A stretch of 64,000 nt of DNA. It comes from a virus. The position numbers were made by a program, and so were the translations under genes. Every line of letters starts with the position of its first letter. Within the stretch, counting starts at the first letter, position 1. The DNA is taken from the IMG/VR virus record IMGVR_UViG_3300042563_002756. One strand, written 5' to 3'. The notes under the pieces were generated by a model. It did no database searches and had not been told where the DNA came from. It saw only the letters and a list, made by a program, of their open reading frames with translations. Of the stretch, positions 1-64,000 are shown piece by piece.

Positions 1-26
1 TACTCATTTTTTATCCTTTTTAAATT

Positions 27-776
27 TTACCAACTGTTTTTTTCTATAACAACAGCCTTGTCGCCGTTCCTTATTAAAAATTTGTTATCTATCTTATTAA
101 TTTCGTAGCTGCCCATGTACTTGGCCAAAAAGAACATTTGACTTTGACTAGCTTCATCTAGACTTAATTTGCCTGGGACAGTATGCTTTACATCTTCATA
201 ATCACCGATTGCAATAAACTTGGCTTGTATATCACCGGCATAGGGACGTTTGAAAGTTAGCATATTGTTTTCATCTAATGTAACATCCATTGCACCTTGA
301 TCAAAGAATTCCTGTACATCGTTTTCTTTGATTGCTACTATTTTACTTTGATATGCTTCGGACGTCATGGGGATATGTGTTTTTACAGAGTCTTCGTTAA
401 ACTCTACACTGGTAGATTCTTTCTGATAACGGAATCTCCATTCGTTGAATCTGCATAAATGTCCAATTCCACCTAATAATTCTTGTAATTGATTTTTTAG
501 TTGGGGAGTTCTTTCAATTTCAACGAACACTTGATATTGTCCGTCGTTCTCTTCTCCTGCACTCATGTCGGCATCTAGAATAAAGTCGTAACCTTTTTCA
601 ATAAATTCCATTAGATCAATTGCGGGATGTTTTTCTCTAACACGGAAACTTAGTACAACGATATCAGTATCCTCTCCCATTTTGCTGCTGTATCTGTCAA
701 CGGTAAATGTCTCTGATACGTAGTTTTCTAAATCACCGTAGCGGAGACCTTCGTTTAAATTATGCTGTTTGGTCAT
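27..776 (-). CDS. hypothetical protein (ORF open to 818; preferred start at internal Met 776 preceded by GAGGAGG RBS)
   Basis: Long ORF in track (27..818); strong GAGGAGG 9 nt upstream of ATG at 776 removes 59-nt overlap with upstream gene. Confidence 0.5.
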   Translation of the reverse strand: MTKQHNLNEGLRYGDLENYVSETFTVDRYSSKMGEDTDIVVLSFRVREKHPAIDLMEFIEKGYDFILDADMSAGEENDGQYQVFVEIERTPQLKNQLQELLGGIGHLCRFNEWRFRYQKESTSVEFNEDSVKTHIPMTSEAYQSKIVAIKENDVQEFFDQGAMDVTLDENNMLTFKRPYAGDIQAKFIAIGDYEDVKHTVPGKLSLDEASQSQMFFLAKYMGSYEINKIDNKFLIRNGDKAVVIEKNSW

Positions 777-1290
777 TTGGTGCAACCTCCTCGGGTGTTT
801 CTTGTGCGACTGAATCAACGCTAACTTCTTGATTGCTGTATTTCATTAGCTCTGCCATTCTATTATTTTCTTTATTTTCCTTGCCTATGTAGATATCTTG
901 CATTAATTTTTTAGGCATTGTAATTTCCACAGTCCAAATAGGATGTGCATCAATCTTACCCTTCTTTGTGCCCGGGCGGTAGTCGCCAGGATCTTTAATC
1001 TTTCTGGGCAATAGCACTTCTTCTTTGGCAAATACAACTTGACATCCGTAATCCACTAAACGCTTTCCGCCTTTAGGATCTGGCATATCTGCCCTGGGCC
1101 ACATGAACTTACAGGTAACATCGTAACGATTTACGTCAGGCCCTTTAATAAGTTCTCCGTCTTCCCAGTTTGTAAAAACATAGATATCTAACTCATCAAG
1201 TACTCTCTCAAAGTCTTTTAGTACTTTAAATGCTGAGTTATTCTCGCTGAGTGTTTGTAAGTTTTTGATAACGTCTATAATGTCGTGCAT
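760..1290 (-). CDS. hypothetical protein (176 aa)
   Basis: Intact ORF, same strand/operon context. Confidence 0.5.
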   Translation of the reverse strand: MHDIIDVIKNLQTLSENNSAFKVLKDFERVLDELDIYVFTNWEDGELIKGPDVNRYDVTCKFMWPRADMPDPKGGKRLVDYGCQVVFAKEEVLLPRKIKDPGDYRPGTKKGKIDAHPIWTVEITMPKKLMQDIYIGKENKENNRMAELMKYSNQEVSVDSVAQETPEEVAPNDQTA

Positions 1291-1452
1291 TGCGGTTCTC
1301 TCTATTGAATATTTAGCTAAACGATACCTGGGACTCGTTTTTGGCCTATTATGTCGGGGATTTTAAGTTTGATCTTAAATACTTTGCAGGTTGATCAACA
1401 TGATCAGGAGGTAAAATTGCCTAGAGCCAAAAGAAGAGAAAGGGATTTTTCT

Positions 1453-2172
1453 ATGGAAAAAGACCCTAGATTCCAAAAGAGCGCCGAGAGTAACTTGATT
1501 CCCATCAAGCAATACTTGAAGCGAAACCAGCAAGTCAATATAGTTCCACGGAACTTGTCTCAAGAGCAGTACTTAGAACTGCTTAAAAATCCTAAAAAAT
1601 GTATAGTATTTGCCATCGGACCTGCGGGTACGGGTAAAACTATGCTGGCCGTGAAAATGGCTATTAAACTGTTCAAAGAGGGCATGGTTAAAAAGATCGT
1701 GGTTACTCGACCAGCAGTTAGTGTGGATGAAGAGCACGGGTTCTTGCCGGGAGACCTAAACGCTAAAATGGCGCCATGGACTCGACCTATATTCGATGTC
1801 TTCGAAGAATACTACCACCCGCGAGAAATTGCGAGTATGCTAGAAGATGGTTCAATAGAGATTAGTCCGTTAGCATATATGCGAGGCAGAACATTTAAAA
1901 ACGCCTTCATCGTTGCCGACGAAATGCAAAATGCCACACCATCACAGATGAAGATGCTGTTGACACGCATCGGAGATAACAGCCGAATGGTTGTTACAGG
2001 AGATTTAAATCAGGCTGACAGACCCAGAGAAAATGGGTTGCTAGAATTCTGCAATTTATACGGCCAAGGAGGTGATTATCGTATGATTGCTATGGCGGAG
2101 TTTGGTATACAAGATATCGAACGTCACCCTGTTGTCAAGGAAGTCTTGCGTATTTACAAAGAAGAAGATTAA
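1453..2172 (+). CDS. phoH: PhoH-like P-loop ATPase (ORF open from 1351; RBS-supported start 1453)
   Basis: Walker A GPAGTGKT, Walker B VADEMQN, PhoH-family layout; GAGAAAGGGA RBS before ATG 1453. Confidence 0.85.
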   Translation: MEKDPRFQKSAESNLIPIKQYLKRNQQVNIVPRNLSQEQYLELLKNPKKCIVFAIGPAGTGKTMLAVKMAIKLFKEGMVKKIVVTRPAVSVDEEHGFLPGDLNAKMAPWTRPIFDVFEEYYHPREIASMLEDGSIEISPLAYMRGRTFKNAFIVADEMQNATPSQMKMLLTRIGDNSRMVVTGDLNQADRPRENGLLEFCNLYGQGGDYRMIAMAEFGIQDIERHPVVKEVLRIYKEED

Positions 2173-2178
2173 GAGGGT

Positions 2179-2220
2179 AAACCGGGCGGCAGATCAACCT
2201 GCTCCACCTCCGCCCGGTTT
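2179..2220. terminator. bidirectional hairpin terminator between convergent phoH and clamp loader genes
   Basis: AAACCGGGCGG ... CCGCCCGGTTT 11-bp GC-rich stem, followed by T/A runs on both strands. Confidence 0.55.
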
Positions 2221-2222
2221 AA

Positions 2223-3146
2223 TTACTGAAGTCTTGCCAGTTTAACCAGCGTAGCCGCTAAGTTGATTTCTGCATCTGCAATCAACGTGTGATCAACTAG
2301 ACCTTGTTTAATGACCAGCAGTGCTGAATCTTTCTTTTCATCACTATCACCGAACAGTTCGAGATTGTCATACATCCAGCGATATATGTCTTCCATCTCT
2401 TCAGGACGGGCTTTACCACAGAGCAATTTACGTGCATCTTGGATTTTACCCTTCTTAAACAGTTCGACCATAGCAATCTTATAATCAGCACCACCACTAT
2501 CACCTGTAGTAGGTGCAGCCAACACATTATCTTCTGTTACGTTTTGCTGTACTAAATTGATACACTTACGCAGATCTGGGTAAGCAGTTTTAACATAGGT
2601 GTCAAGTGTGTCAAGATCAAAGTCAATATTCTCAGTTACTAAGATTGTAGCGACCCGAGCAGTGAATTCCGTTTGGTCGGTCTTCTCCACATGAAAACCC
2701 TGGCAACGACTATGCAGTGCAGGAATAATTTTATTCTTATAGTTGCAAGTTAAAATAAATCTTGCTGTATTAGAATAAGTTTCCATTAGCCCTCGCAAAA
2801 TAGCCTGTGCGTTAATGGACAAATAATCAGCTTCGTCTAATAGCACAACCTTAAACGGACCAAATGGGATCATTTGTACAAAGTTTGTAATCTTATGGCG
2901 TACATTGTCGACATCGTTATCTCGACTAGCGTTAATTTCCAATACATCAAATTCTTCAATACCTAGCTCGTTTAATAGAACTTTTGCCAATGTAGTCTTA
3001 CCAATACCAGCTGCACCACTTAGCAACAAGTGCGGAATGCTACCCTCCTTGATCCATGACTCAACCTGCCGCTTTTGTGAAGCATCTCGAAATACATAGT
3101 CTTCAACCTTTTTAGGTCGGTACTTTTCTACCCATAGTTCTTTCAT
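2223..3146 (-). CDS. 44: sliding clamp loader large ATPase subunit (T4 gp44 / RFC small subunit-like AAA+)
   Basis: EKYRPKK, SGAAGIGKTT Walker A, LLDEAD, SRC motif; collinear with T4 gp44. Confidence 0.85.
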   Translation of the reverse strand: MKELWVEKYRPKKVEDYVFRDASQKRQVESWIKEGSIPHLLLSGAAGIGKTTLAKVLLNELGIEEFDVLEINASRDNDVDNVRHKITNFVQMIPFGPFKVVLLDEADYLSINAQAILRGLMETYSNTARFILTCNYKNKIIPALHSRCQGFHVEKTDQTEFTARVATILVTENIDFDLDTLDTYVKTAYPDLRKCINLVQQNVTEDNVLAAPTTGDSGGADYKIAMVELFKKGKIQDARKLLCGKARPEEMEDIYRWMYDNLELFGDSDEKKDSALLVIKQGLVDHTLIADAEINLAATLVKLARLQ

Positions 3147-3238
3147 TCTTCTTTACCTTTTGCTACAACACACAATGATACTACCAACATGCCTAAATAA
3201 AAACCTATAAAAAGTCCACCTATAAATGACCAAATCAT
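3143..3238 (-). CDS. tiny hydrophobic ORF (31 aa) overlapping clamp loader start by ATGA
   Basis: MIWSFIGGLFIGFYLGMLVVSLCVVAKGKEE; TGA overlaps ATG of downstream gene; a second 25-aa hydrophobic ORF abuts it upstream. Confidence 0.25.
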   Translation of the reverse strand: MIWSFIGGLFIGFYLGMLVVSLCVVAKGKEE

Positions 3239-3533
3239 ACCAGTTCCTCAAAAATTCCAAACACTTCTGCTAAAATAATACAAACACCAGCCATTAGCAA
3301 ATTTCCCTGCATTAACCAGCAGCCTGCTCCTATGCGAATAACACTCTTTACAAGGCTGACATAAAAATGTCCCTTGCTTGTGTCTTTAGGTTGAATTTCC
3401 ACGGCGAAACCATCCTTTAATTGTTTGAAAGAGATTATAAAATCTAAAATGATAATTAGTCAGTATCGGTGGATGGTTAGGACACCTGCCTTGATTATAG
3501 TCGCATGAAGAACTATATTCTTTTTTACATAGA

Positions 3534-3737
3534 TCACACTTCATTAATTAAATCCTTTAGTGCAGAAAAAGTTTTGTCGTCCATGCACATATCAAATCGA
3601 GTACGTTCACTGTTTGGATCTTTGGCACCATCAAAGAAAGTTGATACTCGTAAGTATTTTGTTCCAGTTGGCATGTCGATGTCTCTAATCTCAACATAGG
3701 TCTTCATTCCACCTGTATCGCTAATTAATCGTTTCAT
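3534..3737 (-). CDS. hypothetical protein (67 aa)
   Basis: ORF in operon, ATGA-type coupling with neighbour. Confidence 0.4.
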   Translation of the reverse strand: MKRLISDTGGMKTYVEIRDIDMPTGTKYLRVSTFFDGAKDPNSERTRFDMCMDDKTFSALKDLINEV

Positions 3738-4141
3738 CGTAGTGCCTCCATTGTGATAATTTTGTCAATCTCTTTGCCAAAGTCTGCATCGTTGGTAATG
3801 ACATACAGACCGTTTGAACTACGATCAGTCTTTTTATCATAACGGCGTGTTTCTACAACACGACCACCGTTGGCGACATAAACTGTAAAGTGCAAGGCAC
3901 GTTCTGGTTGATCAATGCTAGCAGGCCCGGCACTGATTGCCATTGACCTAGAAAGTCTATTCACTGAAACTGCTGAGTCTTTTTCTTGATTTTGTCGCTT
4001 CTCCCATTCGGCACCTTCCATTAGTTTCTTAAGAAACCAACGTGCTAACACTCCCGGACGTTTAACTTTCTTTTGAACGTCCGGTCTAAAATCTGATTCT
4101 TCTGCGTATTTTTCTGACGCTGTTACTGCATATCCATTCAT
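3734..4141 (-). CDS. hypothetical protein (135 aa)
   Basis: ORF, translationally coupled to flanking genes. Confidence 0.45.
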   Translation of the reverse strand: MNGYAVTASEKYAEESDFRPDVQKKVKRPGVLARWFLKKLMEGAEWEKRQNQEKDSAVSVNRLSRSMAISAGPASIDQPERALHFTVYVANGGRVVETRRYDKKTDRSSNGLYVITNDADFGKEIDKIITMEALR

Positions 4142-4602
4142 TGCTTATTCCTTTCTGCTTCTGCTACACGTTTACGCAGGCTTGAACTACTAAAAGAATG
4201 ATCTCGTCCGTTGTAAACAATTTCAATTCCGCGCTTCATACAAATTTCTTTACCTGTAAACTCTTTGTCTGCATACTCTACACCTAATATTCTAACATCT
4301 ACTGGCAGAATAAGCAATAGGTCTTCAAGGTCTTTTTCTGTTTGATAGACAACAACTTCATCCACATTGCGATTTGTACTGACCTGTATTTGTCGTTCTA
4401 CAATAGTTTGTATAGGTGGATTCTTTGTGTCTGGTCGATCAATAGTTGGATCAGTTTGCAGTGCAGCAATTAGATAATCGCAATGGTTCTTAGCTTCTGC
4501 CAACATGGCAACATGCCCTGCATGGAATAGATCAAAACTGCTGAATACAATTCCTACCTTTAATCCATCTTCTTTTAGTTGTTTTATTTTATTGAATATC
4601 AT
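4138..4602 (-). CDS. cytidylyltransferase (nucleotidyltransferase, HxGH class; glycerol-3-phosphate cytidylyltransferase-like) paralog 1
   Basis: FHAGH (HxGH) motif near N-terminus, size ~150 aa, paralogous to 16421..16903. Confidence 0.7.
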   Translation of the reverse strand: MIFNKIKQLKEDGLKVGIVFSSFDLFHAGHVAMLAEAKNHCDYLIAALQTDPTIDRPDTKNPPIQTIVERQIQVSTNRNVDEVVVYQTEKDLEDLLLILPVDVRILGVEYADKEFTGKEICMKRGIEIVYNGRDHSFSSSSLRKRVAEAERNKQ

Positions 4603-4888
4603 CTTTAAGATAACTTATAATTTTTTTCTGTTCTTGTTCATTGAGCCACTCTGCTTCAGTGCTTCCAAAGTTGGGACACATTTTCATCATGTCGTCTAAG
4701 AACCATTTTAACTGATATAGATCCTGTTTAACACCCCAAGCAATGAATCCGTCGTTGCGAGCGTTAGAGCATTCTGAAACTGCTGCTCTAACCTGTTGGA
4801 ATGTTTCTATAATATTGTATGAATGTTTGTGGCCCATATAGATAGTATAGAGGTAAAAAAAGGGCCCGTCAAGACCCTTATTCCCCAA
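4589..4888 (-). CDS. hypothetical protein (99 aa)
   Basis: ORF. Confidence 0.4.
   Translation of the reverse strand: MGNKGLDGPFFYLYTIYMGHKHSYNIIETFQQVRAAVSECSNARNDGFIAWGVKQDLYQLKWFLDDMMKMCPNFGSTEAEWLNEQEQKKIISYLKDDIQ
4858..4886 (-). terminator. putative rho-independent terminator after GroES-like gene
   Basis: minus-strand AAGGG-tcttgacggg-CCCTT followed by T7. Confidence 0.35.
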
Positions 4889-4895
4889 TATCTTG

Positions 4896-5276
4896 TTAGA
4901 TTCCCGGGATATTAAAGTTTACATTCGAACCTGCTCCGATAGTTTTTCGAATATCTACATCGTCTGGTCTTTCTTCTGCACTCATCAAAATAGCAGTATT
5001 ATCTACTCGGCGTAGCTCAATAATGTTTCCATCTTCTTGTTCTACTTCAAAAGTTCGCGTCCATCTACCATGTTCGACACATATCCAGTCCCCTACAGAT
5101 ACTTCGTTCTGCTCTGGACCAATGGCCCATACCCGGCCCCATCTCGGCTTAACGCCTCGAGACTTTCCATTGTCTGATTGAATTACAATACCCGATGCAG
5201 TTTTTTGTACACCGAAATCCATATCAGAAACAATTACGTGATCTCTGATTGGGCGAATTTTGCCTTTAGTTACCAT
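4896..5276 (-). CDS. GroES (Cpn10)-like co-chaperonin
   Basis: IRPIRDHVIV ... SGIVI ... KSRGVK ... VSVGDWI pattern aligns with bacterial GroES (IRPLHDRVIV / GGIVL / KSTRGEV / VKVGDIV). Confidence 0.55.
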   Translation of the reverse strand: MVTKGKIRPIRDHVIVSDMDFGVQKTASGIVIQSDNGKSRGVKPRWGRVWAIGPEQNEVSVGDWICVEHGRWTRTFEVEQEDGNIIELRRVDNTAILMSAEERPDDVDIRKTIGAGSNVNFNIPGI

Positions 5277-5546
5277 TTATTCTCCAGTAGTTTTTGTTTT
5301 ATTAGATGCAACAATACCTGATTGTGCTTGTTTAACTTTAGAAGATTCTGGAATTGCTTTAGGGTTGTTTTCATAATACTCAGCAATAACTTCTTCGCGT
5401 TTGCGAACAATTTTTCCACCTGGGCCTAATTCGTCCCCTCTTGCATTTACTCTTGCGTTGCCGATAGCAGGCATAAGTTCATTTTGCGTCATGAGCTTAT
5501 CCATGTCTACTTCTTTACCCTGCATTGTTTTATACACTCTTCCCAT
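5277..5546 (-). CDS. hypothetical protein (89 aa)
   Basis: ORF. Confidence 0.4.
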   Translation of the reverse strand: MGRVYKTMQGKEVDMDKLMTQNELMPAIGNARVNARGDELGPGGKIVRKREEVIAEYYENNPKAIPESSKVKQAQSGIVASNKTKTTGE

Positions 5547-5556
5547 ATCTATCTCC

Positions 5557-6111
5557 TTATTTTAGGAATTCTTTTATATCTAGATCGTATTTAATGCTAT
5601 CAATTCGGTGAACTCCGATAAGATATAACACATAGCTTGCTACACTACTTCCACGACCGACTCCCCACACGATTTTATTCTCTCGCATAGTGTCTACTAA
5701 GTATTTAAGGTAGAACAACAAATCAAACATGCCATGTTGGATAAAAAGTAGTAGTTCTTGATCTACTCTTGCACGTTGTTGTTCTGTAGTGCATCGATCA
5801 TACAACCAATCGACTATAGGAAACTCACTGCATTCTTTGGGCATAAACCAAGTGCATTGATTTGCTTCATCAAAAAATGCCACATCTTCTTGGGGTTGCT
5901 GCCACTCTTGTAGTGGAACAAGGTTGTCTTTGTTAGTGTCGACAGCAGTATTGAACTGAACTACTGTGTTGCTATCGAGGTAGACGTTTTGTAAACTTTT
6001 GAGTTTGCCCGAATACAAGTGTTCAAATAGTTCACTAGGATCTAGAAAGACGGCACCGTATTCATTGATATTCATATTAACATTATACGCACCTACTGCA
6101 TACAATGTCAA
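5557..6111 (-). CDS. hypothetical protein (184 aa)
   Basis: ORF. Confidence 0.45.
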   Translation of the reverse strand: MTLYAVGAYNVNMNINEYGAVFLDPSELFEHLYSGKLKSLQNVYLDSNTVVQFNTAVDTNKDNLVPLQEWQQPQEDVAFFDEANQCTWFMPKECSEFPIVDWLYDRCTTEQQRARVDQELLLFIQHGMFDLLFYLKYLVDTMRENKIVWGVGRGSSVASYVLYLIGVHRIDSIKYDLDIKEFLK

Positions 6112-6389
6112 TTATCTACGTTAATAAAATCGTCTAAATTCTTATTTTGATTTGCCAACTTTTGATTGGCTTTGATGTGACGGGTAGACTGCTCGGCTTT
6201 GTATGCTTCGAGTATTACTGAAATTTGGGTGCATACTGCGCCCTGTCCGAATCTAGCAGCCAAGAAGTACTTTTTCATTAACTCGGTAATCTTATTGTCG
6301 ATATCTTCGTTTTTCAACGTAGACAAATCTGGTAATAACGGATTAAACATTATGATAACGTAACTGAGGTACCAGTAAATGCATACCAT
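6108..6389 (-). CDS. hypothetical protein (93 aa)
   Basis: ORF. Confidence 0.4.
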   Translation of the reverse strand: MVCIYWYLSYVIIMFNPLLPDLSTLKNEDIDNKITELMKKYFLAARFGQGAVCTQISVILEAYKAEQSTRHIKANQKLANQNKNLDDFINVDN

Positions 6390-6745
6390 GTGCCGCTATG
6401 ATAATATGCAGGTCTATTGTATGCTGCGTCTGCAACAAATACCAATGTTCCGTTTTCTACATTTCCGGTATCAGTTAACGCAGATAGCTCGCTTAGACTA
6501 TAATTTTTTAATACAATTGAACAATCTACTAAGGTTGCTTTTTTAATTTCATTTCCACCAAAATTATTTGAGCTAGATAGACTTACTAAGTTTACCTGAA
6601 GGTTGGAAATTTCTTCTCCTGTTGTAGACAGTGCTGATTGAATATTAGAAAAGTTAGTTCTAAAACCCTGAGAATCGTTATCAGATCCAGGAACTGGATA
6701 GTTGATGTTTATTAAATTGCTATAATCTGTAATAGTACTTGCCAC
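6350..6745 (-). CDS. small structural-module protein, paralog A (131 aa)
   Basis: N-terminus MASTITDYSNLININYPVPGSDNDSQGFRTNFSNIQ paralogous to 6758..7015; sits next to tail fibre genes. Confidence 0.5.
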   Translation of the reverse strand: MASTITDYSNLININYPVPGSDNDSQGFRTNFSNIQSALSTTGEEISNLQVNLVSLSSSNNFGGNEIKKATLVDCSIVLKNYSLSELSALTDTGNVENGTLVFVADAAYNRPAYYHSGTWYAFTGTSVTLS

Positions 6746-6757
6746 AATTAACTCCTG

Positions 6758-7015
6758 TTAAGATGAAGTGTAACTTTTTAATACAATGCTACAATTCACA
6801 ATAGTTGCATTAGTGACGGTGTTATCGTTAAAGTTATTATTATCAGTTAAGAACACTCCGTTTGTTTTTAATGCATTAATTTCTCTATTAGCAATTTCTA
6901 TGGAAGTTTTGATATTAGAAAAATTATCACGGAATTTTTGAAGGTCGTTGTCTGCACCCTGTACAGGGAAATTAATGTCAATTAAATTACTATAATTTGT
7001 GATAGTGCTAGTCAA
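6758..7015 (-). CDS. small structural-module protein, paralog B (85 aa)
   Basis: MTSTITNYSNLIDINFPVQGADNDLQKFRDNFSNIK paralog of 6350..6745; preceded by TATAAATA. Confidence 0.5.
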   Translation of the reverse strand: MTSTITNYSNLIDINFPVQGADNDLQKFRDNFSNIKTSIEIANREINALKTNGVFLTDNNNFNDNTVTNATIVNCSIVLKSYTSS

Positions 7016-7036
7016 GATTCAACTCCAGTGATGCTA

Positions 7037-7044
7037 TATTTATA
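7037..7044 (-). promoter_or_regulatory. T4-type late promoter TATAAATA
   Basis: exact TATAAATA on minus strand 22 nt upstream of ATG at 7015. Confidence 0.5.
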
Positions 7045-7052
7045 GACAAAAC

Positions 7053-10019
7053 TCACTTGAGTTTATTTTTAAGTTCTTTAACTTCTTTAGATAATTCTTT
7101 AACAGCTTCAATTAAAAGTGGCACTAGTTTTTCATACTTGACAGCTAGATATCCGTTGGTTCTTGTAGCAACAATTTCTGGTAAAATTGCTTCAATTTCT
7201 TGAGCAATAACACCTATGTCGTGTTTTCTTACAAAGAAATCATCTTCTCCACCACGACTTTCAATATATGAATCTGTCCAGTCAAAGCGTACACCCCTAA
7301 TTTGTTCAAGCATTTCGAGAGGGTTGCTTAATGATTGTACATTTTCTTTTAGTCTAGCATCAGATGAGTAGTAAGCAGTGATTTCGTTTTCTGCCCTGAT
7401 TTCACCAACTGCCCCGCTGTACCAACCACTTCCTACTGACAGTGTAGTAACAGTAATTGTACTTTGATATGCTGGTGCCGCCGCACCTCGACTTACTGCA
7501 ATTTGACCTATAGAGCCCGGACCGTAGAAAGCAGTTGTATCAGGAGCTGATTGATAAGGAACTTGACCAGCAGTACCACCTGCTAAGTTTGTAGAATTAC
7601 CTACAGTAACTGTGCTAGGTGCTTGCCATGTAGCAGTGCTCGAACCCGCAGTTAACACATATCCGTTAACACCTATTGGAATAAATGCTGTTCTTCCAGG
7701 ACCGCTTTGGATAGGAATGCTGCCAGCGGTACCACCTGCTAGGTTAGTTGCAGTTGTAGAATTACCTACAGTAACTGTGCTAGGTGCTTGCCATGTAGCA
7801 GTCGTTGCTCCGGCTGTTAATACATGTCCAGCTGTTCCTAGAGTAATAAATGCAGTACGTCCCGGTGCGCTTTGAATAGGCATTGCACCTTGTGAACCAC
7901 CTGCTAGATGAGTAGCAGTGGTTGCATTGCCCGCTGTTAAATCAGTTACCTGACTCCATTGTGGTGCTGTACCTCCTGAATTAACAGTTAGTATATAACC
8001 TGCAGAGCCGATGCCTAAGAAAGTTGTAGTACCTGCACCAGTTTGGTATACAATAGAACCTGCTAATCCACCACCAACATTGTCAGTGATTGCAGATCTT
8101 CCTACATATAAAGATGAAGTTGATATAAAGGACGGACCTGTTGCACTAGCACCGTTGCTTACTAAAACTTGTCCTGCTATACCCGGGCCTACAAAACTAG
8201 TAACACCTGATGTAGTTTGGAATGGTAACTGTCCAGTAGTACCGTTTTTCAAGTTTGTAGCAGTAGTTGCTTCGCCCGCTGCAACTCCTGCTAGTGTTTC
8301 CCAGCGAGGACCACTAGCACCAGCGACCAGTACATAACCTAATGCGCCCAGTGATAAAAATACTGTACTGTTGGCAGCATTTTGATAAGGAAGTGATCCA
8401 GCACTACCACCTACTAGGTCGTCTGCTAAAGTTGATCGTCCAACATATATACTACTTGTGTTAGTAAACACCGGACCAGTTGATGTGGTTCCTGCACTCA
8501 CTAGCAGTTGTCCTGCTGTTCCTGGGCCAAAGAAACTAGTCAATCCAGGGCTAGTTTGGAATGGAACTTGTCCTGTAGTACCGTTCTTCAAGTTAGTTGC
8601 AGTGGTTGCTTCACCTGTAGCAATACCACTTAGTGATGCCCATTGAGGTGCAGTTGCACCTGCGGTTAACACATAACCGTTAGTGCCTAGAGGTAAAAAT
8701 ACTGTGCTGTTAGCACCATCTTGATAGACTAAACCACCTGCACCACCACCGACGATGTCATCTGCTAGTACCGCTCTACCTACGTAGATGTTTGATGTGG
8801 AAACAAATTTAGGACCAGTTGCACTTGCACCGTCACTGGTTAATATTTCACCCGCTGTACCTGGACCAAAGAAACTAGTGTTATGAGGTGCTGTCTGGAA
8901 TGGAACTTGTCCCGTAGTACCGTTCCTTAAATTAGTAGACGAATTAGCACTTGATATAGATCCAGAAACAGTTGCGTATAATGTTCCGCCTACATACAAA
9001 TCTCCACCAATACCTGCACCACCTCCGACAATCAATGCACCGGTATTAGTTGATGTTGCATTTGTAGCATTGTTAGTTTGTATAATATCATCTGTGACTA
9101 TTAACGTTGTTGTAACAGTTGTTAATTGAATTGTTAATTTTTGAGCAACAATTTCACCACCAACATACAAATCGCCACCGATACCGACACCACCTACAAC
9201 TCTTAGAGCACCGGTTTGCGTAGAAGTTGCAATAGTTGTGTTGGTTATAGTTGACGCAGGTGTAGTTAGTATACCGTTGTTTGTATTAAACACGAGGTTA
9301 CCACTTGCACCTAATGTTGCATAAGCACTAGCACCGGCAACCATTGTCAAGTATCTTAACGGAGTTGCTTCGCTGGTGCCCAAGCTGGTAACGTATGTTT
9401 TTTCACTTTCAGCAGATTTACCTACAGATATTGTAGTTGTTGAAACAAAACTTGCAGTATTTGTCTGAGCTTGTAGTAAACTTCCTGCTGCACCGGCTGA
9501 TATAAATGTAGTAACACTGGTTGCAGATTGAATAGGGATCTCGCCTGCTGCACCGTTGTTTATGTTATTTGTGTCTGTAGGGCCAGATGGACCAGATGGC
9601 CCAGTTGGCCCAGTAACACCTTGCGGTCCTTGCGGACCGGGAGGTCCTGAAGGTCCTTGAACGCCTTGCGGTCCTTGTGGACCTGTAGCACCCCTAGGTC
9701 CTTGAACGCCTTGCGGTCCTTGTGGACCTTGCGGACCAGTAACGCCCTGTGGTCCTTGAACTCCTTGTGGTCCCTGCGGGCCTTGAACGCCTTGTGGTCC
9801 TTGGGGTCCCTGAACTCCCTGTGGTCCTTGTGGACCTGTAACACCTTGTGGTCCCTGTGGACCAGTGGCACCTATTTGATTTCCTAACCAAGTTCTAACT
9901 CTTGCTGGTTCGAGTTGTTGCTCAACACCGTCGTGCGCTACAATGAATACCGTTTGGTAATCAGTAGGATTCGTTAAGTTAGTCGATAAGACTTCAGAAA
10001 GAGATGCTCTAATAGACAT
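7053..10019 (-). CDS. tail fibre protein: collagen-like N-terminal region, internal tandem repeats, C-terminal S74-type intramolecular chaperone autoprocessing domain
   Basis: ~35 Gly-X-Y triplets (GPQGPQGVQ...); three ~113-aa repeats ([14 protein letters not shown]...IYVGR...); C-term SDARLKENV...RFDWTD matches the SDxRLKE peptidase S74 IMC signature. Confidence 0.8.
7590..8990 (-). repeat. in-frame tandem coding repeats inside tail fibre gene (three ~340-nt units plus three shorter ~150-nt units; boundaries approximate)
   Basis: near-identical DNA blocks around 8170-8290, 8506-8632, 8830-8950; repeated peptide blocks in translation. Confidence 0.6.
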
Positions 10020-10048
10020 GTGTAGTATCAGTACCCGATTTAATATGT

Positions 10049-10057
10049 TATTTATTA
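10049..10057 (-). promoter_or_regulatory. late-promoter-like TAATAAATA upstream of tail fibre gene
   Basis: TAATAAATA 30 nt upstream of ATG 10019; same variant precedes the next collagen gene. Confidence 0.3.
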
Positions 10058-10102
10058 TCTTTCAATAACAATAACATTGCGGTTGTTTGCTATTAAATCC
10101 TC

Positions 10103-11650
10103 TTAAACCCAGGATTGAATGTTGGAACCTGTAGTTCCTACTCTAATCCATGTATCAGTTGCTACACAAACGTAAAGAAAATTTGTGTCATAAGATACAA
10201 GCCCAGAAAAACCTGACGAGTTAGGAAGTTTTGATCCTGTTCCAACTGCTACAGTGCCTGGTGGTCCCGACGGACCTGATGCTCCAGTGGGTCCAGTAGC
10301 TCCACTAGGACCTTGTGGTCCTGTAGCGCCAGATGGTCCACTAGGTCCTGTAGCGCCTACTCCTGATGGTCCACTAGGACCTGATGGTCCTGTTGGTCCA
10401 GTTGGTCCAACAAAGCCAATTCCGTTGGCGCCCGATGGGCCTGACGGTCCTGTCGGTCCTGTACTACCTGCGGGACCCTGCGGTCCTGTGGCACCTGCGC
10501 CCGATGGCCCAGTCGGACCTGATGGTCCTGCAACAGCACTTGCTGGACCCGGAGGGCCTGACGGTCCTGTTGCACCTTCTGGTCCTGTTGGACCCGACGG
10601 TCCTTGTGGCCCTGTAGCACCTGCACCTGTGGGTCCTACGTCACCTGGAATTCCTTGAGCACCTGACGGTCCTTGTGGGCCTTGTGGTCCCGTAGTACCA
10701 CCGCCGGTGCCGCCTGATATTGTAACCCATTCGGTGTCATACTCAGTGTTTGATGCTTTGGCTAGAACTTGTCCAGTAAATCCACCTACTGCTATGCCTG
10801 TGCCTGTGCTTCCAGGTGCGCCTGATGGTCCTGATGGTCCTGATGGGCCTGGCAAACCGGGGCTTCCCGGACTACCTGCAGGGCCTTGTGGTCCAGTAGG
10901 CCCTGCACCAGCAGTTGTACTAGTGTTGACCCATTTAGTACCGTCGTACTTTAAAAACTCTCCGCTAATAGGACTTGTTAGTGTTACATCAGTTAACGAG
11001 CTTAATGCAGTTACTCCCGGTGTTGCAGAACCTAAATTTACAACTCCGAATGTACCATACATGTCACTACTGTTTTCTGCGGCATAATATAGTGTAGATG
11101 GAGCGCCTAACGGTACAGCAAATGTAATTGTTCCCGTGGCTGTGCCATTATTAGTTACACCACTATTATATGTATTTTCAGTTCCTGTAGTAGCCGCAGT
11201 TTTAATCCATAACGGATACCCAGCAGCATTAACACTGAAGTTATATGTAAATCCTCTTACAAGGTTTAATGTAGGATCATTGAATCCTTCGATAATATAG
11301 TCTAAACTACCGTTGTTAGTAATAGTATATGTAATTCCAAACCCGCCACCTTCTGGTCCAGTTGGACCAGCGTCACCTTGCGGCCCTTGAGGACCAGAAG
11401 GCCCAGTTGGACCAGGTACTGTACTAGCATCGCCCTGCGGACCTTGTGGTCCTGTTGCACCTTCTGGTCCTTGTGGTCCAGCGCCACCAGCTACTCCGCC
11501 ATAGGCAAGAGTAGCCCAGGTCGAAGTGCCGCTGCCTATTTTAAATTGCCCTGTATCTGTTTCTAGGGCCATTTCTCCTTCGGCCAGGACAGGGTTTGCA
11601 GAACTCCATTCTGCAGCGGTACCTCTTCTAAGTTGAATTTGAACAGCCAT
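10103..11650 (-). CDS. collagen-like tail fibre/structural protein (515 aa) with conserved phage fibre N-terminal domain
   Basis: N-term [32 protein letters not shown]; multiple Gly-X-Y runs. Confidence 0.7.
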
Positions 11651-11675
11651 GTTTGTATTCTTTCCGTATTATCAA

Positions 11676-11684
11676 TATTTATTA
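11676..11684 (-). promoter_or_regulatory. late-promoter-like TAATAAATA
   Basis: TAATAAATA 26 nt upstream of ATG 11650 (overlaps stop of upstream gene). Confidence 0.3.
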
Positions 11685-12104
11685 CACACCACCTGCATTG
11701 ATGGGTGTGATTCCACCATATATAGATGACGGTGTACCACCATCTAAATTTAAAATTCCTTCGCCACTTGCACCACTAGGACCCGATACTCCACTGGGAC
11801 CTGTAGGTCCAGGTACTCCTATTGGTCCTTGAGGACCCGTGGGACCTACAATACTATCGCCCTGTGGTCCTTGCGGACCTGTGGGACCAAAAACTCCCTG
11901 TGGTCCTTCTGGCCCTTGTGGTCCTTGCGGCCCTACAGGACCAGTAGGTCCTACAATCTGTATAGCAGCTTCGTTAACTAGAGTAATTAACTGCTCTAAT
12001 TCCATTTTCCTGGTTCTAGCAGGCTCGTAAGAGACATCAACAACTGGAACAATAAGTTGATCTGTTAATGTGCTTAAAAATGGTAAATTGGTGATTCTTG
12101 CCAT
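11682..12104 (-). CDS. small collagen-like structural protein (140 aa)
   Basis: [19 protein letters not shown]... Gly-X-Y run. Confidence 0.6.
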
Positions 12105-12107
12105 AAA

Positions 12108-13190
12108 TTATTCTCGTTGTAAAGGTTGGTTATTTTCATCATCAAGGCGTACCCAACCTTCTGGACCAAATAGGTAACCATCTATATCCATCAGATCCCC
12201 AACAGCATTTCTGTTGAATATTAGATATTTAGCTCCACTATTGTCTAAACTATTTTCCACAATTATTCGGTCAACTTCAAAATCAACAGTGTTAAACTTA
12301 AAATTATTAGATTTAATTCTATTTAGAATAATTCTGCTTTTATTAGGCAATGTGTAACATAAAGGAACAACCCTCATGTACGTCTTTGTTCTGTAATCAT
12401 TCGACTGCTGAGTTAACATAAATCTAGGCTGTAGTTGTTCATCTACGCTGATAGTCGACCAGTCTTGTAGTGTAATAGATTGTAGCTGTTTACGCATATT
12501 ATCTATACTTGCAGGGTAATATAATTCATCGTTGTGGTCAGTGTGTACTACAGAAGAGACGCTAATATCGGAATTATTAACTAATTCGTCAACTACTTCC
12601 ACATATATTAAATCGTATACGTGTGTTCCTGCAGAATTTTTAGCAATAGCGGATTTTACACCGCCTAATCTTATCTTCTTTTTATAAAAATTCTCTTGTA
12701 ATGCATATTGATATTCGTAGAGATTTAGTTGTTCTATACCAAAATCCAACGTTAGTTTAATACTTCTCTGGACTCCAAAGTTTGAATCGTAATATCTATA
12801 CATTAATAGCGGGTCAAATATAGTAGAGTCGTTGATAAAATTGTTAAATTGATTACGTTTAGTAACACTCAAAAAAGGTCTAATATAGATATCGGTATAC
12901 TTGATATTGTTGGGTTGCGTTACATTTAGAGTGAATGTCTGTGTTGATTCTTCGGTATTTGCAAGGTCAACAGCATTGATTATAAAAGTAAAGGTTCCCG
13001 AGGAATTATAATTTGCTCTACCAACTATGGTACCATCATGTTTTAAAGTTAGCCCGCTGGGAAGTTGCCCAGCTTTAAGCTCGTATTTTAACTCTGAACC
13101 TGACGATGTCTGTGTAGACTGCACAGAAATTTCACTAACATATCCAGTTTGAAGTGTACCTAGACTGCTAGTTGTCAACCATTTTAACAT
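12108..13190 (-). CDS. hypothetical structural-module protein (360 aa)
   Basis: ORF heading the collagen-like gene run; TATAAATC 22 nt upstream. Confidence 0.5.
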   Translation of the reverse strand: MLKWLTTSSLGTLQTGYVSEISVQSTQTSSGSELKYELKAGQLPSGLTLKHDGTIVGRANYNSSGTFTFIINAVDLANTEESTQTFTLNVTQPNNIKYTDIYIRPFLSVTKRNQFNNFINDSTIFDPLLMYRYYDSNFGVQRSIKLTLDFGIEQLNLYEYQYALQENFYKKKIRLGGVKSAIAKNSAGTHVYDLIYVEVVDELVNNSDISVSSVVHTDHNDELYYPASIDNMRKQLQSITLQDWSTISVDEQLQPRFMLTQQSNDYRTKTYMRVVPLCYTLPNKSRIILNRIKSNNFKFNTVDFEVDRIIVENSLDNSGAKYLIFNRNAVGDLMDIDGYLFGPEGWVRLDDENNQPLQRE

Positions 13191-13211
13191 TAAGAAATAC
13201 CCCTACGGTGA

Positions 13212-13219
13212 GATTTATA
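13212..13219 (-). promoter_or_regulatory. late-promoter-like TATAAATC
   Basis: one mismatch to TATAAATA, 22 nt upstream of ATG 13190. Confidence 0.3.
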
Positions 13220-13307
13220 GAGGTATTTACCTAAAAATACTCAAATAACAATAGCCTTAATTTTTAGAAAGTTAAATATATTATACTTTAATTAAAGGAA
13301 AAGTACC

Positions 13308-13676
13308 ATGGAAATTATTGTCGCAGTCGCAGTATTTGGCTTTGGATTATGGTGGGTCTTTTTAAGAACTCCTGCTGATACAAAACCATCTGCACCTTAT
13401 AAAATTGAAACTCCACCTGCACCGGAACCTGCTCCGGTTGTGGTAGAAACTGCACCTGCAGTTGTTACTGATACAGTAGTGGTAGTAGAAAATGCAGTCG
13501 TACCAGAAGCTGTAGTAGCAGAAGCTCCTGCTAAGAAGCCACGTACACCACGTGCTCCTAAAGTAGAAGCTCCTGTAGCAAAACCAGCCGCAAAAAAAGC
13601 AGCCCCTGTTAAGAAGGCTGCTGCTATTAAAGCTGCTCCTAAGAAACCAGCAACTCCGAGATCAAAGAAGGCTTAA
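13308..13676 (+). CDS. membrane-anchored low-complexity protein with histone H1/AlgP-like Lys-Ala-Pro repeat tail
   Basis: N-terminal hydrophobic helix (IIVAVAVFGFGLWWVFL), then APAPEPAPVVV and KKAAPVKKAAAIKAAPKKPATPRSKK repeats; AAAGGA RBS. Confidence 0.55.
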   Translation: MEIIVAVAVFGFGLWWVFLRTPADTKPSAPYKIETPPAPEPAPVVVETAPAVVTDTVVVVENAVVPEAVVAEAPAKKPRTPRAPKVEAPVAKPAAKKAAPVKKAAAIKAAPKKPATPRSKKA

Positions 13677-14690
13677 TTTTTTAGCTCGGTCGGCAAGGGC
13701 AACGCTCGCAAGGTTTTTGCCCTTTGCTTCTACCATAATATCATGGGTATCGAGGAAACTTAATGCCCATTCATTTACTGCGGTGTTCCACATAAAATTA
13801 CTGTGGGCTCGCAGTTTCTGCTTTTTGTGTCCGGCTTCTAATAGCTGTGCATAATCGGGCAGTGTTTTCTCACAATGTCCAGGTAGCCATTCTTCACGGC
13901 TAACAGAATAGTGCATAACGGGTCGAACACCCCGCCAGCTGTCAATCACACGTAGAACTCTATCGTCGGTGGGTTGAATGTAGTCTCCTGTACGGACCCA
14001 GTGATGGTGTACGTCAAGCACGAGGGCGCAATGTTTTTGCAGCTCAAGGCTGCTTTCGATTCCCCAGGCGTTCTCGTCGTTTTCAATTGTGATGCAGTTT
14101 CTTGCTTCGGGGGTAAGTCTTCCGAGTACATCCTTAATGCCTTGTGGACCTCTTCGACCCGAGATGTGGACGTTGATTTTAAAGTCTTGAAACGATTTAC
14201 CATATCCCATCCAGCGGGCCATATCCACATGATATTCAAACTCCTCTATCGACCTATTTACAATATCATCCGACTCACTTGCCAAGACAGTAAACTGACC
14301 AGGATGAAAGCTGAGCCTAACGCCGCCCTTGCGAGCCAGATCTCCCACGGCTCGAAATGCTCTTTCGCAATAGGCTCTAACATCGGATAGCCTGTAAAAG
14401 AACTGCCAATCGCGCTGAGTATACACAGGTAGTATATCGCTGCCGAGTCGTACCATTCTAAGATTTTCATCAAGTGCTCCTACACGTTCTACCAGTTTGC
14501 GAACAGCTTCAATGTTACCTTTAGTAAGGTCCCAAAGTTTTTCTTCTGCTACATTCTGGCTCTGTCTATTTAACCACGCAACGGTGGTAGAGCCAGTATT
14601 GTACTTTTTAGCATCGTCATTGGGCTTGATGCCATTAACTTGTGCAGGAGTGTCGATCCATTTGCAGGCAAATCCAATTTGTTTTTTCAT
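13662..14690 (-). CDS. uvdE: UV-damage endonuclease (UvdE/UvsE family TIM-barrel)
   Basis: SFHPGQFT, INVHISGRRG, ITIENDE, LVLDVHHHW, IMVEAKGKN blocks align with B. subtilis UvsE (SFHPNQFT, INIHIGGAYG, LTLENDD, FVFDFHHF, FMIEAKQKD). Confidence 0.8.
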   Translation of the reverse strand: MKKQIGFACKWIDTPAQVNGIKPNDDAKKYNTGSTTVAWLNRQSQNVAEEKLWDLTKGNIEAVRKLVERVGALDENLRMVRLGSDILPVYTQRDWQFFYRLSDVRAYCERAFRAVGDLARKGGVRLSFHPGQFTVLASESDDIVNRSIEEFEYHVDMARWMGYGKSFQDFKINVHISGRRGPQGIKDVLGRLTPEARNCITIENDENAWGIESSLELQKHCALVLDVHHHWVRTGDYIQPTDDRVLRVIDSWRGVRPVMHYSVSREEWLPGHCEKTLPDYAQLLEAGHKKQKLRAHSNFMWNTAVNEWALSFLDTHDIMVEAKGKNLASVALADRAKKLSLL

Positions 14691-15337
14691 GATATCAATC
14701 TTAAATGAGAGGGCGTTGTTATCCCAATTTCTGGAAAAAAGTTTTTTGTGTAAATGTCAAATGCAATTCCAACCCTTAAATTTCCCTGATAGGGCAATGT
14801 TTCGTGTGGCATAATGCAAGAAAAGAAATGTATGTCTCCTGTTTTATTTGGAATTTTTAAAATGTCTTTACCGTAATACACAGTATCACTAGGTGCATCA
14901 CCTTGTAAGAATAAGTTTCCACAGATTGTTTTAAACACATTCTTTTTAAACATGTCATTCTCAATAATCGGAGATGCATGGTGCATGTGTTTTTCTATTC
15001 TTTCTCCTTTTCGGAAAATATTAGCCCACATTTTAACATAGAATTCCTCCCCACCAATGATCTGTTTTGCAGATTCTAAAATCTTTTTAAGCAACGGATT
15101 TATTTGATTAGGAAGAAAATCAATTAAATTGTAATATTCGTGTCTAGTGGTAATAGAATTAACGGGTGCTTCTTTGTAATGTGACGGACCTAATCCAATA
15201 ATTTTACTTTCTAGTTTAACAATACTATCAGTAAGTGCATTACAATAAGTTTGATCTAGTACATTGACCCCGAGGATATTGTTTTTGAAATTCTCAATGC
15301 GGTCTTCGTAGACTATTTGGGTTTGTGCAACGACCAT
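14687..15337 (-). CDS. hypothetical protein, possible cupin/2OG-oxygenase-like fold (216 aa)
   Basis: HMHH ... E and PHE His-rich motifs; weak. Confidence 0.35.
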   Translation of the reverse strand: MVVAQTQIVYEDRIENFKNNILGVNVLDQTYCNALTDSIVKLESKIIGLGPSHYKEAPVNSITTRHEYYNLIDFLPNQINPLLKKILESAKQIIGGEEFYVKMWANIFRKGERIEKHMHHASPIIENDMFKKNVFKTICGNLFLQGDAPSDTVYYGKDILKIPNKTGDIHFFSCIMPHETLPYQGNLRVGIAFDIYTKNFFPEIGITTPSHLRLIS

Positions 15338-15480
15338 GAACCATCCTTGTTGTCAATCCATTCGAGGGTGTCGCCTTCTACCCAACCTTGCATATTGAGT
15401 AGTTCTTGAGGCAACGGCAAAATAAGATCCTTAGTATCGGGATCTTCTTCAAGTATTACTGTCCAAGAATGTTTAGTCAT
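15313..15480 (-). CDS. small ORF (55 aa) overlapping start of downstream gene
   Basis: MTKHSWTVILEEDPDTKDLILPLPQELLNMQGWVEGDTLEWIDNKDGSWSLHKPK; not in ORF track (<60 aa). Confidence 0.25.
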   Translation of the reverse strand: MTKHSWTVILEEDPDTKDLILPLPQELLNMQGWVEGDTLEWIDNKDGSWSLHKPK

Positions 15481-15488
15481 AGTATATT

Positions 15489-16424
15489 TTACACGATTGT
15501 ACGGAAATAGTCAATGGTTCTAACAAGTCCTTGTTCCAAATTGATTTTAGGTTCCCAATCGAGCATAGACTTTGCTACTGAAATATCCGGACGACGTTGC
15601 TTTGGATCGTCTTGAGGCAAAGGCATTTGAAGGATTTGGCTCTTGCTTCCGGTAAGTTCAATAACTTTATGTGCTAATTCCCACATGGTAAACTCTCCTG
15701 GATTGCCAGTATTGACAGGCCCGATAAAATTATCGTCGGTGTGGTTCATCATTGCCTGCATAGCATCCAAAAGATCATCAACATAGCAGAAACTACGAGT
15801 TTGCATACCATCACCGTAGATAGTAATGTCTTTGCCTTGTAGTGCTTGAACGATGAAATTACTAACTACTCTGCCATCATTTTGAGCCATTCTTGGGCCA
15901 TAAGTGTTGAAAATACGAACAATTTTGGCCTTAACATCGTGAGTACGGTAGTAGTCCATAAACAGTGTTTCTGCGGCACGTTTACCCTCATCGTAGCAAC
16001 TACGGATACCAATTGGATTTACATTGCCCCAATATGATTCCGGTTGTGGATGTACAGTTGGGTCACCGTAGCATTCACTGGTACTTGCCTGTAGAATCTT
16101 AGCACCAGTACGTTTGGCCAAACCTAGCATATTGTAGGCACCTAGCACACTGGTTTTCATTGTTTGGATAGGATCCCATTGATAATAATATGGACTTGCA
16201 GGGCAAGCCAAATTATAAATCTCATCAACTTCTACATATAATGGAAAGCAAACATCTTGTCGGATGACTTCAAAATTCTTGTTATCTAATAAATGAGCAA
16301 TATTGTTTTTGCTACCTGTAAAATAATTGTCCACACAAAGAACATGGTGTCCTTCGTTGACAAGCCGATCACATAAATGTGAACCTAAAAATCCTGCGCC
16401 GCCTGTTACTAATACTTTTTTCAT
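15489..16424 (-). CDS. UDP-glucuronate decarboxylase (UDP-xylose synthase, extended SDR)
   Basis: [26 protein letters not shown] catalytic motifs typical of UXS. Confidence 0.85.
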
Positions 16425-16903
16425 TTGTTTCCTTTAATTAAATTAGGTGAGTACTGTGGCAATACATTACTAACTTCTGTTTCTTTTTTATTTTCTAGTT
16501 TAACGGTTCTATCTCTAAGTTCGCTAGAACTATAAACATGTTCTCTTTTATGATAGTGTAATTCTATACCGTTGTCAATACACCATTGCTTGCCTGTAAA
16601 ATCTCTATTTAGATATTCGTCACTGAGAAACCGAATATGAATAGTCTGTGTCTTAAGTAATTGTAACAGATCGAATTCGGTTTCGTATATTAAAATTTCA
16701 TCCACATATTTGCAGGCCTGTAATTGCACATATCTTTCATAGGCACTTTGAACAGGTTTATTTTTAACTCCAGGTCTATCTATTGAAGGATCAATTTGAA
16801 GTGCAACAACAAGATAATCGCATAACTGTTTCTCCATTTTAAGCATGGTTACATGACCTGCATGTAACAGATCAAAACTACTACAGTTAAATCCTATCTT
16901 CAT
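16421..16903 (-). CDS. cytidylyltransferase paralog 2 (HxGH nucleotidyltransferase)
   Basis: LLHAGH motif; paralog of 4138..4602 over whole length. Confidence 0.7.
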
Positions 16904-17034
16904 TCTGCGTCCTTTGGCGCTACAATTCCATATTGTTCATACATCCATTTAATAAATCTTTCAATTTCTTTACTTGGGTATGGATACGCTTTGTATGCTA
17001 TGGTTACTCTTTCTAACCAATCTTTATCTGTCAT
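16900..17034 (-). CDS. small ORF (44 aa), ATGA-coupled to cytidylyltransferase
   Basis: [44 protein letters not shown]. Confidence 0.3.
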   Translation of the reverse strand: MTDKDWLERVTIAYKAYPYPSKEIERFIKWMYEQYGIVAPKDAE

Positions 17035-17189
17035 GTTAGTTCCAGTGCCTTAATACACCTGCTACTATAAAGCAGTTTGTTATTATGTATGATAGCACAA
17101 TAAATGTGCGAAAGCAAGCAATTAGATCTGATTCCGAATCTGTATTGCCTGCTTTTTCTCCAAGGGCCTTAGCCCATAGTCTCCAAATG

Positions 17190-17696
17190 TTACGCAAATA
17201 GGTCTTCATTCCATTCACGATGTCCTTCACGGAACGCCATATTGGCCTGTGTTTCGCGTACTTCCACACGATAGCACCAAAGTCTTGCCGCTTCGCCCGG
17301 TCCCCACATCTCTGGAATGTAAACGCCGTTGACATATTTGTAGAGCATGTCACTTAATGCTTCACAACCGAGTGCTGGTAGAATGACAATCTTAGCCATG
17401 TTCTTTTCTTGTAGCATTTTGAATACTTCCATTTGAGGATCGTCTTGTGCAACAATTAAAGTATGATCGAATTGATCCTCTAATGTTTTCTTTAGTTCTT
17501 TTAAACCACCATAGTCAGCTGCCCAATTGCGGACATCTAGGTCGTTGGTGCCAAAGTAGAATTTCATGCTAAATGAATAGCCGTGAATTAGATTACAATG
17601 ACTATCACTGCGCCATTGGCGGTATGCACAGGGAAATGCATCGTGATATTCTTTTGTGCTTGTGTACTTGTATAGTACGGGTTGTAGATTTGCCAT
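17190..17696 (-). CDS. 6-pyruvoyl-tetrahydropterin synthase / QueD-like T-fold enzyme
   Basis: C-x3-HG(Y) motif (HCNLIHGYSF), size 168 aa; AAAGGAGA RBS. Confidence 0.55.
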   Translation of the reverse strand: MANLQPVLYKYTSTKEYHDAFPCAYRQWRSDSHCNLIHGYSFSMKFYFGTNDLDVRNWAADYGGLKELKKTLEDQFDHTLIVAQDDPQMEVFKMLQEKNMAKIVILPALGCEALSDMLYKYVNGVYIPEMWGPGEAARLWCYRVEVRETQANMAFREGHREWNEDLFA

Positions 17697-17796
17697 CTCT
17701 AGTCTCCTTTGTAAGGTAGCAAGTTTGACGACATGCAGAGTTTATAAAGCGGGATGAATGTGCGTGAAAGTCCGCTGCCTACTATTTATTATAGGC

Positions 17797-18381
17797 TTAT
17801 CGACGTGAAACAATTTTGTCGCAAAGACCATAAGCCAGTGCTTCATCTGCGCTCATAAATGTATCTCGATCCATATCACGCTCAAAATCGGGATAGCTTT
17901 TACCGGCGGTATTGTGTTCAACATACAATTTGGTTAACATGGTTTTCATTTGTGTGATTTCTTTGTATTGAATTTCAATATCACTCTGCATACCACGAGC
18001 ACCACCACTAGGCTGATGAATCATGTGACGAGCATGTGGCAACATAAAACGTTTACCTGGATGTCCTGCCTGTGCTAGGAAACTACCCATTGAACAAGCC
18101 TGACCCATAACATAGGTACACACATTTGGTTTGACAAACTGCATAACGTCATAGATAGCCATGCCACTTGTAATTACACCGCCTGGACTATTAATGTAAA
18201 AGTGAATATCCTTTTCGCTGTCTGAACTTTCCAAATGTAGGATCTGTGCTACAATTAGATTACTACTGTGATCATCGACTGGTCCATTCAAGAACACAAT
18301 ACGCTCATTAAGCAAGCGGCTAAAAATATCAAAGGCTCTTTCGCCTTGTCCGGTCTTCTCGACCACCATTGGTACTAACAT
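17797..18381 (-). CDS. clpP: ATP-dependent Clp protease proteolytic subunit ClpP
   Basis: INSPGG, catalytic Ser in GQACSMGS, His in MIHQP; full-length similarity to ClpP. Confidence 0.9.
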
Positions 18382-18806
18382 TATTTGTATGCCTTATCAA
18401 GTGTTGTATTAGTCAGGCCAGCAATGACCTGGAAATTGTCCCACGCTTTTTTCACTGCGGGATTGCGATCTAGTTCTTCACTAGGTAAAACTGTTTCGAG
18501 CCATATTTCTGATCGACGAGCAGGATGTCTGCCAAACTTGCGAGGTTGGTGCAGTTTTCCATCTTCCCACAACATGATGCTGACACTACGGAACTTGTCC
18601 TCGTCGTCTTTATTGTTAAAGTCATAGTGACTCCACTCGGCATGGCTTGCACCTCCGAGGCAGTAGCCTTCCCAGATACCTGACCATTGTAGGTCATCTC
18701 GCGGGTCAAAATCTGTACGAGTAATTACTACCAGTACATCTTCTATGTCTACACGTTCTTCAACAATATCAAGAACGCAACGACTGTAACTTAGACCGAC
18801 TTTCAT
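18381..18806 (-). CDS. hypothetical protein (141 aa)
   Basis: ORF coupled to clpP. Confidence 0.45.
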
Positions 18807-19012
18807 TCTTTAACTCCGAAATATTGTTTCATGTACCACCCTACAGATACACTAGGATCGTATTGCTCGTATCCCTGTTCTTTCAATTCACCAATCTGAG
18901 CACATTTGCAAATAATCAATTCGGCAAACTTTTCGGCGTGTTCGATGCCCATCCATTTACCGCTCGTATCAGTTCCAGCCTGTTTCATAAGTGTTTCAAT
19001 TTGTTCTCTCAT
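18803..19012 (-). CDS. small protein, member of KFAELI-RKC ... FGV paralog family
   Basis: EKFAELIICKCAQ ... YFGVKE; paralogs at 58665..58883 and 58880..59113. Confidence 0.5.
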   Translation of the reverse strand: MREQIETLMKQAGTDTSGKWMGIEHAEKFAELIICKCAQIGELKEQGYEQYDPSVSVGWYMKQYFGVKE

Positions 19013-19434
19013 TCTTTAAATCTTTCTGCATAACGGGCATCTGATTCTGCCCTGTGTGTAGGACACAATGTTTTAATCCAACCTTTACCACCTGCTGTGC
19101 CAGGAGCACCGCAAGTTTCACAACTCTTGTCAGCCCATGCTTCTGCCATACGTACCATACCACTAATTTGATCGTCGCCACCTTGATAGTAGAACCGCAA
19201 TCCGCCAAACTTTTCTTTGATCTGTTCTACTACTACCTGTTCAATAACAGGGCGAGTTTCGCGGTTCTTATTCCACCAGTCAGTGTGGCTTTGGATATTG
19301 GCACATAGGCTTTCGATAATAGGCCACCATCCTTCACCTACAGCAAACCCACCGTAGGATTGTGAGAACATCTTTGGATACTTCTCTTCCATGCTTTTGG
19401 CAAATGCTTCGTACTTGTCTATATCACGATTCAT
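19009..19434 (-). CDS. hypothetical protein with C-terminal Cys/His cluster (141 aa)
   Basis: CETCGAPGTAGGKGWIKTLCPTH. Confidence 0.45.
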   Translation of the reverse strand: MNRDIDKYEAFAKSMEEKYPKMFSQSYGGFAVGEGWWPIIESLCANIQSHTDWWNKNRETRPVIEQVVVEQIKEKFGGLRFYYQGGDDQISGMVRMAEAWADKSCETCGAPGTAGGKGWIKTLCPTHRAESDARYAERFKE

Positions 19435-19669
19435 TTTCTTTATCCTGTTCGTAGGCTTTTACCATTCGATATAACGGTTCCATGCGTTCAGAAAATACAT
19501 CGGGGCAATTTTCAGCAGCTCGTTTCATATCCCACGCACTGGGATAATGTCTAAGACAATACCTAGCATTATCCTTAATGGCTTTAGGAACTCGAGGAGT
19601 ATTAAGAATTTCTACTAAAAACTCTTGAGTCCTTACTACTGCTCGATATCTTTCATCAGGTAATGTCAC
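19424..19669 (-). CDS. hypothetical protein (81 aa)
   Basis: ORF. Confidence 0.4.
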   Translation of the reverse strand: MTLPDERYRAVVRTQEFLVEILNTPRVPKAIKDNARYCLRHYPSAWDMKRAAENCPDVFSERMEPLYRMVKAYEQDKENES

Positions 19670-20219
19670 GACTGGCCTTCCATTGATCGGCCTTGTCCTT
19701 CATACCTTCTGGGTCACGCTTGTAGTCTTCAAGCACTGCTCGAAGAGCTTCTTCTATGAACTGGTTAAATGTCATATCACGTTCGTGTGCTAGCTTCATA
19801 TATTTTAACAGCTCTTCGTCTGTAAAGTCTACAGGAACACTAACACGAGTATCATAATCCTCGCCTGCGGCAATGGCCAGAGCCTTTTGCATAAAGTCGT
19901 CATCGGCCTCGAGATCTACATAGTTGACATCTTCCCAGGCCTCATCCGGCACCCTGCGATTAGCAGTTTCTTTTGCATGAGCCGAGGCATAGTCGGAATT
20001 GATCATACGGTAGGCTCGACCGTTACGGAAGTCGTGTGCCTCTACTTGATAAACTTCTTGAGTCTTAGTATCAAAGGTGATAGTAAAACTATGACCCTCT
20101 TGGTCACCATTCCAACTGTCGAGTTGATACACGTCATCTCCAAAACACCTCCACCCATAGGTGCTACCTTCGGTAATACGGTAATCGACAAGTTCCATCC
20201 ATTCTTTAACTGTTAGCAT
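19656..20219 (-). CDS. hypothetical protein (187 aa)
   Basis: ORF. Confidence 0.45.
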   Translation of the reverse strand: MLTVKEWMELVDYRITEGSTYGWRCFGDDVYQLDSWNGDQEGHSFTITFDTKTQEVYQVEAHDFRNGRAYRMINSDYASAHAKETANRRVPDEAWEDVNYVDLEADDDFMQKALAIAAGEDYDTRVSVPVDFTDEELLKYMKLAHERDMTFNQFIEEALRAVLEDYKRDPEGMKDKADQWKASRDIT

Positions 20220-20676
20220 TTTGCGGTTCCTTAGTTAGTTCGCACATTAAAATAAAATGTTCGTAGGCTTTACGAACTGCTTCATTAGAGTATAGCATCT
20301 TTGCTTCTTCTTGTAAAGCCTTTACACCAGCTTCGGCAATTTCTCTGGCACTGGGGATTTCCACATAGTAGCGGTCGTCACCGAATGCCTTGGCCATTGC
20401 TTCCCAAGCCTTCTTCTGCTTTTCAGTAATGGGCCTATTGTGTGGGCGCATCTCGCTAGCCTGCACCACTGCCTTACTAATAGCATCTTCAGCCACTCGG
20501 CTGGCCGCAATCAGCCCTGCATAATCCGGGTTGATATTAAAGCGGCGACTAGTGCCCCCAGGATAACACATAACCAAATGAGTACCCTTCGTATAACTAT
20601 CCATAAAATCGCTGTCGTACTCGGCGACAGGAACATATCTGCGGCCCTTTTTCTCATAGTATATCTTCTTGGTCAT
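20206..20676 (-). CDS. hypothetical protein (start chosen at internal Met to limit overlap; ORF open to 20817)
   Basis: ORF; 20654..20968 occupies the upstream part in another frame. Confidence 0.35.
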   Translation of the reverse strand: MTKKIYYEKKGRRYVPVAEYDSDFMDSYTKGTHLVMCYPGGTSRRFNINPDYAGLIAASRVAEDAISKAVVQASEMRPHNRPITEKQKKAWEAMAKAFGDDRYYVEIPSAREIAEAGVKALQEEAKMLYSNEAVRKAYEHFILMCELTKEPQNANS

Positions 20677-20968
20677 TTTGTAATCCGTTGCTGTGTCGGT
20701 CTGTAGTTTTTTCAACATCTTGGAATAGACGTTTTTCTTGTGCTGTAAGACTGTCTTTGTGGATATGTCGAGGATTCCCGCACATAGCACAACCTGGTCT
20801 GCCACAATCCATTGCATGATGCTTGGCCAAACGATGTGGCTCTTTTAGCACTTTGTTTTCATCAGCAAATGAATTGTGTTGTTTGGCAATTTTAAGTTGC
20901 TTCTTTACTGCTGTTTCATCTTTAAAACGTCTGCGGCTATTCAAATACTTTGCTTGTTCATTGGCCAT
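20654..20968 (-). CDS. hypothetical Cys/His-rich protein (104 aa)
   Basis: HHAMDCGRPGCAMCGNPRH zinc-binding-like cluster. Confidence 0.4.
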   Translation of the reverse strand: MANEQAKYLNSRRRFKDETAVKKQLKIAKQHNSFADENKVLKEPHRLAKHHAMDCGRPGCAMCGNPRHIHKDSLTAQEKRLFQDVEKTTDRHSNGLQNDQEDIL

Positions 20969-20977
20969 TATAACCTC

Positions 20978-21178
20978 TTATGTTGTTATTTTAGAAGATT
21001 GACGTTTTCGGCACTCCTCTCTAACCTTAGGAGGAATATCGGGATGCCATTCTGCCATTCCGCAGTCATATACTCGTTGCTGAGGTAAACTGTTTCCAAA
21101 AACTATAAGTCCAAACATTGCTAGAGATAACCCTACAACGATCATAGACAATCCGATCATTTGTAGAGTTTGCTTCAT
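20978..21178 (-). CDS. small membrane protein (66 aa)
   Basis: hydrophobic segment LSMIVVGLSLAMFGLIVFG. Confidence 0.4.
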   Translation of the reverse strand: MKQTLQMIGLSMIVVGLSLAMFGLIVFGNSLPQQRVYDCGMAEWHPDIPPKVREECRKRQSSKITT

Positions 21179-22395
21179 TTGTATACCTTTAGGATAACAG
21201 TATCTTCACTGAACCGGCCGTTGAGTTGAGTCTCTGTAGTTTTAACACTCTTAGCAAACCAAGTCTCAAAACGCTTCTGTGTATTCTGCTCTTTGAACTC
21301 TTTGATCTGCTCTGGCGGCTTACGCAGGGTCTTCTGAACACTCTTGTCAGTAAAGCCAGTTAGTGTGGTGCCTTTTACACCAAGTCCAACACTGCTGGTA
21401 GCAATGTAGTAACCGATCTTACGAGTCTTTACATTGAACACTGCTACACCACTTGCACCAATAATAGTAGCAGGCGGAGCACTGGTAATGCCAAGTTTAG
21501 TGTCGCTCAACATGAACTTGAGTTTAGCAACAATCTGTTCTGCAGGCTTGACCTTGGCAGCACGAGGCTTCTTCATAACCTTCTGTTCAGCCGCAATCTG
21601 CTCACATGCAGCCATAATGCTTTCGTAGAACTCGATCAGCTTCTTGACATTCTTACGTGGCAGGTGCTTGTAACCCTCACGAAGTTGCTCATCTGCGTTA
21701 CCGCTAGCCAACTCCATCAGTTCATCGTGACCTCGCTGGAAGTAACCTTTGATGATACGACTGTGAGCTGCCTTGGCACCCTTGCCTTTGAGCAAGTTCA
21801 CAACCTTAATGTCTTTAGGGTTAAACGCTTCTGGGTCTACGATAAAGCTGTCAATGGCTGCATCAATTTCCTCACTCATACCACCTGCGGCTTCACGCAG
21901 ACGATCTTGAATAGTAGGAACATATACATCAGCAGTCTTTACACTTTTAACAGAGTCGTCGCTCTCAACTTCGTCATCTGCACCTTGCTCGATTACTTTG
22001 GAAATTTCTTTGCCCAACCAAGTTGCAGTGTCACGCCCATTGTTAAACCCTGAATGAGTTGATGGCATACCTCGGAGCAAGCAAGCGGCTACTGCACCCA
22101 TAGTAGTACCACAGCGGCTGTCTTTAGTATCTTTAAATGCTTTAATAGTAGACTTGTCGTAGCCGTTAGCACCCATCCAGTTAATAACTGAGGGCTTCAA
22201 TTCTTTAGCAGACTTCTCCAAACGATACCAAGCCATTGCACCATGGAAGTGACGCATGAATTGATTGTCGCTCCACGATTCTGCACCATCCCACTTTGGG
22301 CTATAGTCGCGCTTGGCATTCTCACGGATGCTTACGCTAGTGATCTTTTCTTTTTTAACTTTGGGTTTAATCTTAATGCCTGCGACTGTAGCCAT
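21175..22395 (-). CDS. hypothetical protein (406 aa)
   Basis: long ORF. Confidence 0.5.
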   Translation of the reverse strand: MATVAGIKIKPKVKKEKITSVSIRENAKRDYSPKWDGAESWSDNQFMRHFHGAMAWYRLEKSAKELKPSVINWMGANGYDKSTIKAFKDTKDSRCGTTMGAVAACLLRGMPSTHSGFNNGRDTATWLGKEISKVIEQGADDEVESDDSVKSVKTADVYVPTIQDRLREAAGGMSEEIDAAIDSFIVDPEAFNPKDIKVVNLLKGKGAKAAHSRIIKGYFQRGHDELMELASGNADEQLREGYKHLPRKNVKKLIEFYESIMAACEQIAAEQKVMKKPRAAKVKPAEQIVAKLKFMLSDTKLGITSAPPATIIGASGVAVFNVKTRKIGYYIATSSVGLGVKGTTLTGFTDKSVQKTLRKPPEQIKEFKEQNTQKRFETWFAKSVKTTETQLNGRFSEDTVILKVYK

Positions 22396-22451
22396 TTTGT
22401 GCTCCTTGCTGTTTCAGTATAGTTATATTATACAGCCAGAACGGCTGTAAG

Positions 22452-22730
22452 TCAAGAGTCGGTAATACCAGTTTTGTCCAAATATTCCGAGTATTTCAAC
22501 AGGAACATAGTACGCTTTGGCTCGTTGTAAAAGTCCAAATAGATTGACTCTTTTAGATACTTATGTCCAAAATCTGGATCCATCTTCCATACCCTGTGGG
22601 TTCTGCTAGTAAAACCTAAAACCGATTTCATCTTATTTCGAATTAGTAATACACTAGGCGGGTAATCCTGAGCTATTTGATTATAGATTTTAAGCCATTG
22701 TGCCTCGGACAACACTATAGATCTGCTCAT
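22452..22730 (-). CDS. hypothetical protein (92 aa)
   Basis: ORF. Confidence 0.4.
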   Translation of the reverse strand: MSRSIVLSEAQWLKIYNQIAQDYPPSVLLIRNKMKSVLGFTSRTHRVWKMDPDFGHKYLKESIYLDFYNEPKRTMFLLKYSEYLDKTGITDS

Positions 22731-23269
22731 TAGAACTCATTATTTTGATCCACGACTATCCAACCAAGTCGTTTTAGGTCTTCTTGAATTTCGGCAGTGA
22801 CAACACTTTCCGGAACATACCCGTTTGGGAAGGCTATGTTTATTTTTGGATCGTAATTGTTGTCGTTTCGAATTCCACTACAATACCAATCGATATAGTC
22901 TCCTTCTTGTAGCATGTCTGCTACAATTCCGCCAGCACGTCTCCAAGATGCTCCCCAAGTTTGATTCTTGAGAATAGGCATAACGTCTAACTTTTGGAAG
23001 TCATTGTTGCAGATTGCGGCGTAGAGATTTTGAGCATATACATCACTTGTCCGTACCTTTTCCAAAATCCATTCAGTACTACGGAGATCGTACTCCATGT
23101 TATCCTTTTGCCATTCTGGATCAACCATATTTTCTTCATCCTGTTGTCGTGCAGATTTGTAAAGATTAAGGTAATCTTCACTCGGCACTTTACCTTCTTC
23201 TTCACAGCGTTTTATATACCCTTCGGCTTGAAAAGTATGTCGTTCAGGACTGCTTGATACTTTAGTCAT
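22730..23269 (-). CDS. hypothetical protein (179 aa)
   Basis: ORF. Confidence 0.45.
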   Translation of the reverse strand: MTKVSSSPERHTFQAEGYIKRCEEEGKVPSEDYLNLYKSARQQDEENMVDPEWQKDNMEYDLRSTEWILEKVRTSDVYAQNLYAAICNNDFQKLDVMPILKNQTWGASWRRAGGIVADMLQEGDYIDWYCSGIRNDNNYDPKINIAFPNGYVPESVVTAEIQEDLKRLGWIVVDQNNEF

Positions 23270-23520
23270 TGCAGATTTCGTTTGTCAGCTTCACCGAAGT
23301 CCTCGGCAAACATGCGGAGTTCTTCATCGCTAAGTTCATCAATAGGGACTGCTTTGTCGAACAATTCTCCACTTTGGATCAGTTGTCCAATTTCAGCCAT
23401 CAACTCATCGAGCTCTTCCTGGGAACCTTCAAAGCTGTCGAAACAGCCAGGTGCAAATACAACTTTGAGCTCTTTGCGCTCTTCTGGAGTCATATCTTGA
23501 GGAGTTTTCTTTTCAGTCAT
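23266..23520 (-). CDS. hypothetical acidic protein (84 aa)
   Basis: ORF. Confidence 0.4.
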   Translation of the reverse strand: MTEKKTPQDMTPEERKELKVVFAPGCFDSFEGSQEELDELMAEIGQLIQSGELFDKAVPIDELSDEELRMFAEDFGEADKRNLQ

Positions 23521-23668
23521 TATTTTCTTTCGGAGTTAAGGGTCGATTGTTACAATAAAAACATTCACGGTCGTTACAAATATCTTCTAACCATTCATTG
23601 CAGGTTTCGCAATAGTGAGCATCATACTCTTTCGAGTACGATTTTATGCAATCAAGTCCACAGGCCAT
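23513..23668 (-). CDS. small Cys-rich zinc-ribbon-like ORF (51 aa)
   Basis: MACGLDCIKSYSKEYDAHYCETCNEWLEDICNDRECFYCNN...; overlap-coupled to downstream gene. Confidence 0.3.
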   Translation of the reverse strand: MACGLDCIKSYSKEYDAHYCETCNEWLEDICNDRECFYCNNRPLTPKENND

Positions 23669-24524
23669 GACGCACCTTGATAAGACGGATCATCATTTCT
23701 TCATCTTCGGCTTCGTATGCCTGCTCAATTTCGTGAGTCTTCATAAGAGCAGCATCGCCTAAGGCACGAGTTTCTGGATTAGCACTTTCTTTCATAAAGC
23801 TAAGTCCAGTCTCGCCGTGTTCTTTGCGCTTGAGTTCACAGTACTCACTCCACCCGCCGGCATCGTGTGCGTCAGGACGGTTTGGATAAACATCTTTCCA
23901 CCAACGATATAGGTCAAGAACTTCCTGTGCCTTAACAGCCTGCGGAGTTGGCTTACCAATATTTGGATCACCTTCGGCCCAGCCACTATCTGTATCGTGG
24001 CGGAGACTTCGTTGCCAATCCAGATTGTCGAGTCCAGCTTGTGGACAACGCCAGGTTCTCCAACGGAACCAACCAGTTGCCCAGAATGGGGGATTATACT
24101 TAACACTGTCTGCCTTATCTGCCCAAGCAATTTGCCACCAAGCTAATTCGACTTCAACAAAGTCGACCAGCTCATTAAAAAGACAAGGAAGGAAACGATT
24201 ACCAACATCACACCACTGACCGGGTTTAATGTCTTTAGGGTGTGCAGTGAGACTATGAGTACGAGTAACCCACCGGTTATTAACATAATACTTGATATCA
24301 TAAATCTTCCTAACGGGCCAAGTGACAAAGTCTTGGAGGTGGCCGAGTGCTTCTTCCGCTAGCCAGTAACGGAAATTGTGTTTCATTTGAGCCGCAGTTG
24401 TCCAGTCGTCCCATTGTTCAGCTGTACCGGCACTAAGTTTCTTAGTACCACGAAGCCAATCTGCAAAAGGACTGCAACTCCAATATTTCGAGTGTTGTGC
24501 CATTTTAGTCTTTCTTTTCGCCAA
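23652..24524 (-). CDS. hypothetical Trp-rich protein (290 aa)
   Basis: ORF. Confidence 0.5.
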   Translation of the reverse strand: MAKRKTKMAQHSKYWSCSPFADWLRGTKKLSAGTAEQWDDWTTAAQMKHNFRYWLAEEALGHLQDFVTWPVRKIYDIKYYVNNRWVTRTHSLTAHPKDIKPGQWCDVGNRFLPCLFNELVDFVEVELAWWQIAWADKADSVKYNPPFWATGWFRWRTWRCPQAGLDNLDWQRSLRHDTDSGWAEGDPNIGKPTPQAVKAQEVLDLYRWWKDVYPNRPDAHDAGGWSEYCELKRKEHGETGLSFMKESANPETRALGDAALMKTHEIEQAYEAEDEEMMIRLIKVRHGLWT

Positions 24525-25191
24525 ACAGTTGTAGTAGGCTTAGGAACAAGTTAATAAAATTCAAATACAAGCTCAGTGCTCCGCGAATTTCGGCAACACC
24601 ATCATTTTCCATTGATACCTCTTCACGAATACGCTGTGTGTCGTAGGCAGTTAATCCAAGGAACACTAGAATAGCAATGGCCGAAATGACCATTTGAAAT
24701 ACTGTGCTACCAACAAAAATATTGATAACGCTGGCAATAATAATGGCAATCAATCCAATTAACAATAGTGATCCAAATCCACTAAGATCCTTTTTAGTAA
24801 AGTACCCGTATCCACTCATAACACCAAATAGGATCGCACCTCCCATAAAGGCCGATACAATACTGCCCATGTTGTACACCACAAAAATTGTAGCAAAACT
24901 AAGCCCCATGAGTGCTGAAAATATATACAAAAATATCTGTGAGCCCGTTTTACTAAACTTTTCACTGGCTACACTAAATGCCAAAATCAGTAAAAGAGGT
25001 GCAAAAATTACTATCCATTTCATAATACCAGTGAAGAAAAAGGCCATCAATGCTGCATTAGCACTGACCTGATAGCTAGTAAACATTGAAATCAATACCG
25101 CAATTGCCATGTGCCCATAGACCCGACCCATTGCAGAATTGATCTGCTCTGCGTTTCTATAGACACTATTTTCATAAGTTGTCGAATACAT
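24505..25191 (-). CDS. Bax inhibitor-1/YccA-family multipass membrane protein
   Basis: ~7 hydrophobic segments; C-terminal GALSLYLNFINLFLSLLQLFG resembles YccA/BI-1 signature end. Confidence 0.7.
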   Translation of the reverse strand: MYSTTYENSVYRNAEQINSAMGRVYGHMAIAVLISMFTSYQVSANAALMAFFFTGIMKWIVIFAPLLLILAFSVASEKFSKTGSQIFLYIFSALMGLSFATIFVVYNMGSIVSAFMGGAILFGVMSGYGYFTKKDLSGFGSLLLIGLIAIIIASVINIFVGSTVFQMVISAIAILVFLGLTAYDTQRIREEVSMENDGVAEIRGALSLYLNFINLFLSLLQLFGEKKD

Positions 25192-25205
25192 ATATATAAT
25201 CTCCT

Positions 25206-25445
25206 TTAACCTCTAATGGTTATTTGTGTTTTATTTACAACGGGACCGTCGCTAACGAAGTCTAATCCAGCCATCTTGCCTTCATAAACTTTACCGTTCC
25301 ATCTCATTGGCATCTTGATGCTTTTATTTAATACAACAGTTAGCCGATCTTTATCTTTAAATTCATAGACGGTAGCATCCACTAACTTACTAGTATTTGC
25401 CTGCCGCACTTTACATGTTTCACTATGCCTAATTATATCTGCCAT
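25206..25445 (-). CDS. hypothetical protein (79 aa)
   Basis: ORF. Confidence 0.4.
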   Translation of the reverse strand: MADIIRHSETCKVRQANTSKLVDATVYEFKDKDRLTVVLNKSIKMPMRWNGKVYEGKMAGLDFVSDGPVVNKTQITIRG

Positions 25446-25476
25446 ACGACTATTATATAGTAGATTGTACCAAAAG

Positions 25477-25848
25477 TCAATTGGTTTTGGTAATAAACGG
25501 AGTTAATTCTGGAGGCGTCCAGCCCAAAGGTTTAAGCACTTTTCCATCCTCGCGCTTACGCACCTTGCCTGTTTCTTTGTCAATTTTGGCAAAATTAGTT
25601 CTCATGACTTCTTTCCATGCACCCTCTGCATCTGCGCCCATGCTGTGTAATGCTCCTATTGTAACAACTAAAATATCGACTAGTGCATCGACGGTTTCGA
25701 CTTTATCGTGTTGGCCTACAGCTTCGCCTAATTCTCTACACTCTTCTTCTATTAGCGTCATGTAAAGGTTAAATTGATCTTCGTTAAAGTTATCAACGGT
25801 CTGGTCGCAGGCTCGCATAAACTTTTCCATATCTCTAAAAACATTCAT
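25477..25848 (-). CDS. mazG: MazG-like nucleoside triphosphate pyrophosphohydrolase
   Basis: EExxE ... D metal-binding helices (LIEEECRELGEA ... DALVDIL). Confidence 0.65.
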   Translation of the reverse strand: MNVFRDMEKFMRACDQTVDNFNEDQFNLYMTLIEEECRELGEAVGQHDKVETVDALVDILVVTIGALHSMGADAEGAWKEVMRTNFAKIDKETGKVRKREDGKVLKPLGWTPPELTPFITKTN

Positions 25849-25905
25849 ATTTGGTCCTTTTGTTTTTTATTTTTTCTATTTTGAGCAGCTAGTCTCATTT
25901 TTTCT

Positions 25906-26682
25906 TTAGTTTCGTCGGAATGTGTTTGTCATATATTCCTTGTTGTAAATTAAATTTTTAATACTTTGAGATCTACTCTTAGAACTCTTTTCCCCTAACA
26001 CTGCTACTGCAAACATAGTATCATTGTGCTTGACCAACATTACTAAGCATCTACCTGCTTTGCTGGTAAAGCCAGTTTTACTAATCAACACATTATAGTT
26101 TGTAATATCAGGATTAGTGTTTCTTACCTGTAATGTTACAGTCTTGTTCCTGTTATTGTCAAACTCTACTTTCTCATTTTCAGCCGATGAAATCTGTGTG
26201 ATTAGCGTGTATCTACGCAACCACCATACAAAATTTACTAGATCATTAGCTGTACTAACATTTCCGGCGCCTATACCACTAGCATCTTCAATACGAGTAT
26301 TTTTTAGACCGATGTCGCTTATATGTTCATTGACATAGTTTATAAAGGCAGCGTAGCCACCAGGATGAGCATGTGCTAAACTGTCAGCGGCCCGATTATC
26401 GCTGGCGATCAGCATGGCCTTGATAAGTTCTATTCGGAGAACCTTGGTCTTATTTGGAAATCGTCCTGTTGTAGATCCTTTGACAACGATTGATTCGTTG
26501 AGATCAACTCCACTGTCAATTACTGCCATTGCTGTAAATAGTTTAGTAACACTGGCAATTGGTACTACTTGATCTTCTCTAACCGCAGCCTCCATTACTG
26601 CATCGGTAAAATTATATAGTGCGGCAGTTGTGGCACCTGCGTTTAGAGAGCAGAACAGAAGAAGGATAGTTAGGATTTTCAT
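25906..26682 (-). CDS. D-alanyl-D-alanine carboxypeptidase (serine peptidase S11, PBP5-like) with signal peptide (ORF open to 26739)
   Basis: signal peptide MKILTILLLFCSLNAGA; SxxK (SVTK), SxN (SDN), KTG motifs. Confidence 0.8.
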   Translation of the reverse strand: MKILTILLLFCSLNAGATTAALYNFTDAVMEAAVREDQVVPIASVTKLFTAMAVIDSGVDLNESIVVKGSTTGRFPNKTKVLRIELIKAMLIASDNRAADSLAHAHPGGYAAFINYVNEHISDIGLKNTRIEDASGIGAGNVSTANDLVNFVWWLRRYTLITQISSAENEKVEFDNNRNKTVTLQVRNTNPDITNYNVLISKTGFTSKAGRCLVMLVKHNDTMFAVAVLGEKSSKSRSQSIKNLIYNKEYMTNTFRRN

Positions 26683-26686
26683 ACAT

Positions 26687-26980
26687 TTATTTAACTTGTC
26701 CCCAACGAAGATAAAACTCGGATAACTTCTTTGCTTCAAGTTCCGCCATAATAATATACCTATATCCCGTCCACATTGAATCCATATGTCTATGCCATTC
26801 TGGTTTATCTACAGCGTGTTTGAATACAAACTGCCCTGCTTCACTACGTTCCCAATCAAACATAGGCCCAGCAGCATATATGTCAGGATCGTCGACATCG
26901 GCAAGATTAAACTTATGCACAACAACCTTGTGAATCTTTTTCACAACATCGCCTTCTACAGTATATCTTACTGAGCCCAT
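26687..26980 (-). CDS. hypothetical protein (97 aa)
   Basis: ORF. Confidence 0.4.
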   Translation of the reverse strand: MGSVRYTVEGDVVKKIHKVVVHKFNLADVDDPDIYAAGPMFDWERSEAGQFVFKHAVDKPEWHRHMDSMWTGYRYIIMAELEAKKLSEFYLRWGQVK

Positions 26981-27297
26981 GATAGATGAAATACAGTTAT
27001 AAATTTTTCAGCATCACTGCGATTTTTAAAATCCCACATGTCCCAAGACATTCGCTTACAGTTGGGCCAATCTTTTAATTTTTCTTCTGTCCATCTAACA
27101 CAGTTGTCTAGATTTATTGAATGAAGATGGTCGTTTACAAATTCCTCTGCCTCGGACGAACCCCAGTCTTCTACAAGTTGTAGCCGCCACCATCTTACAC
27201 CGGTACCTGTTCCATCACAATTAAGTTTAGGTTTAATCACAGAAAGTTTTTTGCTCCACTGAAATATCACCGCCTGCAAATCATCAAGTGCGCTCAT
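26968..27297 (-). CDS. hypothetical protein (109 aa)
   Basis: ORF. Confidence 0.4.
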   Translation of the reverse strand: MSALDDLQAVIFQWSKKLSVIKPKLNCDGTGTGVRWWRLQLVEDWGSSEAEEFVNDHLHSINLDNCVRWTEEKLKDWPNCKRMSWDMWDFKNRSDAEKFITVFHLSWAQ

Positions 27298-27749
27298 GCC
27301 TTCTTCTTTTTAAAGTACCGACGCTTTGGTTTATTGTCTTTTAGATTTAAAGGAGCGTGTTCCATCTCCATTTGACTCTTCTGTAGAGCCGCATGTATTT
27401 CTTCCGTGCTAGGCCCTTCTTCTTCCTCAGATGAGTCAAGACTGGGATGATCATCAAATGCAAAACCAACAGTACTGGCAAATTTAATAGTAGATTCAAA
27501 ATTACCAAGGTTTCTTAAAGACCCCACCGGACCTTTTTCGTCTTGACTAATGTTATGCCACGTTCGAATCTCAAGAATAGGTTCAATGTGTGAAGGTACT
27601 TCGATAATATAGTGATCACCGACAGAGTACCCTGCTTCACTTAGGTCAATTACTTTAATAACCTTGCCCTGAACAGGCTTGGTATTGCTTCGGTTAATGC
27701 CATATATCCATACTGTATCACCTACTGCATATTGTTTTTTAACTGTCAT
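27294..27749 (-). CDS. hypothetical protein (151 aa)
   Basis: ORF. Confidence 0.45.
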   Translation of the reverse strand: MTVKKQYAVGDTVWIYGINRSNTKPVQGKVIKVIDLSEAGYSVGDHYIIEVPSHIEPILEIRTWHNISQDEKGPVGSLRNLGNFESTIKFASTVGFAFDDHPSLDSSEEEEGPSTEEIHAALQKSQMEMEHAPLNLKDNKPKRRYFKKKKA

Positions 27750-27912
27750 GTTTTTCCTTAACGCTTACGTTACCTTTAGACTCTAACATGTCCTTAATGA
27801 ACTTGATAGCTTTTCTATCGGTATCGTAAACGTATTCTGCGTCCTCGTCATCGGTCCGCAAAGTTACTACAACACCGTTTTTTACCTTACGGATCTCGAT
27901 TGACTCAAACAT
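27739..27912 (-). CDS. small ORF (57 aa)
   Basis: MFESIEIRKVKNGVVVTLRTDDEDAEYVYDTDRKAIKFIKDMLESKGNVSVKEKHDS; fills the gap between flanking genes. Confidence 0.3.
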   Translation of the reverse strand: MFESIEIRKVKNGVVVTLRTDDEDAEYVYDTDRKAIKFIKDMLESKGNVSVKEKHDS

Positions 27913-27924
27913 AAATTCACCTTT

Positions 27925-28656
27925 TTATTTAGGAACACTTAAATTGTAATTGAAGTGAAAGATTCCAATATGAGCTGTTTCACGACTCAACTCTTGATCA
28001 CACCAGATCTCGTAACCTGCTTTTTGTGCCTGTTGACAGAAGAAGATATCTTCACCGATTTCCAAATTAAGTTCTGGAATAAACTCTTGCAAGTAATGAG
28101 GCTGTGGGATTTTTTCATATACTTCACGCTTGCAAAGTACTAGACCGTGTGGTAGAACATCGATCAGTTCCATTGCTGGACTATTATCTGTAGTTTGGAA
28201 TTCACGGAAGTTTCCGCTAGATCCAACCATACCTGTGAAGTTTGCATTAGGGAAACGACGACGACGATAGTTAGCACCCACAATGTCTTTGTTCCGCTTG
28301 AGTAAACGAATAGGAGCATCGATTGGAAACTTCATATCACTGTCAACCCACCAAATATAATCAAAGTCACTCTTTAAAAAGATGTCAACTAGATTACGAC
28401 GAGCAATAGTAATAACTGATCCGATATTAAATGCACAATTAATCTTAATACCGTGTGCTACTAGATTAGCAGCCGACATGGCAAGATGTTGTGCAAACTC
28501 TGCATTGACCATTTCCATTGATGGAACAGCGATCATAATTGATGGCGGTTTACCTCCTGGCTGCGTTGGCATCGCAGTAGTAGTTGGTGCCGTCGGAGCC
28601 GTCGGGCGAGCCAAGTTAGTCGGGCGGCTTGGAATGTTTAATTTACCTTTTTTCAT
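27925..28656 (-). CDS. putative glycosyltransferase (DxD, GT-A-like) with Pro/Thr/Ala-rich N-terminus
   Basis: WWVDSDMKF DxD-type motif; low-complexity PTAPTAPTTTAMPTQP N-terminal linker. Confidence 0.4.
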   Translation of the reverse strand: MKKGKLNIPSRPTNLARPTAPTAPTTTAMPTQPGGKPPSIMIAVPSMEMVNAEFAQHLAMSAANLVAHGIKINCAFNIGSVITIARRNLVDIFLKSDFDYIWWVDSDMKFPIDAPIRLLKRNKDIVGANYRRRRFPNANFTGMVGSSGNFREFQTTDNSPAMELIDVLPHGLVLCKREVYEKIPQPHYLQEFIPELNLEIGEDIFFCQQAQKAGYEIWCDQELSRETAHIGIFHFNYNLSVPK

Positions 28657-28668
28657 TTTTATCCTTAA

Positions 28669-29367
28669 TTATCTAGGTGCGAACTCTTGTTGTAATTTGA
28701 TGTTATCAAAAAATTCTTTCTTTGTAGCTGGATCATCTCTAAATGATCCTTTGAGCACAGTTGTTTGAGTTAATGAACTATGCGCCATGATGCCACGATT
28801 CTCACAGCACCCGTGTACTGCTTGAATGTAGACTGCTACGTTTTCTGAGGCAGTAGCTTTACTAATTTCTCGGGCAATGTCGTTGCAAAGTTCCTCCTGG
28901 AGAGTCCCGCGACGAGCACACCACTGAGCAATACGAGTGTACTTGCTAAGACCAATAAGTTTTTCTGCGGCGATGATGCCAATGTAAGCGACACCGCTAA
29001 CGGGCTGATGATGATGACTGCACATAGAGCGCAACTCACTACGTACCACCAGCATACCTTCGTATCGGTCTTCTGAATCGTTTGGAAATGCTGTTGCGTC
29101 TGGTGCTGCTTCATATCTTCCTGCCATTATTTCATTGTAGTACATCTTGGCCAGTCTACGTGCTGTGCCTTTGCTGTTGGGGTCGGTTTCACGATCGATC
29201 AACAGTGAATCTAACACTTTTTCAAAGGCCTCTGTTGCTTCGTCAATAAGTTCAGGCATAACATTGTTGTCGACATAGTCGCTGATGTTGTCGCCTGCCC
29301 AGAAGCGTTTGTTATCTTGTTTCATTCGATCGCGGATAACTTGCGATAGATTTTTACTTGTATCCAT
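28669..29367 (-). CDS. folE: GTP cyclohydrolase I (FolE)
   Basis: CSHHHQPVSGVAYIGIIAAEKLIGLSKYTRIAQWCARRGTLQEEL and VHGCCENRG align with E. coli FolE. Confidence 0.9.
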   Translation of the reverse strand: MDTSKNLSQVIRDRMKQDNKRFWAGDNISDYVDNNVMPELIDEATEAFEKVLDSLLIDRETDPNSKGTARRLAKMYYNEIMAGRYEAAPDATAFPNDSEDRYEGMLVVRSELRSMCSHHHQPVSGVAYIGIIAAEKLIGLSKYTRIAQWCARRGTLQEELCNDIAREISKATASENVAVYIQAVHGCCENRGIMAHSSLTQTTVLKGSFRDDPATKKEFFDNIKLQQEFAPR

Positions 29368-29388
29368 TTATTCTCCGAGTTATTGTCG

Positions 29389-29398
29389 TGGATGACTT
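29389..29398 (-). promoter_or_regulatory. TATAATATAC promoter-like motif upstream of folE
   Basis: member of the recurrent TATAATATA(T)AC family. Confidence 0.4.
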
Positions 29399-29416
29399 GT
29401 ATATTATAATACATTA

Positions 29417-30250
29417 TTATTTAGGTTCAGTCAAGCGTAGTATTAGATTTTTCTTAACTGCGGAGTCCAAAACATTCATTTGCACACCTTGTTGTTCTGC
29501 GTATTTTAATAGAGCAGAAGTATCTTTTGGAAAGCACATACCACCAAATCCGAACTCGCCGTCGGGTCCTGGCACTTTCATATGACTATTGCCAATACGA
29601 CTATCCATTGTAATCATACTGGCAATCTTATTATAATCTTGCCCTGTTTTAGTAGCAAGGGCATATAACTCATTCATAAACGTAACCTTAGTCGATAGGA
29701 ATGAATTGATAGCATATTTGCTCAGTGCGGCTTCTTGGATAGTGCAATGCTGTACCTGTTCTAATGCAGTTTGCCCAAGCCGAATAATGCGTTCTGCATC
29801 ACGCTGATATGCACCTACGCTACCGCCGATAATGGCAAACTTGCCATTTATATAATCTCTCTCAGCATTGGCAGCAGTTAGAAACTCCGGAGCATGAACT
29901 AGATTAGGGTACTGATCATTTAGAGTTTGGTACACACTAGGTGGTGCAGTACACTTACTGATAATAACGCCTTTGTAATCTTTAAGTTTTTCTAAGACGT
30001 ACTCTAATATACTGGCATCGCATTTGCCATCGTCTCCCATTGGAGTAGGTACGCAGACAAACACGCCTTCGCAGTCGGCGAGATCTTTAAATGTGTGTGA
30101 ACCTTTTGTTGTATCTTTATCAACTAGTATAAGGTCAGTTGAGATTTCCATTGATCTAGCAATGGCACTGCCTACAAATCCTAGGCCCACAATGCCTATT
30201 TTTGGGTTATTTGAAAAAGGGAAATTCATAATATATGTATTTAATGTCAT
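29417..30250 (-). CDS. UDP-glucose/GDP-mannose dehydrogenase-family protein, short form (277 aa) lacking the C-terminal UDP-binding domain
   Basis: N-terminal Rossmann IGIVGLGFVGSA; catalytic GFGGMCFPKD Cys motif; ends ~50 aa after it. Confidence 0.65.
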   Translation of the reverse strand: MTLNTYIMNFPFSNNPKIGIVGLGFVGSAIARSMEISTDLILVDKDTTKGSHTFKDLADCEGVFVCVPTPMGDDGKCDASILEYVLEKLKDYKGVIISKCTAPPSVYQTLNDQYPNLVHAPEFLTAANAERDYINGKFAIIGGSVGAYQRDAERIIRLGQTALEQVQHCTIQEAALSKYAINSFLSTKVTFMNELYALATKTGQDYNKIASMITMDSRIGNSHMKVPGPDGEFGFGGMCFPKDTSALLKYAEQQGVQMNVLDSAVKKNLILRLTEPK

Positions 30251-30474
30251 TCACTGAGCCCCATAAAAATAAGTTCACGCTCTGTAACATTGGCAACAGG
30301 TTTGAGCCAACCGTGACGAATACATTCATTGATAATCATCTTGTATTCTTTTGGACAACTTTGATTGATCTCAAATCCTGCTCGAGGTGCCTGCATCAAT
30401 CCGTCGTAGATTACGAATTTAGGATCGCTCTGTTTGAGAGTGCGTATTTGACTTTTGTATAGAGTGTATGTCAT
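30247..30474 (-). CDS. hypothetical protein (75 aa)
   Basis: ORF. Confidence 0.4.
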   Translation of the reverse strand: MTYTLYKSQIRTLKQSDPKFVIYDGLMQAPRAGFEINQSCPKEYKMIINECIRHGWLKPVANVTERELIFMGLSE

Positions 30475-30505
30475 ACTGCCAGTATAGCAGTATTAACATT
30501 GCATG

Positions 30506-31240
30506 TCAACGGTCTATCCAGTCTTTATTACGGTAAGGTTTACCAATGGCTGCTTGCGGTAGATATCGAACTACTTTCTTTTTTAATCGTTGGATAATGG
30601 GATGGTTGTGATCGTGTTGGAATGCTCTTAAATACATTCTCCAACTGTTGTGACGTCGTCTGATGCCTTTTTGGTTTTCACTTAGGTAGTCGACGATTTG
30701 GTCCACATCACCTTTAAATTTGTCTATTAATTCACAAGCGATATTGAATCCGTATGCATCTATTTCATCGGAACAGCCCAAATAACTCTGCTCCATTTGC
30801 ACTTCTGTTTTGTTTGCAGTGCTGGCATAATCTGGAATAATTTTAAATTTACGCCTACGATACTGCCTCATGTGTATCAATTCGTGTAGTAGGGTGTCTG
30901 CTACTGTATAACACATTCCCTTGTAGCGTTTTTTAGTTATGCATATATGCTCGTCAAACAACGAATAAACAAATATTATCTCTACAGCCTTCTTTTTATC
31001 TTGGTCCCACTCACTATAATATGTTCCGCCCACCCAAACTTGATTGGATTCTACTTTAAAATTAGTACTTCGTTTAAACCTAACTGGCGCTAATTTTTTT
31101 AAATGATTGGTAATTTTGCTGTGGAATTTTTCTATAGTAAGCTGTTGCCCGACTAATTCCGGATAAAGAGAGTACAGGAAACCTGCAATAGTTTCTCGAT
31201 CTAGCATAGACCAATTAAATCGTACTCTTGGTGTAGTCAT
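30506..31240 (-). CDS. HExxH zinc-metallopeptidase-like protein (SprT/ImmA-like fold suspected)
   Basis: LLHELIHM HExxH motif; 244 aa; last gene before AT-rich island. Confidence 0.4.
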   Translation of the reverse strand: MTTPRVRFNWSMLDRETIAGFLYSLYPELVGQQLTIEKFHSKITNHLKKLAPVRFKRSTNFKVESNQVWVGGTYYSEWDQDKKKAVEIIFVYSLFDEHICITKKRYKGMCYTVADTLLHELIHMRQYRRRKFKIIPDYASTANKTEVQMEQSYLGCSDEIDAYGFNIACELIDKFKGDVDQIVDYLSENQKGIRRRHNSWRMYLRAFQHDHNHPIIQRLKKKVVRYLPQAAIGKPYRNKDWIDR

Positions 31241-31398
31241 ATTTCACCTTGTGATATATTTAGTTATCACTATCTGCTTTTCCTCAGTATTGTAGCTTAG
31301 TATTGTTTAGGGATACGGTCTAATAATTATTAACGGCATAAATTTTCCTTAATATATAGTAGCATTAAATACAATGCAGTACATTTATAGAGGACACT

Positions 31399-32310
31399 AT
31401 GCGATTTATTTTTTTTACAATTTTAATTTTTATCACTTCTATAGCTAATTCTACAGAACTAATTTGGATAAACTCACCTTATAGTGCAGGTCACAGCGGG
31501 CACAATTCTTTAGAAAAAGTACTTACAAAAGCTAACTCATCTCAACAAGACTATATTTTTAAAATTCAAATAAAACCTGGCGGCCAGGGAATAGTTGCAT
31601 TAAAAGAAACGGATATAAATCCGTCGTCTGCTCTAGCAATTGTACATGCTGCATTTGTTGACAATGTTGAGAAAAATTTAATTAAAAGAAATGATTATGT
31701 TGCTATCCACGGTATGGGAGATGCATGTTGGGCTGTTGTATCGTCAAACGGAATACAATCTGTTGGTGTTTCGAGTCTGCAACACACGTCCGAAATCGTA
31801 GTCGGAACAGTGGGAATTGGAAATGCTACTCATCTTACAGCATTAGAAATTGGTAGAAAATATAATATTCCAGTTAGATTAGTTCCATTTAAATCAAACT
31901 TCGATGCATTTGTCAATCTTGCAGGAAATAATGGAGTTAATTTTACTATAGAACGACTATCCACAGTTCAAAATTTTAAACAAAAGAATTCGAATATTAA
32001 AATTTTAGGACTTAGTTGTACGACAAGATCTCTCTACGAACCATCTATAAAAACTTTATCTGAACAGGGTATAAATGTTCCGTCAGTGTTTAATGTGATT
32101 GTTTCGAATAGACAAATGAGCGAAGCAAAACGAAAAACTATAGGAAGAATTTTAGACAAATCTACTAAAATAGTAGGCAATGATGAGATAATGAAACTTA
32201 GTGATATGAGAAGTCCAGTGTTTGACTCAATTAATGCTGAAGATTTTTTTAATGATAGGATTAATTCTATTTCAAATATTAGAAAACGCCATTCTCAGGC
32301 AATACAATAA
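31399..32310 (+). CDS. TctC/Bug-family periplasmic solute-binding protein-like, divergent (signal peptide)
   Basis: signal peptide; blocks NSPYSAGHSGHNSL, IKPGGQGIVA, VGTVGIGNATHLTALEI, RLVPFKSNFDAFVNL align to TctC conserved blocks. Confidence 0.55.
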   Translation: MRFIFFTILIFITSIANSTELIWINSPYSAGHSGHNSLEKVLTKANSSQQDYIFKIQIKPGGQGIVALKETDINPSSALAIVHAAFVDNVEKNLIKRNDYVAIHGMGDACWAVVSSNGIQSVGVSSLQHTSEIVVGTVGIGNATHLTALEIGRKYNIPVRLVPFKSNFDAFVNLAGNNGVNFTIERLSTVQNFKQKNSNIKILGLSCTTRSLYEPSIKTLSEQGINVPSVFNVIVSNRQMSEAKRKTIGRILDKSTKIVGNDEIMKLSDMRSPVFDSINAEDFFNDRINSISNIRKRHSQAIQ

Positions 32311-32317
32311 CCCTCTT

Positions 32318-32692
32318 TTAAAGTATGTCTGATATGTTCCAATTACCTTCGGGCAGAATAATTTCTTGTACAGTTCCGTCTTCGCTTGATATTTCAATAA
32401 TTTTTGCACCTGCGGTAATGCCTACTAAAGCATTATACTCGTCTCGTATGATCCAAAATGGATCCATTTCCGTATCGTGATCGTATTTGTGAAATTCCTC
32501 TAAATTTTCCCATTCGGCATAATAATTTAAAGTCAATTGGTCTTCACTCACATTATGCTCCCATTTAGTGATCTTTTCTTCTCCAATGTAATAATGCCAA
32601 CGAGTTAACCACTCATCGTCTGGCTGCATTACTTCATAATGCCAGAAAATTTCTGGCATTGGCCTATTAAATACTCTTTTAAAAATTATCAT
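32318..32692 (-). CDS. hypothetical protein (124 aa)
   Basis: ORF. Confidence 0.4.
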   Translation of the reverse strand: MIIFKRVFNRPMPEIFWHYEVMQPDDEWLTRWHYYIGEEKITKWEHNVSEDQLTLNYYAEWENLEEFHKYDHDTEMDPFWIIRDEYNALVGITAGAKIIEISSEDGTVQEIILPEGNWNISDIL

Positions 32693-32728
32693 AAATTCTC
32701 CTAGAAACGGTAGTAATCAATTTTATTT

Positions 32729-33709
32729 ATGCTAAATATGAGTGGTATAAAGGAGATTGATATGACCGCCAAACTAGTTAGATGGGTGCTTGCACACGAA
32801 CCTATTGAAATTTTTATTAGAGCTGCTGAAAAATTTGCTGAGATAGTAGAAGAAAGAGCTCCAGGAAGATTAAAAATTGAAGTATTAATGCTTAGTGAAT
32901 ATGCTGAAAAATATCAAAACGGTAAAAAAATAACCAAGCATGACTTACTTGATTTGATGGATAAAGATGAAATTGAAATGAGTCAAATGTATACCTACGT
33001 CTTGAGTAAGTTTAACAAAGACCTAAATGCATTGGACATGCCATTTTTATTCAACGATCACGATCATGCAGCTAGAGTATTTGAAGGACCTATTGGTGAT
33101 CAACTATTAAACGGTTATTCTAAAACTAACAGTAATATCAAAGGTTTGGCATTTACCTATAGTGGAGGATATAAGAATCTCCCGTTTAATAAAAAGATTA
33201 CTTCGTTAAGTGACTTAAAAGGTGCTAAGGTTAGAGTATCTAACAGTCCTGTATGCTTTGATACATTTAAAGCACTAGGGGCAGATCCTATTGTAATGGA
33301 TGTTGAAGAAATTACCCCTGCAATAAAAGATGGTAGAATTGATGCAGGTGAAAGCTCTTGGCCTAGAATTTACGGTTGCGATCAAAACACAGTTGCTAAA
33401 AGTATTTTTAACACAGGTCACAGTCTGTTATTAACTAATATTATTATCAACACTAAATTCTTTAATAGTTTAGATTACGAGATGCAGAATCTATTAAAGG
33501 AAGCAGCAGTAGAAGCTGGCCGATTCGAAAGAAAAATCAGTGTAGATGATGTTAGTCCTACAATTGATAAAGCACGAGCAGACGGAATCGAAGTAGTTGA
33601 TTTATCTCAGAAAGATCTAGAAACGTTTAAAGAGTTATCAAAAGAAATTTATTCAAAGTACGAAAATTTCTTCAGTAAAGGCTTGTTAGACAATATTAAG
33701 AAACACTAA
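32729..33709 (+). CDS. DctP-family TRAP-type solute-binding protein homolog lacking a signal peptide
   Basis: MPFLFNDHDHAARVFEGPIGDQLL, KGLAFTYSGGYKNL, LKGAKVRVSNSPVCFDTFKALGADPIVMDV match DctP blocks; no N-terminal signal sequence. Confidence 0.7.
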   Translation: MLNMSGIKEIDMTAKLVRWVLAHEPIEIFIRAAEKFAEIVEERAPGRLKIEVLMLSEYAEKYQNGKKITKHDLLDLMDKDEIEMSQMYTYVLSKFNKDLNALDMPFLFNDHDHAARVFEGPIGDQLLNGYSKTNSNIKGLAFTYSGGYKNLPFNKKITSLSDLKGAKVRVSNSPVCFDTFKALGADPIVMDVEEITPAIKDGRIDAGESSWPRIYGCDQNTVAKSIFNTGHSLLLTNIIINTKFFNSLDYEMQNLLKEAAVEAGRFERKISVDDVSPTIDKARADGIEVVDLSQKDLETFKELSKEIYSKYENFFSKGLLDNIKKH

Positions 33710-35013
33710 ACCCAATCTATTTTATAGTTCTTCAACCCGGCTTCAAAGTAACATTTGACTTCGGGTTGATCTATTTTTAAAACTCGATAATTTTCGTCCA
33801 GCGCCCATCTAGTATCTAGATCCTTCCAATTTTGTTTGTATACTCGAGCAATAATTACTGGCATAGATGGCATTTTTATTTTATTAAAAAAATAAAAATC
33901 GTTTTTATCAAATTTGTGCAGATAACATTTTGATGCCCACTTGTATGTACTTTGTGTAATGCCTTTAAGTTTTTCCCCGTTATTGTTATTATGCATACTC
34001 CATTGTTGATAATCTAAAGAACCGAACCAGCTTATTATGTCTTCAGTTAATATTGATTTAAAATTATCGTTAAGTCCGTAAACCATTGCAGGACGAACTG
34101 CACCCCAAACAAATCTAGGATTAAACATTGACCACCAGAAGAAATCATGCAAACTGTAAATCGGTACATTGACACTTTTTATATTGTTGTGTATTTTTTC
34201 ATAAAATAAATGTCCAAAATTTGCATCGTGAGAATTTTCAGAACTTATATTTTGTGGAACGTAGGGTATAGTTTTTAAAGAGTTTATGCCTCTCTTTAAT
34301 GCAGTATTAAAATAATATATTAAAATATCTCGATACTCAGAATAGTGCGTGTTTGAATCACTTACCTTGTTGTAAAGATGACTGAGATTTTTTCTACCGG
34401 CAGTCTGCATAGTTTCTTCAAGGTATTTCATTTGAGGATACAGTTTAACCCCCAATTCTGTTCCGTAAATGAAATCACCTAGATCAGCTGATATACAAAA
34501 ATGTTGTTTATTTTTTATAAAATCACTATAAAAATTTTTAGAAGAATCGATAATTTTAAATTTACCTTCGATGTGATTTGTATAGAAATATGGATTTTCT
34601 ATAATAGAATCAGCACTCATTGAAATTATTATTTTTTCTAAATATTCTTGTCCTAGATTTTTTATTAACGAGGCCATTACAACAGTACTGTCTATTCCTC
34701 CAGAATAAAATACAACACAGTTTTTACCTGTTTGATCGATAATATTTTTTATATCCATTGCCCTGCGGTCTGTTACTTCTTCAAATGATAGATTGAACTT
34801 TAAATCAAAAAGTGGAATCTCCCATCCGGACGGTACTACCGTATCCCAAGGATCACTCCATTCTCCGGCTCTTGACAAATATGCAGCGGGTGGATTTGCT
34901 CTTGCAATATTACAATAAAATCTTCCTCCTTCGTCGAGCTCGTCAAAAAATTTAGACAGAGTTGTTGCAACGCTGTAAGAATTAACCGAAGTGCTTTTAT
35001 ATAGTAGTTTCAT
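33706..35013 (-). CDS. PP-loop ATP-pyrophosphatase-family protein, paralog 1 (435 aa)
   Basis: SGGIDS PP-loop (VVFYSGGIDSTVV); paralogous to 35611, 40604, 42724. Confidence 0.65.
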   Translation of the reverse strand: MKLLYKSTSVNSYSVATTLSKFFDELDEGGRFYCNIARANPPAAYLSRAGEWSDPWDTVVPSGWEIPLFDLKFNLSFEEVTDRRAMDIKNIIDQTGKNCVVFYSGGIDSTVVMASLIKNLGQEYLEKIIISMSADSIIENPYFYTNHIEGKFKIIDSSKNFYSDFIKNKQHFCISADLGDFIYGTELGVKLYPQMKYLEETMQTAGRKNLSHLYNKVSDSNTHYSEYRDILIYYFNTALKRGINSLKTIPYVPQNISSENSHDANFGHLFYEKIHNNIKSVNVPIYSLHDFFWWSMFNPRFVWGAVRPAMVYGLNDNFKSILTEDIISWFGSLDYQQWSMHNNNNGEKLKGITQSTYKWASKCYLHKFDKNDFYFFNKIKMPSMPVIIARVYKQNWKDLDTRWALDENYRVLKIDQPEVKCYFEAGLKNYKIDWV

Positions 35014-35599
35014 ATTTTCTTAAATAGTTGTAGAAAGTTTGCCTATATGAATATAATGATGAACTCATATTGGTGTTTTCTTTGAAAATTTTTGATATTT
35101 TTTCTAAAGCCTCTTGCCTAGATGAAGAAAAATATAAAATATGATCTATATGCCAGAGAAAAGGTTTAGCCAGGCCGGTGTCGTCGGATAATGTTGATAG
35201 TGAAATATCATCGCTAACTAAGGATAATATATATTTTTGATCGCTAGAGTTTAAACTTGCATCAGTTAGTCTAGAAGACAACACAACATTATATGCAAAA
35301 TTGCAATAATTCTGATATTCTAAAAAAACATTCTGAGGAATATCCGGTGATCGTTCTCGAGTATCAAAAAGTTGATCTTCGATATGTTTTATTCGAGGAA
35401 TTGGTTTATCAAGCATTGCAATACTAGGATCTTTTATACCCCATGTGCTGCAATTATCATTATTGATACTGTTATTATTAAATTCAAATAAAGACAATAA
35501 AAATTTGGATGAAAGAATTTTACCAGTTTGTAAAGATATCCATCTGTCGTCTTTAACGAGTAGAAATCTTTCTAAGTTGTTTGAGTATATACCGATCAT
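34997..35599 (-). CDS. hypothetical protein (200 aa)
   Basis: ORF in island operon. Confidence 0.4.
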   Translation of the reverse strand: MIGIYSNNLERFLLVKDDRWISLQTGKILSSKFLLSLFEFNNNSINNDNCSTWGIKDPSIAMLDKPIPRIKHIEDQLFDTRERSPDIPQNVFLEYQNYCNFAYNVVLSSRLTDASLNSSDQKYILSLVSDDISLSTLSDDTGLAKPFLWHIDHILYFSSSRQEALEKISKIFKENTNMSSSLYSYRQTFYNYLRKYETTI

Positions 35600-35610
35600 C
35601 GCAATATTTA

Positions 35611-36495
35611 TTATAGTAAGTTTTTAGGTATTCTAAGTGTGGTTCCTATATAAGGGCTCCAATTAGCACTAGCTGTTTTTTGTAGGTGGTCCATGATTTT
35701 TGTTGCAACATCTGGATTTTTACCAAATACAAAGTTATCAGTTTTTTTCTTATAAACAGATTGATGATGATAATCGGGAAATATTATGCTCGACTTTGGT
35801 TCATAAAAAAATTTGAAATTAGTTCTTAATCTTGGATCTTTTAAAATATGATACCAAGTATTAAAATTTCTACTATAAAAATTACCTTCTCCTTGTTTAT
35901 TATAATGAGTTAAACATTGATTGTATAAAATTTCTGAGAGGTGCAAAGGTATGTAGATGTATTGATTATCAAAATCTTTAACCGAATTATTATAAATTGT
36001 AAGATATTTGTTGACATTATTTTTTTCTATATCCCCTTCTCCCATTATGATATAAAACTCTTTTGGTATAAATTTAGTTAGTATTGCACCTACCACATAT
36101 CCCGGAAACATAACAGGACAAATTTGAAATATTTCGTCGATAATATAATCAAAGATGTCATTAACTGTGATTTCGAAAATGTTAAGTTTTGTGTTGTGGT
36201 ACTGAGAAATTAATTTTGCTCCTTCGAGCATATTGTCATTTATATTTCGAATATGGAGGAAAAAATATTCGCAAGGAACTTTTAGTTTATATAAAGAATT
36301 AGCAATTAATTCACTATCTATACCCGAAAGGCACAATCCTATTTGATTGATGTTTTTTAATTTAGCATCATTATATAAGTCTGTAACTGATAAATCAATA
36401 GCCTCGAGGTAGTTGTTTGTAATAATTGGATCAAACTCGTTAACTGTATAAGTAAATTGACACGTTAATTTATTAAAATTAAAATTTCGTTTCAT
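35611..36495 (-). CDS. PP-loop-like paralog 2 with degenerate motif (294 aa)
   Basis: LCLSGIDSELI (SG-DS with one Gly lost); same fold family as neighbours. Confidence 0.5.
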   Translation of the reverse strand: MKRNFNFNKLTCQFTYTVNEFDPIITNNYLEAIDLSVTDLYNDAKLKNINQIGLCLSGIDSELIANSLYKLKVPCEYFFLHIRNINDNMLEGAKLISQYHNTKLNIFEITVNDIFDYIIDEIFQICPVMFPGYVVGAILTKFIPKEFYIIMGEGDIEKNNVNKYLTIYNNSVKDFDNQYIYIPLHLSEILYNQCLTHYNKQGEGNFYSRNFNTWYHILKDPRLRTNFKFFYEPKSSIIFPDYHHQSVYKKKTDNFVFGKNPDVATKIMDHLQKTASANWSPYIGTTLRIPKNLL

Positions 36496-36745
36496 AATAA
36501 TTAATAACTCTTTGTTTTTTTTCTTTTAATTCTGCACTAATTTCATTTTCTAATAAAATTTCCAATCCCCTTGAGCTCAACGTAAGATGGTATTCGATAA
36601 TATTTTTATTGTTAACAACTTTAAAAAACTCACTGGTTTCTTTTATTTCAATTATAATGTTGTCGTCTGAGACAGTTATATATTCATTTATTATATAACA
36701 GATAAGACCAGTCGCCTTATCTATAATTGCAAATTTTTTAATCAT
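36479..36745 (-). CDS. hypothetical small protein (88 aa)
   Basis: ORF. Confidence 0.35.
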   Translation of the reverse strand: MIKKFAIIDKATGLICYIINEYITVSDDNIIIEIKETSEFFKVVNNKNIIEYHLTLSSRGLEILLENEISAELKEKKQRVINYYETKF

Positions 36746-36756
36746 ATAAATACCTT

Positions 36757-38091
36757 ATGTATAATTTGTGTTCTGTAATTAACTATCAAAATTTAAATAA
36801 ACTTGCAATATCTAACGGAGCACAGTCATTAACATATAAAGAATTAAACAGTTTAGTTGGAAACTATGCCCACTATCTTAGTAGTATCGATCTAAAAAAT
36901 AAAAAAATATTTCTTGATATATCTAACCCTGTTGAATTTATTGCTGCTTATCTAGGAGTGTTAAAGTCAGGTAATATCAGTGTCCTTGTTAATAATAATT
37001 TATCAAAAGAAAAGAAAAAGCAAGTACTTTCTGATTTAGATATAGACTATAGGTTGTCTTCTAAAATATTTCAAGAGATTAACGATATACCAATTGTTGA
37101 AAGAAATGGTAGAGATCCATGCACTATTTTATTCACTTCTGGATCAATCAAATCTAAAGGAGTAATTGTACCCCATAATTTAAAAATTAATGTAGAAAGA
37201 ACTGTAAGTCCTCGAGGAACTAAAAGTTTAAAATTAATCAGTAGTCCCTTGTACCATTTAAACGGTTTATTTAATTGTTTATTAAGTTTAGCAAATGGCG
37301 GAACATTATTTACTGCTGAGAAATTTAGTATAAATTCATTTGAGACGTTTATAGATTCATATGCCATTAATAATATCGTGTGTGTTCCGACGGTAATTAA
37401 TATGTTAAACAATAATAAAATGTTTGATACTGTAAAATTAGTTCGTCTGACAAGTGCTCCGACAAGTTATTCCACTTTTCAAAAAGCTAAAAGAATATTT
37501 CCAAATGCGACTATTAGACTAGGCTACGGTCTTACTGAAGTTGGTTCTAGTTTATTTGGAAATCATCCGTTTTTACCTACTCCGGAAACAAGTGTTGGAT
37601 ATCCGTTTGCTGATATAGAATATAGATTGATCAATAATATACTTGAAATAAATAGCCCTTCTATGTTAATTGGATACACTGATTTAGATAAATCTAAAAT
37701 TACTAAAGATGGTTTTTTTGTTACTAATGATCTATTTGAAATAGATAAAGATGGATTTTATTATTTCATAGGCCGATTTGATGATATGTTTGCATGTGGC
37801 GGAGTAAAAATTTATCCGTCAGAAATAGAAAAAATTTTAGAACAATATGAAGGTGTTGAATCTGCAACGGTAATAAAGGTACAAGACAAAATAAAAGGAT
37901 TTAAACCGTATGCTTTTGTAAAATCTCAACATAATATTTCTCAATTAGATTTAGAAAATTATGTTAGAAGCAAGATGCCGTTTAGTCATTGCCCGAGAAA
38001 AATTTGGGTTGTAAAAGATTTTCCTTATAATAGTATAGGAAAAATTGACAAATTGTCTTTAACAAAAGAAGCTGAAAAATATATATGTTAA
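36757..38091 (+). CDS. ANL-superfamily adenylate-forming enzyme (acyl-CoA ligase / stand-alone adenylation domain)
   Basis: TSGSIKSKG (A3), YGLTE (A5), GGVKIYPSEIE, terminal IGKIDK lysine (A10). Confidence 0.75.
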   Translation: MYNLCSVINYQNLNKLAISNGAQSLTYKELNSLVGNYAHYLSSIDLKNKKIFLDISNPVEFIAAYLGVLKSGNISVLVNNNLSKEKKKQVLSDLDIDYRLSSKIFQEINDIPIVERNGRDPCTILFTSGSIKSKGVIVPHNLKINVERTVSPRGTKSLKLISSPLYHLNGLFNCLLSLANGGTLFTAEKFSINSFETFIDSYAINNIVCVPTVINMLNNNKMFDTVKLVRLTSAPTSYSTFQKAKRIFPNATIRLGYGLTEVGSSLFGNHPFLPTPETSVGYPFADIEYRLINNILEINSPSMLIGYTDLDKSKITKDGFFVTNDLFEIDKDGFYYFIGRFDDMFACGGVKIYPSEIEKILEQYEGVESATVIKVQDKIKGFKPYAFVKSQHNISQLDLENYVRSKMPFSHCPRKIWVVKDFPYNSIGKIDKLSLTKEAEKYIC

Positions 38092-38822
38092 AAAATAAAA
38101 TTGTTTTGATTGCTGGCGGAATGGGACAAATAGGATTAGAAGCAGCATCTAGATTATCAAATTTAGGTGCTATTGTTATTTGTTTAACTAGACAGGACCC
38201 TACTGAAGCAACTAATATTTTAAAAAATATTTCAATAAACTGCATAGCAGTTCAGTGCGATATTAAAAATACAACTATGATAAAAGATGTTGTACAGCAT
38301 ATTAGTAAAGAATATGGAAGAATAGATGTATTGATCAACAGTGCAGGTGTTACACATGATATTAAACTAGGAAATATTGAATCGATTACAGATGAAATAC
38401 TAGATAATATTATTGATACAAATCTAAAAGGATCTTTTAAATTAATAAGAGAATGTAAAGAACTTTTAGATAACTCAAGTAGTCCGCTAATTATTAATGT
38501 GTCATCGACATCAAGTTTACGGGCAAGTCGAAGTAACCCGATTTATGCTGCTTCGAAATCAGGTATTAACATACTGACCCAAACATTAGCATTACACCTT
38601 TCTCCGAGTATTAGGGTTGTTGGAATTGCGCCCGGCTACTTAGAAAAGGCTGTAGCAGGCGCTAATAAACCCAGTGAATATAATGACAAAATAGCACAGT
38701 CGTTACCCTTAAGACGAATTGGCACAGGAAAAGATGTAGTTGATGTGATAGAAAGTATTATTACCAAGATGACATGGATGACTGGAAATACTATTGTATT
38801 GGACGGAGGAATGACCATTTGA
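38085..38822 (+). CDS. short-chain dehydrogenase/reductase (SDR)
   Basis: IAGGMGQIG cofactor motif, NSAG, YAASK catalytic Tyr/Lys. Confidence 0.8.
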   Translation: MLKNKIVLIAGGMGQIGLEAASRLSNLGAIVICLTRQDPTEATNILKNISINCIAVQCDIKNTTMIKDVVQHISKEYGRIDVLINSAGVTHDIKLGNIESITDEILDNIIDTNLKGSFKLIRECKELLDNSSSPLIINVSSTSSLRASRSNPIYAASKSGINILTQTLALHLSPSIRVVGIAPGYLEKAVAGANKPSEYNDKIAQSLPLRRIGTGKDVVDVIESIITKMTWMTGNTIVLDGGMTI

Positions 38823-39691
38823 AAACTATAATAACATGTGCAATAACCGGAGCGTCGACTAGAAAAGATCAAACTCCTTATCTGCCAATTACTCCTGTAG
38901 AAATTGCCACCTCGGCGTTAGGGGCAGCATCAGCCGGTGCTGCTATTGTCCATTTACATGTAAGAGATCCTGAGACAGGCAATCCTAGCATGAGTTTTAA
39001 ATTATATGAAGAAGTTGTTTGTTTAATTAAAGAAAAAAATGACAAAGTTTTAATAAATTTAACAACGGGACCTGGTGCTCAATGGTTTCCTACTCCTGGT
39101 AATTTAGCGCAAGGAAGTCATCATAGCCTATTGCTCGGAGCCGCTGAGAGAGTGAATCATGTTGTAAAATTACGTCCCGATTTATGTAGTATAGACTTTA
39201 ATACAATGAATCAATCTAGCAACGGTGTTAGAATCAATCATAAACTAATTATAAAAGAAATGATTAAACTGATTCAAGATGCAGGCGTAAAACCTGAGCT
39301 AGAATTATTTGACAGTGGTGATTTAGTGTTGGCCAACGAATTTTATCAAGAAGGAATAATTGAAAAAAACCCATTTTGGCAATTTGCTATGGGGATCAAA
39401 TATGGTTGGGCTGCATCAACTAATACATTGATGTATGCACAACGAGAGTTGCCTTCGAGCGCAGTATGGAGTGCATTCGGAATAGGAAAAACTGAAATGC
39501 CTATATTGGCTCAAACTTCTATATTAGGTGGGCATGTAAGAGTGGGATTAGAAGATAATATCTATACAAAAAGAGGAAGATTAGCTGAATCAAATGCAGA
39601 GCTAGTTGAAATGGCTGTTAATATTATCGAGTTGCTAGGAGGAAATGTTGCAACTCCGGAAGACGCTAGATCTCTATTATCAATTATTTAA
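38819..39691 (+). CDS. BKACE/Kce-family beta-keto acid cleavage enzyme (DUF849); probable TTG start overlapping SDR stop (ORF open from 38774)
   Basis: AITGASTRKDQTPYLPITPVEIA...IVHLHVRD and GGHVRVGLEDNIY...LAESNAELV match Kce; TTGA overlap with GGAGGAA RBS. Confidence 0.8.
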   Translation: MKTIITCAITGASTRKDQTPYLPITPVEIATSALGAASAGAAIVHLHVRDPETGNPSMSFKLYEEVVCLIKEKNDKVLINLTTGPGAQWFPTPGNLAQGSHHSLLLGAAERVNHVVKLRPDLCSIDFNTMNQSSNGVRINHKLIIKEMIKLIQDAGVKPELELFDSGDLVLANEFYQEGIIEKNPFWQFAMGIKYGWAASTNTLMYAQRELPSSAVWSAFGIGKTEMPILAQTSILGGHVRVGLEDNIYTKRGRLAESNAELVEMAVNIIELLGGNVATPEDARSLLSII

Positions 39692-40595
39692 TCTTTCCTT
39701 CATCAATCAGATTGTTCTTTATGAGATATTCTAAAGTACTTTTATTAAATTCTTGAATAATTTGTGTATCGTTACCGTATTTGAGATAAGGCGTTATACC
39801 CAATCCTTTGATTCTTTTTTCAAAAGAAGCATCGAACTTATTTCTTATATCAAACAAAATTTTCTCTTTAATTTCAGCTGATAGACTTTTGCTAATTACA
39901 AGTCCCATTATATTTGATAGAGGAAATTTTTCTTTGAACTGTGTATCCCATAGAGGAACGTTTTCACTTATAGGGTTAGTGACTATTATTGCATTAAGCC
40001 TAGGATTAGTAAGGTGCTGTCTATGAACTGCATACTGGACCCACATACAGTTAATTTGATTACCTAGTAAGTCAAATAACGGTTTCCCTCCTCCAGCTGG
40101 ATATTGAACAATTATATGATTGTTTTTTGGAAGTTTATTTATAATCAATTGAGTAGTATAATGATCACCGGTTCCGACTCCAACTGAACCGAAGCTTAGA
40201 GATTTTTTATTATTCTGTAGATCTGTGAAATTCTTTATTCCTGTTTCGGCATTGCAAAACAATACCATAGGCATTACTCCGATCGATGCAATAATTTCTA
40301 GGTCTTCGGTTACAATTTTTTTAACATCGGGGTTCATTTTGTCAATTGACACAAAAGACATAATGGATGCAAATACCATAACGGCATTTTCTTTATGAAC
40401 GTGCCTAAGTGCAATCTGCGATGATCCGCCTGGCTTGTGTACCACAACGTAAGCAGGATCATTAAACGTTTCTTGAACTGACCTAGCAATTAAACTACCC
40501 GGACCGCCAGGTCCAAACGGAGCTACAATTTCTATTGTGGTTGCATAAAGGACTGAGTGAAACAGCATTATAGCAAGTAGTAATATTTTCTTCAT
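39684..40595 (-). CDS. TctC/Bug-family periplasmic solute-binding protein (signal peptide)
   Basis: IVAPFGPGGPGSLIARSV, VVVHKPGGSSQIA, FGSVGVGTGDHYTTQL, QYPAGGGKPLFDLLGNQINCMWVQ match TctC blocks. Confidence 0.75.
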   Translation of the reverse strand: MKKILLLAIMLFHSVLYATTIEIVAPFGPGGPGSLIARSVQETFNDPAYVVVHKPGGSSQIALRHVHKENAVMVFASIMSFVSIDKMNPDVKKIVTEDLEIIASIGVMPMVLFCNAETGIKNFTDLQNNKKSLSFGSVGVGTGDHYTTQLIINKLPKNNHIIVQYPAGGGKPLFDLLGNQINCMWVQYAVHRQHLTNPRLNAIIVTNPISENVPLWDTQFKEKFPLSNIMGLVISKSLSAEIKEKILFDIRNKFDASFEKRIKGLGITPYLKYGNDTQIIQEFNKSTLEYLIKNNLIDEGKIK

Positions 40596-40603
40596 AATCT
40601 TGT

Positions 40604-41857
40604 TTAGTCTAATAGCCAGTCCCCACCAAAGGGAAATGAATGTGTTGGTTTAAAATTAACAGCAGCATTATTCTTGTCGAAAGCTAAATATTCTCCATCT
40701 ATCCCATTTAGGTAACTCTTTACATAATAATTCCATTTGTCCTGTATTGGTTTAGTTTCATGATGGTCCCAGAATACCCAATCTTGCGGTTTTCCAACTT
40801 TTACCTGAGTTAGTATTTCGATATCTTTTTTTATTTGAAATCGATTAGTATTCCAAAATGGATACAGAACTTTTTTACATATTTCGTCTTTTAAGTACTG
40901 CGGAGTTTGATTTAGCAGCATCAGTGTTTTTTCTTTTGATAGATTATTAAACTTTGAAAGAGGATACAATAGCATTCTATCTTCTTTATTAGTTTTATAA
41001 TGGAGATAAACTTGATATGCCATTTCCACAGCTAGTAATGGGTAGTCTGGTGTTATATAAAAATACTCAGTACCGGTACCGCCAAAAGTCAAGTTGTGTT
41101 GCAGAGGCCAATCAACAAATCTCGAAACTACTTTATTAGGTTCTAATTCAGAAATATACAAGTTGGGTTTATCTGCTCCTTCGATAATGCCAACATTTAC
41201 ACCTTTGTCGAATAGAGTTTTTTCAAATTTAGAAAAATGCTGCATTCTATAAAAACTTATAGGGCTTAAATAGTGATTTTGTTTTTGAAACTGTGTATCA
41301 TCAATTCTTTTTTCTGTTGTAATATTTTCAAGCCAGTCGTCGACATAGATTTTTATGTCTGGATAATTTTTTGAAATCCAATCTAAGTCGGGTTTTATTA
41401 CATAGTCCCATTCACTTAATTCGTTCTTAGGACTGAAATTTAAATTGTTAGGGGTGTATAGATTTTTTGATTTAGCAGAAACTGGCCAATTAACATATAT
41501 TGCATCTAATTTTATATTGTTCTTTAAAAAAGTCATCAATACATTGTGACTGTCTGAACCGCCTGAATATTTTAAAATTAAATATTCATACTTGTCTCTT
41601 AATTGCATTGCACGATCTTTATATAAAACATTCAACGGAATTTGTCCACACAACGAATAGTTGAAGTTTTTCCATATGTCTGAATAATATCGAAATGCAA
41701 TACCTACATTAGTGTTTAATTTTTTTAATCGAGTAGCTTCGAGTAATGCCTCTACTTTGTTTAAGTAATCTTTGTAAAAATTATGATTACTTTTGTTATA
41801 TACTCTATAGCATCCAAAAGAGTTAAGTGATAGATCAGTAATTGTAGTATTAGTCAT
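40604..41857 (-). CDS. PP-loop ATP-pyrophosphatase-family protein, paralog 3 (417 aa)
   Basis: KYSGGSDSHNVL PP-loop. Confidence 0.65.
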   Translation of the reverse strand: MTNTTITDLSLNSFGCYRVYNKSNHNFYKDYLNKVEALLEATRLKKLNTNVGIAFRYYSDIWKNFNYSLCGQIPLNVLYKDRAMQLRDKYEYLILKYSGGSDSHNVLMTFLKNNIKLDAIYVNWPVSAKSKNLYTPNNLNFSPKNELSEWDYVIKPDLDWISKNYPDIKIYVDDWLENITTEKRIDDTQFQKQNHYLSPISFYRMQHFSKFEKTLFDKGVNVGIIEGADKPNLYISELEPNKVVSRFVDWPLQHNLTFGGTGTEYFYITPDYPLLAVEMAYQVYLHYKTNKEDRMLLYPLSKFNNLSKEKTLMLLNQTPQYLKDEICKKVLYPFWNTNRFQIKKDIEILTQVKVGKPQDWVFWDHHETKPIQDKWNYYVKSYLNGIDGEYLAFDKNNAAVNFKPTHSFPFGGDWLLD

Positions 41858-42700
41858 TTAGTTTAAATTAGAGCCTAACCAGTTGCCATAATGCACACAA
41901 TGATCCTCTAGTCTATTAGAAGATCGTGTGAGCGGATAGTGCGGTCCTTTCTGAGATTCAATCGCAGCAACATCTTCTCGAAAAACAGGTTCTATATAGT
42001 GTTCAAATTTTTCTCTTTGTCCTACATTGGTAGTTTTATCGAAATAATATTGTGTGATCCAATTAAAACCAAATTCACTTTCTGTATTGTGCGGGGTAGT
42101 ATAATTTAATGCTACACACCCCGGGCTCCATTCTATAAACGTATATGGATAAACAAATAACCACCAGCCTGTTGAACAGGTTTGCAAAATCCATCCGTCA
42201 CCGTCATACATTTCAATATCATTTAAATTTGTAATTTCTGCTAATTCAGGATGTACTACATCTTCACCTTGTCTAATATGTAGTAGGTCTGCCTGTATTT
42301 CCATCATCCAAAGCCAACTACCCTTTTCACTTGTTCCGTGTCTAGAATGGCTATATTCTAGATTAGTCTCTGTTGCAAGATCGTTGACCCATTGGTGATC
42401 TGGTTCTAAAAAGTTTTTAAATATTAATCCACTTTTTCCAGTTTGTGCAGATCCACATGCAATTTTTCGATCGTTGTTTATAGGATCTCCGTCCTTATTC
42501 CATTCAAATCCATGAAACTTGCATACTATATTTTCAACTATTGAACCCGGCTCTGCTAGCGGATACATACGATGGGGGCAATGGCGTCGAAAAAGATTTA
42601 TTTTATCTTGATTTTTATTAAGGATATAATCTGGTACAACAAAATTGCCAGCATCGAGGGCAGATGTATGGGCTAAAATTTTTGGTGGATTGTTGAACAT
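41858..42700 (-). CDS. Rieske [2Fe-2S] domain oxygenase-like protein (280 aa)
   Basis: CPHR ... CKFHG (CxH-x16-CxxH) Rieske signature; His-containing C-terminal domain. Confidence 0.65.
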   Translation of the reverse strand: MFNNPPKILAHTSALDAGNFVVPDYILNKNQDKINLFRRHCPHRMYPLAEPGSIVENIVCKFHGFEWNKDGDPINNDRKIACGSAQTGKSGLIFKNFLEPDHQWVNDLATETNLEYSHSRHGTSEKGSWLWMMEIQADLLHIRQGEDVVHPELAEITNLNDIEMYDGDGWILQTCSTGWWLFVYPYTFIEWSPGCVALNYTTPHNTESEFGFNWITQYYFDKTTNVGQREKFEHYIEPVFREDVAAIESQKGPHYPLTRSSNRLEDHCVHYGNWLGSNLN

Positions 42701-42723
42701 GTATTTTCTTTTTCTACAAATAT

Positions 42724-43641
42724 TTATTGTAATAACAAACGGTTTAATTCTTCTTCAGAATATTTAATTGTAGTATCGTCGATGTCTCTCATATATTTGT
42801 TATAAAAATCATTAATAAATTGAGGTCTATGAGCTACAGGATTATCTAATCCCTCGTATCCTACTAGTTTAGGTTTATATTCCATTGTAGGCCAAATGTA
42901 TTTGTGTATAGCAACTCTACTGCTGATATTACTAATCTTGCCCAAGTGCTCATCATTTAGTAGTTGCCTAACTAATGGAAGTTCTTTATAAGACATAATT
43001 ATTTCAGGAGTATATTCGTACCAATCACCTATAATAGTTCTCCCTATATTTTTAGCGTAGGTAGATACAGAATATCCATCCTCGTGTAATTGAAATAGCC
43101 AACGAGACTTTTTACTGTAATCATTTTCTAATTCACGACGCCAGTAAGGTTCGCCGTCGCAGAAGATAGGTATGTTGTCTAAGTAGTCAATAAATTTAAG
43201 TCTAGGCAGTCTCCCTGCCATTGGTATCAGTGTACTATTAAACAATTCCAATGCTTCTTCTTTAAAGAATTTTTCTACGTTAAAATCGACGATATTGTAA
43301 GGTATGTTTAGTTCGTTGCATAATTTTACAGCATTGTTTACGTCGCGAATATTGTAGTTATTTTCTAATCTAAAGATAAAAGTATTATGTTTAATACCAG
43401 CACTCTTAAATGTTCTGACAACTATTTCACTGTCTGTACCTCCACTAAGGCATACGTCAAACGGTTCTTTATAAGAATCTCGCATGATACGTGCATTATT
43501 AATGAGTGCGTCTTTATAAGAAGTTAACGGAGTACTGATCTTGTTGTTAAAATTTATAGATATAATACTATGTTTATCTTTTTTAACACCGTATTCAATA
43601 CCGTCAAAATTATAACTCATCCAGTTATTAAATCTTTGCAT
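42724..43641 (-). CDS. PP-loop ATP-pyrophosphatase-family protein, paralog 4 (305 aa)
   Basis: CLSGGTDSEIVV PP-loop. Confidence 0.65.
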   Translation of the reverse strand: MQRFNNWMSYNFDGIEYGVKKDKHSIISINFNNKISTPLTSYKDALINNARIMRDSYKEPFDVCLSGGTDSEIVVRTFKSAGIKHNTFIFRLENNYNIRDVNNAVKLCNELNIPYNIVDFNVEKFFKEEALELFNSTLIPMAGRLPRLKFIDYLDNIPIFCDGEPYWRRELENDYSKKSRWLFQLHEDGYSVSTYAKNIGRTIIGDWYEYTPEIIMSYKELPLVRQLLNDEHLGKISNISSRVAIHKYIWPTMEYKPKLVGYEGLDNPVAHRPQFINDFYNKYMRDIDDTTIKYSEEELNRLLLQ

Positions 43642-43649
43642 TGAATATT

Positions 43650-45128
43650 CTAATCTGATTTGTGTTGTAAGTTAAAAGTCTTTGATAGTTCTAACATATC
43701 ATTTACGTATATTTCGCATTCTTTCTTAATCAACGAGGGAATATTATATTTAGATATTATTTCTTTTCTGGATAAATTCAATAATTCCTTATCTGGAATT
43801 CCGAATCGTCTTAGGTAATTATAAGTAAATCCACCGAATTTAAATTTTGAAAACTTGTTAGATTTTTCTGTTATATTGTGAGCAATATCAAAGCACTGTG
43901 AGTAACTTAACCCTGTATTTTTATTATACCATCCTTCATCTGTAATTTCATAACCATACTTATCATGATTAATATCAAATTCAGAGTGGAAGTTTTTATT
44001 AGTTTTACTAAGAGGAGAAATACCTAAGGGATTTACATACCAGCTATCTAAATAATTTTTGTCTGAGAATAAAAATTCTTCAAGTTCGGTAAAAGTATCA
44101 AGCGTATCATGTGGTAATCCTAATATAAATCCTGAATTTAATATTACGTCTTTGAATTCATTTTGTTTTAATTCTTTTATAAATTCTAATTGATCGTAGG
44201 GATTTAAACCTTTACCAATAGATTTAGCAGATTGGTGATTAATACTTTCAATACCAAACATTGCCGATGTGAGCCCGGACTCTTTTAAGTACGGGATAGA
44301 CTCTGGAAATCGCATTAGTAAGTCAATCCTCAAATAACTAGAAAAATGAATTTTAAATTTAAGTTTAGAAAATACGTTATCATGTAAATATTTTAACTTG
44401 TCTAAACTATCATTATAGGTATCATCACTAAAAGTATAATAAGTTATTCCAAAATTTTCATAATTATAATTTAACTCATCTAATAAAACATTTCCGTGTT
44501 TTATCCACTCACCTTTTGTTTTTCCGTTTAATGGGAATGCACAAAACTTACATTTAAAAATGCAACCTCTGCTTATCTCAATTGGCAATGCATCTAAATT
44601 ACTAATCAGATCATTTTTAGTGTACGTTATTTGACTTGATGAAAAATCTTTAAATTCACTACCTTGAATTAATGTAGTACGAAAAGAAATATTAGATGAT
44701 TTGTTTGTCAAACACCATTCAGTGAATTCTATAATTTCTTTGTCACTATAGCTCTTGAATATCTTTACTCCATATTGTTCTAATGGAAAATATCTAGACC
44801 CACCTGATATTATTTTAACTTTGGGATTTAAATTCTTGATAAATTGTATAAAGTTAACAAACAGTTCATCGTTTGTAGTAGATTTAAACGTTAATCCAAG
44901 AAGTTTATCAAAAAATGTAGTACTAAATCCTACCCACAATGTGCTTGATGATATTGAATTTTTTAAGACTTCTTTTAGCTGTTCTAGTTTATTCACATAT
45001 TCAAATGCACTTAGATCAATGCACACAGTAGAATAATTATTCTTTCTCAGTTCGGATGATATTCTAAATACGCCGCCGTGCTTTTGTAGTGGCATTGGGG
45101 TACTACCGTATAATAAAATACAATTCAT
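43650..45128 (-). CDS. radical SAM enzyme with N-terminal B12-binding-like domain, paralog 1
   Basis: CxxxCxxC (RGCIFKCKFCAF); N-terminal Rossmann-like region; 492 aa. Confidence 0.7.
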   Translation of the reverse strand: MNCILLYGSTPMPLQKHGGVFRISSELRKNNYSTVCIDLSAFEYVNKLEQLKEVLKNSISSSTLWVGFSTTFFDKLLGLTFKSTTNDELFVNFIQFIKNLNPKVKIISGGSRYFPLEQYGVKIFKSYSDKEIIEFTEWCLTNKSSNISFRTTLIQGSEFKDFSSSQITYTKNDLISNLDALPIEISRGCIFKCKFCAFPLNGKTKGEWIKHGNVLLDELNYNYENFGITYYTFSDDTYNDSLDKLKYLHDNVFSKLKFKIHFSSYLRIDLLMRFPESIPYLKESGLTSAMFGIESINHQSAKSIGKGLNPYDQLEFIKELKQNEFKDVILNSGFILGLPHDTLDTFTELEEFLFSDKNYLDSWYVNPLGISPLSKTNKNFHSEFDINHDKYGYEITDEGWYNKNTGLSYSQCFDIAHNITEKSNKFSKFKFGGFTYNYLRRFGIPDKELLNLSRKEIISKYNIPSLIKKECEIYVNDMLELSKTFNLQHKSD

Positions 45129-45898
45129 GTTTTGATTACCTTAATAATTAGTCCAGCAATATCAAGTTCCCACCATTTCTTTTTGAACATATAGTCTTTA
45201 GGGTATCGATGATGATTATTGTGCCACGATTCCCCCCAACTAGGAATAGCCCATATCCAGTTGTTTGTGCTTTGATCGTTTATATTATAACTACGATATC
45301 CACCTAACCAATCAGGTTTATGACCTACGTAATTAACTACATTACTCATAATTCCAGTAATCAGCGACGGTGCCCAAAGTAAAAATATCATTAAATAAAA
45401 TCCACCAATCATAAACAATATCATGCTATACACAGCAATAATTGCAAAATAATAACGGTGTAAAAACTGTTGAAATTTATCCGTTACTATATTTCTCATA
45501 CGCCATTTAGTATTACTATCAATTTCATTTACGTAATCAAGTGTAAAGATTTTCAAGCCTTTATATAATGGACTGTGAGGATCACTTGGTTTGTCACTTT
45601 TTAAGTGATGATTAATATGAATAGCGACCCATGCTAATGGACTTCCTGTTCCTGCAAAACAGCCCATCACTGATAAAATTTTAGTTAATAAAGGATATGT
45701 AGTATAGCTATTATGAGTAAGGCTTCTATGGTATGTGACGACAATACCCAAACAACCGTATAAAAAATATCCTAACAATATAAGCAATACAGCGTTAGTC
45801 GTTAGACCATACCAAGTTATTCCAGAAATGGTACCTAGTAATGATAAAATCATGAATAGTTGGGAACCGCGTGTGCTAGATGATAGATATGTTGTCAT
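45125..45898 (-). CDS. acyl-CoA/acyl-lipid Delta9 fatty-acid desaturase-family membrane protein, paralog 1
   Basis: His boxes HRSLTH, HINHH...DPH, HNNHH with SCD-like spacing; multiple TM segments. Confidence 0.75.
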   Translation of the reverse strand: MTTYLSSSTRGSQLFMILSLLGTISGITWYGLTTNAVLLILLGYFLYGCLGIVVTYHRSLTHNSYTTYPLLTKILSVMGCFAGTGSPLAWVAIHINHHLKSDKPSDPHSPLYKGLKIFTLDYVNEIDSNTKWRMRNIVTDKFQQFLHRYYFAIIAVYSMILFMIGGFYLMIFLLWAPSLITGIMSNVVNYVGHKPDWLGGYRSYNINDQSTNNWIWAIPSWGESWHNNHHRYPKDYMFKKKWWELDIAGLIIKVIKT

Positions 45899-45928
45899 AA
45901 AGTTATGTAACTTATTATTTTAAGTTAT

Positions 45929-46522
45929 TTAATCTTGTTGTAGCGTACTCCAGGCATAATTGTAATATTTTAAATAGCTACGGTTAATCAAATGTTCGAA
46001 GTCATTGTTTGGTTCTCCGTATACCGCTAATAGACCCTTGCTACAATTAGGATCATATTTGGAAGAATGTTTTACTGGGCCGTCTAGATAATAAAAACTG
46101 TTAGTATCATTTGGCATCGTTAAGGTATAGGAACTAGTTTCATTTGTAAAATTCCATACAGGTTCTTGATAAGTGTTCCAGAGGAATGTTCGTATACTAG
46201 GGGTATTTCTTGTGTTATCAGAATGGGGGGATATCGTTTCTAAATTTTCTATCACTCTGATAAGTCCAATTTTAAATTTAACTGAATCTTGAATTTGTTT
46301 GCATAAGTCTATCACTACTGGATTCTGTTCAGCATATGGTGCTTGATAACTGGTAGGATGGCCACGAATTTTGTATAAGTCTAAGCCTCGCCAGTTTGAC
46401 GAAACGGTGTTGTGGTTCCTAATAGCTTTATGCATAACATCAGCAGTCTTCCAGGTACTCCACCATTCATTCCAATCATTGGGTACAATTTTAGGTATAT
46501 CTAACGGACAAACTAATATCAT
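45929..46522 (-). CDS. hypothetical protein (197 aa)
   Basis: ORF between the two desaturases. Confidence 0.4.
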   Translation of the reverse strand: MILVCPLDIPKIVPNDWNEWWSTWKTADVMHKAIRNHNTVSSNWRGLDLYKIRGHPTSYQAPYAEQNPVVIDLCKQIQDSVKFKIGLIRVIENLETISPHSDNTRNTPSIRTFLWNTYQEPVWNFTNETSSYTLTMPNDTNSFYYLDGPVKHSSKYDPNCSKGLLAVYGEPNNDFEHLINRSYLKYYNYAWSTLQQD

Positions 46523-46639
46523 TAATTATTAAACTTACTTTTTATCGATTTATAAGATTCTGTAGTTGACCCGAATGATAGCAAATATCTGACTTTGCGC
46601 CGACCTTTATTTGATACCCTATGAAATTGTTTAGTGCTA

Positions 46640-47446
46640 TCATGATTTTTTTCTAATAAAAATAATAAAATTTCCTAATGAGTCAACTTCCCACCATTTT
46701 ATTTTAGTGGTAAAATTTCCAGGATTTTTATGATGATTATTATGCCAGGCATCCCCGAGTATAAAGGGCCATAACCAGATGTTATTAGTACTAGTATCTC
46801 GAGTTTCGAAGTTTCTATGTCCGTGCATATGAGCAAAATAGTTAAAACAGTTTTGACTTAGCTGTACTAACATAACAGGTAATACCCATGTAAAATAAAT
46901 TAAATCGATATTGATAAAACTTAAAAAAACCAACCATGTAAATATTATAGCAAAATACCATTTATTAATAAAGAGATGTTCTTTGGTCATTAGCTCTTTT
47001 ACTAAAAATACTTTCATCTTACCACTATGAGTTTCGATGTGTTTAAATCCAAATAATTTAAATCCTAAGTTATGAGGACTATGCGGGTCCTCATGTTGAT
47101 CTGAGTAGGCATGATGTAATCGATGCACATATACCCAACCTAAGGGGCTTCCTCGACCAGTAAGTATTGCAATCAACGTACAGATCCATTTTAGCAGGTT
47201 ACTGTTAAATTCAAAAGATTTATGACTATAGTACCTATGCAACGTAAGACTTACACCTATAATACTATAGAGATAAAAACTTATAGTTGTTATTAGAATA
47301 TTTTGAAAAGTAAAATCAAAATAAAACAATCCAATAATTGCACATAGGCTTGTGGCTAGTTGAACTTTGGTAATTGTGGTTGCACTTGCTGAAAACATAT
47401 TGTATTTATGAACTAAATATTTTAAGGACACAAATATTCCTTGCAC
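46640..47446 (-). CDS. acyl-CoA/acyl-lipid Delta9 fatty-acid desaturase-family membrane protein, paralog 2
   Basis: HRYYSH, HRLHHAYSDQHEDPH, HNNHH His boxes. Confidence 0.75.
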   Translation of the reverse strand: MQGIFVSLKYLVHKYNMFSASATTITKVQLATSLCAIIGLFYFDFTFQNILITTISFYLYSIIGVSLTLHRYYSHKSFEFNSNLLKWICTLIAILTGRGSPLGWVYVHRLHHAYSDQHEDPHSPHNLGFKLFGFKHIETHSGKMKVFLVKELMTKEHLFINKWYFAIIFTWLVFLSFINIDLIYFTWVLPVMLVQLSQNCFNYFAHMHGHRNFETRDTSTNNIWLWPFILGDAWHNNHHKNPGNFTTKIKWWEVDSLGNFIIFIRKKS

Positions 47447-47488
47447 TTGTAGGAAGCATAAGTATAGTTATCTACTGAATTTATTCCT

Positions 47489-48094
47489 ATGAAAATTGTA
47501 CGTTACAGAGAATTGATCGACAATACTGAATTTTTTACTTTTTTAAAAACAGAGTCACTTGAAATAGATCAGCTAGCAAGCATAAATCTTTGGACAGAAG
47601 ATCAGCAATCTAACAGTCATACGCTATCTTATATTTTAACAAACACTAACCGGTTTGATGGAGTTAACGGTGACTTCTATATCCTTTATGATGGTAATAA
47701 TATAGTGGCATGTAGCGGCGTATACATAAGTGAATTTAGTAAAGATATTGTAATTGCAGGCGTGCGTACTTGGGTGAATAAAAATTACCGCCATTTAACA
47801 TTGAATAGAGACTATCTTTTAGCAGAACAAAAAAAATGGGCAATAGATAGAAATGCAAAAATAATAGCATTATCGTTTAATGAGTATAACAAAAACATTA
47901 TTCAAATTTTCAAGCGTAACCGGCTAGGAGAAAACTCAGGAAGAATTAACAGTCGGTTGCCCAAACATATTTTTTACAATGGTTTACAGGAAATTAAATT
48001 TCCGATAATAATTCAATATACTCCTCAGTGGGTAATCTACGAAAAATTAGATTCAAATTTTACATTTGACTGGACTACTATTAAATGGAAGTAA
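47489..48094 (+). CDS. hypothetical protein, possible GNAT-like fold (201 aa)
   Basis: weak acyl-CoA N-acyltransferase-like core; speculative. Confidence 0.3.
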   Translation: MKIVRYRELIDNTEFFTFLKTESLEIDQLASINLWTEDQQSNSHTLSYILTNTNRFDGVNGDFYILYDGNNIVACSGVYISEFSKDIVIAGVRTWVNKNYRHLTLNRDYLLAEQKKWAIDRNAKIIALSFNEYNKNIIQIFKRNRLGENSGRINSRLPKHIFYNGLQEIKFPIIIQYTPQWVIYEKLDSNFTFDWTTIKWK

Positions 48095-49554
48095 TATTAT
48101 TCACTGATGTTGCAGATACTATAGGTTACGGGAAATATGCCGGGACTTACAAAATAGCAACTGAAATTAGAAACTCAGGATACTCTTGTCAGGTAATAGA
48201 CTTATTCAGTTTTTATTCATATGAGCAATTAACAAATATCGTTGATAAGTTTGTTACTAACGAGACATTACTAATTGGATTTAGCTGCACACTAATGGAA
48301 AAACGTGAAGACAATAGTGTTAAAAATTTTGGAAGAGACACCGAAGAATTTGTATCTATTGTAAAGTACTCTAAATCTAAAAATTCAAAAGTCAAAGTTT
48401 GTCTCGGTGGTGCACGAATGACCTTGAATTCATATTGGTCGGGAGTTGATTATGTAGTAATAAACAAAGGTGATGTAGCTATAATAAAGTTGCTAGAGCA
48501 TCTATCTACAGGCGCTGATTTAAAAACTGTAAAGACTACTCCTTGCTATGTTATAGATGGCAGTGATTATTTTTATACTCAAGAGCAGTTTGCTACTAGT
48601 AGCATTATATATCAGCCACAGGATATTATTTTTACAGGGGAATCGTTACCTATAGAAATAGCTCGAGGTTGTATATTTCAATGTGCATTTTGCCACTTCG
48701 ATCTAATAGGAAAAAAAGTAGGCGATTGGCAAAAAGATGAACAAGTTTTGCAAGAAGAGTTGATAAGAAACTATGAACTCTTTGGAACAACTCACTATAT
48801 GTTTGCTGACGAATTGATCAATGAAAGTCTTCCTAAGATGGAAATGATCCATAGAGTGTTTACCAACTTACCTTTTAAAATTTCATACACTAGTTATGCA
48901 AGATTAGATTTGATTTGGAAGTTTCCCGAGATGCGAGAAATGCTATTAGAAAGTGGGGCAGCTAGTTTAGCATTCGGAATAGAAACTATGAATGATCGCG
49001 CTGGAAAGAAAATAGGAAAAGGTCTAGGAGAAAAGCGTATTAAAGAGACGCTAGCCTATTGTGGAGAGTTATGGAAGGGTAAGATTATTACCAGTAGCAA
49101 TTTTATTGTAGGATTACCTGGTGAAGATGAAAATAGTATATACAGGACGTTAGATTATTTGTTAAGCAATGAATGTTCTTTAGATGTATTTGGATTTCTA
49201 CCATTGTACATCAGATCAGATCATGACGGAAGAAGTACAAGCAAAATTGATCAAGACCCTAAGAAGTATGGATACTCGATTAAAATCAATCAGCCCTGGG
49301 AAAGTGATCAGATGAATTTTACAGAAGCATCTGCCCTTGTGCGTAAGATATATAATGATCCTAGACTACAACAACGTAGTAAGTTCAGTGCCGCTACCTG
49401 GATAGGTCGTATTATGAATCTAGGATATACGATTGAAGAAATATTTGAAATGATCAGTGATAAAGAAACTTCTTTTGATCAGCTCAATACACTATTAGTC
49501 AGTCGAAGTTTGCTATTGAAATCTCAATACTACAACAAACTAATGTCTCTTTAA
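48085..49554 (+). CDS. radical SAM enzyme with N-terminal B12-binding-like domain, paralog 2
   Basis: RGCIFQCAFCHF CxxxCxxC; collinear with 43650..45128. Confidence 0.7.
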   Translation: MEVILFTDVADTIGYGKYAGTYKIATEIRNSGYSCQVIDLFSFYSYEQLTNIVDKFVTNETLLIGFSCTLMEKREDNSVKNFGRDTEEFVSIVKYSKSKNSKVKVCLGGARMTLNSYWSGVDYVVINKGDVAIIKLLEHLSTGADLKTVKTTPCYVIDGSDYFYTQEQFATSSIIYQPQDIIFTGESLPIEIARGCIFQCAFCHFDLIGKKVGDWQKDEQVLQEELIRNYELFGTTHYMFADELINESLPKMEMIHRVFTNLPFKISYTSYARLDLIWKFPEMREMLLESGAASLAFGIETMNDRAGKKIGKGLGEKRIKETLAYCGELWKGKIITSSNFIVGLPGEDENSIYRTLDYLLSNECSLDVFGFLPLYIRSDHDGRSTSKIDQDPKKYGYSIKINQPWESDQMNFTEASALVRKIYNDPRLQQRSKFSAATWIGRIMNLGYTIEEIFEMISDKETSFDQLNTLLVSRSLLLKSQYYNKLMSL

Positions 49555-50057
49555 ATCTGTTCTACTGTTACTCCGGACTTTTCAAGGAATTTGACACCTG
49601 AATCATCCCTATAGTTTTCACCATAATATACACGACTAATGCCTGACTGATAAATGAGCTTGGCACAGTTGAGACAGGGCATGTGAGTAACAAATAAGTC
49701 AGCCCCAACACCACTGTTGTTAGACTTCGCCAATTTTGCAATAGCATTTGATTCTGCATGTAATACCTCAGGTTTAGTTTTTAATCCGTATCGAACATTT
49801 CGTTGAGCACCTTCGTGCCATCCTTCGTATGGATACTTGGCATCAAACTCTTCAGGGTCGAGCCAACCGCCTGCACCCGAATCCCATACTTGATCTTCGC
49901 AGTTGTTATCCCAACCTGCGGGCATGCCATTGTATCCGTAACTAATAACACTGTCATCTTTGACGATCACAGCACCTACTTGTAATCTACGAGCGTGGCT
50001 AAGTTCAGCAGCTCTTAAAGCCCAATCCATATACATGTCTATGTATTTTTCTTTCAT
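49551..50057 (-). CDS. cd: dCMP deaminase
   Basis: HAESNAI and PCLNCAK zinc-binding motifs of the cytidine/deoxycytidylate deaminase family; GC content returns to phage-like. Confidence 0.85.
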   Translation of the reverse strand: MKEKYIDMYMDWALRAAELSHARRLQVGAVIVKDDSVISYGYNGMPAGWDNNCEDQVWDSGAGGWLDPEEFDAKYPYEGWHEGAQRNVRYGLKTKPEVLHAESNAIAKLAKSNNSGVGADLFVTHMPCLNCAKLIYQSGISRVYYGENYRDDSGVKFLEKSGVTVEQI

Positions 50058-50809
50058 TGATAATCTCTGCCGTCTCTAGAGTGGTACTTTTTATCGGGAT
50101 CATAGTGGGCAAATTGATCATAATTTGGTTCGTTTGGTAACACTCTTTTACCTACGAACCACTCGCCTATGTGATTAATTAGTTTTCTTCCATAATAATT
50201 TCTAATATTCGCAGACACCATGCCGTACTGTTCGTGTAGTACTTTACCTACAAGCCCTTCATTTAAATTAAAATCGTAGAATTTTCTATAGTCCACCTTA
50301 ACCCTATCTAATGAATATAAACTTGCCATGGGACTAAAAATCAAGCTATTTTTTGTATAACGAAAATTCTTATAGATATGATCTGATCTGTCAGCAATCG
50401 GATCCGTTTCGTGACCGTACCATGCTTGTCTTGCTAACTGAACCTGTCCCAATTCTTGATCTTTTTGCAATAGCTCTATAAGGTCGGTGACTAGTACAGG
50501 TTCTAGTATTTCTACGTCATCTTCTTGGTGCCATATGTAGTCATAATCTCTTTCCTTCATTAGGTCCCAGAATTGACTCCATGTTACACTCAACCCTAGA
50601 TTTTCTGGATGCAAAATAATTTCATTATAGCCGTACAACTTAACCAGCTCTGTGATCATCAAATCGTTTCGAGTTTTAGGATAATCATCGATGAAAATTT
50701 TATGTACTTCGCATCCGTAATAATTTATATTACGCTGTGCTCTTAGTGTACGAGTCAAGTACTCTAGTCTGTTAGTTGAAAATATTACCTGACAAATTTT
50801 ATAGGTCAT
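50054..50809 (-). CDS. putative GT-A glycosyltransferase
   Basis: FIDDYP and HQEDDV DxD-like motifs. Confidence 0.45.
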   Translation of the reverse strand: MTYKICQVIFSTNRLEYLTRTLRAQRNINYYGCEVHKIFIDDYPKTRNDLMITELVKLYGYNEIILHPENLGLSVTWSQFWDLMKERDYDYIWHQEDDVEILEPVLVTDLIELLQKDQELGQVQLARQAWYGHETDPIADRSDHIYKNFRYTKNSLIFSPMASLYSLDRVKVDYRKFYDFNLNEGLVGKVLHEQYGMVSANIRNYYGRKLINHIGEWFVGKRVLPNEPNYDQFAHYDPDKKYHSRDGRDYQ

Positions 50810-51357
50810 TAGATTCTCTCAGTATTAAAGAAGAAAGTTTGGAAAAGTCTGCCAGTTTCGTTGCTGTATCCAAAATAATCTAAACTTGCGTGGTATAGAT
50901 CACCTCGATAGATTATCAGTCTGTTATACTTGTTTCCTACTCTATCAAATTGATCCCATTTGGTATAATCATAACCTTCGTGATCTTTGTTAGATCTTCT
51001 AAATTCTCCAGTTTCTTTGTGGCGGTAAAATGCAGTTCCACCTGTATGTGGAGCATCCGGAGTTAGGTAACAAACACCTGCCCACATATTATGATGGTCG
51101 GCATGTATCCATGTTCTGTCTTGAGCTGTGGCTAATTGAAAGGCTCCGGTGTAACCTTGATCTTCAAACCAGTAAGTAACCGGTCCTGCAAATGCCATCC
51201 AGTATTCGATACAGGATTTAACATCGTCCGGTAGATAAGGTTTAGTTCTCGATCCGGGATAATTTCCTTTTACCGAGAAGTCTTGAGACAATGCATAATT
51301 TCTAACAATGTCTGGGTTCTCATAAAAGTTATCGATAACTAATAATTCTAAATTCAT
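50809..51357 (-). CDS. putative Fe(II)/2OG oxygenase-like protein
   Basis: HADHH (HxD) and distal His; weak. Confidence 0.35.
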   Translation of the reverse strand: MNLELLVIDNFYENPDIVRNYALSQDFSVKGNYPGSRTKPYLPDDVKSCIEYWMAFAGPVTYWFEDQGYTGAFQLATAQDRTWIHADHHNMWAGVCYLTPDAPHTGGTAFYRHKETGEFRRSNKDHEGYDYTKWDQFDRVGNKYNRLIIYRGDLYHASLDYFGYSNETGRLFQTFFFNTERI

Positions 51358-52119
51358 TTAATACCTCATGTATGTTCCACTAACACCTTCCCAGCCATAT
51401 ATTTTCCAGTCAGTTTCTACTATGTCTTTTTCGTAAGGTCTAGTAAAGAAATATAACAAGGTTTCAAGATCATATGCTAGTCCGTTGGGATTATTTGTAA
51501 ATTCTGCAATCACTCTATAGATGTCTAGCATTTTTTCATGATACTCAGAAGTCCATCCATAAAGCACTGAGCAATATTGTCTAAGCGTGTTATCTTGCTG
51601 GGTACTTCGTCTATCTACCATTTCATAGGGCCAAGTATCCTGCCACTCAAATTTTAACGGATGTTTAAAAAACAATTTCCCTGTATTTTCATTTGTACAA
51701 TGAGTTAGGTTAAACGACCGATCAAAGAAATATCTTCCACTTAATTTAAAAAAGAAGTCATATTCTTTGAGCAAATCTTTATATCTATTAAAGAATGCAA
51801 GTTGTAATATTGTTTCACAGTGACTCTTGTGAGAGTGTGTTCTAATAATATCAAATAAGTCGGGAAATTCTTCTGCTACATTAATAAAAACAAGATTTGG
51901 TTGGTAGGCAAGTACTGCTTTGTAGTGTGCAGAATTTTTAGATGAGTCAACTAAAAATATAGTTGTTTCGTCGTCTATTATTCTATCTAAAGATGATAGA
52001 GTAAAAATAGTTTGTCTTAATCGTTCTTCATTACTGAAGATAGATCTTACATTACTGTAGGTAAGTGGATAGGTATTATCAACATCAATGACGCTGGTAA
52101 CCAGTATTGCTTTCTTCAT
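51358..52119 (-). CDS. hypothetical protein (253 aa), possible glycosyltransferase-associated
   Basis: ORF in GT operon. Confidence 0.35.
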   Translation of the reverse strand: MKKAILVTSVIDVDNTYPLTYSNVRSIFSNEERLRQTIFTLSSLDRIIDDETTIFLVDSSKNSAHYKAVLAYQPNLVFINVAEEFPDLFDIIRTHSHKSHCETILQLAFFNRYKDLLKEYDFFFKLSGRYFFDRSFNLTHCTNENTGKLFFKHPLKFEWQDTWPYEMVDRRSTQQDNTLRQYCSVLYGWTSEYHEKMLDIYRVIAEFTNNPNGLAYDLETLLYFFTRPYEKDIVETDWKIYGWEGVSGTYMRY

Positions 52120-53138
52120 GATCTATAAAAGTTGCCTGTTAATAATTTTTTAAAATATTCATCGAGTTGTTTATGTACAACTTCTTCAGAGTAGTGTTTC
52201 ATTGCCCAGTCTCGGCAAACTTTGGGGTCTATCTTGTCAATGTTATTCAATGCGTCGACAAATTCTTTAAACTCTCTACAACGGAATCCAGTTACACCTT
52301 GTACAACTGTTTCTGTAAAGCCCCCCCAGTCTGTGGTAATAGCTGGGGTGCCGGAGAAGTAGCCTTCAGCAACCATATTGCCAAAAGGTTCAACGTAGTA
52401 AGTCGGTCCTATGATCGCCTTTGCATCTCGCATTAATACTTTACGCTGTTCTGCATTTGCCACACCAAACACTTCTACATGACTAGGAATTTCAGAATAA
52501 CCCATGTCTGCTAGATCTCCGGGACCTGCTACAATCAATTTATGTCCTGTTTCTTTTGTAGCTTGTATAGCAATATTAAGACCTTTGTTTTCAATAACTC
52601 TACCAAAGTAAAGAATATAATCTTTCTTTGCCTTAGAGAATTCAAACTCGTCTGGTGAAAATGCATTTGGTATAACAGCGTCATACCAGCTAGGAGCCAT
52701 TAACATCTTTCTCTCACCGTAGAACATGTGCATTTGGGCATAGCTGACAAATACTCTATAAGGTGCGAACACTGCCTTAGTGTCGTAGCCTATGCTAGGT
52801 TCGATGATAATAAGATCGTTATTGGCTTCGGCGGCAACTTGATTTTCCCAACCATGAAAGCAAACTATAATATCTCCGGGAGATTTTCGGGATTTAATTT
52901 CACCGGCTGCTCTTATATTGTATTTGTCTATACAAGAATTTCTGTGTGGGTATATCTCATCTAAACAAATTACAGTTTCACAATCTACTTTACAGCCCAC
53001 TATACCGTAATGGATACAGTCCCATCCTAGAGGCATCATGTTGTTGATAAATTTTATTACCGCTATAGAAAAGGGATCGGTCCTGTTATTAATATGAACA
53101 GGACCGGTTGGATTGCTTAATATATGAATTGTAGGCAT
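52116..53138 (-). CDS. GT-B (GT4-like) glycosyltransferase
   Basis: EPFGNMVAE ... GTP motif region typical of GT4 retaining transferases. Confidence 0.7.
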   Translation of the reverse strand: MPTIHILSNPTGPVHINNRTDPFSIAVIKFINNMMPLGWDCIHYGIVGCKVDCETVICLDEIYPHRNSCIDKYNIRAAGEIKSRKSPGDIIVCFHGWENQVAAEANNDLIIIEPSIGYDTKAVFAPYRVFVSYAQMHMFYGERKMLMAPSWYDAVIPNAFSPDEFEFSKAKKDYILYFGRVIENKGLNIAIQATKETGHKLIVAGPGDLADMGYSEIPSHVEVFGVANAEQRKVLMRDAKAIIGPTYYVEPFGNMVAEGYFSGTPAITTDWGGFTETVVQGVTGFRCREFKEFVDALNNIDKIDPKVCRDWAMKHYSEEVVHKQLDEYFKKLLTGNFYRS

Positions 53139-53142
53139 AGAG

Positions 53143-53316
53143 TTAATTAGATGCTTTTGATTTTTGTAGCCGCAATTTATTAAGTTGATCTTCTAACATT
53201 TTAATATAATGTACAGAAAATCTTCTTCTTAGTTCTACGGGAAAATCTTTTGATGCAAGTCTGTACTTTTGAATCTCTTCTTCTTTGAGAAAAATAAGTT
53301 TATCGATATCATTCAT
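53143..53316 (-). CDS. small ORF (57 aa)
   Basis: MNDIDKLIFLKEEEIQKYRLASKDFPVELRRRFSVHYIKMLEDQLNKLRLQKSKASN. Confidence 0.3.
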   Translation of the reverse strand: MNDIDKLIFLKEEEIQKYRLASKDFPVELRRRFSVHYIKMLEDQLNKLRLQKSKASN

Positions 53317-53495
53317 TGTGTACTATTTAATCGATCAATCTCATCGGCTGCTTCTTCTAACAAATCTGCAATACGGTCTGGCGTGCCTTCCTGTACTGAT
53401 TTACGGTCTTTGATCTGTCTGCGAATCTCTGCTCGCTTGCGTAGGCGGAATATAAGACTCTGTTCACTTACTGGTAAATGACTTTCGTCTTTCAT
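53313..53495 (-). CDS. hypothetical protein (60 aa)
   Basis: ORF, ATGA-coupled. Confidence 0.35.
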   Translation of the reverse strand: MKDESHLPVSEQSLIFRLRKRAEIRRQIKDRKSVQEGTPDRIADLLEEAADEIDRLNSTQ

Positions 53496-53716
53496 TTTAT
53501 ATCAAGCCCCTGTGTTTCTGGACTATAGTCCAATGTGCCGCCGTCTTTGTCATTAGGGTAGAAGTAAGCATCCTCATCTACTATTGTAACTTCTAAATCA
53601 CCATGACGCAGGTCATAGTCCGTGAATCCACCTTTGTCGTGATATACACGGAATACATATCCGTTCAGTGTGTCCAGAATAAATCCTCGTGTGCCCACAG
53701 CGTTTTCGATTTTCAT
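53492..53716 (-). CDS. hypothetical protein (74 aa)
   Basis: ORF. Confidence 0.4.
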   Translation of the reverse strand: MKIENAVGTRGFILDTLNGYVFRVYHDKGGFTDYDLRHGDLEVTIVDEDAYFYPNDKDGGTLDYSPETQGLDIK

Positions 53717-53835
53717 TTTTCTACCACCTTATATCCTGAGTAGGGATAGTGTTCTTGCAACCATTCCAACATGCCTGGTTCATTGGGCAGTCGGATTGAA
53801 TCGTATTTGTTTGTGATATACACTATGCTTTCTCT

Positions 53836-53859
53836 GAAAAAGGGCCGTGACAGCCCTTG
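53836..53859 (-). terminator. rho-independent terminator downstream of SPFH gene
   Basis: minus-strand AAGGGC-tgtcacg-GCCCTT followed by TTTTT. Confidence 0.55.
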
Positions 53860-53876
53860 TTCTTCTTTTTGTCTAA

Positions 53877-54674
53877 TTACTTAGGCATCATCAATGCATT
53901 GAAGTTGCTTGGAACAACAATGGTCTGTACTTGTCCATTCTTGATACCTTCTGAGATATTCAACATGGCTTGTGCCTGCATGAATGCAATACTAGCACCT
54001 GAGTTATTTGCAAGTGCTGCCATACGACGGCTTTCAGCTTCGGCAGTCTTAACTTCAACTTCCTTCTGCTTGAGTTCGTTCTTACTACGAACCAATGCGT
54101 TAGCCGACTCAACAACAGTATCACTTGGCAGTACATTACGAATCATAACCTGACTGATCATAATGGAACCGTCCAACTTTTCTTCAGAAAGGTTGCGAAC
54201 AATTTCTTCCTTAATGTAGTTTTCCATGTCAGTGCGGTTGTCTGCCATATCCAATGCTTCGTACTTTCGTGCGGCTTTGTAGATAGCATTACGAGCATTC
54301 TGAACCACATAGTTGTACATCACATAAGTGTCACCTTTGAATTCAGCGTGGAACGATTTGTTCTTGGTTGAATAAAGTTCGGCAACATTCTGTGAATTGA
54401 TGTTGTAAACAACTACAGCATCAAAGTCTTTCATGGTTGAGTTGTCCTTGGCCACCGGAGTCATATTCTCCAAGACCACGTTAACATCCTTGACCGGGAA
54501 TGTAAGCACATCACCGATGAATGTCTGATTGAACGAACCAGGCAACAACTCACCTGGTTGTACCTGTTTATCAAAACCAACTCGCACACCGACCTCACCA
54601 GTCTCAATACGAGTACAAGCACTAGTTAGAGCAACTGCGGTCAAAACCAAACCAACTTTAATAAAACGCATCAT
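53877..54674 (-). CDS. SPFH/band-7 (HflC/prohibitin-like) lipoprotein
   Basis: signal peptide + lipobox-like LTSAC; PHB-domain length and coiled-coil C-terminus (AEAESRRMAALANN). Confidence 0.65.
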   Translation of the reverse strand: MMRFIKVGLVLTAVALTSACTRIETGEVGVRVGFDKQVQPGELLPGSFNQTFIGDVLTFPVKDVNVVLENMTPVAKDNSTMKDFDAVVVYNINSQNVAELYSTKNKSFHAEFKGDTYVMYNYVVQNARNAIYKAARKYEALDMADNRTDMENYIKEEIVRNLSEEKLDGSIMISQVMIRNVLPSDTVVESANALVRSKNELKQKEVEVKTAEAESRRMAALANNSGASIAFMQAQAMLNISEGIKNGQVQTIVVPSNFNALMMPK

Positions 54675-54769
54675 TTAGATAACTCCAGTGGAAAAAAGAT
54701 AAAAACAAACAACAAAACCCAAAGCAAAATACAAGGGCCTTAGCCAACGATCATTGATCATACAATACC

Positions 54770-54946
54770 TTAAAAAAGAATTACAAGCACTGTCATCAAC
54801 ATTACTGCTGCCAGTGATACAAGTATACTATAGCCTATGCTTTTTGTCAAGGCCAATTGTTCCTTGCCTTCCATATTTCTCATAGCACGAATGCCAAAAT
54901 GTATCAGAACAGCAAGGATAGCAAATGCAAACCAAAGTTTAATCAT
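54770..54946 (-). CDS. small two-helix membrane protein (58 aa)
   Basis: MIKLWFAFAILAVLIHFGIRAMRNMEGKEQLALTKSIGYSILVSLAAVMLMTVLVILF; AAAGGA RBS. Confidence 0.4.
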   Translation of the reverse strand: MIKLWFAFAILAVLIHFGIRAMRNMEGKEQLALTKSIGYSILVSLAAVMLMTVLVILF

Positions 54947-54951
54947 TTTGA

Positions 54952-56007
54952 TTATCCTTTAGTTGGGAAAGGCCAATCACTGCCTTGTGCCCTAAACACA
55001 GTTCCAGGAGGTGGTGTCACCTTACCATCAGTATTGCGAGTCCAACCAGTTGGTGGCACATAACGATACCGTGCTGGATCACCGTTTTCGCGATCTTCCA
55101 CACCGGCCTCGTATCCAACGTCATATGCATTGTGTTCTCTGGAACCATAGTTGTATGAATTGCTATAGTCTGCACCAGAGAAGCCGTCACTATAACCACG
55201 CTTATGGATACTTGAACCGACTCGGACTTCTGGCGCAGGCTTAGCCGCACGTACAGTTTCAGTACTGTTGGCATTGCTCTGTACAGGCTTGTCAAAAGCA
55301 TCCCTTGCTTCACCGCCCATTTCACCAATAACTTCATATCGGCAAGCACGACCCTTGGCACCATTGTAGTCACTTGGGATTGAAACAACATCAGCTGGAT
55401 CAATCTTAACAATTACCACACGGCTGTCATTACCACCAAAGTGGTCCAAGTAACTCAAACCGCAGAAGTGGAGACCAGTACTGCAAGTTTGATCCTTGTT
55501 GTCGTCAACAGCGTTGCGTTCCATTTCGACAACAGTACCCGGGCTATTGTCCATAGTACCACTGTGAATGTCTTTGAAGTCTCGGCGTACTTTCTTGTAG
55601 GCAAGGAAGTAACCATCGGGAGTGATGGGCAAACTGTTCTTTTCCAAGAAGCCATAGAGTTCATCTACTGAACGCTTTGAAGGGTTCTTCATCAAGTTGT
55701 GCATGAACAGAACCATTGGCTCAATAGTAAAGCCATCCTGCAACATGGTAATCATACGGCTTGCCAATACACCTGCAAAAGGTTGTCCTTTCCAGAACAG
55801 TTGTTCGCCTTTGACAGAGATGTTGCCAGCACCGTAGTTCAGCACAACCTTGACTGGGTCAATAATGTTTTTAACAGTGTCCCAGTCTTGTGCTTTAATA
55901 GCATCAACTACCTTTTGGTAAGTGACGTGGGTCTTAGAAATCGTATGTGGTTTGCCGTCAATAACGACAGTAACATTCGAACCTTGAAGAATAAACGGAT
56001 AACTCAT
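54952..56007 (-). CDS. rIIB: rIIB-like protein (ORF open to 56031)
   Basis: immediately downstream of rIIA with 1-nt spacing, size ~350 aa; assignment by synteny. Confidence 0.5.
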   Translation of the reverse strand: MSYPFILQGSNVTVVIDGKPHTISKTHVTYQKVVDAIKAQDWDTVKNIIDPVKVVLNYGAGNISVKGEQLFWKGQPFAGVLASRMITMLQDGFTIEPMVLFMHNLMKNPSKRSVDELYGFLEKNSLPITPDGYFLAYKKVRRDFKDIHSGTMDNSPGTVVEMERNAVDDNKDQTCSTGLHFCGLSYLDHFGGNDSRVVIVKIDPADVVSIPSDYNGAKGRACRYEVIGEMGGEARDAFDKPVQSNANSTETVRAAKPAPEVRVGSSIHKRGYSDGFSGADYSNSYNYGSREHNAYDVGYEAGVEDRENGDPARYRYVPPTGWTRNTDGKVTPPPGTVFRAQGSDWPFPTKG

Positions 56008-56008
56008 T

Positions 56009-58186
56009 TTAAATACCTTTCTTTGCATCAATTAAATTTACATACTCGGCAATATCGCTTGCCTCTACGCGGTAAGTACTCAAACTAGTCAACAACGGAT
56101 AACGGCTGTTAACTGTGTTGAGTTCTGTTTGATACTTGGTCACAAGTGCTTCTGGGCTAAGGTTAGCTGTAGGAGCAAACTTGCGGAACAGTCTATCAAT
56201 ATTGTAGCGGTTTCCTGTGAACTTGTCAACCTTTACAAACACTGAAACCAGTTTAGCGTAAGGACTGTTGGCATCAATTTCAGCCAAAATATCTTTATTG
56301 TGGATGCCGTTGATAACATCGGCCCCCTCTAATGCACTCTTAACCAAACTCATCAACAGTTTGGAATTGTCCTTAGCAGCCAACTGATCAACAATGTGTT
56401 CTTCAAAGTTTTTCCAGTTTGGCTTCTTCTTGATATCTTCAATGTCGCTCTTACGCACACCATAGATTTCACCATTGAACAAATTGTGCAAGCTCTTGAC
56501 ATCTTCATGCATGTCCTTACCGCTAGTATAGCCTTTGGCACTTAGCATTGTGAAGCCGCTCAATGGTACATAGTAGTAGGTTTCTGTAGTGACAAACTTG
56601 CTAGTATCGCCTGCGGCACGCCAGACCATATCTTGCTCATCACGACGATAGCCACCGCCACCACGACGTTCCAACTTGAGAATTGAAACGTTCTTACCCA
56701 TGTTCTCACGTTCACGTTGCTTCAAGGTACTTGCGACAAAGCGACGAGCAAGCGGAGGTTCTTGGATAGCGGCAAAGAAAGACTTGGTATCCATGTCCTT
56801 AGTCTTGTCTGCCTTTTCCAAAATCCAGATAGCACGGCTGTAAACACCGCAACCAGTTTCACGATAGTGATAACGAGCACGTTCGCCGGCACCGGTCTTT
56901 AAATCATTGATGATGAAGTGACTGGCGTCATCAACCTGCACATGCCATTCTTGCCAAGTGATGTAATGTCCGGCAGCATTTTTTGCATGTCCGGGAGCGT
57001 ACTCTGTAGTGCTCTTACCAGTGGTCACAGCCTTGTTATGACGAGTCTGATGCAACTGTCGAATCTGGATGTTATAGTTAGCAGCCAAGTCCTCTACTTT
57101 AAACTCAAACCGCTTCAAACGGTTGTACTGTTTGTCGTCATAAGTAGGCAAAGCAGTGTCTTGAGCATACTTGCTCACAGCCGCGGTCCACAGTCGATGC
57201 TCTTTCTTCTTGAACAAGAACACAGCACGATCCCACAGGTTCTCAATAGCATCTGCTTCCTTGGCAATGACCACAGTCAACGCCGCATTGACTGCTTCCA
57301 ATTTACGTTTGATAGCCGCAACAGTTGATGGGATGTAACTGAGGCCTTCGCGGCTGGCTTGGAAGTCCAGTTCGCCAATACCAAAGTGCATTTCCAAACC
57401 GCAGACCAGCAACTGCTTCAACTCAGGCGGAATAGATCCGTCAGCGTTAGGCACCTCGATAGGATAAGCAATATTGCCCATAATGGCTGCACTGTTACTG
57501 CGATCCTTGAAACTATGCACACCGGGAACAATGTCGCGGCTTTCGTACTCAGCATCAACAAACTGGAAATCGGAACTGCCAGAAACAACCGGACGGAGAG
57601 CAAAGTGTTTGTAGACAACTCGAGCTTCTTGTCGGAACTTGTCAAAGTCGTAACGATCGTTGACGGAAAACTTAACTTCAACACCAGCAGGCTCTTCTGT
57701 AGCTTCCTGCATCATCAAGGCAATGCTGGGCACGCCTTCCCCGTTGATAAAAGCTGAGTAGATACCCTTAACGCCGTTTTGGATAGCAGTCACAGTGAAG
57801 TTGTCAGTGTAGCTGAACGGACTCTTTGAACCCAACCCCAGCGCACCAATAAACTCGTTGGAGTTTGTTTTAGTACTTTCAAAGTAAGTGGTGTAGATTT
57901 GGGTAACTTGCTGATGACTCAAGCCAGTGCCGTAGTCACGGATGGCAAAGTGCGGCTCCAATGTGTTGGGCAAATGCACATCAAACGGAGTGTCTTTCTT
58001 ACCTGCGGCTGCATGGCTGTCCACAGCATTGCAACTCAATTCGCGGATGATAGCACGGATCTTGTTAGCATACAAGCCCGAACTCAAAATGCTGAACGCT
58101 TTGGCAGAATTGCGAATACGGAACTCGCCAATTTCTGCTACGTTAGAAACAATAGCTTCGTTAACTGGAGCATTGTTGAGAATCAT
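56009..58186 (-). CDS. rIIA: rIIA-like protein with N-terminal GHKL ATPase-like domain
   Basis: KIRAIIRELSCNAVDSHA and GLGSKSPFSYTD match T4 rIIA (KIRAVVRELITN, GLGSKSPFSYTD). Confidence 0.85.
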   Translation of the reverse strand: MILNNAPVNEAIVSNVAEIGEFRIRNSAKAFSILSSGLYANKIRAIIRELSCNAVDSHAAAGKKDTPFDVHLPNTLEPHFAIRDYGTGLSHQQVTQIYTTYFESTKTNSNEFIGALGLGSKSPFSYTDNFTVTAIQNGVKGIYSAFINGEGVPSIALMMQEATEEPAGVEVKFSVNDRYDFDKFRQEARVVYKHFALRPVVSGSSDFQFVDAEYESRDIVPGVHSFKDRSNSAAIMGNIAYPIEVPNADGSIPPELKQLLVCGLEMHFGIGELDFQASREGLSYIPSTVAAIKRKLEAVNAALTVVIAKEADAIENLWDRAVFLFKKKEHRLWTAAVSKYAQDTALPTYDDKQYNRLKRFEFKVEDLAANYNIQIRQLHQTRHNKAVTTGKSTTEYAPGHAKNAAGHYITWQEWHVQVDDASHFIINDLKTGAGERARYHYRETGCGVYSRAIWILEKADKTKDMDTKSFFAAIQEPPLARRFVASTLKQRERENMGKNVSILKLERRGGGGYRRDEQDMVWRAAGDTSKFVTTETYYYVPLSGFTMLSAKGYTSGKDMHEDVKSLHNLFNGEIYGVRKSDIEDIKKKPNWKNFEEHIVDQLAAKDNSKLLMSLVKSALEGADVINGIHNKDILAEIDANSPYAKLVSVFVKVDKFTGNRYNIDRLFRKFAPTANLSPEALVTKYQTELNTVNSRYPLLTSLSTYRVEASDIAEYVNLIDAKKGI

Positions 58187-58218
58187 GTAAAACCTTTCAG
58201 TAGTGTGTTTGTCTGTAT

Positions 58219-58230
58219 GTATATATTATA
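58219..58230 (-). promoter_or_regulatory. TATAATATATAC promoter-like motif upstream of rIIA
   Basis: extended sigma70 -10-like element ~38 nt upstream of ATG, AAAGG RBS. Confidence 0.45.
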
Positions 58231-58270
58231 CAAGAAAAAACCAACCCTGTCAAGAGTTGGTTTGTCCAAA

Positions 58271-58474
58271 TTATCTACCCACTGCAATCAATCGAATTCG
58301 TAATGCGTTCAAACTTGACTGGATAGTCATAAGTTCTGCCAACGCTTTAGTGTAGTGACCATTGGGATGTTTATCATGTCCCAATTTACGATCCACACCC
58401 AGAGCCATTTTAACACTGGCAATGGCTGTGTCAACTGCTTCAATTCGTGCTTCGAGTTTTTCTAAGTCTGTCAT
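58271..58474 (-). CDS. hypothetical protein (67 aa)
   Basis: ORF. Confidence 0.4.
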   Translation of the reverse strand: MTDLEKLEARIEAVDTAIASVKMALGVDRKLGHDKHPNGHYTKALAELMTIQSSLNALRIRLIAVGR

Positions 58475-58668
58475 GTTGTTTCCTTTTCAATACACTGTTC
58501 CACATCCTGCAAGATACGCCGGAGTTCGGCAATATTGACTTCCAACATATGAGCCATAGTCTCTCGGATCGACTTGGTCAGGATGCTGGGATTCCGGTAG
58601 GTCTCCAACAGCATTTCCTTGCCGGCGATTGTGTTACGCAGATTACTTGCTACGGTTTGGATGTTCAT
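58471..58668 (-). CDS. hypothetical protein (65 aa)
   Basis: ORF, ATGA-coupled. Confidence 0.4.
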   Translation of the reverse strand: MNIQTVASNLRNTIAGKEMLLETYRNPSILTKSIRETMAHMLEVNIAELRRILQDVEQCIEKETT

Positions 58669-58883
58669 TCTTCAACTCCGAAATGTTCTAATTTTTCATT
58701 TAAGAGATTCCAACTGACACTATCAACTACGAACATATCACGGCAATCCTTAATACATTTCCGCACAATCAACTCGGCGAACTTTTCCATTACTATCTCG
58801 CCGTACATTTTGCCCTTTCGGTCAAATATCTCATCGGCAGCAGCCTCAGCCTGAATTTGAAGTTCTTTAATTCGTTCATTCAT
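58665..58883 (-). CDS. small protein, KFAELIVRKC ... HFGV family paralog
   Basis: MNERIKELQIQAEAA ... EKFAELIVRKC ... EHFGVEE. Confidence 0.5.
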   Translation of the reverse strand: MNERIKELQIQAEAAADEIFDRKGKMYGEIVMEKFAELIVRKCIKDCRDMFVVDSVSWNLLNEKLEHFGVEE

Positions 58884-59113
58884 TTTCCAACTCCGAAATG
58901 TTCTAAAATCTGTTCTCGGGCGGCGCCTAGCACAGCACTATCTCCACCATCAACATCTTCCAAGTTAGTATTGCTGGCAATGGCAGCACATTTTTTCACA
59001 ATCAACTCGGCGAACTTTTTACGGAAAATAAATTCCCATTCATCTAAGTCAGTCGTTTCCCGACTAGCATATTGACTAGCCTGGTCTTCAAGTTCTTTAA
59101 TTTGTTCGTTCAT
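58880..59113 (-). CDS. small protein, KFAELIVKKC ... HFGV family paralog
   Basis: MNEQIKELEDQASQ ... KKFAELIVKKC ... EHFGVGK; tandem with previous. Confidence 0.5.
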   Translation of the reverse strand: MNEQIKELEDQASQYASRETTDLDEWEFIFRKKFAELIVKKCAAIASNTNLEDVDGGDSAVLGAAREQILEHFGVGK

Positions 59114-59319
59114 TTCTTTTTTCCAATCTTGGTTACAACATCAGCCTTGCTCTGTAGCAGTTGGGCACGGAAGCGACGATATACTCGCAATGAGGCAATG
59201 CTCATAGGATCTTCCTTGCCTTCCAACTCTGCTATCTTAGCATCCAGTTCGGCTTCATGGGCACGATGACGTTCGACATCTGCCTTGAGCCCTTTAGTCT
59301 CGCCCCAAAAGAATTTCAT
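59110..59319 (-). CDS. hypothetical protein (69 aa)
   Basis: ORF. Confidence 0.4.
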   Translation of the reverse strand: MKFFWGETKGLKADVERHRAHEAELDAKIAELEGKEDPMSIASLRVYRRFRAQLLQSKADVVTKIGKKK

Positions 59320-59320
59320 A

Positions 59321-59614
59321 TCATCCCCACTTTAACATAAAGAACATAGCGTCCTTTTCGTTTTTGAATCTATACTCAAAAGGTCCAGGACTCCAACGAG
59401 GATTGTTATATCCGTCATTTCTGTGTCCAAACTGCTTCGAGCACCACTCTGTCATAGCATCCTTTTCTTCCCACCAATCACCGCCTGAATAATACACAGT
59501 GTATTTCTGGGGAGCAAGTTCTTCACGCACTCGCATTTCGAGAGTCCGAGGTCGTTTAGTAAACCAGTTCATAGGAGTATGCGGATAAAAACTATTAACG
59601 TCTAAATCAATCAT
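59321..59614 (-). CDS. hypothetical protein (97 aa)
   Basis: ORF. Confidence 0.4.
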   Translation of the reverse strand: MIDLDVNSFYPHTPMNWFTKRPRTLEMRVREELAPQKYTVYYSGGDWWEEKDAMTEWCSKQFGHRNDGYNNPRWSPGPFEYRFKNEKDAMFFMLKWG

Positions 59615-60147
59615 ACACCTACGAACCGGCTGGCTTCGGCGTGCAACCCTGCGTCACCCTTGGTCATCACAGCCAACAACAATCTCTTTTCCTCCAAGTA
59701 GGTCTTGGCGAAAGCAGGATCGTGAGCCATGATGCTACGGCTGTTAGAGATCAAATCTGCCAACTTGATGGTTTGTGCTTCAGCGGGAGCTTCGGCAGTG
59801 TGAGCACGGTCTATTGCCTTGCGGTGGGCACGATTGCCATCATGTGGTTGACTAACATCAGTCAACCATCCAACCAAGGTAGCAATGTCGATGCCAAAAG
59901 CCATATGGATGTCAGTAAAAGTACAACCAGTGTCTTCCACAACATCATGCAACCAAGCAGCCGCCACCATGTCCGGAGTTGAACCTGGAACGCCTGCTAC
60001 GATCTTGGCAACTTCAGCCGGGTGGACAATGTAGGGTTCGTTAGTGTACTTACGCCTCTGTCCAACTGCGGCGTGAGCAGCCATGGCATAGACTTGCGCC
60101 TTACGGACTACATCAAATCCGCTGAGATCCATTGTAAAATCTTCCAT
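59611..60147 (-). CDS. HD-domain phosphohydrolase, (p)ppGpp hydrolase (Mesh1/SpoT-HD)-like
   Basis: H ... HD metal-binding pattern (HPAEVA ... WLHDVVEDT). Confidence 0.7.
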   Translation of the reverse strand: MEDFTMDLSGFDVVRKAQVYAMAAHAAVGQRRKYTNEPYIVHPAEVAKIVAGVPGSTPDMVAAAWLHDVVEDTGCTFTDIHMAFGIDIATLVGWLTDVSQPHDGNRAHRKAIDRAHTAEAPAEAQTIKLADLISNSRSIMAHDPAFAKTYLEEKRLLLAVMTKGDAGLHAEASRFVGV

Positions 60148-60167
60148 GCTGCTCTCCTTGTTAATAA

Positions 60168-60179
60168 GTATATATTATA
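60168..60179 (-). promoter_or_regulatory. TATAATATATAC motif plus conserved RBS cassette upstream of HD gene
   Basis: ATAATATATACTTATTAACAAGGAGAGCAGCATGGAAG nearly identical to the cassette upstream of 60218..60826. Confidence 0.45.
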
Positions 60180-60217
60180 GCATGGATTTACCATGCTGTC
60201 AACCGGGATTTGACATC

Positions 60218-60826
60218 TTATTTAAATTTTGGACCCACTGCCCAGAATACAATTGATTTACGAACCCCACTGGTCAATGGTGTTACTCGATGATGAATGT
60301 ATGACGGGAATGATATAATTCTTCCTTTTTCTTGCGGAATAATTATTGGAGCATCGACATTGTCAGTAATTATTTCAAAGTCACCTCCTGTATAATCTGT
60401 ATTATCCGATAGTACTAAACTAAATGATAGTTTTCTTGGATTCCGCAACTCAACGGCTGAACTTAAACCAAATGCCATATCTGTATGATATGCATAATGT
60501 GATCCAATTTGGTTGTATACAGTATACTGAAATCGATCAAATCCAATTAAATCAAATTGAAAATTCTTATCATTTATAATATTTGCAACATATTCTAAAA
60601 TATCAAAAATCCACCCATTAGCATCGTTGATAAAATGAAATTTTGTTTCTGATATTCTAATATCTTTATTTTGATCTCGATTACCTATTGTAGCAGGATT
60701 TGTGCCTTGTTGGCTACAATATTTTTCAATGGCATCTAATATACTTAGATCAATCAAATTATCAGAAATTACATAAGGATATGTAATGTGATTTCTAATA
60801 ACTGGCATTTCAATTAGTGCTTCCAT
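60218..60826 (-). CDS. Fe(II)/2-oxoglutarate-dependent oxygenase (prolyl 4-hydroxylase-like)
   Basis: HTD (HxD), distal HHR, RKS 2OG-binding motif. Confidence 0.7.
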   Translation of the reverse strand: MEALIEMPVIRNHITYPYVISDNLIDLSILDAIEKYCSQQGTNPATIGNRDQNKDIRISETKFHFINDANGWIFDILEYVANIINDKNFQFDLIGFDRFQYTVYNQIGSHYAYHTDMAFGLSSAVELRNPRKLSFSLVLSDNTDYTGGDFEIITDNVDAPIIIPQEKGRIISFPSYIHHRVTPLTSGVRKSIVFWAVGPKFK

Positions 60827-60848
60827 GCTACTCTCCTTGCTAATAAGT

Positions 60849-60858
60849 GTATATTATA
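60849..60858 (-). promoter_or_regulatory. TATAATATAC motif plus conserved RBS cassette upstream of 2OG oxygenase gene
   Basis: ATAATATACACTTATTAGCAAGGAGAGTAGCATGGAAG. Confidence 0.45.
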
Positions 60859-60993
60859 ACATTGAAAGCAGGGCGTGTCAACCAGAATAGCAAACTAGAT
60901 TCTTATGAGCTTGTGTGCATCTAGCGCAAAAGAATCGCTGTAAAACGTTCTTCGGTGCTGATTTGTGTACTAAAGTTTATCTAAACTGTAAAC

Positions 60994-61224
60994 TCAAGTA
61001 CTAGTTTTGACTACTTCTAAAACGGTAATTTCCACAACCAAATGCTTACGCAGTAGCATGAACTTTTTGAACTTGGCTTCTATGTCCGCCCGAATGTACT
61101 CGTCATGATAAGGCATAGTAGCAACGTCCTCATAGGGTTCATCGTTTTCGTTTAACGCTATGAAACTGAGCTTTACTGTGCCCTGTTCGGGATCTTTGAA
61201 CATTTTAACAAATTTGTTGAACAT
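60994..61224 (-). CDS. hypothetical protein (76 aa)
   Basis: ORF. Confidence 0.4.
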   Translation of the reverse strand: MFNKFVKMFKDPEQGTVKLSFIALNENDEPYEDVATMPYHDEYIRADIEAKFKKFMLLRKHLVVEITVLEVVKTST

Positions 61225-61232
61225 GCAAATAT

Positions 61233-61778
61233 TTAGTGATGCCCTTTAATTTCGTTATCTTTAATCATACGAACTGCCCGATCCATGGTGATTACAATTT
61301 CCCCAGTTGAGTCCATACCCACATCCATGCAACGATATTTTTCCATCCCTGTAGTGCCACCGTGCAAGTGACCGTGAAAGTGCAGAGCACCACGATGCAT
61401 CTGATCCCATTCATAGATAGGATAGTGAAACATCACGCACTTGTGTCCGTCATAGGTAACATCCAAATACTTATGTACTTCAACAAATGCATCGCGGAAT
61501 GTTACATCCATTAGGGTCTTGCGGTCATGGTTGCCTTCTACAAGGATCTTATCTCCGTTCAACCGATTCATCATTCGTCCAGCATCACTTCCTGACATAA
61601 ACGCTACATCGCCTAAGATGTAGACTAAATCACCTGGCTCCACTTTGGCATTCCATTCTTCTACCATTGCGCTATTCATATAGCCGACATCGTCACGGAA
61701 TCGTGCTCGTGTTTGTGGACAGAACTTCATGATGTTCTTGTGCCCGAAATGGAGATCCGAAGTAATCCAAGTTTTCAT
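61233..61778 (-). CDS. calcineurin-like metallophosphoesterase
   Basis: DLHFGH, GDVAF, GNHD, GHLHG phosphoesterase motifs. Confidence 0.85.
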   Translation of the reverse strand: MKTWITSDLHFGHKNIMKFCPQTRARFRDDVGYMNSAMVEEWNAKVEPGDLVYILGDVAFMSGSDAGRMMNRLNGDKILVEGNHDRKTLMDVTFRDAFVEVHKYLDVTYDGHKCVMFHYPIYEWDQMHRGALHFHGHLHGGTTGMEKYRCMDVGMDSTGEIVITMDRAVRMIKDNEIKGHH

Positions 61779-61813
61779 ATTATTTCCTATTATACAGCCA
61801 GTGACCTATACCG

Positions 61814-62278
61814 TCAACTGGCATACCAAATTTCTTTAAACCCTTCTTCCTCAGTGGGCTCTTCCCAACTGGCAATCATGCTGGCAATAACATGATCCGG
61901 AATCTCTTTGCCAGGGCGGCTCATCAATCGGCGCATAAGTTCTTTGTGTTCAGGTGTCTTAAACACTATTGCAATATGCTCATAGTCAGGTAACATGTTA
62001 AACTTGCGAGTACGACTTGCAAGAGTAGTACTAGTTTGATCCCAGATAATATCTCGATTCATTTCACGAGCCGCAACAACTTCCTTGGCCATAAGGTCTA
62101 CAGCAGTGGGCATAAAGTCTACAAACACTTCGCTGTAGGTGCGTCCTACTTCCTTTGCGTAGATTTCAACCCACTTGTCTGTGCTAATACAAGAGCAGGT
62201 TAACGCCCAGTCTTGTTCAGCCACCCAAGTACTTTTACCTGAACCAGGCACTCCAATCAATTGATAACATTTTGCCAT
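61814..62278 (-). CDS. polynucleotide 5'-kinase domain protein (T4 Pnk kinase-like P-loop NTPase)
   Basis: LIGVPGSGKSTW matches T4 Pnk TIGCPGSGKSTW; later blocks DQTSTTLASR and RPGKEIPDHVIASM parallel Pnk. Confidence 0.7.
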   Translation of the reverse strand: MAKCYQLIGVPGSGKSTWVAEQDWALTCSCISTDKWVEIYAKEVGRTYSEVFVDFMPTAVDLMAKEVVAAREMNRDIIWDQTSTTLASRTRKFNMLPDYEHIAIVFKTPEHKELMRRLMSRPGKEIPDHVIASMIASWEEPTEEEGFKEIWYAS

Positions 62279-62746
62279 TTAATCTACACTCCTAAAAGTT
62301 CGCCAATCATCTACATTTGGCTTTTCATCTTCATCATAAGTCCAACCCAGAGACTTCATCATGCGATGTTTGACCAACAGGTTAGGACTACGGAATCGAC
62401 CAGTGTCATCGAAGCCCATCATGACTCCAACTTCGCACACTGCGCCACTACGGCAAATGCCTGCAAAGCAGTGAACAACTACATTCATACGGTTGGCTAG
62501 TGCATGTTGTAGCAGTCGAACAAGCTCGTTAGCCTGCTCTTGACTACACCGCATGGCTTCTTCAAGAACAACATCATTCTTTTCCACATCTAGAAATTCA
62601 AAATTATGAATCTCTTTGAACTTGTGTGCGGGCACAGGGCGCCAGCTGGCCGGATCAACAATGCTGATCAGCATACTGTTCTCACCTGCCTCATGATGAA
62701 ACCTAGTTGGTATATCAGCGGCTGCTACATTTTCAATCCATGGCAT
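62279..62746 (-). CDS. Cys-based (CX5R) protein phosphatase, dual-specificity/PTP-like
   Basis: VHCFAGICRSG CX5R(S) P-loop. Confidence 0.75.
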   Translation of the reverse strand: MPWIENVAAADIPTRFHHEAGENSMLISIVDPASWRPVPAHKFKEIHNFEFLDVEKNDVVLEEAMRCSQEQANELVRLLQHALANRMNVVVHCFAGICRSGAVCEVGVMMGFDDTGRFRSPNLLVKHRMMKSLGWTYDEDEKPNVDDWRTFRSVD

Positions 62747-62817
62747 GTGGTTCTCCTTTTAAACTCTTTCTAATTATAGCATAACTTTACCACTTAGTCA
62801 AGCTAGTAAATAATAGT

Positions 62818-63042
62818 ATGGTCAATCCCAAAACTCGAATCCAAGAAAAGTTAGACGATTTAAACGAACTACTGAACCACTATACGTATCCTACAAAAGG
62901 AGAAACACTGGCGGCACAAAAGGGTCTAATGTTAGGTTGGTTGGCTAGATTAGCTTCAACTGACTATATTGTTGCTCAGGAACTAGAGGCCCGGTTGCAT
63001 TTGGCTAAGCAGAAGAATTTATCCTCAAAAGGTACATCGTAA
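62818..63042 (+). CDS. hypothetical protein (74 aa)
   Basis: ORF, one of few plus-strand genes. Confidence 0.4.
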   Translation: MVNPKTRIQEKLDDLNELLNHYTYPTKGETLAAQKGLMLGWLARLASTDYIVAQELEARLHLAKQKNLSSKGTS

Positions 63043-63262
63043 CTTCAGGCCCGTCAACTTTGACAAGATCTCCAGGATACTTGTTACTACCAGTATACCA
63101 TTTACTTGCACCTCGTCCTGCTTCGATAACCGTAATCAGTTTAGGATTAAGTTTCTTTACAGTGCCTAGTTCTAGACTATTGTGGCTAGGATAGCAGACA
63201 GCATCGCCCACTGCCAACATTCGTCCTAGTTTGTCTCGGTGTTCTGGTTGTGCCTTTGCCAC
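63005..63262 (-). CDS. hypothetical protein (85 aa)
   Basis: ORF. Confidence 0.4.
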   Translation of the reverse strand: MAKAQPEHRDKLGRMLAVGDAVCYPSHNSLELGTVKKLNPKLITVIEAGRGASKWYTGSNKYPGDLVKVDGPEVTMYLLRINSSA

Positions 63263-63263
63263 G

Positions 63264-63491
63264 TTAAACTCTTTCTCTCTTCATGCCGCCAATACGGCTC
63301 GCTTTGTTCCAATCGTAGGCAACACCATCTGGGCACAGCCCATCCTTCACGCTATCTACACCGAACATACCTACGATTTCAAAATCTGGTCCTGTGATAG
63401 ACACAAACTCGTTCATCTCTTTGGCAGTGTGCATTGCTTCTTCTAATGAAGCAACTTCGGAAATTATATCTTTACCTTTTACTTTATACAT
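63264..63491 (-). CDS. hypothetical protein (75 aa), possibly leaderless
   Basis: TATAATATATAG directly abuts ATG (TSS predicted at A of ATG). Confidence 0.4.
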   Translation of the reverse strand: MYKVKGKDIISEVASLEEAMHTAKEMNEFVSITGPDFEIVGMFGVDSVKDGLCPDGVAYDWNKASRIGGMKRERV

Positions 63492-63528
63492 CTATATATT
63501 ATACTTTCTTTTCAACATTTAGTCAAGA

Positions 63529-63554
63529 GAAAGCCCTACCGAAGTAGGGCTTAT
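63529..63554 (-). terminator. rho-independent terminator after tRNA-Gly
   Basis: AAGCCCTAC-cgaa-GTAGGGCTT perfect 9-bp stem, then T-rich run on minus strand. Confidence 0.65.
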
Positions 63555-63629
<75 letters not shown>

Positions 63630-63770
63630 TTATCTTGTGAATTTTCTTACTAGTTTTAGCCAGTAGTATTTAACTCCGCGGAATGATGGAGGCCAATCCA
63701 TTCCGAAACTAGGAGTTATTTCTTTTGGGACATTACCGTATGCTTTGTCAAGCGTTTCTTTTACTTTCAT
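63630..63770 (-). CDS. small ORF (46 aa) immediately upstream of tRNA-Gly
   Basis: AAAGGAG RBS 5 nt before ATG; MKVKETLDKAYGNVPKEITPSFGMDWPPSFRGVKYYWLKLVRKFTR. Confidence 0.4.
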   Translation of the reverse strand: MKVKETLDKAYGNVPKEITPSFGMDWPPSFRGVKYYWLKLVRKFTR

Positions 63771-63804
63771 GTCTACTCCTTTAGTTAACAGGTTCTCATT
63801 TTAT

Positions 63805-63862
63805 GTGCTACCACTACACCAACACCGCTGACCAAGCAGTGCCCAGGATTCGAACCTGGCCC
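63805..63862 (-). other. tRNA-like fragments in non-canonical order (T-arm GGCCAGGTTCGAATCCTGG followed by a 5'-half-like GCGGTGTTGGTGTAGTGGTAGCAC)
   Basis: canonical T-loop and D-arm-like segments on minus strand but permuted; no intact cloverleaf found. Confidence 0.3.
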
Positions 63863-64000
63863 GTCTTTTTTACAGAAAGTTTAATAAGATTGCTGAAAAG
63901 AACCTAAATGGTCAAACCATTTGTTATATTGTAGATTTTATCAGTTTATTGTTCTACAACCTCACGACGCCATGGCAGCTATACTGCCGCACTGCTCGAT

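Follow-up and report, generated by a model that had tools for sequence, protein, structure and literature searches.

The 64-kb stretch of DNA analysed here, referred to as the window, belongs to an uncultured jumbo phage of a large environmental clade, which sequence comparisons place at a distance from PA5oct, Atu_ph07 and RaK2-type phages. The best match of rIIA, in PA5oct-type jumbo phages, has about 28% identity, the DnaE fragment is common to Atu_ph07, PA5oct and RaK2-type jumbo phages, and a megablast search against a phage collection gave no match. The window contains 13 consensus sigma70-type promoters, each directly upstream of a co-oriented gene. These gene-proximal sites agree with the bacterial housekeeping consensus at 10 to 12 of 12 positions, and their spacer is 17 nt long except for one of 18 nt. 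Of the 15 best matches to TTGACA-N16-18-TATAAT, fourteen belong to the coding strand; intergenic DNA, which makes up 4.7% of the window, contains 9 of these 14 (binomial probability about 2e-9, a hand estimate with 4.7% as the per-site chance), in agreement with a preliminary description of this DNA that had suggested a sigma70-type promoter class. The genes behind the promoters include rIIA, folE, an HD hydrolase, a phosphoesterase and DnaE fragments, which are typical early genes, and the timing of their transcription is predicted to be early. The 25 nt before the -35 are only slightly richer in AT (63%) than the sequence overall (60%). The window shows no evident MotA-box middle class and no evident late class with exact TATAAATA. 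Exact TATAAATA is not enriched there (3 found, 8 expected), and 6 of 9 matches to the relaxed form ATAAATA lie in intergenic DNA on the minus strand, so that the contrast drawn earlier with TATAAATA late elements fails for the exact motif and holds only for the relaxed one, outside the segment which that description covered.

Six promoters, all on the minus strand, are clearly leadered, with a Shine-Dalgarno sequence (SD) and a start codon at the 3' end. The promoter TTGACT-N17-TATAAT at 62773..62801 is followed by a 26-nt gap with an AAGGAG SD and the ATG at 62746, and promoters are found at the orthologous site in many relatives. The rIIA promoter TTGACA-N17-TATAAT (58225..58253), conserved in the related loci L001, L015 and L047, has a 38-nt leader between the end of the -10 hexamer and the ATG at 58186, and an 11-bp hairpin with a U run behind it has this -35 in its loop (z -2.0). 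The folE promoter TTGACT-N17-TATTAT (29406..29434) is separated by 38 nt from the ATG at 29367, with a GGAG SD, and the promoter TTGACT-N17-TATAAT(ATA) at 22427..22455 has a spacer hairpin and a 31-nt gap, with an AAGGAG SD, before the ATG at 22395. The remaining two are copies of one cassette: copy 1, TTGACA-N17-TATAAT-ATACACTTATTAGCAAGGAGAGTAGC-ATGGAAG (60820..60881), precedes a 2OG-Fe(II) oxygenase gene (60218..60826), and copy 2 (60141..60202) precedes an HD-domain hydrolase gene (59611..60147), with 26 nt between the -10 and the ATG in both (ATGs at 60826 and 60147). Copy 2 has a GCATGG-TAAAT-CCATGC hairpin between its -35 and -10 (z -3.24), and the HD cassette is conserved in L001, L004-L007, L012, L013 and L016. 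The minus-strand promoter TTGACG-N17-TATAAT at 61789..61817, with its -35 in a hairpin loop (z -2.56), precedes the phosphoesterase gene (61233..61778, start at 61778). The ATG follows the -10 at a distance of 10 nt and an AGGA lies within the discriminator, which leaves a predicted leader of just 2-4 nt; this layout is kept in L003, L006, L012, L013 and L060.

The other promoters, about half of the total (6 of 13) and also on the minus strand, directly abut an ATG, at 63491, 30474, 25445, 15480, 6075 and 4837, that opens a predicted leaderless gene 6 nt after the -10, or 5 nt in gene F. Promoter P-A, TTGACT-N17-TATAAT (63498..63526), lies just downstream of a GCCCUAC-UUCG-GUAGGGC hairpin that follows a tRNA-Gly gene (z -3.55), and its gene A (63264..63491; 75 aa, MYKVK...), which belongs to no Pfam or PHROG family, would be the first cistron, without an SD. 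Gene B (30247..30474; 75 aa) lies behind TTGACA-N17-TATACT (30481..30509), and the next gene, which is UDP-glucose dehydrogenase-like, is translationally coupled to it. Among the relatives, L161 and L163 have a promoter at offset 6 and L171 has one at offset 5; the others have no abutting promoter, and L124 has an SD. Gene C (25206..25445; 79 aa) has the promoter TTGACT-N17-TATAAT (25452..25480), whose -35 overlaps the stop codon of a MazG-like gene. Gene F (15313..15480; 55 aa), an AbrB/MazE-like gene of phrog_661, has the promoter TTGACT-N17-TAAAAT (15486..15514), which is identical in L283, L284 having an SD instead. The promoter of gene D, TTGACA-N18-TATAAT (6082..6111), is as a whole a 16-bp palindrome (z -4.31) and is kept in relatives down to 36% identity; gene D itself (5557..6075; 172 aa) encodes an N-terminal fragment of a DnaE-like polymerase (phrog_11127). 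Gene E (4589..4837; 82 aa) has the promoter TTGACG-N17-TATACT (4844..4872), the -35 of which is in the loop of a hairpin resembling a terminator, GGGTC..GGCCC with T7 behind it (z -1.98), and this hairpin-promoter-ATG layout is also present in L264, L234, L237 and L238. Altogether, hairpins are present at 8 of the 13 promoters (z between -1.7 and -4.3) and are absent at the 2OG cassette copy (z +1.9) and four other promoters.

The preliminary description had started from a recurrent promoter-like 9-mer, TATAATATA. This 9-mer has eight exact matches in the 64-kb window (13277, 22424, 29400, 45281, 58222, 60171, 60850 and 63495), all on the minus strand, which is the coding strand, and none on the wrong strand, against a shuffle expectation of 1.84 +/- 1.33, and eight or more matches were reached in none of 100 shuffles. 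Its recurrence is therefore confirmed, with one match in coding DNA. Five matches (22424, 58222, 60171, 60850 and 63495) are TATAAT plus ATA of complete TTGAC(A/T)-N17-TATAAT promoters, and so TATAATATA(T)AC is the -10 and discriminator of only some members of the class. The matches at 13277, where a -35 is absent, and at 45281, which lies inside a coding region and also has no -35, were rejected as promoters. At folE, the 9-mer occupies 29400-29408 rather than 29389 as had been given, is 20 nt from the -35 and is 3 nt out of register; the in-register -10 is the overlapping TATTAT (29411-29406), as the orthologues in L168 and L169, with TTGACT-N17-TATAAT, show. Also missing from the list of sites were 22424 and eight more members of the class, in which ATA does not follow the -10. 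The spacing of 30-40 nt assigned to the motif before gene starts holds approximately when it is counted from where the motif begins. The abutment at 63491 is as described, TATAAT-atatag-ATG with the A of the ATG as the 7th base after the -10. Comparative data strongly support the proposal that 63264..63491 is leaderless, and this gene is one of six, not the single case it had been taken for. The earlier interpretation is thus supported, but it was too narrow with respect to the 9-mer, the six-gene layout and recombination.

Conservation around the -10 points to where transcription would start. Among 479 promoters of the clade, 328 have a pyrimidine at position 6 after the -10, 288 have A at position 7 and 266 have T at position 8, and this conserved pyrimidine-A-T makes the A at position 7 the predicted +1. 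The related loci, 2.06 Mb with 470 strong promoters, have ATG at offset 6 in 58 cases and at offset 5 in 25, over a background of about 9 per offset, although the raw height of this peak is inflated because some of these genes had themselves served to fetch the loci. The control triplets ATC, GTG and CTG have no comparable peak at offset 6; a peak is seen for ATA and ATT, both of which share the initiating A-T. At least 27 unrelated protein families in the clade open at a promoter-abutting ATG, a count that corrects only roughly for the fetch bias; they include Rossmann-fold dehydrogenase, ClpP-like, dCMP-deaminase-like and 5'-3' exonuclease-like families with recognisable N-termini. In the window itself, an ATG that opens an ORF lies at offset 6 behind 4 of the 14 top promoters on the minus strand, and a looser promoter threshold adds two abutting ATGs at offsets 6 and 5. 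An SD is absent at all six abutting starts, most other genes of the window carrying AAGGA(G). Abutting promoters occur without an SD in 32 cases and with one in none; part of this mutual exclusion is a matter of geometry, since an abutting -10 takes the place of the SD. Gene A was found in 48 distinct metagenomic upstream contexts, 22 of which have an abutting promoter, with an offset of 6 in 22 of 22 in a scan that allowed offsets of 4-8. These 22 promoters have unrelated spacers and discriminators, and an SD stands before this ATG in other contexts. No contig in the metagenome scan begins at the predicted +1. In a control of 100 kb of RB49 with 40 strong promoters, ATGs lie at 26-44 nt, and none of three coincidences at offset 6 is an annotated gene start; at the gene D orthologue of the cultured relatives Atu_ph07, Phosso, SCTP-2 and PA5oct the layout is absent. 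Genes C and F have little comparative support. Taken together, these comparisons strongly support leaderless expression of gene A, and the zero-leader layout itself is found at six genes of the window.

The two cassette copies (60141-60186 and 60820-60865) share 46 nt with 89% identity at a spacing of 679 bp, in agreement with the earlier claim that two consecutive genes have a cassette in common, and the proteins behind them are unrelated (HD_4 and 2OG-FeII_Oxy_3). From TATAAT to ATGGAAG, 36 of 39 positions are identical, and GGTTGACA is also common to both copies. The 2OG gene and its upstream promoter region form a variable module (60207..61002, minus strand) that is absent from the closest relatives: the alignments of L001, L002 and L003 jump from window position 61003 to 60206, and no 2OG orthologue is present in any of 80 loci. 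In L031, the 2OG-type upstream half (120 nt) is joined to the HD gene through the shared core, a chimeric cassette of the kind that recombination would produce, and the two alignment blocks overlap by 42 bp. Gene C together with its promoter is an inserted module, since in L081, L083, L090 and L099 the MazG-like gene directly abuts a 228-aa gene. Other shared cassettes stand before non-homologous genes in L067, in tandem, and in L001 compared with L013. The cassette is best read as a putative recombination module of the promoter-early stem-loop (PeSL) type, a reading absent from the preliminary description.

Several other explanations have to be weighed against these readings. The likeness of the cassette copies could reflect convergent selection for an optimal promoter, leader and initiation region, with the presence or absence of the 2OG gene unrelated to cassettes. 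The core is indeed built of near-consensus elements (TATAAT, AAGGAG and ATG) and is confined, within the data, to the HD and 2OG genes, but convergence accounts poorly for the identity through non-consensus leader positions, the L031 junction located precisely in the shared core, the copy spacing equal to one repeat period and the other cassette pairs before non-homologous genes, and is decidedly improbable. It is extremely unlikely that the abutting ATGs are ORF-extension artefacts and that downstream in-frame starts are used, although the abutting ORFs are short, four have no family assignment, and a TTG of gene F, in frame at 15420, stands behind an AAGGA SD with a spacing of 7 nt. Internal starts are at odds with the PHROG profiles, which align from residue 3 in genes D and F (residues 3-172 of D to profile positions 9-171 of 171; residues 3-52 of F to positions 4-52 of 61), and with the conservation of the MYKV start of gene A, even its first 15 nt, across orthologues at 48-73% identity. 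They also conflict with the canonical AAGGA SD before the same ATG in relatives without an abutting promoter and with the clade enzymes whose known N-terminal motifs open at the abutting ATG. All six abutting starts are ATG, and comparison with relatives establishes them as the correct start codons.

If the start codons are correct and the promoters real, the abutment could still be a by-product of genome compaction, with transcription starting a few bases inside or beyond the ATG and the genes translated from read-through transcripts only; the small genes would then be translated by SD-independent or coupled initiation on transcripts made upstream. The tight packing of phage genomes, with 4.7% intergenic DNA here, the overlap of several promoters with the stop codon of the preceding gene, and the AGGA at gene 61778, which could serve read-through transcripts, are in line with this possibility. 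Compaction, however, predicts a spread of offsets rather than the constant offset of gene A and the sharp peak at 5-6 across the clade, and does not explain why the ATG falls on the conserved A-T position of the leadered promoters. Moreover, hairpins or terminators directly upstream of or within several promoters would cut read-through, and gene A often follows a tRNA gene instead of a coding gene. This explanation is unlikely. Still less probable, indeed very improbable, is the idea that the TTGACA-N17-TATAAT elements serve a phage-encoded factor or polymerase, or form a non-transcriptional repeat, instead of being host sigma70 promoters. Some jumbo phages do encode their own RNA polymerases, and the perfect 16-bp palindrome at 6076-6111 could be a protein-binding site. 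Against this stand hexamers and spacing that match the bacterial housekeeping consensus, strand-specific and gene-proximal sites, SDs and start codons at normal distances, and the lack of any Rfam family match, as well as the Y(-1) R(+1) context, which is the start-site selection rule of E. coli.

The layout has both parallels in and differences from known systems. Early promoters of T4 depend on the host sigma70 and have near-consensus hexamers with conserved flanking bases; the promoters described here are likewise located before rIIA-type and nucleotide-metabolism genes, but their -35 is the canonical TTGACA. Lambdoid morons are single genes with their own promoter inserted between genes that are adjacent in relatives, as is gene C with its promoter, although gene C has no dedicated terminator after it, lies in a lytic jumbo phage and has a promoter that abuts its start codon. 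Leaderless mRNAs include lambda cI from PRM and are common in Actinobacteria; studies cited on them in the literature are Shell et al. 2015 and Brock et al. 2008. The genes predicted here from the sequence resemble them in having the -10 6-7 nt before the AUG, no SD and a first-cistron position, but differ in being tied to full-consensus -35/-10 promoters of a lytic phage, in their number (six genes within 64 kb, and no fewer than 27 families across the clade) and in their interconversion with SD-led versions of the same gene. A dRNA-seq analysis of phiKZ found no leaderless phage transcripts. PeSL cassettes have been described in the T4-type phages RB49, phi1, PST and nt-1 (Arbiol et al. 2010, PMC2839356; Comeau et al. 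2014, PMC4122927). The cassettes of the window share with them a strong sigma70-like promoter, combined at 8 of 13 promoters with a stem-loop that lies over the boxes or between them, an SD followed by a start codon at the 3' end in the leadered forms, repetition before unrelated small genes, and breakpoints of indels between close relatives inside the cassette, as seen for 2OG/HD, L031, gene C and L067. They differ in that the phage is not T4-type (Straboviridae), a clear AT-rich tract upstream of the -35 is absent, some copies have no hairpin, and almost half of the cassettes lack a leader and an SD. Such a zero-leader arrangement does not belong to the published description of PeSL cassettes, in which an SD and a start codon form the 3' end.

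These observations lead to a joint explanation that we consider probable, in which host-RNA-polymerase consensus promoters, in leadered and zero-leader forms, are exchanged by recombination as hairpin-bearing modules. The housekeeping RNA polymerase of the host would transcribe the early genes from near-consensus TTGACA-N17-TATAAT promoters with an A-rich discriminator, presumably as the sigma70 holoenzyme. The leadered form would give transcripts with a 26-38 nt leader and an AAGGAG SD, whereas in the zero-leader form the ATG of the first gene would lie on the initiating A-T, 6 nt or rarely 5 nt after the -10. Since the ATG sits on the initiating A-T, the transcript should begin with 5'-AUG and be translated without an SD, and the downstream cistrons would rely on normal SDs or translational coupling. 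Hairpins at the promoters would terminate or attenuate upstream transcription, and because upstream transcription would be stopped in this way at many promoters, each promoter and its gene may act as a self-contained module. Recombination between similar cassettes would then insert, delete or swap genes, as in PeSL cassettes, and the 2OG/HD pair is probably an example of such recombination caught in the act of gaining or losing a gene.

The 9-mer TATAATATA occurs eight times in the 64-kb window, each time on the minus strand, which holds 85 of the 99 likely genes. The expected number is 1.84 ± 1.33, and none of 100 dinucleotide-preserving shuffles reaches eight, in agreement with the preliminary description of a recurrent motif. 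The copies at 22424, 58222, 60171, 60850 and 63495 make up the TATAAT and the following ATA of complete TTGAC(A/T)-N17-TATAAT promoters. A real promoter is also present at the folE site at 29400, yet the 9-mer there is 20 nt from the -35. Since orthologues in the related loci L168 and L169 carry TTGACT-N17-TATAAT at the position aligned with the folE promoter, the functional folE -10 is the overlapping TATTAT, and the motif as originally read is 3 nt out of register; the coordinate first assigned to it, 29389, misses by about 8 nt, and the rest of the coordinates are right. The copy at 13277 has no -35, nor has that at 45281, which lies within a gene. The proposal that the motif is a promoter element holds for the five sites in register; at folE the motif lies within a promoter but out of register, and these last two copies are not promoters. 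TATAATATA(T)AC is one spelling of the promoter discriminator, and the real unit is the whole promoter, not the 9-mer.

Scanned strictly (11 or more of 12 hexamer matches, spacer of 16-18), the window has 15 sites, 14 of them on the minus strand, and the built-in scanner is concordant. Nine of these 14 fall in the 4.7% of the window that is intergenic on a longest-ORF gene map, and a tenth, at 6082, is scored as coding solely through over-extension of an ORF into the promoter; this supports the sigma70-type promoter class suggested earlier. Three 10-of-12 sites directly before gene starts bring the gene-proximal promoters to 13. These precede the genes for rIIA (with rIIB downstream), GTP cyclohydrolase I (folE), an HD hydrolase, a 2OG-Fe(II) oxygenase, a phosphoesterase and a DnaE-like fragment as well as several small ORFs, which are of kinds typical of phage early regions, and sigma70 early promoters are themselves ordinary phage biology. 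Among 479 promoters of the window and its relatives, the consensus goes on beyond the -10, with A at position 1 in 319, a pyrimidine at position 6 in 328, A at position 7 in 288 and T at position 8 in 266. Transcription in E. coli starts in a pyrimidine(-1)/purine(+1) context. Bases 6 and 7 fit such a context, and so initiation would be expected 7 nt past the -10, by a rule taken from E. coli.

Six minus-strand genes start immediately behind such a promoter. The gap between the -10 and the ATG is 6 nt in genes A (63264..63491), B (30247..30474), C (25206..25445), D (5557..6075) and E (4589..4837), and 5 nt in gene F (15313..15480). Gene A had been put forward as a single leaderless candidate; its abutment is indeed seen, and it is not single, since five further genes share the geometry. 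All six starts lack a Shine-Dalgarno (SD) sequence; elsewhere in the phage most genes carry AAGGA(G) at 5-8 nt. Each of the six comes first behind its own promoter, and the cistrons after it are SD-led or overlapping. Longest-ORF calling over-extends ORF D to a TTG inside the -35. PHROG profiles match from residue 3 of both D (phrog_11127, positions 9-171 of 171) and F (phrog_661), indicating that these starts are not ORF-extension artefacts.

The phosphoesterase gene (start 61778; window 61779-61817) is a seventh one close behind its promoter, with its ATG only 10 nt after the -10 and AGGA inside the discriminator. Transcripts from its promoter are predicted to have a leader of 2-4 nt, and read-through transcripts a normal SD; this start could be dual-mode. 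The same N10 layout is present in L003, L006, L012 and L013, and in L060 without AGGA. The gene D promoter (6076-6111, minus) is a 16-bp perfect palindrome (-17.8 kcal/mol, z -4.3), its -35 region pairing with the -10 and discriminator, and yields a mirror-image promoter-like match on the plus strand as well; an operator or a bidirectional role is possible. Gene D encodes the N-terminal fragment (phrog_11127) of a DnaE-like polymerase apparently split into several small consecutive ORFs (5277-6745). The DnaE fragment is common to the jumbo phages Atu_ph07, Phosso, PA5oct, RaK2 and GAP32, and Atu_ph07, Phosso and PA5oct have comparable fragments under separate annotations.

Megablast of the 58-64 kb region against deposited phages gives no match, and rIIA is about 28% identical to that of PA5oct-type phages. 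IMG/VR contains hundreds of related contigs of up to 425 kb. Gene A orthologues with 48-73% identity keep the MYKV start; in some of them an unrelated TTGACA-N17-TATAAT promoter stands exactly 6 nt ahead of that ATG, and in others, which have no promoter, it is preceded by an AAGGA SD. A search of a metagenome collection for transcript-like contigs beginning at the predicted +1 found none; its loci, reused as an independent sample, provide 48 distinct gene A upstream contexts, with an abutting promoter in 22 and an SD in 11, and all 22 promoters lie at exactly 6 nt when offsets of 4-8 are allowed. The mutual exclusivity of abutting promoter and SD is discounted, being partly forced by geometry. 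In loci L007-L080 the first five codons of gene A, ATGTATAARGTAATA (63477-63491), keep their nucleotide sequence, synonymous positions included. This conservation extends to both leaderless and SD-led versions at a protein identity of only 48-73%, which suggests selection on the mRNA 5' end. A tRNA-Gly(GCC) gene (63556-63629) lies directly upstream of the gene A promoter. Since the promoter follows a tRNA gene within a few bases in many relatives (L009, L010, L017, L028, L039, L065, L069-L079, L291, L313, L321 and L327), gene A marks the downstream edge of a tRNA cluster.

The abutting layout of gene D is kept down to 36% protein identity. In distant loci (L245, L251, L253, L254, L257, L262, L267, L268, L271, L273, L275 and L276), the -35 (cTTGACa) falls in the codons for LDxLINx, the conserved peptide at the C-terminus of the upstream gene product. 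The TAA stop of that gene lies inside the -10, and D mostly starts as ATG-CTT-ATG 5-6 nt further on, so that coding and promoter signals overlap in a conserved manner. Genes E and B behave in the relatives as A and D do. For C and F there is little comparative information; in relatives the genes on either side of C adjoin each other, C and its promoter being absent. The distant cultured relatives Atu_ph07, Phosso, SCTP-2 and PA5oct have no abutting promoter at the D orthologue.

In 2.06 Mb of related DNA with 470 strong promoters, ATG occurs 58 times at offset 6 and 25 times at offset 5 over a background of about 9 per offset. The controls ATC, GTG and CTG form no peak of this kind at offset 6; ATA (95) and ATT (33), which share the initiating A-T with ATG, do. 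Because the loci were fetched partly with some of these same genes, families were counted instead of raw ATGs, and at least 27 unrelated protein clusters, including some enzymes with recognisable N-termini, have their start codons 5-7 nt behind a consensus -10. As a control, 100 kb of RB49 contain 40 strong promoters with ATGs at 26-44 nt, and none of three N6 coincidences is an annotated start. That the abutment is a by-product of genome compaction is the strongest of the alternatives and still an unlikely one, since the fixed distance of 6 nt contradicts it. That the elements are something other than sigma70 promoters is very improbable given their full consensus and context, and the idea that the abutting ATGs are wrongly called start codons is scarcely credible in view of the profile coordinates, the N-terminal conservation and the SD-led orthologues that use the same ATG.

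A further alternative concerns the cassette shared by the adjacent HD hydrolase (59611..60147) and 2OG oxygenase (60218..60826) genes. As described earlier, the two genes are preceded by a duplicated promoter-SD cassette: a 46-nt stretch at 60141-60186 recurs with 89% identity at 60820-60865, 679 bp away. Their products are unrelated. From TATAAT to ATGGAAG, 36 of 39 positions are identical, and GGTTGACA is common to both copies. The closest loci, L001-L003 (91-97% DNA identity), lack window 60207-61002, which comprises the 2OG gene and its upstream region, and in most other relatives the preceding gene runs straight to the HD cassette. L031 is a recombinant allele in which 120 nt of 2OG-type upstream sequence are joined to the HD gene via the shared core, with alignment blocks overlapping by 42 bp; this chimera would be the product expected of homologous recombination between two cassette copies. 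Convergent origin of the two cassettes is improbable, as it is contradicted by the chimera and by identity at non-consensus positions. No 2OG orthologue was found in any of the fetched loci, two matches being rejected as 30% paralogues, and a search for further copies of the core found it only before HD and, in the window, 2OG. Near-identical cassettes stand before non-homologous genes elsewhere in the clade, as a tandem pair in L067 and in L001 versus L013. Four consecutive small ORFs of 65-77 aa at 58471-59319 form a tandem paralogue array with internal repeats of 28-38 nt (215-233 bp spacing, 84-93% identity).

Hairpins occur at eight of the 13 promoters, in the spacer, around the -35 in the loop or just upstream, some followed by a U run; an Rfam scan found only the tRNA. 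The promoter-early stem-loop (PeSL) cassettes of T4-type phages, for which RB49 is the reference, consist of a strong sigma70-like promoter with a stem-loop, often between or over the boxes, and an SD and start codon 3' of it, and recombination between copies shuffles ORFans (PMC2839356; PMC4122927). The window cassettes resemble them in their strong promoter, in the unrelated genes behind and in recombination between copies, and eight of the 13 also carry a hairpin. They differ in three respects: the phage does not belong to the T4 type, an AT-rich tract upstream is lacking, and nearly half of the window cassettes have no leader. PeSL-type cassettes as such are nothing unusual in phages; with the 2OG/HD pair, PeSL-like modular shuffling reaches beyond the T4-type group.

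Elsewhere in the window, exact TATAAATA was rejected as a late-promoter class, being depleted (3 found versus 8 expected). ATAAATA/TATAAAT occurs in intergenic DNA of the minus strand at 7043, 10055, 11682, 13219 and 17789, several copies lying about 25-33 nt before large-gene starts, and six of nine minus-strand matches to ATAAATA are intergenic. The large genes behind it, including those of 988, 515 and 360 aa, have no sigma70 promoter and mostly no SD; a relaxed T4-type late promoter class is plausible. The region 31300-50000 is a low-GC block (28-36% versus about 40-46% elsewhere) with genes on both strands and almost no SD sequences. Its products include a TctC-like protein, a DctP/TRAP solute-binding protein (E 7.6e-56), an AMP-binding enzyme and two B12/radical-SAM proteins. 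Just outside it are genes for a GT1 glycosyltransferase (52116..53138) and an SPFH protein (53877..54674). A metabolic island gained by horizontal transfer seems a better description of the block than a fibre module. Comparison of the DctP-like gene with bacterial genomes was uninformative as to host or donor, the only match being 25% identical, in Ammoniphilus.

A plausible mechanism is that host sigma70 holoenzyme would initiate at the conserved A, 7 nt after the -10. Leadered promoters would then yield a leader of 26-38 nt with AAGGAG for normal initiation, and at zero-leader promoters the mRNA 5' end would be the AUG itself, so that the first cistron would be translated without an SD, probably early in infection. 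The hairpins may insulate each unit from transcription upstream. Each would then be a module complete in itself, open to insertion, deletion or exchange by recombination. Sequence and comparison show the geometry, how it is conserved, the start codons and the recombinant alleles; which polymerase is used, where exactly transcription starts, leaderless translation and early timing are inferred.

Both the promoter class and the cassette belong to known kinds. What is less ordinary is how precise and widespread the promoter-ATG fusion is, always at 5-6 nt, in six genes of these 64 kb and in at least 27 families across hundreds of environmental contigs. In the literature searched, SD-independent initiation is documented mainly for single repressor genes and actinobacterial systems, and leaderless phage transcripts are explicitly reported absent in phiKZ. 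The same search, incomplete and no proof of novelty, brought up no description of a sigma70-dependent lytic phage in which leaderless early genes are widespread; a systematic fixed-distance promoter-AUG fusion across a clade appears to be a variant not known before. The chances are about even that this uncultured jumbo-phage clade, from freshwater and other environments, uses zero-UTR promoter-AUG cassettes, fused at 6 nt to a consensus sigma70 promoter and exchanged with SD-led versions, as a systematic early-expression device in compact mobile modules. If so, either the host initiates efficiently at a 5' AUG or the phage reprograms ribosomes towards leaderless initiation. If the transcripts are leaderless, gene callers would need adjusting, as ORF D illustrates, and the cassettes would offer natural promoter-ORF parts of very small size. 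Many of the genes that a lytic phage lineage expresses first, a large share of them, would then depend on SD-independent initiation, which would bear on how phages take over translation.

Follow-up and report, generated by a model that had tools for sequence, protein, structure and literature searches.

Gene content of an AT-rich island

The stretch of DNA analysed here (the window) comprises 64,000 nucleotides of the viral record IMGVR_UViG_3300042563_002756 (IMG/VR) and carries an island of 20 tightly spaced or overlapping ORFs. The GC content of the island (31300-49550) is 32.0%, compared with 41.2% on its left (1-31300) and 41.6% on its right (49551-64000), and 1-kb windows within it span 26.6-34.9%. 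All 20 genes of the island have a low GC content (24-37%, mean 32.0%) relative to the 35 flank genes (mean 41.4%; Mann-Whitney p = 1.5e-7), and they lie below the flank genes at codon positions 1, 2 and 3 alike. The first-pass annotation had described a sharp fall from 40-55% to 18-30% GC with edges at about 31.3 and 49.5 kb; the fall is real and the block discrete, but its depth, about 9 points and not 15-30, had been exaggerated and the right edge is less crisp, with lowish GC (31-39%) also at 50.0-52.2 kb. Several single flank genes scattered across the window are low in GC as well.

Using Pfam and NCBIfam we identified two radical SAM and two FA_desaturase proteins, an ANL enzyme (AMP-binding), an SDR, a BKACE, a Rieske protein, one DctP and two TctC-like binding proteins, accompanied by four PP-loop proteins, three with a canonical SGGxDS motif and one with a degenerate LSGIDS. 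Both these family assignments and the number of about 20 closely packed genes agree with the first-pass annotation, as does the finding that no structural or replication genes are present among the island genes. Every specific NCBIfam model scored far below its cut-off on the island genes, and PHROGs hold no family for five core genes. The island genes form seven alternating strand-defined blocks, which is the minimum number of transcription units, and not one operon.

Features of the island and its right border, with positions in the window.
Feature	Position	Strand	Basis
Island proper, missing from near-identical relatives	31272..49605 (cassette end ~49700, 18.3 kb)		~70 bp in its stead (blastn of L111-L113)
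g1, divergent TctC-like periplasmic solute-binding protein with signal peptide	31399..32310	+	Pfam TctC 24.7 bits (cut-off 27)
g2, 124-aa protein	32318..32692	-	Homologues L070, L097, L001, L002, L004
g3, DctP-family (TRAP) binding-protein homologue	32729..33709	+	Pfam DctP 190 bits; NF037995 139.5 bits (cut-off 50)
g4, PP-loop ATP pyrophosphatase (SGGIDS), 435 aa	33706..35013	-	Motif; weak NCBIfam PP-loop matches
g5, 200-aa protein, always adjoining g4	34997..35599	-	Homologues beside g4 in L016, L070
g6, degenerate PP-loop protein (LSGIDS), distant g14-family relative	35611..36495	-	Motif; hhalign
g7, 88-aa ORF	36479..36745	-	ORF call
g8, ANL adenylating enzyme, acyl/aryl-CoA ligase type	36757..38091	+	Pfam AMP-binding 117.5 bits and C-terminal domain
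g9, classical SDR (FabG-like)	38085..38822	+	Pfam adh_short 142 bits
g10, BKACE beta-keto-acid cleavage enzyme	38774..39691	+	Pfam BKACE 300.8 bits; PDB 9zsc E 1e-79
g11, TctC-family periplasmic binding protein with signal peptide	39684..40595	-	Pfam TctC 34.7 bits (cut-off 27); signal-like N-terminus
g12, PP-loop protein (SGGSDS), 417 aa	40604..41857	-	Motif
g13, small Rieske-type non-haem-iron oxygenase	41858..42700	-	Pfam Rieske 35.2 bits
g14, PP-loop amide-synthetase-like protein (SGGTDS)	42724..43641	-	Motif; asparagine-synthetase-type synthetase domain without glutaminase domain
g15, radical SAM enzyme, g20 paralog (class B by homology)	43650..45128	-	Pfam Radical_SAM 56 bits; CX3CX2C at residue 189
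g16, SCD-type membrane di-iron desaturase	45125..45898	-	Pfam FA_desaturase 70.6 bits
g17, 197-aa protein, invariant H-x-D...H...K pattern	45929..46522	-	H100, D102, H152, K162 invariant in 10 homologues
g18, second SCD-type desaturase	46640..47446	-	Pfam FA_desaturase 59.4 bits; 32% identical to g16
g19, predicted GNAT-fold acyl-CoA N-acyltransferase, normally adjoining g20	47489..48094	+	AlphaFold2 pLDDT 91
g20, radical SAM enzyme of the B12 type (class B), anchor of the viral neighbourhood	48085..49554	+	Radical_SAM 51 bits; B12-binding 21.7 bits, under Pfam cut-off
dCMP deaminase (cd) gene	49551-50057	-	PHROG dCMP deaminase, E 1e-51
Right-hand recombination zone, mosaic divergent 3' two-thirds of cd	49606..~50010	-	Identity scan against island-less allele

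The first sub-module (g1-g7) combines binding proteins with PP-loop proteins. The N-terminus of g1 is hydrophobic and its iterated profile reaches g11-type TctC proteins. An N-terminal hydrophobic segment is missing from g3 and from the two phage homologues of full length (L016, L070), and g3 is, because it has no signal peptide, probably a cytoplasmic DctP homologue; this lack of a signal peptide is newly described here. The PP-loop protein g4, present in 14 of 92 viral loci, has only the motif region in common with the g14 family, while hhalign joins g6 to that family over 75 columns (E 1e-4). The adjacency of g5, g4 and g3 is kept in three lineages; g2 gave no Pfam or NCBIfam match and recurs adjoining g3/g4 in other viral loci, and g7 matched nothing in any profile library or viral locus.

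In the second sub-module (g8-g10) the Pfam scores of all three proteins are well above the cut-offs. The best PDB matches of g8 are MenE, FadD13 and malonyl-CoA synthetase, and g10 is identical to 9zsc in the aligned stretch HLHVRDPETG. The gene order is kept in 11 IMG/VR contigs and in 10 of these the trio stands alone, thus it may be functionally independent.

The third sub-module (g11-g20) contains TctC and PP-loop genes together with the Rieske oxygenase, radical SAM, desaturase and GNAT genes. The nearest folds to g14 are the synthetase domains of asparagine synthetase, beta-lactam synthetase and CarA, and this fold in one PP-loop protein is new here; g12 resembles the g14 family over 41 columns surrounding the motif. 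Weak PDB matches relate g13 to SxtT, SxtDIOX and DdmC, and its L013 homologue is 65% identical. Four hydrophobic segments were found in g16, which aligns with mouse SCD1 (4ymk; E 8e-12) in all three His boxes. The protein g17 matched no Pfam family and its likeness to phage Asp_Arg_Hydrox proteins is insignificant; its motif makes it a possible candidate for a cupin-type Fe(II) oxygenase. The AlphaFold2 model of g19 retrieved PaiA, SpeG and BjaI at probability 1.0 in Foldseek and some g19 homologues match PF00583, so that this orphan gene is newly assigned here, on its predicted structure, as a GNAT acyltransferase. For g20, which has 562 homologues, the cysteines C196, C200 and C203 are invariant; its paralog g15 is 37% identical to it, and both have the CX3CX2C motif.

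An optional cassette in a jumbo myophage

The backbone had been taken for that of a T4-like phage. It belongs instead to an uncultured jumbo phage of ~375 kb that is related to the PA5oct group and is not T4-like in the strict sense; PA5oct-like phages are the nearest cultured relatives (clamp loader 61% identical, rIIA 28%). The dCMP deaminase gene does follow the island directly, as first annotated, but rIIB/rIIA, likewise placed there, are reached only after another 5 kb. A GTP cyclohydrolase I gene is found 2 kb from the island and adjoins cd in island-less relatives, thus both genes belong to the backbone. In addition, the flanks encode a UDP-glucose dehydrogenase-like protein, a nucleotide-sugar epimerase, a heptose-kinase-like protein and a glycosyltransferase.

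In blastn the island-less relatives L111-L113 were 99.2% identical to the window as far as 31271 and 98.4% identical again from 49606, and the empty site was found in contigs of 375, 280 and 227 kb. The same 98-99%-identical phage population therefore has members with and without the island, which is an optional 18.3-kb cassette of an uncultured jumbo myophage; composition and island-less relatives agree on the distinct metabolic block that had been proposed. Read base by base, the left break lies at 31271/31272. On the right, identity of cd to the island-less allele is 53-97% (30-bp windows) until ~50010 and 100% beyond, and the C-terminal ~55 residues are unlike those of that allele. Furthermore, a second indel relative to the same relatives concerns a single gene (60207-61002).

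An assembly chimera, or host or other low-GC DNA misjoined into a phage contig, had been named in the first-pass annotation as a possible refutation and would explain the abrupt GC change, but we reject it, since six other contig stretches (JGI, Logan and NCBI assemblies) carry the island 100% identical to the window with both junctions, one contig of 33,961 bp covers the left junction, the whole island and a further 5 kb to the right of it, viral contigs as long as 365 kb contain relatives of the island genes, and no close g20 relative was found in 185,579 cellular species genomes.

A search of the island flanks for an integrase, att site, tRNA or repeats, the last three also raised in the first-pass annotation, found none, so the exchange probably proceeded by recombination between phages. 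We infer that homologous recombination with other phages, and not an integrase, was responsible for the gain or loss of the cassette, a direction not polarised with certainty, and that the right crossover fell within cd. A donor with g20 adjoining cd was not found among the 92 loci.

A recurrent viral gene neighbourhood

Relatives of g20 are encoded in 369 IMG/VR contigs, and we annotated 92 viral loci around g20, a selection that inflates apparent linkage. Within these loci g14 was present in 38, g16 in 33, g19 in 23, g18 in 21, g12 and g15 in 17 each and g17, like g4, in 14; desaturases reach 2-8 copies per locus and g19 adjoins g20 almost always. The loci L016 and L070 contain 12 island families each. 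In L016 all twelve are encoded on the same strand and overlap at their ends, in a string that includes ANL-SDR-BKACE, both binding proteins, a desaturase and three PP-loop genes; this locus also encodes an ATP-grasp ligase and another GNAT. A search of cultured phages for the radical SAM (g20) or g14 PP-loop gene found neither. Distant g20 relatives adjoin Asp_Arg_Hydrox proteins and the further radical SAM families fam3, which looks SPASM-like in sequence, and fam9. In the Pelagibacter phage Mosig a distant desaturase, two Asp_Arg_Hydrox proteins and a GNAT are located beside the tail fibres, and these analogous genes also adjoin an ArnB-like aminotransferase and a carbamoyltransferase.

Four enzyme types make up the recurrent core: radical SAM enzymes of class B, SCD-type membrane desaturases in arrays, PP-loop amide synthetases that resemble asparagine synthetase, and a GNAT acyltransferase. 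The synteny check suggested in the first-pass annotation recovered the families repeatedly, in reshuffled order. At least three sub-modules are combined in the mosaic cassette, all from a neighbourhood so far seen only in viral contigs.

Possible roles of the encoded enzymes

The explanation that best joins these observations is a mosaic cassette, exchanged by recombination, that would combine acyl-chain tailoring with amide ligation, acting on an N-acyl compound or a lipid of the envelope; we give it a probability of about 0.45. Precedents for it are the radical SAM, transport and LPS genes located in hypervariable regions of pelagimyophages (PMC7029224) and the desaturase, Asp_Arg_Hydrox and GNAT genes of phage Mosig. 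Judged from the protein families, the island enzymes probably tailor fatty-acyl or envelope molecules, the exact product being only a hypothesis.

A different reading, rather unlikely in our view, is that unrelated auxiliary genes piled up in a hyperplastic region as independent morons with separate roles and no common product: uptake for the binding proteins, acetyl-CoA from a beta-hydroxy acid for ANL-SDR-BKACE and membrane fluidity for the desaturases. Neighbourhoods in hyperplastic regions of phages may mirror common insertion hot-spots instead of common pathways. The seven strand blocks, the usually solitary BKACE trio, the low-GC single genes elsewhere in the window and the second, single-gene indel agree with such a pile-up. 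Moreover, the hypervariable regions of pelagimyophages, with radical SAM, transport and LPS genes, are described as non-syntenic mixtures (PMC7029224), and single desaturases are known as stand-alone phage AMGs (PMC5776448). Against it, the same families (g14 in 38 and desaturases in 33 of the 92 loci) come together repeatedly in many arrangements, twelve of them as the co-directional overlapping string of L016; g19 keeps its place beside g20 and g5-g4-g3 their adjacency, and a g3 homologue without signal peptide cannot serve uptake.

It is less likely still that a glycan or protein is modified and not a lipid, be it surface polysaccharide or LPS sugars (e.g. by uronic acid amidation), phage tail fibres or a peptide, with PP-loop, ATP-grasp and GNAT enzymes forming amides, B12 radical SAM enzymes methylating and hydroxylases acting alongside. 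The B12 radical SAM, GNAT and ATP-grasp enzymes and those resembling asparagine synthetase would also suit glycan or peptide modification. Members of the asparagine synthetase family include enzymes that amidate sugars and enzymes that cyclise lasso peptides, which counts for this reading together with the sugar-metabolism and glycosyltransferase genes of the flanks, the Asp_Arg_Hydrox, fam3 and fam9 neighbours of distant g20 relatives and the setting of the Mosig counterparts. However, Pfam scans found no glycosyltransferase or nucleotide-sugar enzyme inside the island, the very short intergenic gaps leave no room for a precursor-peptide-like ORF, and SCD-type integral-membrane desaturases, so abundant in these loci, are not known to act on sugars or peptides.

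A nucleotide or DNA hypermodification module (7-deazaguanine-like or pyrimidine) tied to dCMP deaminase and GTP cyclohydrolase I, both close to the island, is very improbable despite weak QueC matches of the PP-loop proteins: QueD, QueE, DpdA/TGT, hydroxymethylase and kinase are absent from the island in Pfam/NCBIfam scans, the radical SAM enzymes are B12-type and not QueE-like, cd and GTP cyclohydrolase I are backbone genes, and membrane desaturases do not fit. The absence of QueD, QueE and DpdA and the blank in PHROGs also bear out the initial view that the island does not belong among the LPS-sugar, queuosine or known hypermodification modules.

In the lipid or N-acyl reading, which the first-pass annotation had guessed at and with which our findings are compatible as an unproven leading hypothesis, the substrate of the enzymes during infection would be an aliphatic acyl chain together with the carboxyl or amine group at its end. 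A carboxylate precursor would be caught by the two secreted TctC-like proteins and offered to the TctAB permease of the host itself, the ANL enzyme (g8) would form the acyl-CoA, and conversion in either direction between a beta-hydroxy or beta-keto acid and acyl-CoA or acetoacetate would fall to the SDR and BKACE. Double bonds would be introduced by the membrane desaturases (Delta9 desaturases of cyanophages are active; PMC5776448), hydroxyl groups by the Rieske enzyme and probably also by g17, and unactivated carbons would be methylated by the B12 radical SAM enzymes. The GNAT would transfer the acyl group to an amine, and the PP-loop enzymes would adenylate carboxylates and close amide bonds. 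The end product would be either an N-acyl amide in free form or an envelope lipid, or lipid-linked component, that has been remodelled. The island is not a one-off but a reshuffled sample of a gene set found in hundreds of viral contigs of large aquatic phages.

Presence/absence polymorphism in a jumbo phage

Taken alone, the status of the AT-rich island (20 ORFs, g1 to g20 from left to right) as an optional cassette is nearly certain. The island is absent from three long contigs (375, 280 and 227 kb) whose rIIA is at least 90% identical, and in which the dCMP deaminase gene (cd) is directly followed by homologues of three genes located left of the island. Blastn to these island-less relatives gave 98.4% identity over window 58481-49606 and 99.2% over 31271-27746, and approximately 70 bp replace the entire island. 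The left break is exact; on the right side the 3' two-thirds of cd are mosaic, with 53-97% identity per 30-bp window to about 50010 and 100% from there on, and the two alleles encode deaminases with different C-terminal ends (~55 residues). The exact g20 protein was found on 10 contigs and the exact g1 protein on 13 (JGI, Logan and NCBI assemblies), a 33,961-bp JGI contig covers the left junction, the entire island and 5 kb beyond its right end, and six other retrieved island-bearing contig stretches are 99.99-100% identical to the window, an identity that precluded dN/dS analysis of the island copies. The assembly chimera considered in the first-pass annotation was thus not borne out, as junctions and island recur near-identically in contigs from all three sources.

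No integrase or recombinase gene was found among the 20 island ORFs (Pfam, NCBIfam). The search for att or tRNA remnants that had been proposed also came back empty, with no att-like flanking direct repeats and no tRNA target near the island, the sole tRNA lying 14 kb away. The island is not a prophage-like, integrase-mediated insertion, and its breakpoint is located inside a homologous gene. We infer that homologous recombination between phages was the means of exchange. The strong GC contrast makes a gain of the island likelier than a loss without proving the direction, and no donor with g20 beside cd was found among 92 viral loci. The population has further small cassette indels: two more segments of the window (Table) have no counterpart in the island-less contigs, and the first of them holds a 31%-GC gene for a 2OG-Fe(II) oxygenase. 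In addition, the island-less relatives keep a resident desaturase cluster beyond rIIA (L111, a JGI 3300042559 contig of 374,908 bp), one desaturase copy of which is 73% DNA-identical to g16; the equivalent region would fall just past the window end.

The computed GC content falls from 41.2% (window 1-31300) to 32.0% (31300-49550) and returns to 41.6% (49551-64000), and 1-kb windows of the island span 26.6-34.9%. The sharp drop noticed at first is therefore real, at about 9 points, but not as deep as the 18-30% versus 40-55% originally given, and the right edge is more gradual than first described, with 50.0-52.2 kb also lowish in GC. All 20 island ORFs have a GC content of 24-37% (mean 32.0%) against a mean of 41.4% for 35 flank ORFs (Mann-Whitney p = 1.5e-7), and GC1, GC2 and GC3 are each lower in the island ORFs. 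Five isolated flank genes are about as AT-rich as the island ORFs; isolated flank genes of 32-34% GC in 41%-GC surroundings (Table), one of them for a 2OG-Fe(II) oxygenase, are probably further single-gene acquisitions. The 47-52% GC peak that had been counted near 9-12 kb arises from the very high second-codon-position GC (0.57-0.69) of the tail-fibre genes, which have collagen-like matches. The ORF map agreed with the reported tight spacing, the 20 genes being separated by tiny gaps or overlapping, and distributed them over seven alternating strand blocks. A promoter and terminator scan yielded counts that match shuffled expectation.

The flanks encode phage proteins (tail fibres, ClpP-like head protease, clamp loader, PhoH, dCMP deaminase, rIIB and rIIA) together with envelope and sugar functions (nucleotide-sugar epimerase, UDP-glucose-dehydrogenase-like protein, heptose kinase/adenylyltransferase-like protein and two glycosyltransferases), and window 4-53 kb is rich throughout in host-surface auxiliary metabolic genes (AMGs). 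Among cultured phages, the closest are the PA5oct-like jumbo phages of Pseudomonas (clamp loader 60.7%, rIIA 28% identical), followed by Agrobacterium phage Atu_ph07, and the 90%-identity cluster of the window rIIA includes contigs reaching 376 kb. Therefore the backbone is that of a jumbo phage, and of the T4-like phage genome first proposed some T4-like genes remain, within a PA5oct-related phage of roughly 375 kb. Megablast against cultured phages matched neither the island nor the right flank. A tRNA-Gly(GCC) is the sole RNA gene found in the window, and the Rfam scan matched this tRNA alone, with no riboswitch near the B12/SAM enzymes.

Enzyme families of the island

Features of the window and of related viral loci (L numbers), with profile scores of island genes and the number of the 92 annotated loci that encode each family
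Feature	Coordinates (window unless a locus is named)	Assignment (score; cut-off)	Loci of 92
Island	31272-49605	AT-rich cassette	
g1		TctC-like (Pfam 24.7 bits, under cut-off 27); signal-peptide-like N-terminus	
g3	32729-33709	DctP (PF03480 190 bits; 23.4. NF037995 139.5 bits; 50)	3
g3 homologue	L016 9192-10148		
g3 homologue	L070 2541-3482		
g4		PP-loop protein	14
g6		PP-loop protein	5
g8		ANL adenylating enzyme (Pfam 117 bits)	11
g9		SDR (Pfam 142 bits)	11
g10		BKACE, beta-keto-acid cleavage enzyme (PF05853 300.8 bits; 24.8), profile positions 1-273 of 274	11
g11		TctC (Pfam 34.7 bits; 27); signal-like N-terminus	10
g12		PP-loop protein	17
g13		Rieske (Pfam 35 bits); weakly resembles small Rieske oxygenases SxtT, DdmC	6
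g14		PP-loop protein	38
g15		radical SAM (PF04055 56.1 bits; 29.5)	17
g16		FA_desaturase (PF00487 70.6 bits; 29.7)	33
g17			14
g18		FA_desaturase (PF00487 59.4 bits; 29.7)	21
g19		predicted GNAT fold	23
g20		radical SAM (PF04055 51.0 bits; 29.5)	77
cd	49551-50057	dCMP deaminase	
Genes with homologues next to cd in island-less contigs	30506-31240, 29417-30250, 28669-29367		
Segments without counterpart in L111-L113	60207-61002, 58482-59109		
Oxygenase gene in the first of these	60218-60826	2OG-Fe(II) oxygenase	
Resident desaturase cluster	L111 1-2368		
Isolated low-GC flank genes	12108-13190, 14687-15337, 16421-16903, 51358-52119		
Tail-fibre genes	7053-10019, 10103-11650		
GTP cyclohydrolase I and envelope-sugar genes	28669-29367, 29417-30250, 15489-16424, 4138-4602, 50054-50809, 52116-53138		
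tRNA-Gly(GCC)	63556-63629		
NifU-like Fe-S scaffold and AdoMet decarboxylase genes	L114 14958-15344, 1-324; L011 18931-19287		

Pfam and NCBIfam scans of the island genes bore out the enzyme families assigned from the sequence by eye (Table). Both radical SAM proteins, putative class B (cobalamin-binding) enzymes, carry the [4Fe-4S] motif CX3CX2C (CIFKCKFC at residue 189 of g15, CIFQCAFC at residue 196 of g20), and C196, C200 and C203 are invariant across 24 homologues of g20. The B12-binding domain PF02310 scored 21.7 bits in g20 (cut-off 32.1) and had no match in g15; it is a precomputed match on many g20 homologues, and the closest NCBIfam neighbours are all B12-type radical SAM families. 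Among the characterised class B subfamilies in NCBIfam (PhpK, HpnP/R, BchE, ladderane etc.) the top score, for the PhpK family, was 78 bits (cut-off 600), the others staying far under their cut-offs, and PDB profiles gave a single match to the radical SAM proteins (E 5e-4). By BLASTP, g15 and g20 are 37% and the desaturases g16 and g18 32% identical.

The histidine boxes of g16 (HRSLTH/HINHH/HNNHH) align with HRLWSH/HRAHH/HNYHH of mouse SCD1 (4ymk, E 8e-12), those of g18 are HRYYSH, HRLHH and HNNHH (HX4H, HX2HH, HX2HH pattern), and a crude hydropathy scan revealed four hydrophobic segments in g16 and two in g18. Judged by boxes and transmembrane segments, both are SCD/DesC-type (Delta9) membrane desaturases, with a putative Delta9 regiospecificity. 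They stay under the cut-off of 400 for NCBIfam DesA_fam_desat (91.6 and 75.1 bits) and match weakly (35-52 bits) an unannotated PHROGs family. No close relative was found in cultured phages, where tblastn with g16 yielded only a distant match in Pelagibacter phage Mosig and two records labelled "Acinetobacter phage" that resemble bacterial chromosome. One of these (L119, GenBank CAKLQH020000002.1, "Acinetobacter phage MD-2021a") holds trpBC, btuB, baeSR and aidB around its fatty-acid desaturase and looks like a bacterial chromosome filed as phage.

The BKACE g10 matches the solved BKACE 9zsc (E 1e-79), with the HLHVRDPETG stretch of the conserved His-x-His metal site identical in the alignment. 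It is under every NCBIfam equivalog cut-off and is not an equivalog of the 3-keto-5-aminohexanoate cleavage enzyme of lysine fermentation (NF052387, 244.8 bits versus a cut-off of 382). Apart from the generic TRAP binding-protein model, no specific NCBIfam model reached its cut-off on the island genes. The DctP homologue g3 and its full-length homologues in two related loci have no hydrophobic N-terminus and always adjoin the g4 PP-loop gene and g5, and DctQ/DctM membrane subunits were found neither in the window nor in related loci. Lack of a signal and position beside g4 and g5 suggest that this phage DctP-family protein may be a cytoplasmic ligand carrier rather than an uptake protein. An iterated profile links g1 to the g11 family, and no TctA/TctB genes are present.

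The PP-loop is canonical (SGGxDS) in g4, g12 and g14 and degenerate (LSGIDS) in g6. The four proteins had been taken for paralogs, but they share the motif region alone, except for g6 and g14 (75 aligned columns, E 1e-4), and represent at least three distant families. The 305-aa g14 starts about 60 residues ahead of its PP-loop and combines it with the synthetase-domain fold of the asparagine synthetase B family; no class II glutamine amidotransferase domain was found at its N-terminus (Pfam, NCBIfam), and therefore g14 putatively works like the synthetase half only. It thereby differs from AsnB, beta-lactam synthetase, CarA (carbapenam synthetase) and TsnB9, to which it is just 9-12% identical, and it reaches the threshold of no NCBIfam or Pfam family. 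The orphan g19 has a predicted GNAT fold (pLDDT 91), and some of its homologues match PF00583. For g17, an assignment as Asp/Asn beta-hydroxylase was unsupported by Pfam or hhalign and the protein ties to no oxygenase family, the H-x-D...H motif alone remaining; H100, D102, H152 and K162 are invariant.

A recurrent viral gene neighbourhood

We retrieved 562 homologues of g20 (E < 1e-10); none of these metagenomic proteins is named, and their contigs reach 349 kb. A g20 relative is encoded by 369 IMG/VR contigs. A motif scan of 185,579 species genomes yielded just generic B12-type radical SAM proteins with 21-25% identity to g20, tblastn against cultured phages left g20 and g14 unmatched, and PHROGs holds no family for g14, g15, g17, g19 or g20. 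Since single-sequence scans depend on close relatives, they also left g12 and g4 unmatched in IMG/VR and g10 in genomes; all three were picked up afterwards by local iterated profiles. With such profiles we annotated the ORFs called in 92 viral loci (Table). Gene order varies between loci (L016, L070, L013, L027, L116 and others), and, as in hyperplastic AMG regions, there is an empty site at 98-99% flank identity and the families are reshuffled among relatives. L016 and L070 each hold 12 island families, in L016 all co-stranded with overlapping ends, in the order Rieske, g6, ANL, SDR, BKACE, g5, g4, g1, g3, GNAT, GDSL-like, g14, unknown, desaturase, ATP-grasp, g12. The g5-g4-g3 adjacency is kept in the window, L016 and L070, and the ANL-SDR-BKACE trio is conserved in 11 IMG/VR contigs, in 10 of them with no other island families nearby. 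As sub-modules recur in other loci, the island is a mosaic of at least three (g1-g7, g8-g10 and g11-g20), which are also found together elsewhere. Module genes average 2.3 GC points under their neighbours (42 loci, some of them near-duplicates; 38/42 negative; Wilcoxon p = 3e-7), and in the related L116 lineage the contrast is large again (about 30-35% versus 44%). Part of the gene linkage could be positional rather than functional.

Desaturase paralogs reach eight within 20 kb in L060 and about six each in L025 and L030, an expansion unusual for phage. Furthermore, in other phages the radical SAM/desaturase cluster has genes for a NifU-like Fe-S scaffold and for AdoMet decarboxylase nearby (Table); these neighbours may give cofactor or polyamine support.

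Possible product and relation to known systems

Acyl-adenylates or acyl-CoA are the products of ANL enzymes, and SCD-type enzymes place double bonds in acyl chains at the membrane. The usual reaction of class-B radical SAM enzymes is the methylation of an unactivated carbon, GNATs acylate amines with CoA-bound acyl groups, and asparagine-synthetase-type domains convert carboxylates to amides. BKACE converts a beta-keto acid and acetyl-CoA to acetoacetate and acyl-CoA, for which an SDR supplies or consumes the keto group, and secreted TctC proteins require a host TctAB permease. The simplest common denominator of the island enzymes would be tailoring of aliphatic acyl chains with amide ligation, which points to a remodelled envelope lipid or a synthesised N-acyl amide as the possible end result. 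We give the joint reading, an optional cassette that serves such acyl-chain tailoring and amide ligation, a probability of roughly 0.45, its chemistry being deduced from general enzymology. A bolder form is speculative and has the odds against it: a virus-only, cassette-traded pathway of large aquatic phages, in which SCD-type desaturase arrays, B12-dependent radical SAM methylases, asparagine-synthetase-like amide synthetases and a GNAT would make an undescribed modified lipid or N-acyl amide. This product might re-surface the envelope against superinfection or be a signal or toxin, and the cytoplasmic DctP-fold protein would have been co-opted to carry the substrate.

A pile of independent AMGs would also be consistent with seven strand blocks and with a BKACE trio that stands alone, but it is an unlikely account that poorly explains the repeated co-localisation and the signal-less DctP. 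Modification of a glycan, an LPS sugar or a protein would fit the flanking sugar genes, the ligases of ATP-grasp and asparagine-synthetase-like type and the distant g20 relatives partnered by Asp_Arg_Hydrox and additional radical SAM genes, but it leaves the multiple membrane desaturases unexplained and seems distinctly improbable. Hypermodification of nucleotides is very hard to sustain, as every diagnostic gene is missing and both cd and GTP cyclohydrolase I are backbone genes; the earlier exclusion of a queuosine/7-deazaguanine module likewise holds, with weak sub-threshold QueC-like PP-loop matches alone and QueD, QueE and TGT absent (Pfam, NCBIfam). Chimerism or contamination is excluded by the identical island-bearing contigs and the empty-site comparison.

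Most auxiliary metabolic genes of phages encode lone enzymes of host origin. Ornithine lipids are synthesised and tailored by the N-acyltransferase OlsB, the LpxO/AspH-like hydroxylase OlsC and the di-iron hydroxylase OlsE. By functional analogy, that bacterial system resembles the acyl-chain tailoring proposed for the island: a GNAT-like acyl-CoA/ACP-dependent N-acyltransferase is combined with a membrane di-iron enzyme and with Fe(II) hydroxylases that modify an acyl chain in amide linkage. It has no counterpart to the radical SAM, PP-loop or BKACE proteins, and at the sequence level no member of any Ols protein family was found; the analogy may serve as a lead. In bacteria, Bastard and colleagues reportedly described in 2014 gene clusters that join BKACE to a dehydrogenase and a CoA-handling enzyme. 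Similarly, the full-length g10 adjoins an SDR and a CoA ligase near TRAP/TTT-type binding proteins, whereas here the three-gene unit is conserved and phage-borne, without membrane transporter subunits and with a signal-less DctP homologue. A SAR11 TRAP-transporter island also includes a BKACE (PMC11796062).

Cyanophage Delta9 lipid desaturases (vFADs; Roitman et al., ISME J 2017/18) are DesC/SCD-type enzymes with three histidine boxes and experimentally shown C16 desaturation (PMC5776448). This box pattern recurs in g16 and g18, which align to SCD1. However, each vFAD is a lone AMG of clearly cyanobacterial-host origin (PMC5776448), and here two to eight divergent paralogs per locus lie amid B12 radical SAM, PP-loop and GNAT genes. 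The hypervariable "host recognition cluster" of pelagimyophages and cyanomyophages is variable and non-syntenic, with radical SAM cassettes, transport and LPS genes (Zaragoza-Solas et al. 2020; PMC7029224). As in these hyperplastic AMG regions of aquatic T4-like myophages, close relatives of our phage differ by added gene cassettes (PMC7029224), and tail fibres, sugar enzymes and island lie inside about 45 kb. Pelagibacter phage Mosig (MT647606.1, 50.7-69.3 kb) carries a distant desaturase, two Asp_Arg_Hydrox, GNAT and MoaA-like radical SAM genes beside tail fibres. However, the pelagimyophage cluster is positioned between VrlC and gp14 and our island between cd and a GTP cyclohydrolase I/UDP-glucose-dehydrogenase-like block, its roughly 375-kb PA5oct-related jumbo-phage backbone is unlike that of T4-like myophages, and neither a B12-type radical SAM of this kind nor the PP-loop family of g14 nor the BKACE trio is described in PMC7029224 or present in cultured phages (tblastn with g20 and g14).

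Phage desaturases and AMG-rich hypervariable regions are thus already known. New are the B12-type radical SAM/desaturase-array/PP-loop/GNAT neighbourhood, so far in viral contigs alone, the conserved phage BKACE trio, the signal-less DctP homologue and the clean island-plus/island-minus polymorphism in a jumbo phage; our literature search returned no account of phages in which these enzymes are combined. A multi-enzyme set whose anchor enzyme has no cellular counterpart is here present in hundreds of large-phage contigs and caught as a natural presence/absence polymorphism. Even a conservative reading documents, for jumbo phages, cassette exchange via recombination within a conserved gene. Moreover, the island-plus and island-minus variants constitute a natural experiment, one backbone with or without 18 kb, for linking genes to phenotype. 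If the enzymes make one product, viruses would direct a new class of lipid or acyl-amide chemistry in bacteria of freshwater and the sea, and this would give functions to orphan clades of class-B radical SAM, three PP-loop, GNAT and signal-less DctP proteins.

Follow-up and report, generated by a model that had tools for sequence, protein, structure and literature searches.

A Virus-Restricted, Signal-Less DctP-Family Protein and Exported TctC-Type Receptors Suggest a Phage Module for Organic-Acid Capture and Conversion

The Locus and Its Binding-Protein Genes

Why would a phage carry three solute-binding proteins and no permease? The question was raised by a 64-kb stretch of DNA from a large, uncultured phage, here called the window, which represents only a part of the phage genome. 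A preliminary description made from the letters alone placed three binding-protein genes at 31399-32310, 32729-33709 and 39684-40595, and all three open reading frames were found there, the first two on the plus strand and the third on the minus strand. Neither TctAB nor DctQM was detected within the 64-kb window by a transmembrane scan combined with a family search, in agreement with the same description; the multi-spanning open reading frames were solely a Bax-inhibitor-1 homologue and two fatty-acid-desaturase-family proteins. As a positive control, the scan detected DctQ/DctM beside ordinary bacterial DctP genes. Permease genes of this phage could lie beyond the window.

The genes belong to a low-GC island (0.28-0.36 versus 0.38-0.49 elsewhere), the features of which are listed in Table 1. 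Its gene order was seen again in two independent sequencing runs, and the island was syntenic across several phage lineages.

Table 1. Features of the island, with window coordinates and the basis of each assignment.
Coordinates	Strand	Feature	Basis
31399..32310	+	TctC/Bug-type receptor, T1 subtype, 303 aa	Family profile, signal peptide
32729..33709	+	Signal-less DctP-family protein (TRAP receptor fold)	PF03480 190 bits, model
33706..35013	-	P435-type PP-loop ATP-pyrophosphatase	Invariant SGGxDST; most conserved neighbour of the DctP-like gene
34997..35599	-	200-aa protein, upstream neighbour of the P435-type gene	Co-occurrence with P435
35611..36495	-	294-aa protein, degenerate PP-loop-like motif LSGIDSE	Motif in translation
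36757..38091	+	AMP-forming acid-CoA ligase family enzyme	PF00501 and PF13193
38085..38822	+	Short-chain dehydrogenase/reductase (SDR)	PF13561 and PF00106, E about 1e-42
38774..39691	+	Beta-keto acid cleavage enzyme (BKACE/DUF849 family)	PF05853, E=1e-89
39684..40595	-	TctC/Bug-type receptor, T2 subtype, 303 aa	PF03401 34.7 bits, BugD match, family profile
40604..41857	-	P417-type PP-loop protein, invariant SGGxDS	Immediately upstream of the T2 receptor gene
41858..42700	-	Rieske [2Fe-2S] protein	PF00355
42724..43641	-	305-aa PP-loop protein, LSGGTDSE, fourth paralogue	Weak Pfam matches

Fold and Localization of the DctP-Like Protein

The DctP-like protein exceeded the cut-offs of PF03480 (190 versus 23.4 bits) and NF037995 TRAP_S1 (139.5 versus 50) and remained under that of TIGR00787 dctP (147.7 versus 175). 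It was modeled (pLDDT 93.8, pTM 0.90) as a two-lobe type II periplasmic-binding-protein fold with a long spanning helix. Foldseek aligned the model over its full length (~310 columns) with the solved TRAP receptors 4xfe, 4mx6, 4o94 and SiaP at TM 0.84-0.87, hence the binding-protein fold assumed in the preliminary description was present.

The polar residues H12, H100, H102, E197, R202 and H220 were invariant in the family. Such residues, the very high conservation and the setting of a cytoplasmic protein among enzymes would also be expected if the DctP-like protein had turned into a catalyst for one step of the island pathway, and THI5 and MqnD are catalysts within the periplasmic-binding-protein fold. 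However, the DHDH stretch and E197 (D-G-x-E motif) were shared with ordinary TRAP receptors such as 4xfe, no catalytic motif was found in the DctP-like protein, and we know of no enzyme of the DctP family. A catalytic role was therefore judged to be quite unlikely.

The ligand-binding arginine was mapped on what we take to be the SiaP sequence, in which the positions R127, R147 and N187 agreed. R158 of the DctP-like protein aligned with SiaP R147, the position being occupied by Arg in 32 of the 33 aligned sequences, and R158 was invariant in the family alignment; the equivalent of SiaP N187 was S, C or T. The arginine retained here is the clamp residue that serves the ligand carboxylate in TRAP receptors (PMC4646407).

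The gene start was delimited by an in-frame TAA at 32714-32716, 12 nt 5' of the open reading frame, and by a divergent gene starting at 32692. A good Shine-Dalgarno sequence, AAGGAG, preceded the second ATG at 32762, which is likely the true start and gives a protein of 315 aa. Because of these features a signal peptide is impossible with either start, and the N-terminus extends only 5-17 residues ahead of the first beta-strand. Neither a signal peptide nor a lipoprotein signal or lipobox was present in any family member examined: signal peptides were found in 0 of 99 viral genes and 0 of 120 close cluster representatives, and all 120 close homologues began at the same N-terminal motif. The lack of a signal peptide noticed earlier in this one gene is hence common to all family members examined. 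The protein cannot be exported via Sec or Tat and, as predicted from the sequence, probably resides in the cytoplasm.

The TctC-Type Receptors

Of the two remaining proteins, T2 passed the PF03401 cut-off of 27 bits, T1 did not (24.7 bits), and T2 matched BugD with E=1e-10 over 250 residues. A phage-family profile comprising both proteins matched 7ndr (AdpC, 1e-49), 8hka (1e-45), BugD (3e-44) and Bug27 (1e-38), the matches covering positions 18-296 of 304. Both proteins are assigned the Bug/TctC fold on this homology. A heuristic call, made in place of SignalP, recognized a positive n-region and a hydrophobic h-region of at least 13 residues at both N-termini, and signal-peptide-like N-termini were likewise recognized in 18/18 full-length phage homologues. 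The description of both proteins as exported TctC/Bug-type receptors was upheld by the full-length TTT-receptor homology and these heuristic signal peptides.

The signal peptide of T1 was MRFIFFTILIFITSIANS, followed by TE, and its ATG was preceded by a GAGGA Shine-Dalgarno sequence. T2 began with MKKILLLAIMLFHSVLYA; an alternative gene caller placed its start at Met10, whereas Met1 was favoured because the PP-loop gene ahead of it stops 8 nt earlier and homologues begin in the same way.

Fold, full-length homology, signal peptides and occurrence as orphan genes are shared by the phage proteins and the Bug/TctC receptors (BugD, Bug27, AdpC and the terephthalate-binding protein). The phage proteins differ in being phage-encoded and repeatedly located beside PP-loop genes, and T1 alone falls under the Pfam cut-off. 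Additionally, T1 carries PYSxxHSG instead of the canonical P-F-x-x-G-G-x-x-D loop, a GDACWAV motif and two invariant cysteines, C110 and C207.

For T1, 87 relatives were present in IMG/VR. Some phage orthologues adjoined tctB-tctA, namely in 6 of 78 T1-type viral loci and in L176; neither a PP-loop gene nor a DctP-like gene was found in 52 of the 78. Orphan Bug receptors sharing few TctAB permeases are the usual state in bacteria (PMC5812351). Hence, the orphan status stressed beforehand holds for the TctC-like genes of the window and is unremarkable in their family. The suggestion that the phage receptors plug into host transporters is reasonable for these two proteins, given the orthologous T1 genes beside tctB-tctA and the orphan norm, but not for the DctP-like protein.

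Permease Genes in Related Phages

Most phages with a DctP-like gene had no permease gene nearby, exported TctC-like genes often joined the DctP-like/PP-loop pair, and a minority carried a complete permease, TctB-TctA or DctQ-DctM, in the same gene string as the DctP-like module. In L162 the order was u200-PPloop-TctC-DctPlike-..-PPloop-TctB-TctA. In L176 it was TctB-TctA-DctPlike with a TctC gene in addition, and the DctP-like start overlapped the tctA stop by 4 nt. In L064, which had a terminase on the same contig, three PP-loop genes were followed by DctQ, DctM, an exported DctP and the signal-less DctP-like gene. The signal-less gene was thus operonic with TTT components more often (L162, L176) than with DctQM (L064). 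Among about 79 loci of the DctP-like family, linkage to DctQ/DctM was confined to L064 and L066, both of which encoded a separate exported DctP besides the signal-less protein. The idea of a TRAP receptor deprived of its DctQM was ruled out, since phage DctQM comes with its own exported DctP (L064).

The 4-nt overlap in L176 and the shared strings with TctBA or DctQM in L162 and L064 would agree with docking of the DctP-like protein to TctA (or DctM) from the cytoplasmic side, where it would accept the substrate, gate the permease or regulate import, the PP-loop enzymes acting independently downstream. TRAP systems do have cytoplasmic accessory proteins, e.g., TeaD. Nevertheless, this arrangement is improbable: most DctP-like phages, the present one included, lacked a nearby permease while a PP-loop gene was almost always present, and to our knowledge there is no precedent for a DctP-type protein paired with a TTT-type permease.

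A transport role for all three proteins, with the DctP-like protein either entering the periplasm along some route not yet recognised or acting after lysis, and feeding a host TRAP permease, was considered very unlikely. The full TRAP receptor fold and the retained selectivity arginine would be in keeping with it, and cyanophage PstS shows that phage receptors use host permeases (PMC6359870). However, signal peptides were missing throughout the DctP-like genes and always present in the TctC-like proteins of the same genomes, whose signals contained no twin-arginine motif that would back hitch-hiking export. Moreover, the exported DctP by DctQM in L064 stood beside a signal-less one, and signal-bearing cellular cousins also had no DctQM neighbours.

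Distribution of the DctP-Like Family

The signal-less family comprised 99 genes in 93 viral loci. It was found at 75 IMG/VR loci versus two MAG contigs among 185,579 species genomes, and those two contigs held PHROG-only genes and were probably mis-binned. Identities of 57-81% were kept over hundreds of clusters, comparable to those of replication genes on the same contigs. The signal-less DctP clade is accordingly large, widespread and conserved, and it occurs almost exclusively on viral contigs, which ruled out an oddity of one phage.

Cellular proteins used for comparison were the 'WVLAHEP' DctP cousins of Bdellovibrionales and Elusimicrobiota MAGs (37-43% identity). They share the N-terminal strand motif, the FTYSGGY and clamp-Arg motifs and the lack of DctQM neighbours with the phage family, but possess signal peptides. 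The two contexts seen were Dlt-like loci (MBOAT, AMP-ligase, carrier protein, DltD-like) devoid of PP-loop genes. With the TRAP DctP receptors (PF03480; SiaP, DctP, Pput_1203 4xfe) the phage proteins have the sequence family, the fold, the selectivity-filter arginine and the D-x-G-E motif in common. Unlike them, they are signal-less, virus-restricted and not linked to DctQ/DctM, their partners being PP-loop enzymes and TTT components.

PP-Loop Enzymes as Conserved Neighbours

A PP-loop gene was located within 4 kb of the DctP-like gene in 70 of 79 loci and abutted the DctP-like/TctC-like block in 61. The link persisted after dereplication (41/48 clusters at 90% identity, 12/13 at 70%) and was present also in signal-less relatives of 39-45% identity; about 10-15% of the DctP-like clusters had no PP-loop gene within 4 kb. 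The near-constant neighbours are novel PP-loop ATP-pyrophosphatases, not permeases. Genes can cluster in hypervariable phage islands because they use common insertion sites as well as because they work together.

The P435-type gene is convergent with the DctP-like gene and overlaps it by 4 nt; the two are therefore not co-transcribed in the window. Its invariant residues were S104, G105, G106, D108, S109 and T110, and those of the P417 type were S98, G99, G100, D102 and S103 in the family alignment. Both types, and the 305-aa protein with its LSGGTDSE motif, thus carry the SGGxDS nucleotide-binding loop that in the PP-loop ATP pyrophosphatase superfamily follows the first strand of a Rossmann-like domain. 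The loop aligned with those of GMP synthetase, TilS, LarE, asparagine synthetase and QueC, and the two types were related to each other through the PP-loop region alone. The P435-type enzyme was tentatively regarded as similar to the synthetase domain of asparagine synthetase B: identity to AsnB-family synthetase domains was 7-11%, the Foldseek match was marginal and Pfam Asn_synthase gave no match. No N-terminal Ntn glutaminase domain was matched in the ~75 residues before the PP-loop domain, so that the enzyme differs from AsnB, beta-lactam synthetase, carbapenam synthetase and TsnB9 by the missing glutaminase and a different N-terminal region.

Homologues of the P417 type abutted DctP-like/TctC-like genes in 21 of 79 loci. 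The 305-aa protein matched QueC, tRNA_Me_trans and NAD_synthase weakly at the PP-loop, and its homologues co-occurred with the DctP-like gene in L001, L047, L050, L055, L080 and L083. Homologues of the 200-aa protein accompanied P435 in L001, L030, L047, L050, L053, L055, L058, L059, L080 and L162, directly 5' of the P435-type gene wherever detected. Profile searches gave no family match for the 294-aa protein, which is possibly a further PP-loop paralogue judging by its motif.

The DctP-like protein could also act alone in the cytoplasm as a sponge or decoy that binds a host metabolite or a small signalling molecule with high affinity and so removes it. This could, for example, weaken a signal of defence or starvation or relieve feedback inhibition, the enzymes being unrelated cargo of the island. 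The use of sponge proteins against small molecules is well established for phages, and the role would suit a protein that is cytoplasmic, highly conserved and restricted to viruses and whose anion clamp is intact. Yet the protein has no similarity to known sponges. PP-loop genes were near-universally adjacent across lineages otherwise sharing little, and the DctP-like gene repeatedly lay in operons with TTT/TRAP permeases and exported receptors; metabolite flux rather than sequestration is therefore indicated, and a sponge was deemed unlikely.

Proposed Function

These data suggest that the three binding proteins belong to a conserved phage module that captures and converts an organic acid, and that they are not stray pieces of transporters. 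We proposed, with a probability of roughly one half, that the exported receptors feed a host-encoded TTT permease and that, once imported, the carboxylate is picked up in the cytoplasm by the DctP-like protein and made available to the PP-loop enzymes. In the infected cell, the TctC-like receptors would enter the periplasm, bind a carboxylate and pass it to a TTT permease, which would be the host TctAB in the case of this phage. The DctP-like protein would bind the imported acid or a derivative via R158 and hand or present it to the PP-loop enzymes. These could use ATP to adenylate an oxygen of a carboxyl or carbonyl group, whereupon a nitrogen nucleophile would replace the oxygen and give an amide-type product. 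An intracellular ligand carrier, one of the roles considered in the preliminary description, is the better reading of the DctP-like protein, which is signal-less in all members examined and mostly lies beside PP-loop enzymes.

More tentatively, a two-sided viral import system may be envisaged, with an exported TctC-type receptor on the outer side and a cytoplasmic DctP-type acceptor on the inner side of a TTT (or TRAP) permease, the acceptor passing the carboxylate straight to a new family of amide-forming PP-loop enzymes. Such a system would be an 'import-and-convert' metabolon of phages, in which the TRAP receptor fold would for the first time serve in a non-exported protein and outside transport.

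The feeding of a host permease by a phage receptor has a precedent in cyanophage PstS (PMC6359870), where the phage likewise provides the high-affinity periplasmic receptor only and uses the host membrane parts (PstCAB). PstS differs in its fold family, ABC transporter class and substrate, and is not accompanied by a cytoplasmic binding-protein or PP-loop partner.

Further Enzymes of the Island

The AMP-ligase gene opens a three-gene plus-strand unit with the SDR and BKACE genes, which in this lineage would carry a beta-hydroxy or beta-keto acid through additional steps. The adjacent enzymes had been put forward as those served by an intracellular carrier or sensor; however, this trio lay beside the DctP-like gene in only four fetched viral loci (L022, L023, L053 and L058), and the conserved partners proved to be the PP-loop proteins, which that proposal did not mention.

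Combinations of a binding protein, ligase, SDR and BKACE resemble bacterial acid-catabolism loci. This resemblance and the low GC content of the island would be explained by a functionless fragment of a bacterial catabolic cluster, horizontally acquired without its permease genes. Such an origin was largely refuted and is extremely improbable in view of the virus-restricted family conserved at 57-81% identity, the dereplicated PP-loop link and the synteny of the island in several lineages, with recurrence in independent samples. The Rieske gene was found alongside the module in some lineages (L001 and L055).

The DctP-like protein: fold, export and ligand pocket

Three open reading frames had been claimed as solute-binding proteins in a preliminary description, and all three were found at the positions given there (table). 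The assignment of one of them to the DctP family was upheld by its match to PF03480 (190 bits) and to solved receptors of TRAP systems, which combine a DctP receptor with a DctQ-DctM permease (E ~1e-32). An AlphaFold model, for which 22 sequences of the family were used, reached a pLDDT of 93.8 and was superposed over its full length on many TRAP receptors (TM 0.84-0.87), confirming the binding-protein fold.

The claim that this protein lacks a signal peptide was also confirmed. An in-frame TAA codon precedes the first ATG by 12 nt, and the start of a divergent gene is 36 nt away; a second ATG, preceded by a strong Shine-Dalgarno sequence, was found at 32762. The protein started a few residues before the first beta-strand, hence no signal peptide was possible. 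TRAP and TTT (TctC receptor with TctB-TctA permease) receptors are textbook extracytoplasmic proteins, and the DctP-like protein might likewise be exported, by an unknown route; this was considered unlikely, and a hydrophobic N-terminal extension occurred in none of the 99 full-length viral DctP-like genes (93 loci) pooled from the fetched loci.

The pocket was mapped by aligning the family to Haemophilus influenzae SiaP, using a sequence in which R127, R147 and N187 fall at their published positions. R158 of the window protein aligned with R147, which in TRAP receptors is the selectivity-filter arginine (PMC4646407); 32 of the 33 sequences have arginine there. At the position of R127 the residue was K, R or M, and at that of N187 it was S, C or T. 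Judged from this alignment, the ligand pocket looks intact. One of the main rival explanations, that the protein is an enzyme built on the binding-protein fold, would suit a cytoplasmic location.

A virus-specific family

The DctP-like protein had more than 1,000 matches among database proteins. The best 120 cluster representatives of these were 57-81% identical and nearly all 314-321 aa long, and all 120 carried M-x(3-4)-[IV]-[RK]-W-V-L-A-H-E-P directly at the start. A scan of IMG/VR with the family motifs recovered 75 viral loci, while the same kind of scan over 185,579 prokaryotic species, one genome per species, yielded only two members. Both were on MAG contigs binned as CPR bacteria, the other genes of which matched phage-only PHROG families. 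The contexts included contigs of 330-340 kb resembling jumbo phages, as well as contigs of freshwater and marine origin on which PhoH, clamp loader, lysozyme or terminase genes were found. A tblastn search against phages gave only 20-30% matches, in records resembling bacterial contamination. It was concluded that the DctP-like protein is a member of a large virus-specific family.

A wider DctP subclade shared the WVLAHEP strand. Its signal-bearing members were 37-43% identical, some of them on Bdellovibrionales contigs of 1.1-1.5 Mb. In the two contexts examined (L091, 6001-7023; L092, 8001-9008), one of them from Bdellovibrionales, no DctQM genes were found near these cousins. Both loci were Dlt-like: next to the DctP cousin were MBOAT acyltransferases and an AMP-ligase, and also a DltD-like protein and a carrier protein of 72 aa that has a WDSL motif. 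These two loci suggest that transport may have been abandoned by the whole subclade already before export was lost in the phage lineage, and they hint that proteins of the subclade are no parts of a transporter in cells either. Since the cousins appear unlinked to DctQM, some proteins annotated as 'TRAP substrate-binding protein' may not be transport components. A specific link between the AMP-ligase of the window and the cousin-adjacent ligases was rejected, as the identity was only ~23% and generic.

PP-loop enzymes as conserved neighbours

All ORFs within 4 kb of the DctP-like gene were clustered without prior assumptions in 79 loci. Two families dominated, each with an invariant SGGxDS(T) motif, namely PP-loop proteins of the P435 type (50 loci) and the P417 type (21 loci). 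A PP-loop gene lay within 4 kb in 70 of the 79 loci and abutted the DctP-like/TctC-like block in 61. The link survived dereplication: it was kept by 41 of the 48 clusters formed at 90% identity and by 12 of the 13 formed at 70%. TctC-like genes were present in 25 of the 48 and in 11 of the 13. It also held for signal-less relatives at only 39-45% identity. The gene conserved next to the DctP-like gene encodes a PP-loop enzyme rather than a permease. A further reading, that the binding-protein genes are functionless cargo of a low-GC island, was considered unlikely.

The window conforms to this pattern, with P435 and P417 next to the binding-protein genes, and has two more PP-loop-like paralogues. 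Sequence profiles of the PP-loop partners searched against the PDB gave matches confined to the PP-loop motif. The AMP-ligase/SDR/BKACE unit was found beside the DctP-like gene in four fetched viral loci and appears to be a lineage-specific addition.

TctC-like proteins and permeases

Both TctC-like proteins matched the Pfam TctC family weakly (34.7 and 24.7 bits, cut-off 27). The profile of the phage family to which both belong matched solved TTT receptors over the full length, with E-values of 1e-49 for AdpC, 1e-45 for the terephthalate-binding protein and 3e-44 for BugD. Their proposed signal peptides were supported by a heuristic call, which found Sec-type N-termini in both proteins and in 18 of 18 full-length phage homologues; for TctC-like-2 the call depends on Met1, a choice that translational coupling and homology support. 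A tblastn search of TctC-like-2 against phages returned nothing. The mixed TctC alignment (A4) proved too diverse to scan loci with, and a single-sequence T1 scan gave no matches, but the tighter alignment A6 detected 87 relatives of the T1-type family in IMG/VR.

As had been claimed, no permease gene was present in the 64 kb, the window being only part of a genome, one that an exact 38-mer search of IMG/VR did not recover. Its multi-TM ORFs encoded only a Bax-inhibitor-1 homologue and two desaturase-family proteins; in a positive control on ordinary bacterial DctP and TctC genes, the same crude TM scan readily picked up the neighbouring DctQ/DctM and TctB/TctA. The 6-TM ORF was considered as a permease subunit and rejected because of its Bax-inhibitor-1 family membership.

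Permeases were present in a minority of related phages. One contig (L064), carrying a large terminase and a head-closure gene, encoded in order three PP-loop proteins, DctQ, DctM, a signal-peptide-bearing DctP of 362 aa and finally the signal-less DctP-like protein. In this locus a TRAP permease and an exported DctP are both encoded, and the signal-less protein comes on top of them. The tctB-tctA pair stood directly beside T1-type tctC in 6 of 78 new loci (TctA E ~1e-140 to 1e-150). The order in L162 was u200-PPloop-TctC-DctPlike-x-x-PPloop-TctB-TctA, u200 being a 200-aa protein type, and in L176 the start of the signal-less gene overlapped the tctA stop, with tctC alongside. A second main rival, in which the DctP-like protein is a cytoplasmic partner of the permease itself, would suit the latter arrangement and has to be set beside the small share of phages encoding a permease.

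Complete TTT systems were seen on viral contigs L108, L109, L125, L126, L162, L164 and L176, and complete TRAP systems on L064 and L066. Several contigs with complete tripartite transporters carried phage hallmark genes (terminase, tail chaperone, endolysin).

Proposed function

It was proposed, with a probability of about 0.5, that import aided by the TctC-like proteins through a TTT permease is followed by capture by the DctP-like protein for the PP-loop enzymes. The exported TctC-like proteins would bring an organic acid to the permease, which for this phage would be that of the host, and the cytoplasmic DctP-like protein would take the imported acid for the PP-loop enzymes. The fold, export status, family distribution, gene linkage and retained arginine are observations; the rest of the model is inferred. 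The third main rival, a stand-alone cytoplasmic sponge, would share the location and the pocket, and would leave the PP-loop linkage aside. A host TTT permease accords with the well-known orphan status of Bug (TctC-type) receptors (PMC5812351) and with the phage PstS precedent (PMC6359870).

Literature searches, in which the DctP term was confounded with 'dCTP' and primer strings, gave no report of signal-less DctP homologues or their PP-loop partners, nor of a complete TTT or TRAP system encoded by a phage; closest to this came a single tctA domain hit, given as an AMG of unknown role (PMC4164917). The folds are known; the cellular location and the partners are new and the family is virus-specific. 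A large, strongly conserved, virus-only cytoplasmic DctP clade would be a new use of the TRAP/TTT receptor fold, as would its pairing with uncharacterised ATP-using PP-loop enzymes, in some phages together with complete virus-encoded TTT/TRAP permeases. As an auxiliary metabolic module it would represent a new class among the abundant myoviruses and jumbo phages of aquatic habitats, one that goes further than PstS, the precedent of a single receptor. The module offers a testable context, carboxylate in and amide-type product out, to several phage protein families now called 'hypothetical', and it points to some dissolved organic acid whose uptake during infection is of value to phages.

The low-GC island and other features

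The flanks encoded T4-type tail fibre and baseplate proteins, rIIA and rIIB, which assigns the window to a large myovirus. Identity of its rIIA to cultured phages was at most 28-37%, and megablast of 28-46 kb against GenBank phages gave no nucleotide match. The binding-protein genes were located in a low-GC island (~30-50 kb; GC 0.28-0.36, 0.38-0.49 elsewhere). Its gene order was identical in two independent sequencing runs, which excludes an assembly artefact. Scans for sigma-70 promoters, terminators and the T4 late promoter (TATAAATA) gave counts at or below chance; with three copies of the latter found and eight expected, the perfect copy before the AMP-ligase gene may be a coincidence.

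Features of the window, with position and strand
Feature	Position	Strand	Remarks
CTP_transf_like (NMNAT-type) cytidylyltransferase-like paralogue	4138-4602	-	
CTP_transf_like (NMNAT-type) cytidylyltransferase-like paralogue	16421-16903	-	
Bax-inhibitor-1/YccA-family protein	24505-25191	-	228 aa, 6-TM; PF01027, E=2e-53
D-alanyl-D-alanine carboxypeptidase (Peptidase_S11) homologue	25906-26739	-	N-terminal hydrophobic segment
GTP cyclohydrolase I	28669-29367	-	island edge
UDP-glucose/GDP-mannose dehydrogenase-like protein	29417-30250	-	short (277 aa); adjoins GTP cyclohydrolase I
Metalloprotease-like protein	30506-31240	-	244 aa; HELIHM (HExxH) motif
TctC-like-1	31399-32310	+	T1 subtype
DctP-like	32729-33709	+	signal-less
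P435	33706-35013	-	PP-loop; overlaps 3' end of DctP-like gene
u200	34997-35599		200-aa protein
T4-type late-promoter motif TATAAATA	36745-36752	+	ends 5 nt before AMP-ligase start codon
AMP-ligase/SDR/BKACE	36757-39691	+	three-gene unit
SDR/BKACE overlap	38774-38822	+	49 nt, BKACE ORF as listed
TctC-like-2	39684-40595	-	T2 subtype
P417	40604-41857	-	PP-loop; 8 nt upstream of TctC-like-2
Remainder of island	41858-49554		Rieske protein, two fatty-acid-desaturase-family membrane proteins, two radical-SAM proteins
tRNA-Gly (GCC)	63556-63629	-	

The Pfam match of BKACE begins at residue 17, so its true start may be further downstream. The radical-SAM proteins are ~490 aa each, and one of them weakly matches a B12-binding domain. 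Rieske, desaturase and PP-loop paralogue genes were found together with the DctP-like gene in L001, L055 and L080, and homologues of the metalloprotease-like protein beside the module in L001, L030 and L055. One CTP_transf_like paralogue had 75% identity with a gene of L005, a 340-kb contig of viral appearance, and similar genes lay near the module in L064 and L174.
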